A DNA stretch of 39,178 nt. Origin: a virus (lineage: Duplodnaviria > Caudoviricetes). Shown one piece after another: positions 1 to 39,178 of this stretch. How positions within the stretch are numbered: position 1 is the stretch's first letter; each line of letters opens with the position of its first letter. The stretch covers positions 1-39,178 of the IMG/VR virus record IMGVR_UViG_3300033405_000040. One strand, 5' to 3'. The notes beneath the pieces were generated by a model. That model was given only the letters and a program-made list of their open reading frames with translations, was not told where the DNA came from and did not search any database. Both the position numbers and the translations under genes were made by a program.

Positions 1-2054
1 ACGATCCCATCAACACGGATTACAAGATAATCCGTGGTGAGGAATACGAGAGCGCTAGGATTGTCGATGGGCTGTGAAAGCAGCTCTGCAGGGTAAGCTG
101 TGCTGAGATCGACAGAAACCGAAGGATTTCCATCGACAATCACGCCACCGAAAATGCGTGATGCCTCGTAAATATCGTACGGGCTCGGAGAACCGTTAGA
201 CACCGATGCATGCGTAGCAGGATCCAACGTGTTACTGAACGTGACAGTAACCGTCTCAGGCACCGGAGTCCCGCCGTAAGTGATAGCGTCCGGAACCGTT
301 TCCGACCCAGAAGGCCACTGAACGATTTGCGGCAATGCATTCTTGGTTCCGAAACGGATCCCAAAGAGCGGCGCGTTATTCTGGATTTGAGAAGACAGAG
401 TAAACTGCCCGGAACCGCTAGGTCCAGGAGTCACAACCGTCGCCGTAATGGTGTCATCCTCGATTCGGTTGTACCAGAATGTGGCAAATGCCTGGTAATC
501 TGCCGGAACAGGGTTCGCCAATACGAACGTGTTGGTGGCAGAATCCACCGACAAGACGGTCACAGGAGGACGAGAAGAAGCATCGCGCCATGTCTTCCCA
601 ACATAAACCGTCACAAGGTCCGGACGGTTGGTCGGAAGATCGATACGACCATTCGTGATGGTCTGGTAAAGAGACACACCGAGTGGAGTATCACGCCCGT
701 TGCCCGTAGTTGGGGTTAGAGGCATCACGAACGTAGTCGTTGAAACCTGATTCGTGGTGGTGTTCGTGAACCGAGTGCAAGGAACTCCAAAAATGCGATC
801 GTCAACCAGCAGACCAATCATCTGCACATTGTTGAACGGCGTTACTCCAGTGGTGAGACCGGCATTGATGAGGAAAGCCGTTCCCCATTGAATGAGTGAC
901 TGGTCTCCCTCATTGAGAATAACGAAGTCAGGACCGTTGAGATAGTCCAATCGCCCTGGAGCGATGCCGACATTGCCAACAGTGACAATATTGTTGTTAG
1001 GCAGGTAATCGAACGTATCCTGGAAGGTGTTGAAGAAGTACTGGATGGTAACAGTTGCTCCAGCGCTCGGGGCGAAGGGCAATGTGACTGCCTGGTTCGC
1101 TCCGTCCACTGCGCTTGCAATGACCTGAAGACCATTAACCAAGACCACAACCTTAGACGGATCCGTGGTCGTAATTCCACCGCCAGAACCATCAACAATC
1201 GGACCGTTGAATGTCCGAAAGACCTTATTGCGGTTAGTGTAGGCACCCGGATTGAATCCGAAGACTCCTGTCGCCGTCCCGTTTCCAATCAAAACATTGC
1301 CTTGGGCAATGAGTTGAACATGGTTCAGGCCCTGATTATCAACATGAACCGAGGCAGACAGTCCAGGCGATGCAGAGTTATTGATATCGTTGGCAACCTG
1401 AGTGGCCGATTGTGTAGGCCCAGGAGTCAACGTGATATTAACCGTGGTCGCATCGTTGATCGTCACCTGGAGGACGTCATTGACTCCCTGAACGATGTTG
1501 TACGTCTCAGGGCTCGGCGCAATCAGCACAGCCGGTCCTGGTGAAACTTGGGTAGTGAGAATGTCCGTGATGCGAGTATCACCACGGTGGAAATTGTAAC
1601 TCACCAACACAACATCGGTTGGCTGCGTCGGAACGAGAATCGAAACGAGTCCGTATGTTCCGTTGACTGCTGAGACTACAACTTGCTGTCCGTTGACAGT
1701 AACAGATACCTTGGTGGTATCGAAGGTAGTCTTACCCATGCCGGAACCATCCACGATCGGGTAGTTTCGGACTTGGAACTGGCTATAATTGCCATTCTGA
1801 TCGCCGAGTTGAGGATTCTGGGGTGTACCACCAGTCACCCAACGCCCGGTCGCGTCCTCGTTGAAAATCGGAGTGTCAGCAACACTGCTCGAACCACGGA
1901 TAATTTCAAAATCCGTCTGCGAGAGTGTCTCCTGAGCAACACCGATTAGGACGGGGATGCGAAGACCACTGAGGAGCTGACCGACAATCGGCTCCGTGAT
2001 GGTCTGCGTGTAAACGCCGGGGGGCGCGTAGGTGGTGAACGGTCCGATGCCCAT
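1..2054 (-). CDS. Large contractile tail sheath-like protein, 5' part (over 684 aa, runs off the left edge)
   Basis: Absent from the ORF track because no stop lies in the window. ATG at 2054 has AAGGAG 5 nt upstream. Manual translation starts MGIGPFTTYAPPGVYTQTITEP (sheath-type Y-x-x-PGVY start). The same frame is open in the parts I translated, including positions 3-180 (...PYDIYEASRIFGGVIVDGNPSVSVDL...). Contains repeated inserted beta-domains. Confidence 0.75.
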   Translation of the reverse strand, partial: MGIGPFTTYAPPGVYTQTITEPIVGQLLSGLRIPVLIGVAQETLSQTDFEIIRGSSSVADTPIFNEDATGRWVTGGTPQNPQLGDQNGNYSQFQVRNYPIVDGSGMGKTTFDTTKVSVTVNGQQVVVSAVNGTYGLVSILVPTQPTDVVLVSYNFHRGDTRITDILTTQVSPGPAVLIAPSPETYNIVQGVNDVLQVTINDATTVNITLTPGPTQSATQVANDINNSASPGLSASVHVDNQGLNHVQLIAQGNVLIGNGTATGVFGFNPGAYTNRNKVFRTFNGPIVDGSGGGITTTDPSKVVVLVNGLQVIASAVDGANQAVTLPFAPSAGATVTIQYFFNTFQDTFDYLPNNNIVTVGNVGIAPGRLDYLNGPDFVILNEGDQSLIQWGTAFLINAGLTTGVTPFNNVQMIGLLVDDRIFGVPCTRFTNTTTNQVSTTTFVMPLTPTTGNGRDTPLGVSLYQTITNGRIDLPTNRPDLVTVYVGKTWRDASSRPPVTVLSVDSATNTFVLANPVPADYQAFATFWYNRIEDDTITATVVTPGPSGSGQFTLSSQIQNNAPLFGIRFGTKNALPQIVQWPSGSETVPDAITYGGTPVPETVTVTFSNTLDPATHASVSNGSPSPYDIYEASRIFGGVIVDGNPSVSVDLSTAYPAELLSQPIDNPSALVFLTTDYLVIRVDGI

Positions 2055-2136
2055 CTTGACTCCTTCACTCGAGCAGAAGTCTAAATATGTGTTTCTCCCC
2101 GAGGGGCCAAAAACAGGTCTATGTTTTCAGTATTGG

Positions 2137-2189
2137 TATGATCGGACTCCGCACATGAGCCGATCATAGGAACTCGATTATGAGTTCCT
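2137..2189. promoter_or_regulatory. Two adjacent hairpins upstream of the sheath gene
   Basis: TATGATCGG (2137-2145) pairs with CCGATCATA (2160-2168); AGGAACTC (2168-2175) pairs with GAGTTCCT (2182-2189). No clear U-tract, function unknown. Confidence 0.5.
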
Positions 2190-2201
2190 CTCAACACTGA
2201 C

Positions 2202-2669
2202 TCAAGTTGTGGGAGCTTTAGGAGACTTTCTGGCAGTTCTCTTTCCTTTAGAAAGAGTATTGAGTCCAGTTTCTCTCAATTTAAGAACCGCGGGATCAAC
2301 TGGCGCTGTTCTACCGCCTGCTGTCGAAATCGCATTGGTGCCTGATTCTTTGCGAATTTGATCTCGCGCCGATTTGCGTTTGGCGTATTCAGCCCATTTC
2401 TTCTCAGAAGATCTTCCAATGGCTTTATCGAGAGTCGGGTAATCCAAATCATGGGATCCAGACTGCCCATGGACTCCACTTCCTTGAGTTTGACCAGCCG
2501 GGGCTTTGAAAACAGGAGGACTAGTCAAAGAAATCGGAACTCGTGAAGCGAGTTCATGACACTTACCGCATGGATGTTTTTGTGAATATTGTTTAATGTC
2601 ATCCGGAAGAATTAGAATTTCTTCAAATAAAGCTTTGCACTTTTCGCAGTAATATTCGAAAGTGGGCAT
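2202..2669 (-). CDS. FmdB-family zinc-ribbon protein
   Basis: MPTFEYYCEKC...FE...PCGKC matches the FmdB MPxYEYxCxxC...CxxC pattern. Confidence 0.8.
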   Translation of the reverse strand: MPTFEYYCEKCKALFEEILILPDDIKQYSQKHPCGKCHELASRVPISLTSPPVFKAPAGQTQGSGVHGQSGSHDLDYPTLDKAIGRSSEKKWAEYAKRKSARDQIRKESGTNAISTAGGRTAPVDPAVLKLRETGLNTLSKGKRTARKSPKAPTT

Positions 2670-2674
2670 ACACC

Positions 2675-2684
2675 ACTTTACCGA
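2675..2684 (-). promoter_or_regulatory. -10 element TCGG-TAAAGT, leaderless promoter of the FmdB-like gene
   Basis: TAAAGT ends 5 nt before ATG 2669, with no Shine-Dalgarno; the motif recurs at other starts. Confidence 0.65.
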
Positions 2685-2697
2685 TATTCGAGAGTTA

Positions 2698-3909
2698 CTA
2701 TCTCATTCTTTCGTAGCCAATATAATTTCCAATCACCGCCGGAGTTCCAGCAATTTCAATGGCCGACCCAGCAGGTCGAACCAGGTCAACAACCACAGAT
2801 CCATCCAAGTATCCAGTCTGTTCTTCTTCTGCCTTAGAAACCATTTCGGCACGGAAGACTTCGATCGGAAGCGGAACCCATGTTTCCCAGTCTACTCGAA
2901 GGCTCAAAGCAATTGAGCTCTCATAGTAATATGTATCGTCAGTTTGGTTGTAAACCTCTTCATTTTCCCCACCCGGGGAAATATTGAGAAGCTGTAAACC
3001 TTCGAAACCCAACGCATTTTGTCGTTCAAGAATTTTAGCGACAATATGATCGCTCATTTTCTCGCGATCTTCAGCATCACGATTGAACGAAATTAATTCA
3101 AAATTAACTTCAAATTTCCCACCATAAACTTCAGCCACATCGGTTCTATCAGATGTCACTACAATAGCGAATTTATCACCGAGTTGCGCCCGGTCACCAA
3201 AAGCCATAACGACTCCAGGAATAGCCGTGATATTTGATTCCTCATAGAAAAATGGAAACGGACCTTGAATACCGGTCTCGTAGCGATAGTCTACGAAAAC
3301 TGTCAAGCCAACAGGAGGGGTTCTCAAGAAGGTGACAGCACCGCTGGGATAATCGATGTAATAATCCACGTCAACCAGCAGAGGACGCCTACCATCCAAC
3401 CACAAACGCGCAGAACCTGGATAAAGATTGTCACGGGATAGCTGAGCCTCCAAATTAGAGACACTCCCAAAAGTGATCAGTGGCTCGTCTGTAACAGTCA
3501 AGATGGGCCTAATGGTGAATTGCCCAGGAACGTAACGAGCCTCATCGGGGAGACGTATTACTTCAACAATGTAAACCCCGGGAGGACTAGGGAAAACATC
3601 CCGCCTCGGTGAATATTGCTCAAGAAGAGCAAAATTTTCTCGAATCCACTCGAGCGTTGTGTTGGGATGATTCCCAACAGGAGTTTGCATGCAAAAGGAA
3701 CTGAGCCGGCCGACGTAATTATCGGCCGACAGATATACGCGATCCGCTGAAGTAGAATTTACAAAAACACCACGTTGAGGACGAGATTCAAACGAATATT
3801 TATTGTAAACGTTCTCAGAATCCTGATGATAACGTGGATGCTCATACAGGATACGCTTCAGTTCCCGTATGATCCTCTTTTTGGTTGGGTTCGTGATCCA
3901 CGTAATCAC
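2698..3909 (-). CDS. Putative tail completion/terminator-like structural protein with an inserted beta-domain
   Basis: 403 aa, GTG start with GGAGG RBS, near the sheath gene. Insert ...DYYIDYPSGAVTFLRTPPVGLTVFVDYRY resembles small virion beta-modules. Function from position only. Confidence 0.4.
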   Translation of the reverse strand: MITWITNPTKKRIIRELKRILYEHPRYHQDSENVYNKYSFESRPQRGVFVNSTSADRVYLSADNYVGRLSSFCMQTPVGNHPNTTLEWIRENFALLEQYSPRRDVFPSPPGVYIVEVIRLPDEARYVPGQFTIRPILTVTDEPLITFGSVSNLEAQLSRDNLYPGSARLWLDGRRPLLVDVDYYIDYPSGAVTFLRTPPVGLTVFVDYRYETGIQGPFPFFYEESNITAIPGVVMAFGDRAQLGDKFAIVVTSDRTDVAEVYGGKFEVNFELISFNRDAEDREKMSDHIVAKILERQNALGFEGLQLLNISPGGENEEVYNQTDDTYYYESSIALSLRVDWETWVPLPIEVFRAEMVSKAEEEQTGYLDGSVVVDLVRPAGSAIEIAGTPAVIGNYIGYERMR

Positions 3910-3940
3910 GGCCGAAGCCTCCGATCACGACCAAACTGAT

Positions 3941-4144
3941 TCAATGCGCGTCGGGGATCGGGTCAGTCTCCACGTCGATCTCCTCATTGACTTCCACCGA
4001 AGGGGCAGGTTCAGAAACCTCCACAGCCTTCACAGGACTATGTACGGGGCTCTTCATAGTATGCTTGACACCGTAGCAATGAGCCAGAACGTCTTTTTCA
4101 GTCAGGAGGAGGCTGTGGACTTCAAGGCCTTTGTGATTTGCCAT
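3941..4144 (-). CDS. Small hypothetical protein with acidic C-terminus (start could be 4174)
   Basis: Fills the gap between co-oriented genes: MANHKGLEVHSLLL...EVNEEIDVETDPIPDAH. Confidence 0.55.
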   Translation of the reverse strand: MANHKGLEVHSLLLTEKDVLAHCYGVKHTMKSPVHSPVKAVEVSEPAPSVEVNEEIDVETDPIPDAH

Positions 4145-4197
4145 ATACCTATGATGAGATAAAAGGCGACTCATTCATATCCAATATTCGGAAGCCA

Positions 4198-5223
4198 CTA
4201 CTCTTCCATTTGAGACAACAGTAGTAATCCAGTTGCTACCGCAGTCATTGGGTCTTTCGCAGACCGGATATCGGAGATCTGAACGGGGAACTTCTCTCTG
4301 TGGACTTGGAAGCGCTCCTTGAATTTCTCGAGAAATCCCGTGGCCAATGAGGTCCCGCCACTCACAATGAGAGGAATCGGCTTCGGAATGAGAATTTCCC
4401 GACGAACTTTAGAAAACTGTTGAATAATGGTAGAAATGGAATAATCGATCAGAGTTTCAATGAAGAGTGAGATCGCCTCCCCCTCAAGGGTATCAGCCTT
4501 CTTGCTGATGTCAACCCCACCTTCTTTGAGGGCGCAAATCTTGGCAGCAGTAACACTGACAGATTTAGCGGCTCCATTGTCGATCCAGTCCCCTCCTCGA
4601 CCAACGGAGAACTCCAACGCACTCATGGCATTGTAGGAAAGACAAATATTGGTCATACCGGAGCCAAACGATATTCCGAGGCCAGAGAAATTTTCAGATA
4701 AGCACTCAGAATAAACAATGGCCTGAGCTTCGTTAGCGGGCTCGGCTGTATACCCAAGCTCCTTCAAAATTTTCTTCAAAATGAGAGAATGGTAGGTGAC
4801 ATCTGATCCAGAGACGTCAACAGCCGGAGCCGGAACTGAATAACAGCACTTCTCGAGAGGAACGCGCGGTTCTCCGAGAAGTTGTTTGATCATGAGTCCA
4901 ATGATCTTCTGAGCGTCAATCTCACCGGGGGTAATAACTCCGCCAGACATAGGACGACGGGCTTCCCTATTGAAGAGATTGGCCGTCTCTAAAGCTTCGT
5001 CCCCGATCACCAGAAGCCGTCCGTCGAGTTCAATATGACTCGTCTTGGACATTTTCAACATACGCCGATTATCTAGCGGCAAGTCCAGAAACGCATCCCG
5101 AATGCGAGATGTCTTGACGTTCTTACCCGTTTTACGTGCGGCCACAAAATTCATAGTGCCGCAGTCAAGTCCAACTCCGGGATCTTCAGACGAACCACCC
5201 GGTTTCATTTCATTCTTACTCAT
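4198..5223 (-). CDS. Actin-fold ATPase (MreB/ParM/FtsA superfamily)
   Basis: Phosphate-1 VGLDCGTMNF, connect-1 NEAQAIV, phosphate-2-like GISFGSGMTNI, adenosine IVSGGTS, connect-2 DPMTAVATG. Start moved from TTG 5253 to ATG 5223, which has GGAG 6 nt upstream. Confidence 0.85.
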   Translation of the reverse strand: MSKNEMKPGGSSEDPGVGLDCGTMNFVAARKTGKNVKTSRIRDAFLDLPLDNRRMLKMSKTSHIELDGRLLVIGDEALETANLFNREARRPMSGGVITPGEIDAQKIIGLMIKQLLGEPRVPLEKCCYSVPAPAVDVSGSDVTYHSLILKKILKELGYTAEPANEAQAIVYSECLSENFSGLGISFGSGMTNICLSYNAMSALEFSVGRGGDWIDNGAAKSVSVTAAKICALKEGGVDISKKADTLEGEAISLFIETLIDYSISTIIQQFSKVRREILIPKPIPLIVSGGTSLATGFLEKFKERFQVHREKFPVQISDIRSAKDPMTAVATGLLLLSQMEE

Positions 5224-5253
5224 TTGCGTCTCCGTATCGTATGCGAACGTCAA

Positions 5254-5263
5254 ACTCTACCGT
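5254..5263 (-). promoter_or_regulatory. -10 element ACGG-TAGAGT upstream of the actin-like gene
   Basis: Fits the CGG-TAnnnT consensus, overlaps the TAG of the upstream gene and lies 30 nt before ATG 5223. Confidence 0.5.
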
Positions 5264-5562
5264 GAGGTTCGCGTACGAATATTATCGAAGACTGCAAGCA
5301 AATTCTCCAAAGCGTCAATTTCAGCGCGAAGACGGATTTCAACGAATTCTTCGAGCTTTTGGAGAGCAAGCGGATCGTTAAGAAGAGAAGTCCCTCCGCT
5401 CCCGTCATAAAGTCCGCCAATAGTGGCATATTGATTAAGACGAGCAATAGCTGTCAAAGTTAAAGCAGCCACGCGTTCTGCAAGATCGTCACCTTTATCA
5501 ACGAGATCTTGTCTACCGGCAGTTAGCAAAAAATCCCGAGCCTGGTCACTCCAAAATTTCAT
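5257..5562 (-). CDS. Hypothetical helical protein
   Basis: 101 aa, ATGA overlap with the upstream gene. Confidence 0.7.
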   Translation of the reverse strand: MKFWSDQARDFLLTAGRQDLVDKGDDLAERVAALTLTAIARLNQYATIGGLYDGSGGTSLLNDPLALQKLEEFVEIRLRAEIDALENLLAVFDNIRTRTSR

Positions 5563-6137
5563 CGACTACCTCGAATTCGCTTCAATACTTCTTGACTTTG
5601 ATCGAAATCATCTTTCTCAACTTCAGTTTCCTTCACTCGCATCGTAGAACTCGAGGTTTCAGGGACGATGCGATCGGGAATGAACATAGGATCAGCCATT
5701 ACGGGGTTTGAGCTTGGTAAAACAGGAACCTTGTCGTGTAGACGTTCGGCCAAAAGCTCTAGAATGCCTTTAGTATTCAACCCCACTTCCATGAGTTGCT
5801 TAGACAACTGATCGAATTCTTCTCGAGAAGGAGATGGTGGCACAGAAACAGTTGCAATAGGGGGTGGTGGGGGTAGGGGCGGCGGTAGAGGTTTGGGAGA
5901 TGAAACGAATACCGGATGGTCAGGAGGTGGAGGAAACAAGGTAGGAATGGGAGGAGTCGGAGCCTGTTCCGGAAGAAGTTGAACACGAATGAGCTTGGCA
6001 ACTTCTTGAAGGTCTTTAGATCTTTGGACAGAATGAGCACTGGCCAAGGCAGAACTCCCTTTGCCAGGCAAATGTATGCCAAGGTCGGGAATCGCAACCC
6101 CAGCTGACACTAAGCAAGTGATTCGGCAGAGTCTCAT
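5559..6137 (-). CDS. Hypothetical proline-rich protein
   Basis: 192 aa, central polyproline linker, ATGA overlaps on both sides. Confidence 0.7.
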   Translation of the reverse strand: MRLCRITCLVSAGVAIPDLGIHLPGKGSSALASAHSVQRSKDLQEVAKLIRVQLLPEQAPTPPIPTLFPPPPDHPVFVSSPKPLPPPLPPPPPIATVSVPPSPSREEFDQLSKQLMEVGLNTKGILELLAERLHDKVPVLPSSNPVMADPMFIPDRIVPETSSSTMRVKETEVEKDDFDQSQEVLKRIRGSR

Positions 6138-6778
6138 GCAGTATATTTCTTCAATACTTCTTCAAGCGCTGGAGCGAATTTTTTAGCTACTACTTGAGTA
6201 AATTCATCAATGAATCGAGCAAGGAGTCCTTGAAATTGTCCCTTCGGGTAGTGGATTTCAGTCTTAGTCTCTCGAAGACTCCGGCTAAACATGACAGAAA
6301 GCTTACCCTCTCTTGTCACATTCATGGAACGTGGAGCGTGAAGTGCCACTTCGTGTCCAAGTAGACGTTGACCAGATGTTCTTCTCGCGTCTCTTGGGGG
6401 CTTCCGAGCATCGCGACGAGCATCTCTGACTGGCTGACGGGCGTCACGCTGTCCAATGACGCGTTGAGCTCCATGTTTACCAATACCATAAGTTCTCGCA
6501 GCCTCTGAAACGGCTCCCGGTTGAGCCGATTCAAGCATCTCTCGAACTTGTTGTTCTTTCTGCTCAAGAGCGCTAATGTCAACAATAATTTCAAATAAGA
6601 TCTTTCCACCGTCAACATGAGCTAGAACTTGATAGTTCTTTAAGTATGGAGAACGTGCAAATCCAGAAGAGTCTACAACGTTCTTTAGAACTTCAAGACC
6701 GTCCTGAGCGATCTCATCAATGAGACCGTCTGTTGCCCTCTGTAAAGCGAGCTCGAGACTAGTAGAAATGTCTGTCAT
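6134..6778 (-). CDS. Hypothetical protein, possibly neck/tail-completion type
   Basis: 214 aa, follows the head-closure-like gene; contains RDARQPVRDARRDARKPPRDARR. Function from position only. Confidence 0.5.
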   Translation of the reverse strand: MTDISTSLELALQRATDGLIDEIAQDGLEVLKNVVDSSGFARSPYLKNYQVLAHVDGGKILFEIIVDISALEQKEQQVREMLESAQPGAVSEAARTYGIGKHGAQRVIGQRDARQPVRDARRDARKPPRDARRTSGQRLLGHEVALHAPRSMNVTREGKLSVMFSRSLRETKTEIHYPKGQFQGLLARFIDEFTQVVAKKFAPALEEVLKKYTA

Positions 6779-6810
6779 GAGTTTAACATCTCATGGCAAA
6801 TTTTTCCGGC

Positions 6811-8142
6811 TTATCGACGCTGCTCATTGGCCCCCGCCACGGTAGCCGAACGGATCTGACGTTCAGCCGGAATCGTCGGATCGTCAGTCATCATGGGAGT
6901 AGCATCGCCCTTACCAGGAATAGTGTATCGAGTTTGAGGTGCAACCAAGACAGTGGTATTCAAGACCGGCACCTGATAACGAATGTCTGCCTCATCGAGT
7001 TTTGAAATCTCGAAAAACTGAGCTAACTGCATCCCACGATTGCTCGGCATACGAACGGGACCGACAGCACATCTATCCCCATTCAATTTCACGATGAAAT
7101 CACGTTGACTCATCAGTGGACTTGGCAGTGTCCATACTTCATACGCATGATCGACTGTCCTGCCGCGATTACTTTGAGCAATAGTCTTGGCAGCATCATC
7201 GGGTGCAATATTTATGTCATATGGACCGTCATATCCCCCGATTACCCCAGTTCCGTAACAAACTACACAATCTGCATTCGGTTGCCTGTAGTAACTCGAA
7301 TAACAACCGCATTTCCTTCCGGTAGCTTTACGAATCATGAGTTTGACTCGTTCCCCTCCTTGATCCAAAATCCACTTTTGGCGACGAACAGCTTCTCGCC
7401 ACATGTAGTCCAATTTCTCAACTTCAAAATTATTTGCTACAGTAGCTCTCGAGAGTTGGGTCTCAAGGAGTTGTCCAGTTTCCGGATCGAAAGCCACAGT
7501 CGTAATCCGATAGAAGATACGCTGGGCCAAAACAGTCGGAACTTGATTCGTCAAATATCTGTAAGTGGCAAGCACTACATCAGTCGGATTCTTCGGCAGG
7601 ACCGCATCTGTCAAAGTCTGATTCACAACATTGAAGGTAGGTTCCCTACGAAGCTCCACCTCGCCGCGAGGCGCATTAATGGAATCCACAAAGGCCGGCA
7701 CACCATTCACGGTGACTTGCACGTTCAAATTAGTAACATTCTCAGAACCCGGTGAAGGATAAATGACGATCGGATTAAAATTCGTCTTGAATGCATATCG
7801 ACCGTCTGGATCTGAAGTCGGTCCTCGAAAAAAGAAGTTTTGAGAGACGTCTTCTTGGAGAGCTAGAACTGTTCTAGTCTGGTCACGCCAATAGGTCGAA
7901 CCAACCGGAACATTATTTAAGCGCTCCCATGGACCATATTCAGAGTCGAAACTCCGATAAATATTAACCCCAAGGATGCTAAATTTGGAATTCGCCTGGA
8001 GCTCGCTCGGGAGCGTCCAACGAATGTCAAAAGTTTCCTTCAGAAAGGCTGAAGAAACAAAAACATTCAGAGGCGGCAAGGGCAGCGCAGGATACGGCTG
8101 CTCCAGAATATCAGGCGGAAAGCGGTCCGGAGGGAAAGGCAT
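6811..8142 (-). CDS. Putative head-closure/neck protein with zinc finger and N-terminal FnIII-like domain
   Basis: AGGAGG RBS; CGC...CVVCYGTGVIGGY motif resembles neck proteins of large myoviruses; N-terminal IRW...GVNIYRS...WERLN and FYRITTV look FnIII-like. Confidence 0.55.
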   Translation of the reverse strand: MPFPPDRFPPDILEQPYPALPLPPLNVFVSSAFLKETFDIRWTLPSELQANSKFSILGVNIYRSFDSEYGPWERLNNVPVGSTYWRDQTRTVLALQEDVSQNFFFRGPTSDPDGRYAFKTNFNPIVIYPSPGSENVTNLNVQVTVNGVPAFVDSINAPRGEVELRREPTFNVVNQTLTDAVLPKNPTDVVLATYRYLTNQVPTVLAQRIFYRITTVAFDPETGQLLETQLSRATVANNFEVEKLDYMWREAVRRQKWILDQGGERVKLMIRKATGRKCGCYSSYYRQPNADCVVCYGTGVIGGYDGPYDINIAPDDAAKTIAQSNRGRTVDHAYEVWTLPSPLMSQRDFIVKLNGDRCAVGPVRMPSNRGMQLAQFFEISKLDEADIRYQVPVLNTTVLVAPQTRYTIPGKGDATPMMTDDPTIPAERQIRSATVAGANEQRR

Positions 8143-8160
8143 CTTCCCTCCTATAGCGCA

Positions 8161-8514
8161 TTAAGAGGCAGGAACTGGAGGATTTTGAGGCGCTGGAGAA
8201 ACAGAGTTGACGGCCGGGATGGAATCATTGGCAGACTTTGCTACCACGATTGCCGTCATCTTACTTCCATCCGCTGATACGTCAATCCGAGCAATCTCAC
8301 TCGGGTTTAGACCTGCGTCCTTGAAGATCTTATCAAGGATCTTCTGACGAAAGCTATATAGACTGTTCAATCCGGATTCCATCTCTCTCAAACGGAGAGT
8401 CTGTTCCGCGAATGCGACAGCTTGCATTGAAATAGTTGCTGTAACCTTGGCTAGGTTGACGGCATCTTCAGGGGCAGGAGAAAGGGTCTTAACTTCCGGA
8501 GTCTGAGTTTCCAT
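8161..8514 (-). CDS. Hypothetical protein
   Basis: 117 aa with a leaderless-type -10 element upstream. Confidence 0.7.
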   Translation of the reverse strand: METQTPEVKTLSPAPEDAVNLAKVTATISMQAVAFAEQTLRLREMESGLNSLYSFRQKILDKIFKDAGLNPSEIARIDVSADGSKMTAIVVAKSANDSIPAVNSVSPAPQNPPVPAS

Positions 8515-8520
8515 TTGAAG

Positions 8521-8530
8521 ACGTTACCGA
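8521..8530 (-). promoter_or_regulatory. -10 element TCGG-TAACGT, leaderless promoter
   Basis: Ends 6 nt before ATG 8514 and overlaps the TAA of the upstream gene. Confidence 0.6.
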
Positions 8531-9981
8531 CGACTCTTTCGCTTCGGTTTTGTGAGTTCCGCTACAGGTTCCGACTCAGTTTCTGATTCAAGTTCGGGCT
8601 CCTCCTCAGGAGTCCCCATATCGTTTACCGCGCATTCAATTCGAATGGGCTGAACATGAACTCCTCCGCTCGTGAGTCGGAATTCTCGCGCAGTCGTAGT
8701 AACACCTTCTTTAATAGCGGCTACAAGTTCCGTGCGAAGCTTTTTGAGCAATTTCTGCTTTGGGACTGACCCTTCAAAATCTGCAGTCAAAGACAATTCA
8801 ACTTGACATGAATACTCCGTAGAAGGAATAAGCATGTCTTTGGTCTTAATAGGCTTAGATTGCGAAGGCAAAATCCTTTTACGTGCGATTCGCGCTGCCA
8901 TGCGATGGAAATCGAAGCTTGAAGCAGCTTTAATCGCCGGAGCGGCTTTCTCTTTATCAGAAAGGTCCAATGTCTTTAGAAATGCTTGAACTTCATCCCC
9001 CGATTCGCCTTCCTTCATATCATTGAAGGCTTTAAGAACCGCTACTTTAGAACCAGGAGGCACCACCACATACATGGTGTCCGATTCCCAATTCACACTA
9101 ACAGCACCAGCTTGCATGAGCTCTAAATCAATGGAATCCTGAATGGAGCCATCATCCGATTGCATTGTTTCATTTTCTTCATATGGGTCTGCTTGGAAGA
9201 CGAGAACGAGATTCTCCTCCACAGCAGCCAGAAGCAAACGCAATTTGAGCTCGAGTAACGGCAAGCTCGGATTTTCCGAGGCCTCAAGACTTGTAGCAAT
9301 GCGACGCAAAGCTTCAGCAATATGAATCACAGATTCAGAGGCCATAGAAGCTTGCTTCCCGGAAGCACATTTCCGACAGTGTTTACGATGGTCAACAACC
9401 CCACCACATTGATCACAAATCTCTCGAATTTCGACTGCTACGCCAAGAATCCCATCTGGAACATGGCCTGGTTTGGAACCCTTTGGGATCCCGACCATAA
9501 CGCAAGGATTCCCACTTGAGTCAATGTCACCGAAAATAGACAGATTTGGCAAATGAGCACGCAAAGCATTGGCAGCCGCATGCGCAATAAGAATTTTGCC
9601 TTTCTCGGAAGAATAGACATGTTTCAAAAATTCGGCAGGCGGTCGAACTGAGTGGATTCGAACATAATGAGATAAACCTTCAGGCCACAGCCAAATGTCA
9701 TCTGTTAGATCTCGGCTACCATTCATAATGCCGCAGATTCGGCAGTCAGACCAACCTTTGTAAGCTGCGTGTTCAGTGCCTGAGTCTAGATAGAGAGCAA
9801 CAACTTGACGTTCTTCAGGCAGCCATCCTGAATCAACCAGCTCGAGAGGATCTGGGAAATCCGGTTCGTTTTCCGAACGCCAGAAACCAACCTGTGTCAG
9901 GGGTCTTTGATTAGTCCTGACATCCATAGGTGAAGATGATTCTTCTTCCGGAATATGACCATTCACGTCTCTAGAGCCCAT
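8524..9981 (-). CDS. Multidomain hypothetical protein with Cys/His motifs
   Basis: 485 aa; N-terminal GWSDCRICG..NGS...WLWPEGLSHYVRIH domain, CDQCGG...CRKC zinc finger, AARIA motif, acidic then basic tail. Confidence 0.7.
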   Translation of the reverse strand: MGSRDVNGHIPEEESSSPMDVRTNQRPLTQVGFWRSENEPDFPDPLELVDSGWLPEERQVVALYLDSGTEHAAYKGWSDCRICGIMNGSRDLTDDIWLWPEGLSHYVRIHSVRPPAEFLKHVYSSEKGKILIAHAAANALRAHLPNLSIFGDIDSSGNPCVMVGIPKGSKPGHVPDGILGVAVEIREICDQCGGVVDHRKHCRKCASGKQASMASESVIHIAEALRRIATSLEASENPSLPLLELKLRLLLAAVEENLVLVFQADPYEENETMQSDDGSIQDSIDLELMQAGAVSVNWESDTMYVVVPPGSKVAVLKAFNDMKEGESGDEVQAFLKTLDLSDKEKAAPAIKAASSFDFHRMAARIARKRILPSQSKPIKTKDMLIPSTEYSCQVELSLTADFEGSVPKQKLLKKLRTELVAAIKEGVTTTAREFRLTSGGVHVQPIRIECAVNDMGTPEEEPELESETESEPVAELTKPKRKSRR

Positions 9982-9997
9982 AGAAGGCTCGAAGGAA

Positions 9998-10375
9998 TCA
10001 CTGTTCCATCACATCCCGAACAGTGCCTGTACGCCAAGCTTCCACTAGTTGTTCTTCTGTCAAATCAAGTTTCTTGGCTACTCGAACGAGATCTTCCAGA
10101 ACGTCTCCATTAGTTACGTTCCTAGTCATTTCTGTCCATTGGTATCCGCATCTATGACATTTGAGATGAAAGTGATCTGTACCTTTCGGACAATCTAATG
10201 AGCGCAGTTGTCTTTTAAACCAAGAACCATGACACAAAATCCTAGGAACATCGTTGTGGGGCCAGAGAGCCATCCCACATTTTTGGCAAAAAAGCCAAGG
10301 ACCGGAAGCCTTTTTCTTTCCGGTTTTTGGATCAGTATGTTCTGCTTCATGAAGCCCGTATCCGAACGGAAACAT
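9998..10375 (-). CDS. Zinc-finger protein
   Basis: CQKCG...C...C...HFHLKCHRCGYQW. Confidence 0.7.
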   Translation of the reverse strand: MFPFGYGLHEAEHTDPKTGKKKASGPWLFCQKCGMALWPHNDVPRILCHGSWFKRQLRSLDCPKGTDHFHLKCHRCGYQWTEMTRNVTNGDVLEDLVRVAKKLDLTEEQLVEAWRTGTVRDVMEQ

Positions 10376-10380
10376 GAACT

Positions 10381-10390
10381 ATCATACATA
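10381..10390 (-). promoter_or_regulatory. -10 element TATG-TATGAT, leaderless promoter
   Basis: TATGAT ends 5 nt before ATG 10375; no Shine-Dalgarno. Confidence 0.55.
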
Positions 10391-10404
10391 AGACGCTAGA
10401 TAAC

Positions 10405-11304
10405 TTAGATTCCGAGGAATCGGCGCGGTGTGAGAGCACCCCGTCCAACAGAAGGACCGAAACTGCTTCGAATACCGACACCAAATCTGGATTGACGCAA
10501 ACCGCGAATGACTTTTACAGTTTCCTTAGCAGCTACAACCATTTCAGCGAACCGAGCTTGAGCGTCGTTAGCCATACCTTGGTATTTACCACTCTTCTCT
10601 ACATCGAGAGAAACACCACCAATAGAGTAATTAAATTCATCAGCCACCCAGTTTAAAGCTAGAGCATTGATCGCATGGACCATTGCTCCAATAAATAGTA
10701 GACTTCTCCAATCACGATGTTGTGACATCAGTTGGTCAAGCGTCTCATAGAATGTCTGAGGCGCATACATATTGATGGCATCGTTAGATACCTTCAAAAA
10801 CTCGAGAAGCTCAGCGTCTTCCCAAAGATACCCGAACACCCGAGTAAATTGATTAATTGATTCCTCACCCGCTGGAGGTACAAAGTGGTAATTTCGTCCA
10901 GGGTTATTGTCCCGAAGCATAATACGCAGCCCTCGAATTAGATCGAATTCGATTGCTGAAATTCCAGCGATAGTCACAATTTGTGTTGCGTTCTCAACAA
11001 TGGCAAATTCTTGAACTACCTCAACCAACTTGGAATTGAGAAGCTCCTGAAAATACCATCGAATCCTATATCTACCAACATTAGCATCAAACGGAATAAT
11101 GAATGAGGCAAAGTATTCACCTACGGTCGGGTTGAAAGGGGCCCGATTAGGAGGTGGCAAAAGGACTTCTACCCCTGTGGTGAAATCAAAAATACTATAG
11201 GTTATAACGGCTGCATTCTTCGGACTGCCATCTTTCGCTTTCAAAAAGATGTTGAGCCCGTTCTGACGGGAAAGTTCCTGTCCTCGTTTAAAGGTAGTGC
11301 TCAC
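10405..11304 (-). CDS. Putative head-tail adaptor with N-terminal Ig-like domain
   Basis: Helical C-terminal part with hairpin YSIGGVSLDVEKSGKY resembles adaptor proteins. The first ~105 aa visibly match the two repeats of 32987..34264. Confidence 0.5.
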   Translation of the reverse strand: MSTTFKRGQELSRQNGLNIFLKAKDGSPKNAAVITYSIFDFTTGVEVLLPPPNRAPFNPTVGEYFASFIIPFDANVGRYRIRWYFQELLNSKLVEVVQEFAIVENATQIVTIAGISAIEFDLIRGLRIMLRDNNPGRNYHFVPPAGEESINQFTRVFGYLWEDAELLEFLKVSNDAINMYAPQTFYETLDQLMSQHRDWRSLLFIGAMVHAINALALNWVADEFNYSIGGVSLDVEKSGKYQGMANDAQARFAEMVVAAKETVKVIRGLRQSRFGVGIRSSFGPSVGRGALTPRRFLGI

Positions 11305-12141
11305 TCAGCCCTCTTCGAATGGCTTTCTACCATACTTTGAATCGATTACGGATTGATAGGCTGCCCCACCACTCATCCCAGAAAATGGGTGCGTCCCATG
11401 TGGATTATCAGAAACTCCACGGGGTTTCTTCTCTACTTTATGTTCAACTTGAGTGAACCCATAGTCCTCAAGTTCCTTAATAATTTTGTGAGTAGGAGTC
11501 TGGGTCCGGAAATTTAGATTAACAATATCTTCACGATCGAAGGTGCTTTCATCATTATCCGCAAGAAAGGTAGCGAAAGCGTCTACGCTTTCGTATTCAG
11601 CGTCTGATTTATCTCTCTTACGAGGAGTCTTAACAGGCTCTTCTCCCTCATCTTCTTCGTCTTCTTCAACATCTGGTTTTCTGATAGGCGGGGGTTTCGG
11701 TAAAAGCCGCCGGGCCTCTTCGTCAGGCTTGTAAGGATTCTTTTCAGTTGGAACTCGACGAGGCTTCTTCTTAAAATCAATGTCATACTTCCCTAGAGGT
11801 GGAGTCTTGTTGACTGGAATAGCAGCTTCAAGTTCTTCAGCAAGAGTTAAGAGACCGCTCGCTTTAGCATGTTTAGCAGCTTCTACTTGCTCGAGACGTT
11901 TGTTTGCTTCAGCCTTCGTAGGATAACACCCACCACTCCAGTCAGGGTTATGTTCTGACTTTACACAGTATCCTTTACCCTTAGTCTTCTTGACATAAGA
12001 AGTGGTATCCACTTGCGCGATGCGGGCAGCAATCGTAATGAGATCAAACGCATTACTAGCAAATCGTACTTTGCGAGTCCGACCTTCAAGAACCGATACA
12101 TCGCTAGTAACAATTCGGGCAGCAATGAGCGATAGGTCCAT
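11305..12141 (-). CDS. Hypothetical charged protein, possible internal head protein
   Basis: 278 aa; two DLxxIAARI motifs, YCVKSEH...GCYPTKAEANKRL domain, acidic tract. Confidence 0.65.
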   Translation of the reverse strand: MDLSLIAARIVTSDVSVLEGRTRKVRFASNAFDLITIAARIAQVDTTSYVKKTKGKGYCVKSEHNPDWSGGCYPTKAEANKRLEQVEAAKHAKASGLLTLAEELEAAIPVNKTPPLGKYDIDFKKKPRRVPTEKNPYKPDEEARRLLPKPPPIRKPDVEEDEEDEGEEPVKTPRKRDKSDAEYESVDAFATFLADNDESTFDREDIVNLNFRTQTPTHKIIKELEDYGFTQVEHKVEKKPRGVSDNPHGTHPFSGMSGGAAYQSVIDSKYGRKPFEEG

Positions 12142-12193
12142 CGAGAAAAAATAAAAATAAAAGGGCGGAAGCTACTACAATTGCGATGAAATC

Positions 12194-13705
12194 TTAGCCG
12201 TCATCTTTCCCATGCAAGAGGGGCTTAAGACCAGCAGCCCTTCGAAATTCATCTTCAACCCACTGACGTGCAGTCACAATTGCTTCTGGAGTTAAACGAT
12301 CATGCGATACCCAGGACCGGTATTCTCCTGGCGTACCTTTATATAACACAACGTCTTTTGAAAAATCAAGGGAAGCTTTGTCGAATTGAATGTTGTGTTT
12401 CTCAGGAGACTCGAAAATTGGCGTACCCTCATATGGAGTCGTAATGGATACATCTGCATCATCGAGGCCCTCTTGAGCCATCAAAACTAACCAGTTCCGG
12501 AGAGCCTCAATAGACTCCGGTGACTCTCCTGGCAAACCAACCTGCGTGAAAACCTTAGGTCGAATTTTATGCTTCACACATAGACGAACAAAAGCCGTGT
12601 TGTCTTCAAGCGTCGCACCTTTTCGAATATCGCGAAGGATCTTAGCGTCAGCAGCCTCAGCACCTGTGCACATTTGCACGCATCCGGCCTCAGCCATTTT
12701 ACGAAAGACTTCATCTGTCGTAAGATTCTTCCCATTTTTAAAGAATGCGCGCCAAATCACGCCTTCTTCTTTCAACATAGGCAGAAATCGATTAACGAAG
12801 TCCGGTCTTAAATTAATCTCGTCGTCATAGAACATGAAAGCGCGCAGCCCGTAGATTGAACGGATCTGACGGATTTCTTCGCGTACACGCTCCGAAGACT
12901 TAGCCTCGAGCTTCCGATATCCATCCCAGTGTGAGCAGTATGTGCAAGCAAACGGGCATCCCGTAGCGCTAACGATCGAAGTTGCACGTTCTCCACCCAC
13001 AAGATAATGATAGCTCGAAAGATCAATCAAATCGCGCGCTGGCAAAGGCCAACGATCATTTTGATAGACAATCCCTTCGTGAGTAAAAGAAGCAGCTTCT
13101 TCCTTAGGAAGACGACTAGGGAGCTTAATGATTCGTTCGTTGTTCTCCCAGCCAACTTCGCAGTTGTCCTTAAGAACTCGAAGTCCAGTCGTTTTACGAC
13201 CAAGATCAGATCGATTAGCCAAACGCTCTTTAGAACGAGAGACGCGACGTAGGAGCTCAAGGAAACCGGGTTCACCGCCACCGCCGCCTTGATCTGCCAC
13301 TACAATGTAATCAAAGTCATCATCCAAACAACGAGAAGGAGCTGTATTGGCGTGAGGCCCTCCCAATGCAGTAATGCACTTAGTATTGTGAGCCCGAATA
13401 AAAGCGTTCAGCTTTACAACTTGAGGATGCTGGGCAGCCAATGAATAGAACCCAACGAGATCAGCATCCTTCGCGATGTCCCAAAGAACTTTTTCAGCTT
13501 CATCCATGACCGCATCATAACTAGCATGGATAACATCAGGACGCCGCTGCTTAAAACCTGTCAAGTCAGCAACACATACCTCATAGCCCAATTCTCGAGC
13601 CACTGCTCCAATTTGGAGAGGTCCGAGGAAAGGGAAAGCCCGGTCATCGAGCAGGAACGGAGACGGCGGAATGACAAGAACGACCTTGGCCACGCTCATA
13701 CTCAT
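12194..13705 (-). CDS. Cobalamin-binding radical SAM enzyme (class B methyltransferase-like)
   Basis: N-terminal B12-binding-type domain (PFLGPLQIGA, LGGPHAN), GCPFACTYC CxxxCxxC motif, FYDDE, GLPGES. Confidence 0.9.
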   Translation of the reverse strand: MSMSVAKVVLVIPPSPFLLDDRAFPFLGPLQIGAVARELGYEVCVADLTGFKQRRPDVIHASYDAVMDEAEKVLWDIAKDADLVGFYSLAAQHPQVVKLNAFIRAHNTKCITALGGPHANTAPSRCLDDDFDYIVVADQGGGGGEPGFLELLRRVSRSKERLANRSDLGRKTTGLRVLKDNCEVGWENNERIIKLPSRLPKEEAASFTHEGIVYQNDRWPLPARDLIDLSSYHYLVGGERATSIVSATGCPFACTYCSHWDGYRKLEAKSSERVREEIRQIRSIYGLRAFMFYDDEINLRPDFVNRFLPMLKEEGVIWRAFFKNGKNLTTDEVFRKMAEAGCVQMCTGAEAADAKILRDIRKGATLEDNTAFVRLCVKHKIRPKVFTQVGLPGESPESIEALRNWLVLMAQEGLDDADVSITTPYEGTPIFESPEKHNIQFDKASLDFSKDVVLYKGTPGEYRSWVSHDRLTPEAIVTARQWVEDEFRRAAGLKPLLHGKDDG

Positions 13706-13716
13706 TCATGAATGAC

Positions 13717-14835
13717 CTAGCGTAATGTCATTCTAGTTTTGAGTATTCCTTCAAGGCGTCGAGCATTATTCTGCCAAGAAAATTTAGATGCTCGGATTTT
13801 AGATCGAGTATTAATTTCCGCACGGTAATCAGAATCTTGAAGCAGTCGCACCACTTCATCCGTAAATTTATCTAGATTATGTTTAATATCGTGAATCGTG
13901 ACAGCTGCTCCCCCATAAAGTTGGCCGAGCGCATCCACGTCTGACGTCACGGGAGCAGCTCCGGAATAGCAGGCTTCCATGAGGGTATTAGAGAATCCCT
14001 CAGTCCATCGAACGGGATCGCAAGGGTAAGCTAGTACTTCAGCCTCACTCATCTCTCGAGCGATGCGTTTCCGGCTTACAGATTTGAAATGTTCAACCCC
14101 ATAATCTTTCAATCTATCAAGAGCTTCCATGCAGTATAGAGCTCTGTGTTTCTGCTCTTTCATCTCTGGGTCCACATTTGGACCAACAGATCTCATGTGT
14201 GCAAACCAAGGATCGAAATTGTAGAAAATTCGCAAATGCGCAGATGGAACACGACGTCGAATATGAGGCCATTGTTGCAAAAGTAAATGCAAACCTCGAT
14301 CGGGGGAGGATGCATAAATTACGCGTCCTTTGACTTTCTCACAAACATCAAAAGAACTCGTGTCTACTCCGTTATAGAATGATTCCCATTTGTTTGTGGG
14401 AACGGATGGTGCACAAGTCTTGAGGTAATCTGTATGAGTCTCACTCAGGCCACCGATCATATCAACAAACGGTTCCCAACCTGGACGACAGTATCCGAAG
14501 TCATTCAACTGTTGATCAACCACCCGAAGCGGGCCCGGTTCCACTCCGTGAATGAAATCTGGATTCATCCATGCCATGATGACATCAAATTGACGTTTAT
14601 CAGAAGCTACATACGCATCATAATGGCGAATGGTAGTTCCATACCAGCTCCAGGCATCAGGAGTGTTGACAGTGATAGTAAAAATCGTAACTTCATGCCC
14701 GAGAGCAGCCATTTCTTTGGCATAACAGAAGCAAGCAACCTCTGAACCCGTTAACCCTCGATCATCATCAAAAAGACGTGTGAAATCAAATGGTCGCGAG
14801 ATGCAAAATGATCCGAAGACAAAAGCGATCTTCAT
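13717..14835 (-). CDS. Glycosyltransferase family 4 (GT-B)
   Basis: GLTGSE, YASSPDRGL, EGFSNTLMEA (E-x7-E); paralog of the upstream gene. Confidence 0.88.
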   Translation of the reverse strand: MKIAFVFGSFCISRPFDFTRLFDDDRGLTGSEVACFCYAKEMAALGHEVTIFTITVNTPDAWSWYGTTIRHYDAYVASDKRQFDVIMAWMNPDFIHGVEPGPLRVVDQQLNDFGYCRPGWEPFVDMIGGLSETHTDYLKTCAPSVPTNKWESFYNGVDTSSFDVCEKVKGRVIYASSPDRGLHLLLQQWPHIRRRVPSAHLRIFYNFDPWFAHMRSVGPNVDPEMKEQKHRALYCMEALDRLKDYGVEHFKSVSRKRIAREMSEAEVLAYPCDPVRWTEGFSNTLMEACYSGAAPVTSDVDALGQLYGGAAVTIHDIKHNLDKFTDEVVRLLQDSDYRAEINTRSKIRASKFSWQNNARRLEGILKTRMTLR

Positions 14836-15965
14836 GATTGTCTCCGGATCAGAGCAGTTTGAAAAATCTGCTCGAGTCTGTCAGTCAGTTTTGACCAGCT
14901 ATGCTGCTCTGCAAGAGCTCGAGACTTGGCAGTAATTCGTTTTCGATAATCTTCATCAGTCAATGAGCGAATTACCATCTCAGTCCATTCATTCAAGTGT
15001 TCCCGGACAGGGCTCTCAACCATCGTTTCAACCCAGTCACCATAGACACATCCAAGCGAGTCCACTTTAGCAGTCACAGGGATTAAACCGGCGGCACAAG
15101 CTTCCATGAGAGTAGCGGAAAAGCCTTCAGTATATGTCACCGTGTCACATGGGTATGCAAGCACAATGGCGGATGCCATTTCTTCTGCCATCCTGACACG
15201 ACTGATGGATTTGAAGTGTTCAACTCCTTGGTTTTTGAGTCTAACAAATGCCTCGCGAATATAATAAGCGCGATAAGCGCATTCGCGAATGTGTGGATGG
15301 TGCCCTTGTCCGTCACAACCTAGAAGATTATTGGCCCAGTCATCGAAATTATAGAAGACTCTCAGAGTCGCATCCGGAACCCGTCGTTTGATTAGAGGCC
15401 ATTGTTGCAGCAACCAATGAAGACCCCGATCGGGAGAAGACGCATACAGAATTCGACCGGGAATCCTATCCATTGTCGGATAAACGGTGGGGTCGCATCC
15501 ATTAGGAAGCACGGTCCATTTATGGGCACTTCCATATACTTGAGTCATATGGGCGAGATGAGCCGAACACGGACTCGTGAATATATCTACGAATGATTCA
15601 AATCCTGGTTTGCAGTATGTGAAATCATTTAGTTGTTGATTAATGATTCTAATGGCTTTCAATGACGCATATCGAAGTTGATCGGGTTCATTCCAGGAGA
15701 GAACGAAATCTGAACCTTCTCCTCGGTCATCTGTCCACATACTAATAGGAAAAACTCGAATCCCATCCCAAAGGTGTCCTTCAGCAGGACATGAAACTAA
15801 CGGCGCGAAAATTCTAACGGAATGGCCGCGAAATGCGAGTTCTTTCGCGAAACTGAGAAACGAGATTTCAGAACCGGTCAATCCACGAGGATCATGATAA
15901 ATCCTCGTGAAATCAAAAGGTCTGGGGCCACAAGCCCAAGAACCGTAGACGAAGGTCAGTTTCAC
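14832..15965 (-). CDS. Glycosyltransferase family 4 (GT-B)
   Basis: GLTGSE, YASSPDRGL, EGFSATLMEA; GTGA/ATGA coupled to both neighbours. Confidence 0.88.
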   Translation of the reverse strand: MKLTFVYGSWACGPRPFDFTRIYHDPRGLTGSEISFLSFAKELAFRGHSVRIFAPLVSCPAEGHLWDGIRVFPISMWTDDRGEGSDFVLSWNEPDQLRYASLKAIRIINQQLNDFTYCKPGFESFVDIFTSPCSAHLAHMTQVYGSAHKWTVLPNGCDPTVYPTMDRIPGRILYASSPDRGLHWLLQQWPLIKRRVPDATLRVFYNFDDWANNLLGCDGQGHHPHIRECAYRAYYIREAFVRLKNQGVEHFKSISRVRMAEEMASAIVLAYPCDTVTYTEGFSATLMEACAAGLIPVTAKVDSLGCVYGDWVETMVESPVREHLNEWTEMVIRSLTDEDYRKRITAKSRALAEQHSWSKLTDRLEQIFQTALIRRQS

Positions 15966-16915
15966 TTTTTTGCCGGGTCTACGTTATTCCGAAACCATTC
16001 AACGGTCTTTTCAATCCCGCTACCGTAATGGACTCTCGGTTCCCAGCCAAGCTTCTCTCGAGCTTTGGTGATGTCCGGACAACGTTGCTTCGGGTCGTCT
16101 TCAGGAAGAGGTTTGAAACAAATTTTCGGATTATTTCCAAAAGCAATCTGAACATCTGTAGCGACTGATAAGATAGAACGTTCGTCAGGATTACCAATAT
16201 TAATTACTGGAACAATTCTCGGAACATGGTCCATCTCGGACATGCAAATGAGACCTTGAACCGTATCAGTCACATAACAAAAACTGCGTGTTTGACTTCC
16301 ATCTCCATAAACGGTCAGACCTTCTCCTCGCATGCCTTGCATAATGAGATTCGGGAGAAGTCGACCGTCGTCATGCGCCATTCGAGGACCATATGTATTG
16401 AAAATCCGTGCGATGCGAACGCTAGTCCCATACTGTTGCGCCCATGAGACAGCAAGGGATTCACCCACCCGCTTGCCTTCATCATAGCAGGAACGAATCC
16501 CGACAGGATTCACATTGCCGAAATAAGTTTCAGGTTGGGGGTGAACTGTCGGATCTCCGTAGACTTCAGAAGTAGAAGCGATAACAATTCTCGAGCTCGC
16601 ATTCCTAGCACACTCCAATACGTTGAGAGTCCCGAGAACTGCTGTCCTAATCGTGTTAACAGGATTGCGTTGATATTGAACAGGACTAGCAGGACAAGCC
16701 AAATGGAAAATCACATCACATTCAAGATTCCAAGGTTCGCAAACGTCGTGTCGAAAGAATTCGAAATTAGATAATGGAAGCAAATGTTCAATATTAGCAC
16801 GCCTGGACGTGAACAAGTTGTCCATACACACAACATCAAATTCGAGTTCACATAACTTCTCGCAAAGATGACTCCCAATGAATCCAGCTCCACCCGTCAC
16901 TAGCGCTTTTGTCAT
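15962..16915 (-). CDS. uxs: UDP-glucuronate decarboxylase (UDP-xylose synthase) family SDR
   Basis: VTGGAGFIGSHL, HLACPASP, ASTSEVYGDP, GNVNPVGIRSCYDEGKR, RIFNTYGPRM, DDPKQRCPDI are all UXS-type motifs. Confidence 0.9.
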   Translation of the reverse strand: MTKALVTGGAGFIGSHLCEKLCELEFDVVCMDNLFTSRRANIEHLLPLSNFEFFRHDVCEPWNLECDVIFHLACPASPVQYQRNPVNTIRTAVLGTLNVLECARNASSRIVIASTSEVYGDPTVHPQPETYFGNVNPVGIRSCYDEGKRVGESLAVSWAQQYGTSVRIARIFNTYGPRMAHDDGRLLPNLIMQGMRGEGLTVYGDGSQTRSFCYVTDTVQGLICMSEMDHVPRIVPVINIGNPDERSILSVATDVQIAFGNNPKICFKPLPEDDPKQRCPDITKAREKLGWEPRVHYGSGIEKTVEWFRNNVDPAKK

Positions 16916-19900
16916 GACATGAAGCCCTTATATTGAGGGACAACCTTCAATGAAACATCTTGAATGACGTCCCGAATCATCTTATCCCATTCACGCGCCA
17001 GAGTCTCCCAACTAAAATGGTCTCTGGCGTAATCTTGAAGCTTGAGACGATCAGACTCGTTTTGTTCTCGCATGGCTGCAACAACTGCATCAATGAACTG
17101 GTTTTGATAATTTAGACTCAACCAATCTCCAGGGATCATAACTCCCCGAGAACCGACCGTCTCATTGAGTGCTGCAATAGGAGAAGTGACCATTCTCAAA
17201 CCAGCCGCATGAGCTTCCATTGCTGAAATACAAGAAGTTTCTGCGAACCAAGTTGGATAGGCCCAAACACCGCTCTTCAAATATTCTTCTGCGAGCTGAC
17301 CTTGAGGAACTCTTCCGTGGAAAGTAACTCCGGCCGACTCGTAGTCATGAAGCAACTTCTTTAGAGATGAAATAAGTATTTTCTGACCCTCGTCAGCACA
17401 AGCTTCCCAGGTCTGGAAGCCATAGAAAATATGCAATTCTGCGCCAGGGATTTTTTCTCTTACCCTTGGCCAAATTCGACAGGCCACTTCCATTCCTCGA
17501 TCGGGACTAGAACTATAGACAGCGCGATAAGGATTACGGGTTATATGTTTATCGAACCGCTTCAAATCAATCCCATTTCGAGTTTTGATCATTTGTGATG
17601 GGTGCAAATACGGATAAAATCCTAGGACATTTTGAAGATGCCAGTCCGATAGAACTAATACACGATCGATTTTAAGGGCTCTCTCATGAGTGAGACTCCC
17701 GCCACAGTGAATATCGTGAATCCAGCAAAACGTTACTTTCCTCGAAACATTGTGAGATACATCCACAGCTTCAGGCCTACGAGATGTAATCAATACGTCG
17801 CAGGTGATGTTACAATATTTAGAAGAATCAAGATACTGAACCCCGTCAAAATTCCCTTCCAAACCTTGCCGACAATCACCGTAAACCCGAATATGGTGGC
17901 CCATCCTGGCCAAATTACGAGCCATCTCAATAACGGCTGTCTCTGATCCACCAATCCCATTCTTTGTTGCTGTGTCGGGATTCCATGGTTCAACACCATG
18001 GCCCACATAGAAAATAATGTCGACCGGAGACGAAACAGGTTCAATGACTGGCTTCGGTACTAATTTCAAGGTGGGTCGATCACTGATTTTATTTTCCGAA
18101 CGACGCCCACGAGCACAGATTGAAGCCTGAGTAGGAATAGGGACGGGTTGCTCTGATTGATCAATCAGAACTTCGATCCCTTCAACATCAACAAGCCCGG
18201 CACTTCGAAGGTCATCTAAAACTTCTGACAAGATCGGAGCGCGAACGTGTTCGCGCGGAGATTCAACATCCCACTTTGGGTGAAATACTACTGAAGCTCC
18301 TTGACACCATGAGCCTCGAGGAGTGCTCAAAACTAGAGTGCCGCCCGGCTTCACATAAGCCGCAGCTCTCTTAATAAGAGCAACTGGGTCTTCTACATGC
18401 TCATAAACTTCGAGCAATGAAACCACATCAAACTGTGTCGGGAAATTTGCTGGCAGTGGATCTTCACCAAGAAGTGCTGCAATATGCTGGGCTCCGGTAT
18501 TAAATTCTCTAGCCTTTGCATTGGCGATTTCCACCATGCGTGTTGACATATCGACACCCCAAGCTTTAATCCCCATCAAGCCAGCGCGATTTGTAATCCA
18601 TCCATCCAAACTTCCAATATCCAAAAGTGTACCAGTTCGGTATTCATTTAGAACATTGAACAAGTATCTGTATCTCGCATATTGACCATGCGGAGGACGA
18701 ATTTCTTCAGGAATCGGGATGGCTTCGCACTCAGCGCCATAATTCTGATAAATAGAACGATATGCTTCAGGGTGATCAATGTGATTAAGCATGACGTCGA
18801 TTTTGCGACGCATCTCTTTAAGATCCGGATGATTTCGAATGCTCCAAGGAGCTGATTTCAGTAATGAACGAGCGGCCAACACCTCATCATGTCGAAGCAA
18901 CTGGACCCACAGCAATTTGATCATTCCAAGAGTTGTCCACCCAGGAAGCTCGATAGGATCGAAAACTTTTGGAATATCTTTCGGGATGATAAATCCAGAC
19001 GGTGAAAGCGTCATTGTTGGATTTGAAGCTAACATATGATCAGGAAGAGGTGATGCTGACACAGAAGGGGCCGGCAAGGAATTTGATGGTAGCTTTCCAG
19101 CGATCGCATCCAAAACAACCTTTTGAGTTTCAGGTGTCACGGCTCCGATATCAATGAGCTCGAGGAATCCCTCTTCTACTTTTTTACGGGCCAAATGCTT
19201 TACATAAAGCTGTCGATTTTGCTGACATCCTGCATCGTCAGGTCGGACACTCAATGCTTTATTTGCACTTTCAAGAGCTCCAACCACGTCACCAACATGA
19301 TTCAACGCCAAATTCAGGAATTTGTGAATTTCAAATTCTCTCTCGAGTGGGTTGATGAACAGCATGGTCTTGGTGGGAGGAAGCGCAAGACCTGCACGGA
19401 AAAAGTGAATTGATCGTTCCCAATTTCTTCTCTCGTGTGGACCCTTTCGCTGCGCCAGAAAGTAAAAACTTCTGCCTAGTGAAAAATAGGCTTCAGCCCA
19501 ACCTTCACGCACAGTGAGAGCTTTAGTAGCCCATTCCACTGCATGATCATAGTCACCTGTCGATGAATAATGATCTGCAATCTTTAAACAAGCTAGGAAA
19601 CGTTCATCGTCCCAACCAGACAATTCAACATATCGCTTGTGAAATTTAATGGCGTTGTCAATATCACCGGCATTGCCGTATTCGAGTCCGAGATAATAAA
19701 GCATCCGGACGTCTTCTTCGCCCTTCTGCGCATACCACTTCTTCAGAATGCGAAGATTTCGTCCTGATTCAATCTTCTTCTTTGTGAAATTCCGTCGATG
19801 AACGATCCGGACTTTCTCATATTCCGGTTTCATGACCGGTTGTTCGGGGTTCAAGATCTCATGAACGGGCCCCAACCAGCGAAATGCTGATTTCGGGCCT

Positions 19901-20331
19901 GATGCAAGTCTTTCCCGATAATGGCGACAAGTTACGTTCCCGAGATCGTCATGAGCGTATTCGTATGGAAAGAATACGAGTGTCGGAAAATTATTACGAA
20001 TCTTGTCTTGTTCGATAATGATCGAACTCAAATGTTCCGCCCCTACGACTTCATCATCACCATCGATCCACATGGTCCATGGCTGAGTAGCCATTTCATA
20101 ACTACGCTGACGAGCCATTGAAAAATTCTCGATCAAACCATCTACATCATTGCAGGCGGTAAAGACCTCGAATTTATCAGCATATTTCCGGGCAATATCC
20201 GGAGTGGAATCCGTAGAGCCCGTATCTACAATATTGATTTCCGCGACATGCGGACGAATGGATCGAAGACAAGCTTCTAGCTGTGCCTCCTCGTTTTTGA
20301 CGATGAGGCACAGCGAGACAGGCGCGGTCAT
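16912..20331 (-). CDS. Fusion: GT2 glycosyltransferase + TPR + SAM methyltransferase + GT4 glycosyltransferase
   Basis: SLCLIVKNEE...VDTGSTD...WIDGDD (SunS-like GT2); TPR helices (YYLGLEY, AEAYFSLG); LLDIGS...EVYEHVEDP...KPGG (class I MTase); GGSE...YSSSPDRG...ETSCISAMEA (GT4). Confidence 0.9.
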   Translation of the reverse strand: MTAPVSLCLIVKNEEAQLEACLRSIRPHVAEINIVDTGSTDSTPDIARKYADKFEVFTACNDVDGLIENFSMARQRSYEMATQPWTMWIDGDDEVVGAEHLSSIIIEQDKIRNNFPTLVFFPYEYAHDDLGNVTCRHYRERLASGPKSAFRWLGPVHEILNPEQPVMKPEYEKVRIVHRRNFTKKKIESGRNLRILKKWYAQKGEEDVRMLYYLGLEYGNAGDIDNAIKFHKRYVELSGWDDERFLACLKIADHYSSTGDYDHAVEWATKALTVREGWAEAYFSLGRSFYFLAQRKGPHERRNWERSIHFFRAGLALPPTKTMLFINPLEREFEIHKFLNLALNHVGDVVGALESANKALSVRPDDAGCQQNRQLYVKHLARKKVEEGFLELIDIGAVTPETQKVVLDAIAGKLPSNSLPAPSVSASPLPDHMLASNPTMTLSPSGFIIPKDIPKVFDPIELPGWTTLGMIKLLWVQLLRHDEVLAARSLLKSAPWSIRNHPDLKEMRRKIDVMLNHIDHPEAYRSIYQNYGAECEAIPIPEEIRPPHGQYARYRYLFNVLNEYRTGTLLDIGSLDGWITNRAGLMGIKAWGVDMSTRMVEIANAKAREFNTGAQHIAALLGEDPLPANFPTQFDVVSLLEVYEHVEDPVALIKRAAAYVKPGGTLVLSTPRGSWCQGASVVFHPKWDVESPREHVRAPILSEVLDDLRSAGLVDVEGIEVLIDQSEQPVPIPTQASICARGRRSENKISDRPTLKLVPKPVIEPVSSPVDIIFYVGHGVEPWNPDTATKNGIGGSETAVIEMARNLARMGHHIRVYGDCRQGLEGNFDGVQYLDSSKYCNITCDVLITSRRPEAVDVSHNVSRKVTFCWIHDIHCGGSLTHERALKIDRVLVLSDWHLQNVLGFYPYLHPSQMIKTRNGIDLKRFDKHITRNPYRAVYSSSPDRGMEVACRIWPRVREKIPGAELHIFYGFQTWEACADEGQKILISSLKKLLHDYESAGVTFHGRVPQGQLAEEYLKSGVWAYPTWFAETSCISAMEAHAAGLRMVTSPIAALNETVGSRGVMIPGDWLSLNYQNQFIDAVVAAMREQNESDRLKLQDYARDHFSWETLAREWDKMIRDVIQDVSLKVVPQYKGFMS

Positions 20332-20336
20332 GCGCC

Positions 20337-20346
20337 ACTTTACCGA
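20337..20346 (-). promoter_or_regulatory. -10 element TCGG-TAAAGT, leaderless promoter of the glycosylation operon
   Basis: Ends 5 nt before ATG 20331; the same 10-mer occurs at 2675-2684. Confidence 0.65.
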
Positions 20347-20361
20347 GGTTAACCTCGGTAA
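20340..20361. repeat. 22-bp perfect palindrome TTACCGAGGTTAACCTCGGTAA
   Basis: Equals its own reverse complement; fills most of the 34-bp intergenic gap and overlaps the -10 element. Confidence 0.9.
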
Positions 20362-20365
20362 GAAA

Positions 20366-21316
20366 TCAGGTCATTGCGTCGTAGGAGGAATTCGGGGAAG
20401 CCAGGTTGTACTCTTCGATGGCTTGACCACGGAAGGAACAATTCGTGTTCGGACTAGCCGTGAAAGTGCTGGAGATCGTCGTATGATTGGACTCCATTGC
20501 GGCGATGGCTCCAGAAAGTCCCGTCCAATACGTCGTCCCAGACGCTCCATTACTATCCGTGAGTGAAGCGCAGAAAAGACCGCAGTCCAAACCAAGTCCA
20601 GTTTGGCTCGCATAGTTAAACCAAGGTTGGAACATCGAGACCTGATTATTCCCGCTTCCACTGACAACGTTTGAATAGCATTGAACGACACAGAAGTCGG
20701 CCACGCTCATGAGATTGAGTCCCTCGAGCTGGGTAGGGCCACCATCATAGGAGAAAGAGAGAGCCGCAGATCCGGAATTGGCGAGCCACCAAGTCGGACA
20801 GAATCCAACAGGGATGTGCAAGATACGCTTCATAGCGACCATAAGATCGCACATACCGATGGGCTCAGTAACCGTGTACCCAGGAACAGTCCAGTATTCA
20901 GCGTCAAGACAAACGCCATCAAATTGTGCATTTGGATACGTCGAGTTATTTACGCAATACGCTTGATACTGGGCAATATTCTTGACGATATTACCCATAA
21001 CCCACTGCTGGTTATGGCCCCAATCTGTATTACCACAGAGAGCCATCACACGAATGCCACTTGCGTGGGCGTAGTGAATGAACTTTTGAAAAGTTTGTGC
21101 ATTGGTAGTAGACCAGTTTCCACCACCAAGATATCCCCACATATCGAGGAAGAGAAGATTCACACCTTTCGACGAACACCAGTTGAGTAGATTCTGCATC
21201 TTTGTATCAGATGCCAATGAATCTTGGGTGGATCCCGCAGTCCCGATCCATACGAACATGGCCCGGTCGAGGTTGCTATTCGGAGGTGTCGGAATGGTGA
21301 CAGCGCTTACAGTCAT
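20366..21316 (-). CDS. GH18-like TIM-barrel glycoside hydrolase-like protein
   Basis: AHASGIRVMALCG and FDGVCLDAEY resemble the GH18 FDGxDxDxEY motif. Start moved to ATG 21316 (AAGGAG RBS, removes overlap with the upstream gene). Confidence 0.55.
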   Translation of the reverse strand: MTVSAVTIPTPPNSNLDRAMFVWIGTAGSTQDSLASDTKMQNLLNWCSSKGVNLLFLDMWGYLGGGNWSTTNAQTFQKFIHYAHASGIRVMALCGNTDWGHNQQWVMGNIVKNIAQYQAYCVNNSTYPNAQFDGVCLDAEYWTVPGYTVTEPIGMCDLMVAMKRILHIPVGFCPTWWLANSGSAALSFSYDGGPTQLEGLNLMSVADFCVVQCYSNVVSGSGNNQVSMFQPWFNYASQTGLGLDCGLFCASLTDSNGASGTTYWTGLSGAIAAMESNHTTISSTFTASPNTNCSFRGQAIEEYNLASPNSSYDAMT

Positions 21317-21353
21317 TGAATGCTCCTTTAGTAAATTCCAATATAGAGGTAAA

Positions 21354-22385
21354 TTAAAATTGCATGTATTCAAATCCAGCAACAGCAGTTGAAGTTGTTG
21401 CCACAACTGGTCTTTCTACCAGAAAGATGAAATCTGGGCCAGGAACTCCAAGTGGAATTTCAAATTCATGATCCCAAGTGCCGGCTGCTACGTGCATAAT
21501 AGTAACACCAATTTGCTGCTGAGGGACGTTTGTAGATAACGGATTACCCGTGTGATTTATGTTCGTTTGACCAGCAGCGACAGTTGCACCAGCAGTAATG
21601 CTCAGAATGTAGCAAGTAACGCCGGATGGAACATAATGGTGAGCCCAAAAAGTTTGATTATCACTTGGAGCGATGCTCCCCCAAACAGAGCCTCCGCCTG
21701 CTGTAGCTGTGAAAATTTGAATAGTTCCAACATTGCCACCACCAGAACCTACTGTAGCTACTGCCATGCTTTCAATGAAAGCAATATTTGTCCCAACTGT
21801 GTTAACTGCTGTAGTCCCATTTAAGGTCACAGTCTCTGAGTGGGATGCAAAACTTGTATCAAGATAATTAATTGTAACAGTTTGCGCACCAGTACCTGCA
21901 GCTGTATCAGCTGCATTAGTAGAACTGATACTGCGTTGAGAATTTGTGCCTTGAGGAGTATAAGTTGTAGCTCGAATAGCTTTACCACCAGTAGAATTTG
22001 TCCCTGTGTAACCTTGAGCGCGTCCTGTTAATGCACCAGGTAAAAGACCGAGCATTGCAGCGTTTTGAAACGGTGTTTCAATAGGATTCCCAAACTGATC
22101 CGTTCTTTGAATTCGAGCATTGGCTGATGACTGATAAGTAGTCTGGAAAGTACTCAAATCGGAATTGTTTTGAGTTTGAGAGTATCCGCCCGCAATGACA
22201 CCATCAGGAACTGTTCCGTCCCACATAATGGCTGAGTAAACAATTGGCCCGTCAAAAGCGAAGACAGTTGTGATCGTGCTGTCATCTGTATATTGCATCA
22301 ATAACTTTTTCGACGTAACAACAGATAAGAAATTGGTCCAAGTCGATGAAATTACGGTAAAACCGCTGCCAAATGCTACGGACAT
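21354..22385 (-). CDS. Thr/Gly-rich beta-structured putative virion protein
   Basis: 343 aa; C-terminal ~200 aa paralogous to the C-terminus of 22392..24089. Confidence 0.7.
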   Translation of the reverse strand: MSVAFGSGFTVISSTWTNFLSVVTSKKLLMQYTDDSTITTVFAFDGPIVYSAIMWDGTVPDGVIAGGYSQTQNNSDLSTFQTTYQSSANARIQRTDQFGNPIETPFQNAAMLGLLPGALTGRAQGYTGTNSTGGKAIRATTYTPQGTNSQRSISSTNAADTAAGTGAQTVTINYLDTSFASHSETVTLNGTTAVNTVGTNIAFIESMAVATVGSGGGNVGTIQIFTATAGGGSVWGSIAPSDNQTFWAHHYVPSGVTCYILSITAGATVAAGQTNINHTGNPLSTNVPQQQIGVTIMHVAAGTWDHEFEIPLGVPGPDFIFLVERPVVATTSTAVAGFEYMQF

Positions 22386-22391
22386 ACTTCC

Positions 22392-24089
22392 TCAACTCTC
22401 TTGATAGAAATCAAAAGATAGCCAATAAGTGGATGTTGTAGCTTGATCAGGAGTCACATATCCATTAATTCTAGACGGACCGGTCACTTGAAGAGGCGTG
22501 CCATAAGTCCTCAAGAAAGAAGGTTGAGATGCATTACCGCCTCCACCATTTCGTACAAAATCTGAAATTTGGACTTCTACGGCTCCTGTAACTCCAATAG
22601 ATCTAGATGTACAGAAGAACGATGCACCAGCATTATCATTAGCTCCTGCCACCAACCCAGTAATATAACAAGTATCACCCGTTGGAACATAATGATGACA
22701 CCAAAAAGTTTGATTAGCACCAATCGCAATAGTTCCAATAGCAGTTCCTCCACCAGCTGTGGCCGTCCATAAAGTAATGGTTCCAGCGTTAGAAGCTCCA
22801 CTACCAACTTGAGAGACAGTGATACTCTCAATATAGCACATAGTAGTGCTAACTGTGTTTACAGCTGTAGTTCCATTAAGAGTAATAGTTTCACTATTTG
22901 GACCTGCACCCGTAGAATCAAACCACACAATCGTAACTTTTTGAGCCCCTGTACCAGCGCCTGTGTCAGCAGCACTAGTAGAACTAACGCTTCTTTGAGC
23001 TCCAGTAGTTTGCTCATTGTAAGCAGTGGAACCAACGAAATTTTTCGTATTAGTAGTTAGTGCAGCAAAACCATTAGCAAAACCGGCAAGAGCAGCCAAT
23101 GAAGAAGCAGGAGATGTAATAAGTCTCCCTTGAGAGTCAACCGCTACTGCAATGAGTGTAGTTCCATTATAAGAACCTCCAACCAAAGCAGTGGATGGAG
23201 GCATGGCACCGTTAGTCGGTCCGTCAAATAAGGTAGATGGATCGGTGCGTGTAGTAGCTCTAACGGTAATATTTGCTGTTCCGGACGTATAAGCAGAAAC
23301 GCGAACACGTGTGATATTTGAACCACCTACTCCAACGATAGTTGCACTAGTTGCGGCGTTGGCAGAACTAAATACGATAGAAGAAACTTTCCCAGTAGTT
23401 GGAGTATCGAAATAAGTCGAACTCCATGTGGTTCCACCATCGAAAGAAACTTCAGGGACAATCGTTCCAATGAGAGTTCCAGCCGCAAGTTGGAAACCGA
23501 CTGTCAAAAGACCGGGATGCGTAAGAGATACCGCAGCATTGAGAGCTCCTAAGGCTCCTGTCGCGGTAACATCTGCAACCCCAGGTGTAGGAGAACCAGG
23601 TGAAAGTGCCACCACAAGGGCTTGATCAGTAGACGCAGCTGGAGTGCTTGCAGCTTTAACAGCTGCTGGTCCATTCACTCCATCTGTCAAAAGAGTGGTG
23701 GCTACTTTAGCCGTCAAAGTTGCGTATACTTGAGTAAAAGTTGGAGTAGCCGAGCCACCAATAGTCCAACTTACTTTAATAGATCCACCATAACTCGAGA
23801 GAAGAGTAATCCGTTGAATACCAATAGCATTAATGACTGTGCTCGAAACTGAAGTCCCGATTACAGTCGCACCATCCCCCGGATCAACTTCTTGAATCGT
23901 ATATTGAAGAGTCGGAAGTGTGCCAGTCGGAGCAGCTTTAACATTGATGAAAAGACTGACCTCCGCAGCTCCGTAACCTGTAAAAACATTTGAGCCGCTC
24001 GCAGTAATAGTCGCGTTCGATTGAACCGACTGTTGATTCGGATCATGAAAGATCGGTCCAGGAGCGGCTAGAACAACGGCAGTCATCAA
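22392..24089 (-). CDS. Multidomain Thr/Gly/Ala-rich putative virion (fibre-associated) protein
   Basis: 565 aa, ATGA-coupled to the collagen gene; beta-rich domains ([20 protein letters not shown]) plus the shared C-terminal domain. Confidence 0.7.
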
Positions 24090-27000
24090 ATATTCCTAGT
24101 TTCAGTGTAGGACGTGAGTGTATTACCAGTATATGTGTAAACGATAGTCACTTCTCCAATCACGATTGTTCCAGTAGAATCGTAAATCTTTCGGACTTCT
24201 TGCGTGAGCTTATTACCTGTGTATGTGTAGTCAATGGATTTAATCAGATTTCCAGTTGAAGCATTCGTCCAGGTTTCTCGAGTAAGTTTGTTGCCGGTAT
24301 AAGTTGCAGCATAGTTATTTGTAACCCAAACTGGGTCGTTACATGCAAGCAGAACGTCATTAAAATATGACGGACCAGTTGCACCTTGCGGACCAGTTGC
24401 TCCAGTAACCCCCGGAGATCCTTGTGTTCCTTGAGGTCCGGTCACTCCCGTTGAACCTCGAGGCCCGGTAGGTCCGGTGGCACCAGTAACACCAGGCGAG
24501 CCTTGTGTACCTTGAGGTCCGGTCGCGCCAGTAGCTCCAGGAGATCCTTGTGTGCCTTGAGGACCACCAAAAGGACCTGTAGCACCGCGGGCACCAGTTA
24601 CTCCGGTAGCACCTTGAGGACCGGTGACTCCAGTAACTCCAGGAGATCCTTGTGTTCCTTGGGGTCCAGTCGCTCCAGTGACTCCACGAGCACCAGTGGG
24701 TCCAGTCGCTCCAGTGACACCTGGTGATCCTTGTGGACCCATGGCACCTTGTGGCCCAGTAGGTCCGGTTGCACCAGTTACTCCCGGGGAACCCTGTGTA
24801 CCTTGCGGTCCAGTTGGTCCAGTAACACCAGGTGATCCTTGTGTGCCCTGTGTGCCTTGCGGGCCCGTAGGACCAGTTGAACCAGTGATTCCTTGCGGTC
24901 CCGTCGATCCTTGCGGTCCCGTAGCCCCAGTTAGTCCTGTGACCCCTGGAGATCCCTGTGTTCCTTGCGGACCAGTCGCACCGGCTGGACCAATCGGACC
25001 CGTTGCACCTGTGACTCCTGGCGAACCCTGAGTGCCCTGTGGACCTGTGGGTCCAGTCGCACCTTGTGAACCAGTAACTCCGGTGATGCCTGGCGACCCT
25101 TGAGTGCCTTGAGGACCTGTGGCTCCTTGCGGTCCTGTTGGTCCGGTCGCACCAGTTACTCCTGGAGATCCTTGTGGACCGGTAACACCTGGTGATCCTT
25201 GTGTTCCCTGAGGACCAGTTGCTCCCGTGACTCCAGTAACTCCCGGAGAGCCCTGTGTTCCTTGAGGACCGGTAGCGCCTTGTGGCCCCGTGGGTCCAGT
25301 GGCGCCGGTAACACCAGGTGATCCTTGCGTGCCTTGAGTTCCCTGAGGACCCGTTGAACCCTTAGGACCAGTTGGACCTGTGGCTCCAGTAACTCCGGTG
25401 ACGCCCGGTGAACCTTGAGGTCCAGTTGGTCCAGTTGCACCTGTTACCCCGGGCGATCCTTGTGTGCCTTGAACTCCTGTAGCCCCTTGAGGACCGGTGG
25501 CACCTGTAACTCCAGGGCTACCTTGTGGTCCAGTTGGACCAGTTGGACCAGTCGCTCCAGTGACACCCGGGCTACCTTGTGGTCCGGTTGCACCAGTAAA
25601 TCCAGTTACTCCAGGTGAACCTTGCGTTCCTTGAGGACCAGTAGGCCCAGTTGCTCCAGTCAGACCGGTAACACCAGGCGAACCTTGTGGCCCTGTAAAC
25701 CCGGTCGCTCCTTGCGGGCCCGTAGGACCAGTTGCACCAGTTACTCCGGGTGATCCTTGTGTTCCTTGAGGACCAGTAGCACCTTGCGGCCCAGTTGGAC
25801 CTGTGACACCCGTGACACCCGTGACGCCAGGAGATCCTTGAGTGCCTTGTGGCCCTGTAGATCCAGTGACTCCAGTAACTCCTGGAGAGCCTTGCGTCCC
25901 TTGAGGTCCTGTTGCTCCCTGAGGACCAGTTGGTCCAGTCGCACCAGTAACACCGGGCGATCCTTGCGGTCCAGTCGGGCCAGTCGCACCCGTGACACCA
26001 GTTATTCCAGGCGATCCTTGTGCGCCTTGAGGTCCTGTAGCGCCTTGCGGACCCGTTGGACCGGTCGCGCCTGTCAGACCAGTAACACCTGGCGATCCTT
26101 GTGTTCCTTGTGGACCAGTTGCACCTTGCGGTCCGGTGGGCCCGGTTGCACCCTGCGGACCTGTAGGCCCGGTCGCACCAGTAACACCCGGTGATCCCTG
26201 GGTTCCCTGAGGACCTGTCGCGCCAGTAACTCCGGTGATTCCAGGGGAACCTTGAGTGCCCTGCGGTCCTGTTGCTCCCTGTGGTCCGGTCGCTCCCGTG
26301 ACTCCAGTAACACCTGGAGAACCTTGGGTGCCTTGTGGTCCTGTTGCTCCAACTGGTCCAGTCGGTCCGGTGGGTCCAGTGATACCTGGACTGCCTTGCG
26401 TACCTTGCGGACCAGTTACACCAGTAACTCCGGGCGATCCTTGAGTGCCCTGCGGTCCTGTTGCTCCCTGAGGACCAGTAGGTCCGGTGGCTCCGGTGGC
26501 TCCAGGGGATCCTTGTGGCCCTGTCGCTCCGGTGACACCAGTGACCCCGGGCGATCCTTGTGAACCTTGAGGACCAGTTGCTCCCTGTGGTCCTGTAGGT
26601 CCAGTAGCACCGGTTGCACCCTGGGGGCCCGTCGCGCCTGTAACTCCGGGAGATCCCTGTGTGCCTTGTGGTCCTGTAGATCCAGTTAGTCCTGTGACTC
26701 CTGGGGAACCCTGTGTTCCTTGTGGTCCAGTTGCTCCTTGAGGACCAGTTGGGCCTGTGGCTCCAGTTGCGCCTTGTGGGCCGGTAGAACCCGTGACACC
26801 AGGAGATCCTTGTGTTCCTTGGGGGCCAGTCGCACCAGTGACTCCGGTGACACCAGGACTACCCTGCGTTCCTTGAGGACCTGTAGCACCAGTTGTCCCT
26901 TGCGGTCCCGTAGGTCCGGTGGCTCCGGTAACACCTGGAGAACCTTGGGTGCCTTGCGGACCAGTTGGACCTTGCGGACCAGTCGGTCCAGTCGCTCCAG

Positions 27001-30000
27001 TTAGGCCAGTAACACCAGGCGAGCCTTGTGTGCCTTGAGGTCCGGTGGGCCCGGTTGCACCTGTGGCTCCAGGAGAGCCCTGAGGACCTGTAGGACCAGT
27101 CGCACCCGTGACACCGGGCGATCCTTGCGGTCCAGTCGCACCTGTCAGACCGGTGACACCTGGCGATCCCTGCGTGCCTTGAGGACCGGTTGCACCTGTA
27201 ATCCCTTGCGGACCAGTTGCACCTGTAATCCCTTGCGGACCAGTTGCACCTGTAATCCCTTGCGGACCAGTCGGTCCAGTGGCCCCGGTGACACCGGGTG
27301 AGCCCTGGGTTCCCTGCGGTCCTGTAAATCCGGTCGCACCTTGTGGTCCGGTCGCACCAGTAACTCCAGGAGAACCTTGGGTACCCTGTGGACCTGTTAC
27401 TCCGGTGACTCCTGGAGATCCTTGCGGTCCCGTCGAACCTTGCGGACCCGTTGGGCCGGTCGCGCCTGTAACTCCGGGACTTCCTTGTGGTCCAGTTGCA
27501 CCTTGAGGACCAGTGGGCCCGGTTGCACCCGTGAGACCGGTGACACCAGGAGACCCTTGCGTTCCTTGAGGACCAGTGGAACCTGTGACGCCTTGTGGTC
27601 CAGTCGCTCCTGTTACTCCAGGTGATCCTTGAGGACCGGTCGCACCCGTGACACCCGGAGATCCTTGCGTGCCCTGGGGACCGGTTGGACCTGTTGCGCC
27701 TGTGACTCCGGGAGATCCCTGCGTTCCTTGAGGACCTGTTGGTCCTGTTGCGCCTGTAACTCCGGTGATTCCGGGGGAACCCTGCGTTCCTTGGGGACCT
27801 GTGGCTCCTTGCGGACCAGTGGGGCCCGTAGCTCCAGTAGTTCCAGTAACCCCCGGAGATCCCTGTGTTCCTTGCGGTCCTGTCGATCCTTGAGGACCGG
27901 TAGGTCCGGTGGCACCTGTGGCGCCTTGTGATCCAGTTGCACCAGTAACTCCTGGTGATCCTTGAGGGCCAGTTGGTCCAGTAACACCAGTAACACCCGG
28001 TGATCCTTGTGTACCTTGAGGACCAGTCGCGCCCGTTACTCCAGGTGATCCCTGAGGACCGGTGGCTCCTGTTACTCCCGTGATGCCTGGTGATCCTTGA
28101 GTGCCTTGCGGTCCAGTTGCACCTTGTGGCCCAGTAGGACCAGTTGCACCGGTAACTCCGTCAGCTCCAGTTGCTCCAGTAACGCCTGGCGATCCCTGGG
28201 TGCCTTGCGGTCCAGTGAAACCTGTTACTCCAGGAGATCCTTGCGTGCCTTGTGGTCCTGTCGGGCCGGTTGCGCCCGTGACACCTGGGGATCCTTGTGG
28301 ACCAGTTGCACCTGTGACGCCATCTACACCAGTAGCTCCTTGCGGGCCTGTGGCACCAGTAACACCCGGGCTACCTTGTGGACCCGTGGCGCCGGTCAAT
28401 CCAGTAACACCAGGCGAGCCTTGTGTGCCCTGAGGTCCGGTTGCACCTTGAGGACCAGTGGGTCCGGTTGCACCAGTAACTCCATCAGCTCCTGTCGCGC
28501 CTGTTACTCCGGGAGATCCTTGTGGACCAGTCGGGCCAGTGGCACCAGTTACTCCAGGAGATCCCTGTGTTCCTTGAGGACCTGTGGCTCCTTGAGGACC
28601 AGTTGGACCTGTCGCTCCGGTGACACCATCCGCACCTGTAGCGCCTTGAGCTCCAGTCGCTCCTGTAATCCCAGGCGAACCTTGTGTTCCTTGTGTTCCT
28701 TGTGGACCGGTAGGCCCGGTTGCACCAGTGGTACCCGGACTGCCCTGAGGGCCAGTTGCTCCATCAGGACCAGTCGCACCAGTGACACCAGGCGATCCTT
28801 GAGGACCAGTAGGCCCCGTCGCGCCTGTTATTCCAGGTGATCCCTGAGTGCCTTGAGGACCAGTCGGACCAGTAGCTCCTGTAACTCCGTCTGCACCAGT
28901 TGCACCCTGAGGTCCCGTCGCACCTGTGACGCCCGGGGATCCTTGAGTACCCTGTGGACCGGTGGGCCCAGTAGCACCGGTCGCGCCATCGGCACCAGTT
29001 GCACCCTGTGGACCAGTGGCTCCTGTAACTCCATCAGATCCAGTGGCGCCTTGAGGTCCGGTCGCACCAGTTACACCAGGTGATCCCTGAGTACCTTGCG
29101 GTCCGGTCGGCCCTGTGGCACCTGTTACTCCATCAGCTCCAGTTGCGCCCTGAGGGCCAGTAGGACCAGTTGCTCCGGTAACGCCTTGCGGACCAGTCGC
29201 TCCAGTAACTCCATCCGCTCCAGTAACTCCAGTGACTCCTGGTGATCCCTGAGGACCCGTAGGGCCTGTTGCTCCAGTAACACCAGGTGATCCTTGAGTG
29301 CCCTGTGGACCTGTGGCACCAGTTACTCCGTCTGCACCAGTAGCACCCTGAGGACCAGTTGCTCCCGTAATGCCTGGTGATCCCTGAGGACCGGTAGGGC
29401 CTGTCGCGCCTGTTACTCCGTCTGCACCAGTTGCACCTGTTACCCCGGGAGAACCTTGCGTCCCCTGTGGACCAGTTGGACCTGTGGCACCAGTAATTCC
29501 GGGACTACCTTGTGGACCAGTTGCTCCGGTAACACCGTCAGAACCAGTTGCTCCTTGTGAACCCGTAGCTCCCTGTGGTCCTGTTGGACCCGTGGCCCCT
29601 GTGACACCATCCGCACCAGTTGCGCCTTGCGGACCAGTCGGTCCGGTTGCTCCAGTTACTCCATCAACTCCCGTTGCACCTTGAGGACCAGTCGCTCCAG
29701 TGACACCTGGTGACCCCTGTGGACCAGTAGATCCCTGCGGACCGGTAGGTCCGGTTGCTCCGGTTACTCCATCTGCACCAGTAGCTCCCTGAGGACCTGT
29801 AGGGCCAGTTGCACCAGTAGTTCCATCAGCTCCAGTCGCACCTTGTGGACCAGTCGCTCCAGTAATGCCAGGAGAGCCTTGTGTGCCTTGGGGACCAGTG
29901 GGGCCTGTCGCTCCTTGAGGTCCAGTGAATCCTGTGACACCAGGAGATCCCTGTGGACCCGTAGCCCCATCCGCACCAGTTGCTCCAGTTACTCCATCTG

Positions 30001-32983
30001 CACCTGTTGCACCTTGTGGCCCAGTGGCACCAGTTACTCCATCAGCCCCTGTGGCTCCGTCAGGACCTGTAGCCCCTGTTACTCCATCAGTTCCAGTTGC
30101 ACCTTGCGGTCCAGTTGGTCCTGTGGCTCCAGTAACTCCATCAGGCCCGGTTGCTCCTGTGACTCCGGGACTACCTTGAGGACCTGTTGCGCCTTGCGGA
30201 CCCGTAGCGCCTGTTACTCCGTCTGCACCAGTCGGACCTTGTGGACCTGTCGGTCCTGTGGCCCCGGTGGCACCATCAATTCCAGTTGCTCCTTGAGGTC
30301 CTGTGGCTCCAGTAATTCCAGGTGATCCCTGTGTACCTTGTGGTCCTGTAGCTCCGGTAACTCCATCTGCTCCAGTAGCACCTGTGACACCCGGAGATCC
30401 CTGTGGGCCAGTTGCGCCAGTTGCGCCTTGGGGTCCAGTGGCACCAGTTACTCCGTCTGCACCAGTTGCTCCATCTGCACCAGTTGCTCCGGTGATTCCA
30501 GGTGAACCTTGAGTGCCTTGTGGTCCAGTTGCACCAGTTACTCCATCAACCCCGGTTGCACCTTGTGGGCCCGTAGGTCCGGTTGCACCAGTTACTCCAT
30601 CTGCACCAGTTGCTCCAGTTACTCCATCGACACCAGTGGCCCCTTGGGGTCCAGTTGAACCAGTTACACCATCGACACCAGTAGCACCTTGTGGCCCAGT
30701 TGCGCCAGTTACCCCTGGTGATCCTTGAGGACCTGTAGCCCCCGTTACACCGTTTGAACCTGTCGCCCCTTGAGGACCGGTAGGTCCAGTTACTCCAGTA
30801 ACACCATCGGCACCAGTTGCTCCCTGTGAGCCTGTAGGTCCAGTAGCACCGGTTGCACCTTGTGGGCCAGTCGCGCCAGTAGCTCCAGGAGATCCTTGTG
30901 TGCCTTGAGGACCTGTCGCGCCTTGGGGTCCAGTGACACCAGTTACTCCATCAATTCCAGTTGCACCTTGGGGTCCAGTCGCGCCCGTTACACCTGGGCT
31001 GCCTTGCGGACCCGTAGCTCCTGTTGGACCAGTGGCTCCGGTAACACCTTGAGGACCAGTGGCTCCGGTAACACCGGGCGATCCTTGTGGACCAGTCGTG
31101 CCAGGTGATCCTTGCGTTCCTTGGGGGCCAGTAGCTCCTGTGACTCCAGTTGCTCCAGGAGAGCCCTGTGTTCCTTGTGCTCCAGTCGGACCAGGAGATC
31201 CTTGCGGTCCAGTTGCACCAGTAACTCCATCAGCTCCATTCGCACCGGTCGGGCCTTGAGCACCGGTCGGGCCTTGAGGACCTGGAAGTCCAGTAGCTCC
31301 TCGAGGACCTGGCGTACCTTGAATACCTTGCGGTCCGGGTGGACCAGTAGGACCTGTCGCACCCGTAGGGCCTGTTGCGCCAGTTACTCCATCTGCACCA
31401 GTAGCGCCTTGTGGACCTGTGGCTCCTTGTGGACCGGTCGGGCCAGTTGGCCCGGTAGCGCCTGTAATCCCTTGTGGACCCGTAGCACCTTGCGGCCCAG
31501 TAGCACCCTGCGGCCCAGTTGGACCGGTTGCACCAGTAACTCCTTGTGGGCCAGTCGCTCCTTGAGGACCAGTTGGACCAGTAACGCCTTGTGGCCCAGT
31601 AGGTCCGGTTGCACCAGTTACTCCCGGGGAACCCTGTGTACCTTGCGGTCCAGTTGGTCCAGTAACACCAGGTGATCCTTGTGTGCCCTGTGTGCCTTGA
31701 GGACCAGTAGGACCAGTTGAACCAGTGATTCCTTGCGGTCCCGTCGATCCTTGCGGTCCCGTAGCGCCTATTGGACCGGTCGCGCCTGTAACTCCTTGAG
31801 GACCGGTCGCGCCTGTAACTCCGGGAGATCCTTGTGGACCAGTTGGACCTTGCGGTCCCGTAGCACCAGTGGGTCCAGTCGCGCCTTGCGGCCCGGTCGC
31901 CCCCGTGGGTCCAGTTGCGCCCTGAGGACCCGTGGGTCCAGTTGCGCCCGTTACACCTTGAAGTCCGGTCGCACCTTGTGGACCAGTCGCACCTTGTGGA
32001 CCTGTTGGTCCGGTCACTCCGGTGACACCCGTCGCGCCCTGAAGTCCCGTCGCGCCCTGTGGGCCAGTAACACCAGGAGAACCCTGCGGTCCGGTCGTTC
32101 CGGGGCTTCCTTGGGCACCCGTAGCTCCAGTGACTCCTTGCGGACCAGTTGCGCCTTGAGGACCAGTTGCGCCTGTTACTCCAGGGTTGCCTTGAGGGCC
32201 TGGTAGTCCTGTGGCGCCTCGGGGGCCAGGAGTCCCTTGGATACCTTGTGGCCCCGGAGGACCCGTGGGTCCAGTTGGACCAGTAGCACCGGTAACTCCA
32301 GGCGATCCTTGCGTCCCTTCAGGACCAGTTGCACCTTCAGGACCAGTTGCACCAGCGGGGCCTGTGGGTCCAGTCGCACCCGTAACGCCTTGAAGGCCCG
32401 TCGCTCCTTGAGGTCCAGTTGGACCAGTCTCTCCAATAGAACCGGTTACTCCTTGCGGACCAGTAGGGCCTGTAGCACCCGTCACACCTTGCGGGCCAGT
32501 AGCGCCGGTAACTCCCGGAGATCCTTGAGGTCCAACTGGACCAGGAGAACCTTGCGTTCCTTGAGCTCCTGTTGAACCCTGAGGCCCAGTGTTTCCTTGT
32601 GGCCCAGTAGCTCCAGTGACCCCTTGAGCTCCTGTAACACCGGTCACACCATCGGCGCCCGTTGAACCTTGAGGTCCAGTCGCTCCAGTTGCTCCCTGCG
32701 GACCAGTGGGGCCCGTAGCTCCCGTAACACCTTGCGAACCAGTTGCACCTTCAGGACCAGTTGAACCTTGAGGTCCAGTCGGTCCTGTCGCACCAGTTAC
32801 TCCATCAACTCCAGTTGCACCCTGAGGTCCAGTCGCTCCTTGAGGTCCAGTTGCACCGGTAACCCCGTCAACTCCGGTCGGGCCCTGAATACCTGTCGGC
32901 CCTGGTGATCCTTGCGGGCCTTCAGGGCCTGTAGCGCCGGTCACTCCAGAACGACAAGGTGCTCCTCGAGGATTATCGATCAT
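24086..32983 (-). CDS. Giant Thr-rich collagen-like protein (2965 aa)
   Basis: 12-aa N-terminus, about 2860 aa of Gly-X-Y ([18 protein letters not shown]) with one visible interruption (GPF-G-GPQ), and a 93-aa C-terminal domain with three TYTGNxLT repeats. Confidence 0.95.
24747..24925. repeat. 179-bp direct repeat, copy A (partner 31587-31765)
   Basis: By-eye alignment gives 176/179 identity at an offset of 6840 bp. Confidence 0.85.
27183..27271. repeat. 27-bp tandem repeat, about 3.3 copies, in the collagen gene
   Basis: GGACC(A/G)GTTGCACCTGTAATCCCTTGC, encoding (GPQGITGAT)n on the minus strand. Confidence 0.9.
31587..31765. repeat. 179-bp direct repeat, copy B (partner 24747-24925)
   Basis: See copy A. 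Confidence 0.85.
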
Positions 32984-32986
32984 GAG

Positions 32987-34264
32987 TCAGCTGGAAGCCG
33001 TTAGAGTGATACCAAGTGTGCCTGGTGCTCCAGGAACTCCTTTCTCTGAGGCAATCAGTCTGACTGTGGTGCTCCCACCGGGAATGGTGACGTAAAGAAT
33101 GAAACTAATGGGATTATTGTCTTGAGGCGCAGGACCATCCAAATCTTGCAGAAACATGTTTTGAGTGGAGTATGGAGAAGAAATTGTGATGCAAGAATCA
33201 ACAAGAGTCTCCTGAGTCTCTTCAACACCGTTTCCCCACAGGATATAGAAAGTCGGGAAGCCCCCTGGAGCTCCACGAGTGTAGGTGATATAGAAAGTCA
33301 CATGATGCACCCCGTGTGGAATCATGTAGGGCGGTTGACTGGTGACATTCCCACTCGGCGGCAGGATTTGAGTCAACAGATGGACGGTCCGTGGAATCTC
33401 AAACGGACAGCATGAACCACTTGGGGGAATTGGTGGCACAGGGATCGGAGGAATAACAGGCCCACATGGAGCCGGCGAGTATGAATTAAACGTAGGCCCG
33501 CAACCACAAGGCTCAGGTTCTGAACAATTAGAAAGAAATAATGGCGCCAGAATTACTGGAGCGCGAGAACACGGATCGAAGCAAGACGTGCCGCACAGAA
33601 CAGGCAAAAGTGGTGTGTAAGGGTTAGGAGGATTGATGACTGAGAAGCGCATCGATCTCGACTCGAGCGGCGAGTCAGAGCAAGCCATCCATTCCCAAGT
33701 GATAAGATAATCACCACTACAAACTGAGATATGCCATACGGCATAGTATTCACCAAGACATGCATTCACTGCATAAGTCTTGGGCGAAACGCACCGCCCC
33801 ACAGCATCATAAATTGTCCAGAAAACTGCAAAGGCGTTGATCGGCACGCCATCAGAGTTTTTCAAGAAAAGTGGCAGGTCACCACGTCGAGTCGTATAAC
33901 CGGACAAATATGTAAACTCGCCCGGCTTAGGAATGGCTTCCTCAGTGAGAGGCTGGCAGCCGTAACTCGAAGGATCGACTACGAAAAACTGTTCAGTAAA
34001 TCTGCGAGCAGGAAGCCCTGATTCTGGGCGAACTTCCCAGTCAATGCGATAATTTCCGTTTTTCGCGTTAGCAAACCAAGGGGCATAGTATTCACCCACT
34101 TTGGCTCGAATTGCTGGTAATCTTTTACCAGATGTCAATACTCCATCAGAAGCAAACACGGTCCAGAGGACCTCAAATGCATCTTGAGGATAGCCAGAGT
34201 CATTACTCAAGTAGAGCCTGAGGTCTCCTCTGGATAGCGCACTTCGAATGAGAAAGGCCGCCAT
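32987..34264 (-). CDS. Protein with two tandem Ig-like repeats, Cys/Pro-rich linker and C-terminal beta-domain
   Basis: RGDLxLxLxN...P.[DN]AF.V.WT...GEYYA.W...G.Y.I.WE occurs twice; linker PVLCGTSCFDPC...PCGCGP...GSCCP. Confidence 0.75.
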   Translation of the reverse strand: MAAFLIRSALSRGDLRLYLSNDSGYPQDAFEVLWTVFASDGVLTSGKRLPAIRAKVGEYYAPWFANAKNGNYRIDWEVRPESGLPARRFTEQFFVVDPSSYGCQPLTEEAIPKPGEFTYLSGYTTRRGDLPLFLKNSDGVPINAFAVFWTIYDAVGRCVSPKTYAVNACLGEYYAVWHISVCSGDYLITWEWMACSDSPLESRSMRFSVINPPNPYTPLLPVLCGTSCFDPCSRAPVILAPLFLSNCSEPEPCGCGPTFNSYSPAPCGPVIPPIPVPPIPPSGSCCPFEIPRTVHLLTQILPPSGNVTSQPPYMIPHGVHHVTFYITYTRGAPGGFPTFYILWGNGVEETQETLVDSCITISSPYSTQNMFLQDLDGPAPQDNNPISFILYVTIPGGSTTVRLIASEKGVPGAPGTLGITLTASS

Positions 34265-34268
34265 GTAC

Positions 34269-34673
34269 TCACTGCTTCACAAAAGAGGCGTTTAGACCGC
34301 CGCTTGGCCCCGAAGATGCAAGTGCTCCGGCAGGAACCACGTCATAATCACGGATGAGTTCAACCCCGAGGCCGACGTTGGTGAAGATGAGACGCCAATA
34401 ACCGACTCGATCTGGGAAGAATCGAACGGAATAATAAGTCAGCCAGGGTGCCGCCAACTCATAGAAATAAACCGTTCCAGAAGCCACGGACGAATCTGGA
34501 ACCAGTGTTCCGTCTTGAAATGGCCAAGCTTGGGGAACATTGTTATAAAAAAGCTTGGGCGCCAAATTAGCTAGAGTGATACCGGTGGCCCGAACAATCC
34601 CGCCCGGAGGGTTGTAAAAATCGAGCTGATCGTAGACGATGGCACCTGCAGATACGAGTCGACCCATACCCAC
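34269..34673 (-). CDS. Small beta-rich hypothetical protein, possibly Ig-like
   Basis: 134 aa; YYSVRFFPDRVGYWRLIF; first gene of the fibre module. Start may be the ATG at 34667. Confidence 0.65.
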   Translation of the reverse strand: MGMGRLVSAGAIVYDQLDFYNPPGGIVRATGITLANLAPKLFYNNVPQAWPFQDGTLVPDSSVASGTVYFYELAAPWLTYYSVRFFPDRVGYWRLIFTNVGLGVELIRDYDVVPAGALASSGPSGGLNASFVKQ

Positions 34674-34701
34674 GTCAGAAATAAGTGTCTTAAGCGGTTG
34701 G

Positions 34702-34711
34702 TCGGTATGAT
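34702..34711 (+). promoter_or_regulatory. -10 element TCGG-TATGAT, leaderless promoter of the ATPase gene
   Basis: Ends 6 nt before ATG 34718; no Shine-Dalgarno. Confidence 0.65.
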
Positions 34712-34717
34712 TTATCC

Positions 34718-36220
34718 ATGACTAATGGGTTCGATGGCGGATTTGGAGGAAGAGGGTTTGGCGGGAGAATGAGCCAAGATAATTCTCATCTCCAGGAAGA
34801 ACTTGCAGATTTGCGAGCATCTCTCGAGCATATGGAAACTGCGCCCTGTCCGCGCGCCACGGTTGTGAGCGTCACCGATAGATTCGTGCTTTTAGCTGCC
34901 GGATCAGGATCAATTCTTGAAGTACCAAAGCCAGGTGTTAGCTGGGCTTCGAAATTAAAGACCGGAGTTGTGGTCAAATGTCTATCTGAAAATATGGCTA
35001 TCCTTGGGATTGTCGAGAATCCTGAATCTCTCGGTGAGATTTCAACCGTCCGAACAGACGGTAAAGGCGGCTTCTGCGAAATCGATTACAAAGGAAACGC
35101 CAAACTCATTCGATACGGCTTCAGCCCCGATCCGGAAGCAGGAGATCGCATTGTAGTTGATAGCACTGGTTCCGTCGCCATTAAATCTCTCGGGAAAGAC
35201 GACACAAAATTCTCCTTCACGGGGACTACAGGGATCTCATGGGATGATATTGGCGGTCTAGATCAGGCCAAACTAGATTTGCAAGAAGCCGTAGAGCTGC
35301 CCTTCAAATACGCAGAGCTCTACAAGGCATACGGAAAGAAACCCGCTCGAGGCGTTATGCTATATGGACCTCCGGGATGCGGAAAGACTTTGCTCGCGAA
35401 GGCAGTTGCAACAGCCATGAGCAAAATCCATGGAGGTTCCGCTGCCGAAACCGGCTTCATTTATGTGAAAGGACCGGAGCTTCTAGATAAATTCGTCGGC
35501 ATGACTGAAGCGCAAATTCGAGCTCTCTTCTCGAGAACTCGAAATCATTACAAGAAACATAAATACCCAGCTGTCTTGTTCATCGACGAAGCGGACGCTT
35601 TGCTCGGGAAGCGAGATGCTCGCCTAAATATGGGAACCGAGACTACGGTTGTCCCTCAATTTCTAAGCGAAATGGACGGGCTCGACGATGCAAAATGCGT
35701 CATTCTACTAGCTACGAATCGTCCCGATACATTGGATCCAGCCGTCACACGCGAGGGACGTGTAGACATCAAAGTCCGGGTTACACGTCCTGAACAAAAG
35801 GATGTCGAAGCCATCATGCGTTTGAGTTTGTCCAAAATTCCAACTATCGGAGATCCCATGGACAAACTAGTGGAACTCGGGACTCGAAGTCTCTTGAGCC
35901 CGTCGCACGTGCTCTACGAAATCACACTCAAAACTCGAAAGACTGAAAAATTCACGCTCGCCAATATGATTTCTGGAGCCATGGTAGCAACAATGGTCGA
36001 CAAAGCGACCACATTAGCTATCCACGATGATATTAAAAGAGGTGGTCCACCAAAAGGTCTCAAGGCTGACCATATTCAAGAAGCCGTGCGACTAATCTTC
36101 CAGCAGAACCTTCATACTAATCATGATGAAGCCCTGGAGGACTTCTGTGAACCATTCCACGATCAAGTTGAAAAGATCAGACGCCCGAACGAGAAATCAT
36201 CTCTTTTATTACTATCTTAA
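34718..36220 (+). CDS. arc: ARC/Mpa-family proteasomal-type AAA+ ATPase
   Basis: Short coiled coil and OB-like region, WDDIGGL...AVELPF, Walker A GPPGCGKT, VKGPELLDKFVG, Walker B LFIDE, ETTVVPQFLSEMDG, SGAMV..MVDKA, as I recall from Mpa/ARC. C-terminus SSLLLLS has no GQYL/HbYX. Confidence 0.85.
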   Translation: MTNGFDGGFGGRGFGGRMSQDNSHLQEELADLRASLEHMETAPCPRATVVSVTDRFVLLAAGSGSILEVPKPGVSWASKLKTGVVVKCLSENMAILGIVENPESLGEISTVRTDGKGGFCEIDYKGNAKLIRYGFSPDPEAGDRIVVDSTGSVAIKSLGKDDTKFSFTGTTGISWDDIGGLDQAKLDLQEAVELPFKYAELYKAYGKKPARGVMLYGPPGCGKTLLAKAVATAMSKIHGGSAAETGFIYVKGPELLDKFVGMTEAQIRALFSRTRNHYKKHKYPAVLFIDEADALLGKRDARLNMGTETTVVPQFLSEMDGLDDAKCVILLATNRPDTLDPAVTREGRVDIKVRVTRPEQKDVEAIMRLSLSKIPTIGDPMDKLVELGTRSLLSPSHVLYEITLKTRKTEKFTLANMISGAMVATMVDKATTLAIHDDIKRGGPPKGLKADHIQEAVRLIFQQNLHTNHDEALEDFCEPFHDQVEKIRRPNEKSSLLLLS

Positions 36221-36225
36221 CTAAT

Positions 36226-36468
36226 TTATTCAAAGCACAATTGCTTGAAATGTTGGATCTGTTGCGCGTATTGATTCGCGACTACTTTTGCTTGGCCTGA
36301 ATAAAACGCCTCACGCATCTGTTGCATCGTCCCACCGACATTCGTAAAAACGAAGTGGACACGAGAGCCAGCTTTGCGTTTGCGCAAATATGTACACCCA
36401 GCTATCGCAAAGTATGCGGCCAGATAAATATCATGAGTCTCGTACGTCTGGTCTAGGTCTTCAGGCAT
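36226..36468 (-). CDS. DUF5659-like small protein
   Basis: YETHDIYLAAYF...RVHFVF...FYSG pattern. Confidence 0.6.
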   Translation of the reverse strand: MPEDLDQTYETHDIYLAAYFAIAGCTYLRKRKAGSRVHFVFTNVGGTMQQMREAFYSGQAKVVANQYAQQIQHFKQLCFE

Positions 36469-36521
36469 CTGATTTCCAAATCTCGTATTCGCGTCGACTG
36501 CAAAACATTACCAGTGGCATT

Positions 36522-37358
36522 TCAAATACGACTTTGAATAGCACGAGCCGAACGTGCGCTACGAGAACCTCTCAATCGAGAACAAACACGACATTCTCGA
36601 GAACCTCTTGGATTAACATAAGTGTTATCTGGAGTGTATTCATGACCTCGGGAGCAATGAGTCTTAAACTTATTTAGACTAGCACCAGTTAATAGACCTG
36701 ATTGACACCGCTCACGAAAATTAGGATTTTCCCACAACTTCGCGTTATTAGATCGATATTCATCAGTCCACATCGCAGATGAAGATTTAGATCTCTTTGC
36801 TCGACTCTCAGGACGAGCAAAAGCTTCTTTCATTGCAGAAGCTGCATGGTTTTTAACTGCGGGATCAGAATACGCTTCTCGATTGGATGCAGTAACCTGC
36901 TGCCGGAATTCAGGATCATTCCAAAGAGATTGAGATCTTTGGGATCTTTCAGCAGATGTAATACTAGAATTTGCACGATCAAGATCTGCTAATCGCGCAG
37001 CTCGGAATTCAGGGTCATCCCAAGGATTCCGATGAATCGGATGAGGAATATGCGCACCACCCTTCGCGAGGTTGAATCCCTTCTCGGGATTCCTTGTATC
37101 ATAAAATTCAATCCAGCATTCTTCTGCGAGATTAGCGGTTTCCAAATCATCGCAATATGCAAGAATACGATGAATAAATGCATGTTTCCCATATTTACGA
37201 ATCGCAGCCCAAAAATGAGCGCAGCCCTTGCCCTTTTTGGCCTTAGCGTTGGAAACATGTTGATTCCAACGCTTCATCATTGTGAGCTTCGTAAGCCCGA
37301 TGTAACGGCGACCAGATTCAGTATGAATGTGGCAGTAAATAGTCCAGCGAGTTCCCAT
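36522..37358 (-). CDS. Free-standing GIY-YIG homing endonuclease with C-terminal zinc-binding module
   Basis: TIYCH...RRYIGLT...RW..H...AIRKYG...E..WI...GFNL..GG; helical W.[DN]P.FR repeats; KTHCSRGHEYTPDNTY...RECRVC. Confidence 0.85.
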   Translation of the reverse strand: MGTRWTIYCHIHTESGRRYIGLTKLTMMKRWNQHVSNAKAKKGKGCAHFWAAIRKYGKHAFIHRILAYCDDLETANLAEECWIEFYDTRNPEKGFNLAKGGAHIPHPIHRNPWDDPEFRAARLADLDRANSSITSAERSQRSQSLWNDPEFRQQVTASNREAYSDPAVKNHAASAMKEAFARPESRAKRSKSSSAMWTDEYRSNNAKLWENPNFRERCQSGLLTGASLNKFKTHCSRGHEYTPDNTYVNPRGSRECRVCSRLRGSRSARSARAIQSRI

Positions 37359-37364
37359 ATGAGA

Positions 37365-37374
37365 ACTATACCGA
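37365..37374 (-). promoter_or_regulatory. -10 element TCGG-TATAGT, leaderless promoter of the endonuclease gene
   Basis: Ends 6 nt before ATG 37358. Confidence 0.65.
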
Positions 37375-37392
37375 ACCGATATTCGAAAGCCG

Positions 37393-38457
37393 CTAAATAG
37401 TGAACGGAGTCATACCATCATCGTGAACGATGGCAGCCGCCACTCCAGCCGGAAGGCCGGAACGCGTATTACCAGGCTGAAAATTCGGCGAGATGTACTT
37501 GGAGAGGTTCCCGGAGAAGAACGAAAGGAGAACCTGCCCGGTCTCAACCAAAGACGGCGCGATAATGTTCGCAATCGCGTTGTCGAGGTTCGTCTGAGCC
37601 GTGGGGCTCAAGAGTGCAAATGTGGAGAGTGCATTGATGGTGGCCGGGGCAACATTCACACCCACATAGGTGTACTGCGCCCAGTGAACAGCACCACTCG
37701 AATCCGTGGCGGCATCGGGATTAGCGATCACAACCGACGTTGCCGAGAGGAATTGAGTGATCCAGAAGGTCCCGTTGTTGCCAGGTGAGGCTGAACTCGA
37801 GATAGTTAGAGCTTGACCAACAGCCGATGCCGTCATGCCCGTCAGACCAGTGACCGTCGCGGTAACCCCATTGGGGTTAGAGATGGAAGCTGCTGTGCCA
37901 GTCTGACCCGAGATGGCCGTAACACCAACATAGACGGCATTCTTCAATGTCGCCATAGCGAGGGGTGTCACAGCCGTAGTGCTAAGGCCGAGAACAGTCT
38001 GAAGAGCCGCCGCAGACGGACTAGAAGCGCTGAGATCAATATAGGCATTTGCACCTGCCAATGTCGTATCAATGGTCACCTGGTTAGTGCCCGAAATGCG
38101 AGCAACAAACGGGAGTCCATAGAACGCAAATTGGCCATTCAAATCACTTACGATCTGAGTCTTCGTCACCGCTGCACCAGAGGTCACCACGACCTGAGTG
38201 TAAGAGGCAGCAGCACTAGCTTTGATGTTGAGCTTGGTGCCGTTAGCTACGGTCGTATTGGCCGTCGCTCCCATATCGATTCCTTGAAGGGTCAGGAACG
38301 CGTACAGGTTAAGCTGAGCTTGAATTTCCGCATCAGTCGGCATATGGAAGTAGCGCGACTGCCCGTAAGGCTGGCTGGAGAAATCCCGTTGCGAGGAGTT
38401 CTCGACATCCTGCAGGTAGATGTGCCCGATATCCGCGCGAACGATTCCTACTTTCAT
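37393..38457 (-). CDS. Putative virion structural protein (Ala/Thr/Ser-rich, modular)
   Basis: 354 aa, GAGGAG RBS; one module resembles a sheath insert (TKTQIVSDLN...VLGL); also a GQALTIS...NNGTFWIT beta-module. Confidence 0.65.
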   Translation of the reverse strand: MKVGIVRADIGHIYLQDVENSSQRDFSSQPYGQSRYFHMPTDAEIQAQLNLYAFLTLQGIDMGATANTTVANGTKLNIKASAAASYTQVVVTSGAAVTKTQIVSDLNGQFAFYGLPFVARISGTNQVTIDTTLAGANAYIDLSASSPSAAALQTVLGLSTTAVTPLAMATLKNAVYVGVTAISGQTGTAASISNPNGVTATVTGLTGMTASAVGQALTISSSASPGNNGTFWITQFLSATSVVIANPDAATDSSGAVHWAQYTYVGVNVAPATINALSTFALLSPTAQTNLDNAIANIIAPSLVETGQVLLSFFSGNLSKYISPNFQPGNTRSGLPAGVAAAIVHDDGMTPFTI

Positions 38458-38512
38458 CGTGATCTCCTCAGCTCCTCGCCATCAAAACGCTGAAAAAGGG
38501 TCTATCGTCCGC

Positions 38513-39067
38513 TCAGGTGAGCGCGAGTGAATTGCTCTGCTTAGAGTTGGCCTGAACCACTACGGTCCAACCAACTGTCGGGACTCCAATAGTCACCACA
38601 CCATTGGGGATGACAATTGAAGTAGCCCCGATCGAAGTAAATGCACTCTGAGGAATCTTCTGCGAGACCCCCAAGAGATTGGTGAGAGTAGCGTACGTCA
38701 CATCCGGAGAAACGGACAAGAACGTAGTTCCCGTCAAGGTGAGCGAACCTGCAACATCGTGCGCTACAGTCACGACCGGCGCAGCGATTAGGCTCGACGA
38801 AATCACCGAATAGGAGATTTGTCCAGCGGTAGAAAGACCGCCGATAGTCCCCTTTGGCTGCATAGCCAAGAGAACTTCATCAGTTTCCACTAAGTCCGTA
38901 TATCCCTTAACAGAAGTGTCGAGAGGGTTGACGTATGGAACGTAGATTTGCTGCTTCGGATGTTGGGCGTACATCTCGAAGTTGCTCTGACTCACATCGA
39001 TCTTATCCAGAAGGATGGATCGAACGAGCAGCTGCTGATGCACAACCCGGACGAGGTTAATCGACAT
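38513..39067 (-). CDS. Putative virion structural protein with C-terminal IPT/Ig-like domain
   Basis: 184 aa, AGGAG RBS; APVVT...LTLTGTTF...TSIVIP...VVVQAN..SN is IPT-like. Confidence 0.6.
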   Translation of the reverse strand: MSINLVRVVHQQLLVRSILLDKIDVSQSNFEMYAQHPKQQIYVPYVNPLDTSVKGYTDLVETDEVLLAMQPKGTIGGLSTAGQISYSVISSSLIAAPVVTVAHDVAGSLTLTGTTFLSVSPDVTYATLTNLLGVSQKIPQSAFTSIGATSIVIPNGVVTIGVPTVGWTVVVQANSKQSNSLALT

Positions 39068-39106
39068 TTCCGAATCTCCTGGAACAGCGCACCAATAAAA
39101 GATGCA

Positions 39107-39178
39107 TTAGATCGTCGGGTTGTTGTACTCTGTAAAGATCGCGTTAATGGCAGTTGGGGCACCATTACCACGAATAAA
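39107..39178 (-). CDS. 3' end of an upstream gene (partial)
   Basis: Open frame ...FIRGNGAPTAINAIFTEYNNPTI-TAA from the window edge. Confidence 0.5.
   Translation of the reverse strand, partial: FIRGNGAPTAINAIFTEYNNPTI

Follow-up and report, generated by a model that had tools for sequence, protein, structure and literature searches.

Does a tailed phage decorate its own giant collagen fibre with sugars? This question is raised by a stretch of 39,178 nt from an uncultured peat phage (the window), a fragment of a jumbo tailed-phage genome. As judged from neck and sheath homologs and from a gene order common to the window and two complete relatives (393 and 436 kb), the window is of jumbo tailed-phage origin, and the concern that the contig might be cellular does not hold. 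The tail sheath gene (3..2054, minus strand), truncated at the contig end to its N-terminal part, matches the annotated Tunturi_5 sheath at 31% over 588 columns (E 2e-51). The neck (head-tail connector) protein (10405..11304, minus strand) matches the Tunturi_5 head-tail connector (E 2e-31) and phage G gp165 (E 4e-8) and served as an independent anchor for choosing relatives. The preliminary description had reported a 22.5-kb co-oriented block among virion genes, and indeed eleven ORFs, all on the minus strand, run from 34673 to 12194 with intergenic gaps of -53 to +34 nt. Each of two public assemblies, both of which may be the source sample, matches the contig from about 11100 to 24370 in one piece with 0-1 differences; both of their contigs stop about 180 nt further on, where the collagen repeat starts.

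The collagen-like protein of 2965 aa (24086..32983, minus strand) had been noted for its hundreds of Thr residues. We counted 609. The 953 Gly-X-Y triplets fall into one run of 932 and another of 21, between a 12-aa N-terminus and a 93-aa C-terminal domain. Thr fills 518 of the 953 Y positions (54%), charged residues make up 1.7% of the protein, and only one of its five Lys residues is in a Y position. By calculation, a triple helix of 953 triplets would be about 0.8 micrometre long. Because both other assembly contigs end at the repeat start, the exact length derives from one assembly; no exact repeat is as long as 150 nt, and relatives encode collagens of 2424, 2477 and 3960 aa. The N-terminal Asn-Pro-x-Gly is unchanged in all eight aligned first collagens. 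Thr richness by itself proves nothing, because bacterial collagens often have Thr at Y (31.6% overall; PMC8968730).

The fusion protein of 1139 aa encoded 3.8 kb downstream of the collagen (16912..20331, minus strand) joins GT2, TPR, methyltransferase and GT4 domains and is a candidate priming O-glycosyltransferase. Its GT2 domain (PF00535, E 8.8e-11) contains a DxD motif whose residues D90, D92 and D93 are invariant across 43 homologs, and is followed C-terminally by TPR families at residues 210-380. The best natural matches of this domain among solved structures are GmaR (E 1.9e-16) and SunS (E 1.9e-6). The GmaR match and the TPR layout lend sequence-based support to the earlier idea of a GmaR/SgtA-type priming enzyme. 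Of 99 homologous loci, 25 showed the methyltransferase domain. Next to the fusion gene lies a homolog of UDP-glucuronate decarboxylase (15962..16915, minus strand), the predicted UDP-xylose synthase, which matches human UXS1 over its full length (residues 3-312, E 4e-102) and retains the NAD-binding, Thr-Ser-Glu and YxxxK motifs. One stand-alone GT4 glycosyltransferase (14832..15965, minus strand) is the fusion's conserved partner: where downstream sequence is available, almost every locus has it. A second lies at 13717..14835 (minus strand). Together with the GT2 and GT4 domains of the fusion, these account for the four glycosyltransferase domains described before, and the methyltransferase and UDP-xylose synthase named there correspond to the class I domain within the fusion and to the UXS1 homolog. 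By a crude test, no operon enzyme has a clear membrane segment (highest 19-residue hydropathy mean 1.58). Searches of the block for flippase, polymerase and carrier genes and for a hydroxylase family (lysyl hydroxylase) found none.

The last enzyme (12194..13705, minus strand) is of the class B radical SAM type. It had been described as a B12 radical SAM enzyme; the radical SAM domain with its CxxxCxxC motif is present, whereas the B12-binding domain falls short of its cut-off (28.1 against 32.1 bits), which the L007 homolog passes at 32.4. Among solved structures the enzyme matches AprD4 best, whose NCBIfam name is that of a diol dehydratase. Across 65 loci, one slot holds the radical SAM enzyme in 14, a sugar C-methyltransferase in 39 and both in none; the p-value of this exchange takes no account of kinship. 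Since the two replace each other in one slot, the radical SAM enzyme is more likely to modify a sugar than to cap the glycan, which differs from the earlier proposal of methyltransferases as capping enzymes.

To what extent do enzyme and collagen occur together? Among 32 relatives chosen by the neck gene, 14 carry GT2-TPR; 13 of these have 6-110 collagen matches and the 14th is cut at the collagen, while the 18 without the enzyme have 0-4 matches each. When kinship is allowed for, 2 independent pairs on supported branches remain (3 on all branches; sign test p 0.5, not significant). We also counted from the enzyme, scoring collagens of 20 or more triplets located upstream within 10 kb. Such a collagen is present at 31 of 50 distinct viral GT2-TPR loci, with a gap below 120 nt in several. 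For homologs of at least 48% identity the count is 24 of 28, and three of the four exceptions carry giant collagens at another position of the contig; below 48% it is just 7 of 22. Fourteen of 19 contigs checked as a whole lack a collagen match, including a complete 60-kb phage; the majority are fragments. In a quick tree, the window's enzyme falls into a group of 31 rows that are all collagen-linked (SH-aLRT 94). Within the clade, the association of GT2-TPR with Thr-rich collagens is tight, and close homologs are not mostly collagen-free.

Individual genomes add detail. The complete sisters G004 and G006 have neither GT2-TPR nor the collagen. The distant G013 and G016 combine a different GT2-TPR (29-32%) with a collagen of 92-98% Y-position Thr at another site, and in G033 and G034 operon and collagens are 15-25 kb apart. 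Two genomes run against the link: G027 has a Thr-rich collagen stretch (0.73) and no GT2-TPR match, and G006 has a Ser-rich one although GT2 is wholly absent. Bacillales plasmid GT2-TPRs align over 97-99% of the fusion's GT2-TPR region at 25-29% identity, and in a Priestia plasmid (one of three plasmid loci inspected) the enzyme is paired with a Gly-X-Thr protein of 220 triplets.

Collagen composition follows the enzyme even at a distance. In a family of short collagens with a shared N-terminus, encoded far from the operon, the enzyme-free G004 and G006 have Thr in 2 of 59 Y positions and charged residues in 40 of 118 X/Y positions, as opposed to 150 of 393 and 14 of 786 in the enzyme-bearing G001 and G002; this contrast is one of one lineage versus two. 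Among the long collagens of the loci examined, 70 of 71 have a Y-Thr fraction of at least 0.25, and the median charged fraction is 0.007. Relatives thus seem to acquire or drop collagen and enzymes jointly, with a shift of the collagens from charged to Thr-rich. This argues that the phage probably O-glycosylates its collagen fibres with its own enzymes, a reading in which we place good though not full confidence.

The collagen is predicted to build virion fibres. In the cytoplasm of the infected cell, the GT2-TPR part would bind it and start the glycan on Thr/Ser with what is probably a HexNAc, by analogy to SgtA and GmaR. The three GT4 domains would lengthen the glycan, with phage-made UDP-xylose as one donor; UDP-glucuronate would be supplied by the host or through a gene that lies beyond the window. 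C-methylation or deoxygenation of a sugar is the likely role of the radical SAM enzyme, and O-methylation that of the methyltransferase domain in the fusion. The sugars would stabilise and shield the uncharged triple helix, and glycans would also be added in trans to other collagen-bearing proteins of the phage.

The weakest step is anchorage of the fibre near the neck through the 425-aa Ig-like/Cys-rich protein (32987..34264, minus strand), which we regard as somewhat less than an even chance. This candidate anchor, proposed on indirect grounds, has two Ig-like domains, a Cys-rich linker and a C-terminal jelly roll (model pLDDT 87.7) whose best structural match is XepA (Z 10.8, rmsd 2.5, 98 aligned). 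The Ig-like domains are related to the N-terminal domain of the neck protein. In nine loci with the C-terminal domain, eight continue with a collagen (52-77%) and G006 does not (32%). The small beta protein of 134 aa upstream (34269..34673, minus strand), for which Pfam and PHROG searches gave no match, is a clade core gene rather than cassette-specific, with homologs in the collagen-free G004, G006, G014, G015 and G022. The region 32987-34673 as a whole consists of clade core genes found in collagen-free relatives too, which affects the block boundary. Downstream of the collagen, a Ser/Thr-rich beta protein of 565 aa (22392..24089, minus strand) and its 343-aa paralog (21354..22385, minus strand) both contain a phrog_8198 domain; the nearest Atlas clusters of the paralog are unnamed tailed-phage proteins. 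The 565-aa protein is probably a virion decoration protein and possibly a second glycan acceptor. Its G002 homolog bears 20 collagen triplets, and further homologs occur in three loci with no visible collagen. The Ig-like/Cys-rich and the two beta-rich proteins of the preliminary description are thus present, but since their genes also occur in collagen-free relatives, the mobile unit comprises collagen and glyco-genes.

The operon could instead glycosylate the capsid, the tail tube or the Ser/Thr-rich decoration proteins of the virion, with the collagen as mere neighbour or minor acceptor. The fusion enzyme family is not collagen-specific, because distant homologs occur without collagen in small phages, in two of them directly after the major capsid gene. 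Furthermore, the L041 operon directly follows the Cys-rich gene on a 43.9-kb fragment without collagen, several neighbours in the block contain 20-24% Ser+Thr, and capsid and tail tube are the substrates of mycobacteriophage enzymes (Freeman et al. 2023, as cited in PMC12619734 and PMC10877033). However, the collagen-free enzymes, that of L041 among them, sit on other branches of the tree, decoration-protein homologs are retained in relatives without the operon, and collagen composition tracks the enzyme inside one protein family. We therefore consider this explanation rather unlikely. It seems improbable that the enzymes remodel the host surface or a host protein, by masking receptors or glycosylating flagellin or pilin, and so keep out rival phages or disable defences. 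Such a role would fit GmaR, the nearest solved relative, which acts on flagellin (PMC9638930), and temperate phages that alter host serotype (PMC12619734), but the operon enzymes show no clear membrane segment, the search of the block for flippase, polymerase and carrier genes was empty, and the collagen link would be left unexplained. Still less credible is hypermodification of phage DNA against host nucleases. Phage glycosyltransferases are classically known for glucosylating DNA (PMC12619734, PMC9614988), and a base-hydroxylating gene could sit outside a 39-kb fragment; yet virion genes surround the operon, its lead enzyme belongs to the TPR type that modifies proteins, and none of five complete relatives (three operon-bearing) matched the thymidylate-synthase/hydroxymethylase family, for which the control was detected in 10 of 14. 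For the clade, this speaks against transferases that modify only DNA; a TET/JBP dioxygenase search was likewise empty in these five genomes, with a control that was silent as well. A non-virion matrix or coat around infected cells or released particles is the least plausible reading: fibre attachment is deduced from gene position alone in a phage known here from genes only, and the block encodes a hydrolase-like TIM barrel, but the collagen has no detectable hydrophobic signal or membrane stretch, phage collagens carry fibre annotation in a phage protein-family search, and neck genes follow closely after the cassette in this clade and in two T4-like phages.

The proposed glycosylation of the collagen fibre by phage enzymes has partial counterparts elsewhere. 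One with the same layout is Clostridioides difficile SgtA, a GT-A domain followed by TPRs that is encoded beside the Thr-rich collagen BclA3 and adds beta-O-GlcNAc to Thr of BclA3 peptides; the native glycan is extended and capped, by enzymes not identified in that account (PMC7157674). In contrast, the window's system is phage-borne, its GT2-TPR enzyme also contains methyltransferase and GT4 domains, the operon itself includes candidates for glycan extension, and the collagen is far longer. GmaR of Listeria monocytogenes (PDB 22ao; PMC9638930) and Bacillus SunS (PDB 7msp) are likewise soluble GT2 plus TPR enzymes with protein or peptide acceptors, but as described these are flagellin and a bacteriocin, receive a single sugar, and involve no GT4 or methyltransferase fusion. 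Mycobacteriophages glycosylate virion proteins at capsid and tail-tube C-termini (Freeman et al. 2023, via the citing papers), whereas the predicted target here is collagen repeats and nucleotide-sugar and tailoring genes accompany the transferases in the clade; with the fusion as query, the 25 records that matched at E 1e-5 included no mycobacteriophage. Mimivirus and other giant viruses share clade-variable, virus-encoded clusters of sugar-synthesis, transferase and methyltransferase genes alongside collagens, but their hosts are eukaryotic and the collagen enzymes listed act on hydroxylysine (PMC9614988; PMC9546862); in the window, Lys accounts for 5 of the collagen's 2965 residues, and no hydroxylase was found in the block. 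The prophage proteins EPclA/B of Escherichia coli also form phage-encoded collagen triple helices; they are short, rich in charged residues and unglycosylated when recombinant (PMC3368898), and resemble the charged collagens of the enzyme-free G004 and G006.

A literature search found no phage system combining a giant collagen with its own glycosylation operon, and we know of no tailed-phage virion glycosylation other than that of mycobacteriophage capsids and tail tubes. If true, our reading would extend virion glycosylation to collagen fibres, in a widespread clade of jumbo phages whose gene cluster varies in the manner of an O-antigen. The compact operon of soluble enzymes would contribute candidates for glycan extension, a step whose enzymes the BclA3 work did not identify, and would predict the kind of substrate on which an uncharacterised radical SAM group acts. 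Because charged and Thr-rich versions of one protein family exist and a candidate enzyme is at hand, one could also test directly by what means long collagens that have neither hydroxyproline nor charge pairs stay folded. A bolder and doubtful extension is that near-micrometre fibres need self-made Thr glycans for their triple helix, so that enzyme gain would let Thr replace charge pairs in all collagens of the phage, while the coat would be varied like an O-antigen, with radical SAM and classical sugar C-methyltransferase pathways to branched sugars exchanging. In that case the phage glycocalyx would serve a structural purpose, and the radical SAM enzyme would carry out a new kind of sugar chemistry.

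The remaining gene of the block encodes an accessory glycoside-hydrolase-like protein of 315 aa (20366..21313, minus strand), with the start placed on the ATG that agrees with its homologs. It had been called GH18-like. Its model (pLDDT 94.6) has the (beta/alpha)8 barrel expected of a GH18 chitinase, but membership in this family was rejected: Asp137 and Glu139 are conserved and position 135 is Cys, which departs from the catalytic motif DxDxE, and a GH18 Pfam match is absent in all 52 members of its family. What stands is a TIM barrel near the GH18 and Cwp19 folds (Foldseek TM 0.4-0.58 to Cwp19 and GH18 chitinases; profile match to 10yv, E 1.9e-19), with eight matches across all loci examined.

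The 39,178 bases of the window make up the whole of a virus record, in which eleven ORFs follow each other on the minus strand from 34673 to 12194 with intergenic gaps of -53 to +34 nt. The collagen (24086..32983, minus strand) comprises 2965 aa with 953 Gly-X-Y triplets and 609 Thr, 518 of them at the Y position (Y-Thr), and charged residues make up 1.7% of the repeat. Its predicted length is ~0.8 micrometre at 0.286 nm per residue; a collagen rise of 2.9 A per residue has been given (PMC8968730). An even longer collagen of 3960 aa and 1189 triplets, ~1 micrometre if folded, was seen in another contig (G026; L295:1684-13566). Downstream of the window collagen lie, in this order, two related Ser/Thr-rich phrog_8198 proteins, a TIM-barrel protein, the GT2-TPR-methyltransferase-GT4 fusion (16912..20331, minus strand), a UXS homolog, two GT4s, and a radical SAM enzyme. 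About 11.1-24.4 kb of the window is spanned as one contig in each of two public peat-metagenome assemblies, both of which may be its source. Since both end at the repeat, the exact collagen length depends on one assembly. Promoter and terminator scans of positions 10000-25000 gave counts no higher than in shuffled sequence.

The preliminary description had looked to terminase, portal, and capsid genes as marks of a phage contig. None of these was recognised within the window. Three of its ORFs match proteins of Tunturiibacter phage Tunturi_5: 10405-11304 the head-tail connector (E 2e-31; also gp165 of phage G, 4e-8), 3-2054 the sheath (2e-51), and 2698-3909 the tail terminator (1e-11). Pfam searches of three complete relatives gave one sub-threshold terminase match (1/3) and no sheath match (0/3), so that the assignment to a phage is based on the IMG/VR records together with the direct Tunturi_5 and phage G matches. 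A cellular chromosome, the earlier concern, was rejected: close homologs in genome_contigs sit on short MAG contigs, and the GT2-TPR part occurs in just 13 of 62 loci, mostly at 23-33%. Closest to the window are two complete records of 393 and 436 kb that carry direct terminal repeats and have neck identities of 81% and 85%. In both, the small beta protein is followed by the Cys-rich protein, one or more collagens, the decoration proteins, the fusion, a variable set of sugar genes, and the neck gene. The sugar genes differ between the two; extras in G001, one of this pair, are GT2-like proteins, FkbM and other methyltransferases, an additional epimerase, and a UDP-glucose dehydrogenase-like gene.

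Residues 1-380 of the fusion have GmaR and then SunS as best solved matches, designed TPR proteins aside. GmaR is reported to put GlcNAc on flagellin (PMC9638930), and SgtA, whose gene adjoins bclA3, to modify Thr in collagen-repeat peptides with beta-O-GlcNAc, while enzymes extending this glycan were not found in that study (PMC7157674). Compared by description, SgtA and the fusion have a GT-A plus TPR layout in common (PMC7157674). By analogy, the system would work like SgtA-BclA3, but phage-borne and with its own variable sugar genes. The literature searched contained no description of a phage that glycosylates its own collagen, although supplements of huge-phage surveys may list such genes; the accessible part of the moraphage paper does not mention collagen (PMC12619734).

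We then approached co-occurrence from the neck protein (10405..11304, minus strand), whose alignment gave 125 relatives. Eighty were kept, and the 32 contigs of at least 180 kb were searched. GT2-TPR was present in 14, with 85, 73, 81, 53, 15, 43, 1, 58, 10, 6, 19, 15, 7, and 110 collagen matches, the count of 1 being a collagen cut by the contig start. From this anchor, the two co-occur, with 6-110 matches in 13 of the 14 versus 0-4 in the 18 contigs without GT2-TPR. For the 12 records with a completeness of 90% or more, the counts were 85, 73, 58, and 19 with the enzyme versus 1, 3, 0, 0, 0, 0, 0, and 1 without it. Fisher and Mann-Whitney p-values (4e-8, 3e-6, 1.6e-7) were set aside because they ignore kinship; on starred branches of the neck tree, just two pairs are independent of each other, and both agree with the association (sign test p 0.5). 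In the complete relatives G004 and G006 (neck 79% and 75%), the flanking core genes are kept, and neither the collagen nor any GT2 is present. On a distant branch, G013 and G016 carry, at another site, a different GT2-GT2-TPR protein whose neighbouring collagen has 92-98% Y-Thr, and their sisters lack both proteins. One locus is discordant (L041, a 43.9-kb fragment), and its enzyme comes from another branch.

The composition of the collagens was compared within a family of short collagens that have an N-terminal domain of 90-100 aa in common (E 1e-3 to 1e-36 between pairs in a 9-sequence set). The family occurs in enzyme-bearing and enzyme-free genomes alike. Three copies from enzyme-free G004/G006 have Y-Thr in 2/59 and charged X/Y in 40/118, whereas five copies from enzyme-bearing G001/G002, far from the operon, have 150/393 and 14/786. 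Within this family, composition follows the enzyme, as a single contrast. An unrelated collagen of enzyme-free G018 is also charged (21/40). Exceptions are G027 (65% complete), with a Thr-rich collagen and no GT2-TPR hit, G006, with a Ser-rich stretch, and G017, with an Asn/Gln-rich collagen adjoining a four-domain GT2 protein. The charged collagens of the enzyme-free relatives match those of E. coli prophages, which are described as charged and without glycosylation in a paper that cites Thr glycosylation as an alternative stabilising route (PMC3368898). Y-Thr is common among bacterial collagens generally (PMC8968730), and therefore the within-family switch is what counts. Non-Thr collagens beside glycosyltransferases were seen at L044:475-5637, with Ser at X, and in G017 (L325:8093-14413), where an Asn/Gln/Trp-rich collagen lies next to the 1322-aa protein with four GT2 domains.

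From the enzyme side, querying viral contigs with the fusion as a single sequence gave no match, but 155 viral relatives were retrieved when 43 aligned homologs served as the query. The best 80 of these 155 yielded 55 loci; 50 were counted, since 4 were duplicates and 1 lacked the GT2-TPR part. In 31 of these 50 loci (from the best 80 of 155 relatives), a same-strand collagen of at least 20 triplets is found no more than 10 kb upstream. Synteny with long collagens was frequent among close homologs (24/28 at 48% fusion identity or more) and less so among more distant ones (7/22 below 48%), again from the best 80 of 155. Giant collagens were found elsewhere on the contig in three of the four close loci scored as misses. 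When contigs were searched whole, 14/19 gave no collagen match; most are 13-66 kb long, and of the two that are complete, one has a collagen and the other has none. Metagenome loci contained collagen in 24/61 cases, many of them short and overlapping the viral set.

The serious rival is that other virion proteins are the main acceptors, which we consider improbable. In its favour, the fusion directly follows the major capsid gene in two small phages. In a quick 60-enzyme tree (four rows labelled from other analyses), the window falls within a 31-row group in which every row is collagen-linked (SH-aLRT 94, not starred), and eight collagen-free small-phage enzymes form a separate group (100). 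The GT2-TPR-GT4 fusions of the two small phages (L064, MW202524, 1656-11978; L057:8488-13195) are candidates for capsid glycosylation outside actinophages. Modification of DNA is disfavoured, as no base-hydroxylating partner was found in five complete relatives, a Tet_JBP search being uninformative. Remodelling of the host surface is opposed by the absence of membrane parts, a crude hydropathy scan revealing no clear membrane segment in any operon enzyme.

O-glycosylation of the collagen is the likely reading for this clade, with the collagen predicted to form virion fibres. In the 425-aa Cys-rich protein (32987..34264, minus strand), two Ig-like domains related to the neck protein N-terminus are joined through a Cys linker to a jelly roll; Foldseek with the whole model returned diffuse Ig-type matches alone (TM < 0.2). 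The jelly roll was found in nine loci, with a collagen next in eight and a diverged copy in G006, and shorter forms occur in collagen-free relatives. First collagens carry an N-terminal Asn-Pro-x-Gly in 8/8 cases, and in two T4-like phages the cassette lies directly upstream of head-tail adaptor genes. From these Ig/jelly-roll, motif, and gene-position patterns we infer that the fibre may be anchored at the neck. Complex prediction of the jelly roll with three collagen N-termini (score 0.01, mark 0.32) speaks neither for nor against binding. The TIM-barrel protein, initially described as GH18-like, failed the GH18 test though Asp137/Glu139 are kept. It is rare among the loci compared and could serve to trim glycans or to break down host polysaccharide.

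At L027:9963-13107 and L269:9461-12574, this same collagen-fusion-GT4-radical SAM cassette recurs upstream of T4-like neck genes (radical SAM 67-70% identical), indicating movement between unrelated large-phage lineages. On Priestia megaterium plasmid pBM500 (L330:1729-7644), a GT2-TPR homolog and a 954-aa protein containing 220 Gly-X-Thr triplets are encoded in divergent orientation, accompanied by two methyltransferases; this pairing is a plasmid-borne cellular counterpart.

The radical SAM position was analysed in the 65 of 99 de-duplicated loci with at least 9 kb downstream. Fourteen contain a radical SAM enzyme, 39 a PF08484 C-methyltransferase, 12 neither, and 0 both, versus 8.4 expected with both if kinship is ignored. 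Each comes after the conserved GT4. For the C-methyltransferase, the closest match is D-mycarose 3-C-methyltransferase (E 9.5e-78), and its gene is accompanied by those of a cupin, an epimerase/dehydratase, and an oxidoreductase. Two radical SAM types, ~30% identical, fill the slot. Judged from sequence, the radical SAM enzyme probably acts in sugar tailoring, with C-methylation as the favoured chemistry; deoxygenation is a less likely alternative, suggested by AprD4 as the best solved match of the window enzyme. LAGLIDADG inteins were seen in the radical SAM and some fusion homologs (L007:6284-8860; P0042, P0046, P0069). Inteins tend to occupy conserved, needed genes.

In many relatives, an oppositely oriented gene resembling those of small ATP-dependent DNA ligases lies between cassette and neck gene (L001:8385-9173, minus strand, and homologs); none was seen in the window. 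The window encodes a GIY-YIG homing endonuclease with a C-terminal HNH-type domain (36522-37358, minus strand). An ARC/Pup-proteasome-type AAA ATPase (34718-36220, plus strand; TIGR03689 E 8e-90, below cut-off) interrupts the structural operon in the opposite orientation, recurs in G002 at 66%, and could be a host clue. A Volactin-family actin homolog (4198-5253, minus strand; PF25216, E 2e-67) sits between the head-closure and tail-terminator genes and is conserved at 45-77% across the clade.

What the first reader, a model, noticed from the sequence alone, without database searches (positions are those of the whole stretch)
24086..32983. About 953 nearly uninterrupted Gly-X-Y triplets, predicting a roughly 0.8 micrometre triple helix
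2965 aa minus a 12-aa N-terminus and a 93-aa C-terminus leaves 2860 aa, which equals 953 triplets plus the one extra Gly at GPF-G-GPQ. At about 0.286 nm per residue this is about 820 nm, nearly three times vertebrate type I collagen (338 triplets) and longer than most phage particles. It could be a host-search whisker, tether or spacer.
Basis: partly seen in the sequence, partly recalled or inferred. Interest (0 to 1): 0.8.

Follow-up and report, generated by a model that had tools for sequence, protein, structure and literature searches.

The report
Near-micrometre collagen fibre of jumbo phages
A fragment of what is likely a jumbo phage from peat encodes 953 collagen triplets with a single one-residue break, predicted to form a 0.8-micrometre fibre that is likely anchored on the virus particle and likely stabilised by sugars added by neighbouring phage enzymes; relatives carry the same gene with 148 to 1,189 triplets.

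Summary
Observation confirmed: ORF 24086-32983 (-), 2965 aa, has 953 Gly-X-Y triplets (931+22 around one extra Gly). Assembly inflation is unlikely: the longest exact repeat is 113 nt, codons are randomised between protein repeats, depth is single-copy, and contigs from four peat runs match. No long reads exist. In 10 of 10 other phage loci the same upstream gene is followed by a Thr-rich collagen with the same N-terminal motif. Complete ones hold 148-1189 triplets with five kinds of C-terminal tip. A complete, syntenic 436-kb phage has 774 uninterrupted triplets and the same tip. The gene lies between head and neck/sheath genes, beside a GT2-TPR glycosyltransferase cluster. The helix has no KGE/KGD salt bridges, 1.7% charge and 54% Thr at Y, and no prolyl hydroxylase was found in relatives. 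Best reading: an N-anchored, Thr-glycosylated virion fibre of variable length with a swappable tip, used as a long-reach tether. It is the longest unbroken run I found, not a record overall: a relative has 1189 triplets, and about 2000 interrupted triplets are reported in prokaryotes. The scan noted collagen-plus-glycosyltransferase pairs before on other DNA. Helix, glycan and location are untested.

The parts
24086..32983 (-). Giant collagen-like gene, 2965 aa, 257 kDa, pI about 4
   Evidence: PF01391 1338.6 bits
32948..32983 (-). 12-aa N-terminus with the Asn-Pro-(Arg/Gln/Ile)-Gly motif; inferred virion anchor
   Evidence: motif present in 10 of 10 orthologous loci; anchoring is inference
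24368..32947 (-). Gly-X-Y stalk, aa 13-2872, 953 triplets; Thr 54% and Gln 28% at Y, Pro 31% at X, 1 Lys, no KGE/KGD
24566..24568 (-). The single extra Gly (aa 2806); a 44-nt exact copy of aa 691-705 begins right after it, a possible duplication scar
24089..24367 (-). 93-aa C-terminal tip: one helix plus a six-stranded beta-meander, YD-repeat-like; a mobile C-terminal module
   Evidence: model pLDDT 92.9; Z 8.6 to DUF3836 and 7.9 to teneurin; 238 relatives, 8 of 150 listed carry collagen
32987..34264 (-). 425-aa gene directly upstream in all orthologous loci: two Ig-like domains, a Cys/Pro-rich linker and a jelly-roll-like domain; candidate docking partner (untested)
   Evidence: model pLDDT 62.5; fold matches; Ig repeats related to the 10405-11304 protein
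16912..20331 (-). GT2-TPR-methyltransferase-GT4 fusion, 1139 aa; inferred initiating protein O-glycosyltransferase
   Evidence: Pfam; GmaR E 4e-16 and SunS E 1e-6; in 6 of 8 related viral records
15962..16915 (-). NDP-sugar dehydratase/epimerase (SDR family)
13717..15965 (-). Two GT4-type glycosyltransferases
12194..13705 (-). B12-binding radical SAM enzyme closing the sugar cluster
   Evidence: also in G001 and G003
20366..24089 (-). Three genes between collagen and glycosyltransferase; two are paralogous, Thr/Gly/Ser-rich proteins matching phrog_8198 (function unknown)
   Evidence: conserved in G003

Best explanation
The gene encodes a 953-triplet threonine-rich collagen-like chain that is predicted to form a homotrimeric fibre about 0.8 micrometres long, likely fixed to the head or neck of a jumbo phage particle by its conserved N-terminal motif, likely stabilised by sugars put on its threonines by the phage's own neighbouring glycosyltransferases, and likely serving as a long-reach tether whose swappable C-terminal tip makes first contact. 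Shown: the sequence, its periodicity, its composition, the conserved locus and motif, the variation in length and tip, and the enzyme cluster. Inferred: triple helix (about 0.85), virion location (about 0.8), N-terminus proximal at head or neck (about 0.5), Thr glycosylation by the GT2-TPR enzyme (about 0.7), tethering role (about 0.5). Length appears to evolve by internal duplication and by recombination between tandem collagen paralogues, which also exchanges tips.
For: (1) G003 (436 kb, terminal repeats) is syntenic with the whole window and has terminase, portal, protease and major head genes upstream; neck-region, sheath-like and tail genes lie downstream. Separate collagens lie near its tail-fibre genes. 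(2) 10 of 10 orthologous loci with downstream sequence have a Thr-rich collagen with the same N-terminal motif; 7 complete genes including the window carry 5 kinds of C-terminus and 148-1189 triplets. This is the anchor-stalk-tip pattern of phage fibres (established knowledge). In G001 our N-terminus and our tip sit on two adjacent collagen genes. (3) Codons are randomised while triplet order is conserved (bigram cosine 0.90 to G003), and 774-932 triplet runs have no break, which implies selection on Gly periodicity. (4) No KGE/KGD and 1.7% charged residues; no 2OG-Fe(II) oxygenase found by PF13640 in 5 of 5 records, or by PF13759 and PF03171 in 2 of 2 complete genomes. (Gly-Pro-Thr)10 is a random coil unless its threonines are galactosylated (PMC11923368, passages). 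(5) The GT2-TPR gene lies 3.8 kb downstream; its closest natural solved relatives are the protein glycosyltransferases GmaR and SunS. C. difficile SgtA, also GT-A plus TPR, glycosylates Thr in the collagen region of the adjacent BclA3 (PMC7157674, passages). The enzyme is in 6 of 8 related viral records; the two without it end inside the collagen gene. The distant relative LR745208 shows neither collagen nor enzyme (one case).
Against: No virion, helix or glycan has been observed; host and phage are uncultured. Gene position is weak evidence for the attachment site, and about 35 kb separate the collagen from the major head gene in G003. The tip domain is on a collagen in only 8 of 150 listed relatives and has no known ligand. 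Only 2 of 9 more distant GT2-TPR hits examined (2 of 7 plasmid, 0 of 2 phage) have a Gly-X-Y run within 4-6 kb, so the enzyme family is not collagen-specific, and the phage has other Thr-rich proteins it could modify. Thr at Y is ordinary for bacterial collagens (48% in Gram-positives) and is also explained by hydration networks without sugar (PMC8968730, passages). A host hydroxylase is not excluded. I did not compare the enzyme with SgtA directly.
Confidence: 0.5

Rival explanations
1. Same glycosylated fibre, but attached to the tail sheath or baseplate (whisker or very long tail fibre) rather than head or neck.
For: PHROG hits of the repeat are labelled tail fibre. Hair-like fibres on sheaths are reported for jumbo phages Y3, CBB, 121Q and Atu_ph07 (PMC13282480, PMC7824862; passages). 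The sheath-like gene is 22 kb downstream in the same gene string.
Against: The PHROG hits reflect only the repeat. In G003 the tail-fibre region lies about 75 kb away and has its own collagen gene.
Confidence: 0.2
2. The fibre is a passive glycan coat or spacer (shielding, drag, anti-aggregation, retention on peat particles) with no specific receptor role; the tip only nucleates folding.
For: The stalk is almost uncharged with 518 Thr at Y. One orthologue (L039) ends in a tail of about a dozen residues. Length varies eightfold.
Against: Distinct folded tips are swapped in repeatedly, as in receptor-binding fibres. A coat would not need unbroken 774-932 triplet runs.
Confidence: 0.13
3. The chain does not form a continuous triple helix but is an extended or disordered mucin-like glycoprotein.
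For: It lacks both known sugar-independent stabilisers (hydroxyproline, KGE/KGD) and has only 2 Gly-Pro-Pro triplets.
Against: Gly at every third position over 2860 residues with randomised codons has no known purpose outside a triple helix.
Confidence: 0.07
4. A non-virion protein: displayed on the infected cell or used as an intracellular scaffold during assembly.
For: Phage sugar clusters are proposed to remodel host surfaces (PMC7824862, passage). An actin-like gene lies in the same string.
Against: The 12-aa N-terminus has no hydrophobic signal stretch and the C-terminus no membrane anchor. The gene lies in the virion gene block.
Confidence: 0.06
5. Assembly artefact: the length is inflated, or two tandem collagen genes were joined through their repeats.
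For: G001 has our N-terminus and our tip on two genes summing to 3006 aa. No contig spans the gene, and two repeats are interleaved.
Against: The longest exact repeat is 113 nt; depth is single-copy with no joints at 100% identity; two further studies hold matching contigs; G003 independently has the one-gene architecture with 774 triplets and a longest exact repeat of 50 nt.
Confidence: 0.04

Closest known systems
C. difficile BclA3 with SgtA, and Bacillus BclA (spore exosporium collagen-like glycoproteins; PMC7157674)
   Same: Gly-X-Thr-rich stalk; neighbouring GT-A plus TPR enzyme; no hydroxyproline
   Different: Phage virion gene block, not a spore; 2965 aa against 678 aa for BclA3; the enzyme is fused to methyltransferase and GT4 domains; unrelated end domains
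Collagen-like phage fibres: SPP1 gp12 capsid spike (PMC7602432) and E. coli prophage EPclA (PMC3368898, listing only; described in PMC11923368)
   Same: Phage-encoded Gly-X-Y protein, trimeric surface fibre
   Different: EPclA is described as much shorter than mammalian collagen and about 22% charged; this stalk is 1.7% charged; no homology outside the repeat was tested
Long flexible head fibres of phages 7-7-1 and phiCbK; hair-like fibres of jumbo phages (PMC12796354, PMC13282480, PMC7824862)
   Same: Proposed role as first-contact tether at a distance
   Different: 7-7-1 fibres measured 88-114 nm and their protein is unknown; the word collagen does not occur in these three papers
Vent-worm cuticle collagen stabilised by glycosylated Thr (Mann 1996, Bann 2000, as cited in PMC11923368; originals not read)
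   Same: Thr replaces hydroxyproline at Y; sugar-dependent helix
   Different: Animal extracellular matrix; no sequence relationship claimed
Very long collagen-like proteins: Trichodesmium (383 uninterrupted triplets, PMC2443231), prokaryotic up to 2000 interrupted triplets (PMC11923368 citing Qiu et al., not held), Coccomyxa over 4000 aa total repeat (10.1101/2021.10.08.463732)
   Same: Longer than vertebrate fibrillar collagen
   Different: Those totals include interruptions or are of unstated continuity; here 931-932 triplets are unbroken, in a phage

Membership tests
Collagen-like proteins (PF01391) | Gly at every third residue over a long stretch | tested here: met
   953 triplets, one break; 1338.6 bits against cut-off 27.2
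Collagen-like proteins (PF01391) | Forms a triple helix (CD, melting, EM) | not testable with these tools
   needs bench work
Collagen-like proteins (PF01391) | Flanking trimerisation domain | tested here: inconclusive
   the C-domain folds as a beta-meander; the complex job gave no answer (see Tried and rejected)
BclA/BclA3-SgtA glycosylated collagen system | Thr dominant at Y | tested here: met
   54%
BclA/BclA3-SgtA glycosylated collagen system | Neighbouring GT-A plus TPR glycosyltransferase | tested here: met
   16912-20331, PF00535 plus TPR; 3.8 kb downstream rather than adjacent
BclA/BclA3-SgtA glycosylated collagen system | Sequence orthology of the enzyme to SgtA | not tested
   no SgtA sequence came from a tool; nearest solved natural relatives GmaR and SunS
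BclA/BclA3-SgtA glycosylated collagen system | O-linked sugar on stalk Thr | not testable with these tools
   needs MS or an in vitro assay
BclA/BclA3-SgtA glycosylated collagen system | Spore exosporium protein of a Bacillota bacterium | tested here: not met
   phage record in a virion gene block: works like BclA, is not a BclA
Salt-bridge-clamped collagens (model of PMC11923368; Scl2, EPclA) | KGE/KGD triplets and high charge | tested here: not met
   0 KGE/KGD, 1 Lys, 1.7% charged; 0-1 such triplets in 11 related chains
Metazoan fibrillar collagen | C-terminal COLFI domain, Pro-rich Y position | tested here: not met
   no Pfam hit on the C-domain; Pro at Y 11%
Phage head/neck fibre (SPP1 gp12, 7-7-1 capsid fibre type) | Present on the virion head or collar | not testable with these tools
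   gene order only
YD/RHS-repeat beta-meander (for the tip) | Antiparallel meander matching YD shells | tested here: inconclusive
   Z 8.6 (rmsd 2.5, 77 aligned) to DUF3836, Z 7.9 (3.0, 74) to teneurin; Foldseek best E 0.01; no Pfam hit

The most novel reading that the evidence does not exclude
A clade of roughly 400-kb soil and sediment phages carries single-gene collagen tethers up to about a micrometre long, several times the capsid diameter. These fold and stay folded with neither hydroxyproline nor salt bridges, solely through phage-made threonine glycans, and their reach is tuned eightfold by repeat gain and loss while tips are swapped. The window holds the longest unbroken collagen run in any virus.
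Probability: 0.3. Interest if true: 0.8.

Novelty: new variant of a known kind. Interest (0 to 1): 0.57.

Why it matters
PMC11923368 calls it an open question how long prokaryotic and viral collagens fold and stay folded, and proposes Lys-Asp/Glu salt bridges. This family has 774-932 unbroken triplets and essentially none, so it is a clean natural test of the alternative, Thr glycosylation, with the candidate enzyme in the same gene string. If displayed, the fibre would match the longest known phage tail (about 875 nm, cited in PMC12338748) from one gene. The natural series of 148-1189 triplets lets reach be related to habitat. It may also help explain why such phages are lost on filters (inference). 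The parts are each known, and the scan has seen the collagen-enzyme pairing often, so the novelty is scale, continuity and the locus series.

Tried and rejected
Trimer prediction for the 93-aa tip (3 copies, alignment A1): no answer, score 0.01 against a mark of 0.42; not evidence either way. No RNA holder listed among sequencing runs. Host prediction: two scans of species genomes found no relative; the host is unknown, and OmpA and transglycosylase genes in G003 only hint at a Gram-negative host. A collection-wide DNA census of long Gly-X-Y runs could not be made, so the ranking rests on 163 listed proteins (the best 120 of 5720 hits plus 43 new ones from the best 120 of 623). Their longest run is 393 and none totals 600 triplets, but these searches missed G003 and G004 too, so they under-sample pure collagens. 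A search for proteins longer than 5189 aa was not possible. PF03237 found no terminase in 5 records, whereas PHROGs did in G003, so the loose genome search can miss genes; this also weakens the hydroxylase negatives. The tip domain was not found in G004-G008. The upstream protein has no family hit, only generic Ig and jelly-roll folds. No solved relative for the 10405-11304 or sheath-like proteins. Moraphages (PMC12619734, abstract and passages) rejected as the clade: up to 307 kb and analysed by PolB, whereas G003 is 436 kb with PolA. Paper searches: 'phage + head fiber + collagen + glycosylat + jumbo' gave 0 papers; 'collagen-like + jumbo phage + fiber' gave 3 and 'huge phage + collagen' 14, none describing this locus in the listings or passages seen. 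Qiu et al. 2023, the source of the 2000-triplet figure, is not held. A word search of the PMC11923368 supplements gave no length table (two files were cut and one unreadable). bioRxiv supplements are closed, so the continuity of the Coccomyxa repeat is unchecked.
Full report
Observation. The ORF at 24086-32983 (minus strand) is 2965 aa without internal stops. Residues 13-2872 are Gly-X-Y with one extra Gly at 2806: 953 triplets, parsed as 931+22 or 932+21. Six triplets make up 85% of the stalk (GAT 223, GPQ 186, GVT 148, GSP 97, GPT 90, GTQ 63). Y is Thr in 54% and Gln in 28%, X is Pro in 31%, charged residues are 1.7%, and there is one Lys and no KGE/KGD. At 0.286 nm per residue (recalled) the helix would be 818 nm. 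The periodicity is far beyond chance (991 matches against 22.8 in shuffles).

Is the length real? The window has only 5 exact repeats of 31 nt or more, the longest 113 nt. Identical protein repeats use different codons: 0.375 codon identity against 0.347 expected. Five public runs, all peat metagenomes from five studies, hold the stretch (four with 84-99% of its words, one with 20%). Contigs from the 4 runs laid match with 0-1 differences in the listed pieces. In X1 and X2 the pieces break only at those repeats, and X2 shows single-copy depth and no joints at 100% identity. X1 and X2 may be the source of the window; X3 and X4 are other studies with patchier cover. No piece spans the gene. A 179-nt repeat (three mismatches) and a 44-nt repeat are interleaved, so 31-mer contigs cannot fix the internal order. 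The total is unaffected, and the longest run would be about 780 in the alternative order (my arithmetic). Reads of 150 nt would resolve both repeats, but I could not see the read length.

Context. The window is a whole 39-kb contig classed as a virus record. Searching with the gene just upstream (32987-34264) gave 13 loci. I dropped L042 (the window itself), L046 (duplicate of L037) and L043 (ends inside that gene). In the remaining 10 of 10, the next gene is a Thr-rich collagen beginning with the same Asn-Pro-(Arg/Gln/Ile)-Gly motif. Six are complete: 581 aa/148 triplets (G002), 848/223 (G006), 1897/537 (G001), 2061/419 (G008), 2424/774 unbroken (G003) and 3960/1189 with a longest run of 775 (G004); four are cut by contig ends. 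G003 is a complete 436-kb genome syntenic with the whole window. It has terminase, portal, head protease and major head genes upstream, then the collagen, the sugar cluster, neck-region and sheath-like genes, and much further on the tail genes. The window is therefore very likely a piece of a jumbo tailed phage. G001 and G002 each hold six or more long collagen ORFs.

Anatomy. The N-terminal motif is constant, while the seven complete genes end in five kinds of C-terminus. Ours and G003's is a 93-aa helix plus six-stranded meander (pLDDT 92.9), resembling DUF3836 and YD-repeat shells at borderline Z. It belongs to a family of 238 representatives, mostly at the C-terminus of unrelated small proteins, with collagen in 8 of the 150 listed. 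In G001 our N-terminus is on one collagen gene and our tip on the next, which suggests tip exchange by recombination through the repeats (inference). A constant anchor, variable stalk and swappable tip is the usual plan of phage fibres (established knowledge), so I read the N-terminus as proximal. The upstream protein has two Ig-like domains related to the neck-region protein at 10405-11304 and a jelly-roll-like domain. It is a candidate docking partner, untested.

Stability. PMC11923368 (abstract and passages) argues that long collagens fold through KGE/KGD salt bridges and notes that (Gly-Pro-Thr)10 is a coil until its threonines are galactosylated. This stalk has no such bridges, nor do 11 related chains (0-1 each). 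No prolyl-hydroxylase family rang in relatives (0 of 5 records for PF13640, 0 of 2 complete genomes for PF13759 and PF03171), though that search missed a terminase. Beginning 3.8 kb downstream lie a GT2-TPR-methyltransferase-GT4 fusion, an NDP-sugar dehydratase, two GT4 enzymes and a B12 radical SAM enzyme. The GT2-TPR part matches the protein glycosyltransferases GmaR (E 4e-16) and SunS (E 1e-6) among solved structures. It has the domain plan of SgtA, which adds O-GlcNAc to Thr of the BclA3 collagen region (PMC7157674, passages). It is present in 6 of 8 related viral records; the other two end inside the collagen gene. The more distant LR745208 shares actin-like, neck-region and sheath-like genes but shows neither collagen nor enzyme. 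Against: of 9 distant hits examined (7 of the 20 listed plasmid hits, 2 of 13 phage hits) only 2 have a collagen nearby. Thr-rich Y positions are also normal in bacterial collagens and are attributed to hydration networks as well (PMC8968730, passages).

How long is long? Among 163 long collagen-domain proteins returned by two searches, the longest unbroken run is 393 and none totals 600 triplets, but those searches also missed G003 and G004, so this is no census. In print: 383 unbroken triplets in Trichodesmium (PMC2443231, passages), up to 2000 interrupted triplets in prokaryotes (PMC11923368, citing a review not held), and over 4000 aa of summed repeat in Coccomyxa (10.1101/2021.10.08.463732, passages). 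So the window has the longest unbroken run I saw, is second to G004 in total within its own clade, and is not an overall record.

Mechanism and odds. Most likely three chains zip into a triple helix that is decorated on Thr by the phage's enzymes, docked by the N-terminus on the head or neck, and projecting a tip up to 0.8 micrometres away for first contact. Capsid fibres of phages 7-7-1 and phiCbK act this way at about 0.1 micrometre for 7-7-1 (PMC12796354, passages). Joint confidence is 0.5; attachment to the tail (0.2) and a passive coat (0.13) are the main rivals. Earlier notes of this scan describe collagen-plus-glycosyltransferase pairs in at least eight findings on other genomes (AI notes, not support). 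None matched this locus by place or sequence, and the searches named under Tried and rejected found no paper on it. Verdict: real, a new variant of a known kind, notable for scale and as a test of sugar-dependent collagen folding; interest 0.57.

Noticed in passing
window 4198-5253 (-): Volactin-like actin homologue (PF25216, E 2e-67) among neck-region and sheath-like genes; conserved in G001, G002, G003, G006 (65-77%) and in huge phages LR745208 and LR756511.
   Followed up: partly
window 34718-36220 (+): AAA ATPase most like the bacterial proteasome ATPase ARC/Mpa (TIGR03689, 301.9 bits, under the 504.75 cut-off), on the opposite strand; also near this locus in G003.
   Followed up: partly
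G004:C1:199684-211566 (L069): Orthologous collagen of 3960 aa, 1189 triplets; the first 1041 are broken only by 1-2 residues, then a 251-aa domain and 148 more: about 0.9-1.0 micrometre.
   Followed up: partly
window 24089-24367 (-): The tip is an unnamed mobile C-terminal module: 238 representatives, usually ending the protein, on many unrelated N-termini.
   Followed up: partly
window 24368-32947: Strict triplet grammar (GTQ followed by GSP 93%, GSP by GVT 76%, GPT by GPQ 76%) shared across the clade although codons are randomised; possibly a glycosylation-site spacing code.
   Followed up: partly
G003:C1:83006-85609 (L051): Major vault protein homologue in a phage (PF11978, PF17795); G003 also has OmpA, transglycosylase, RtcB, DnaJ and sigma-70 genes.
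   Followed up: no
window 3-2054 (-): N-terminal part of a protein that is 1557 aa in G003, sheath-like only by language-model features; unusually large for a sheath.
   Followed up: partly
window 36522-37358 (-): GIY-YIG homing endonuclease with many paralogues scattered through this locus in relatives.
   Followed up: no
L001:11276-16969: The G001 orthologue has a 407-nt exact internal repeat, so its length is less secure than the window's.
   Followed up: no
window 12194-13705 (-): B12-dependent radical SAM enzyme at the end of the sugar cluster, 85% identical in G003; could methylate a sugar (untested).
   Followed up: no
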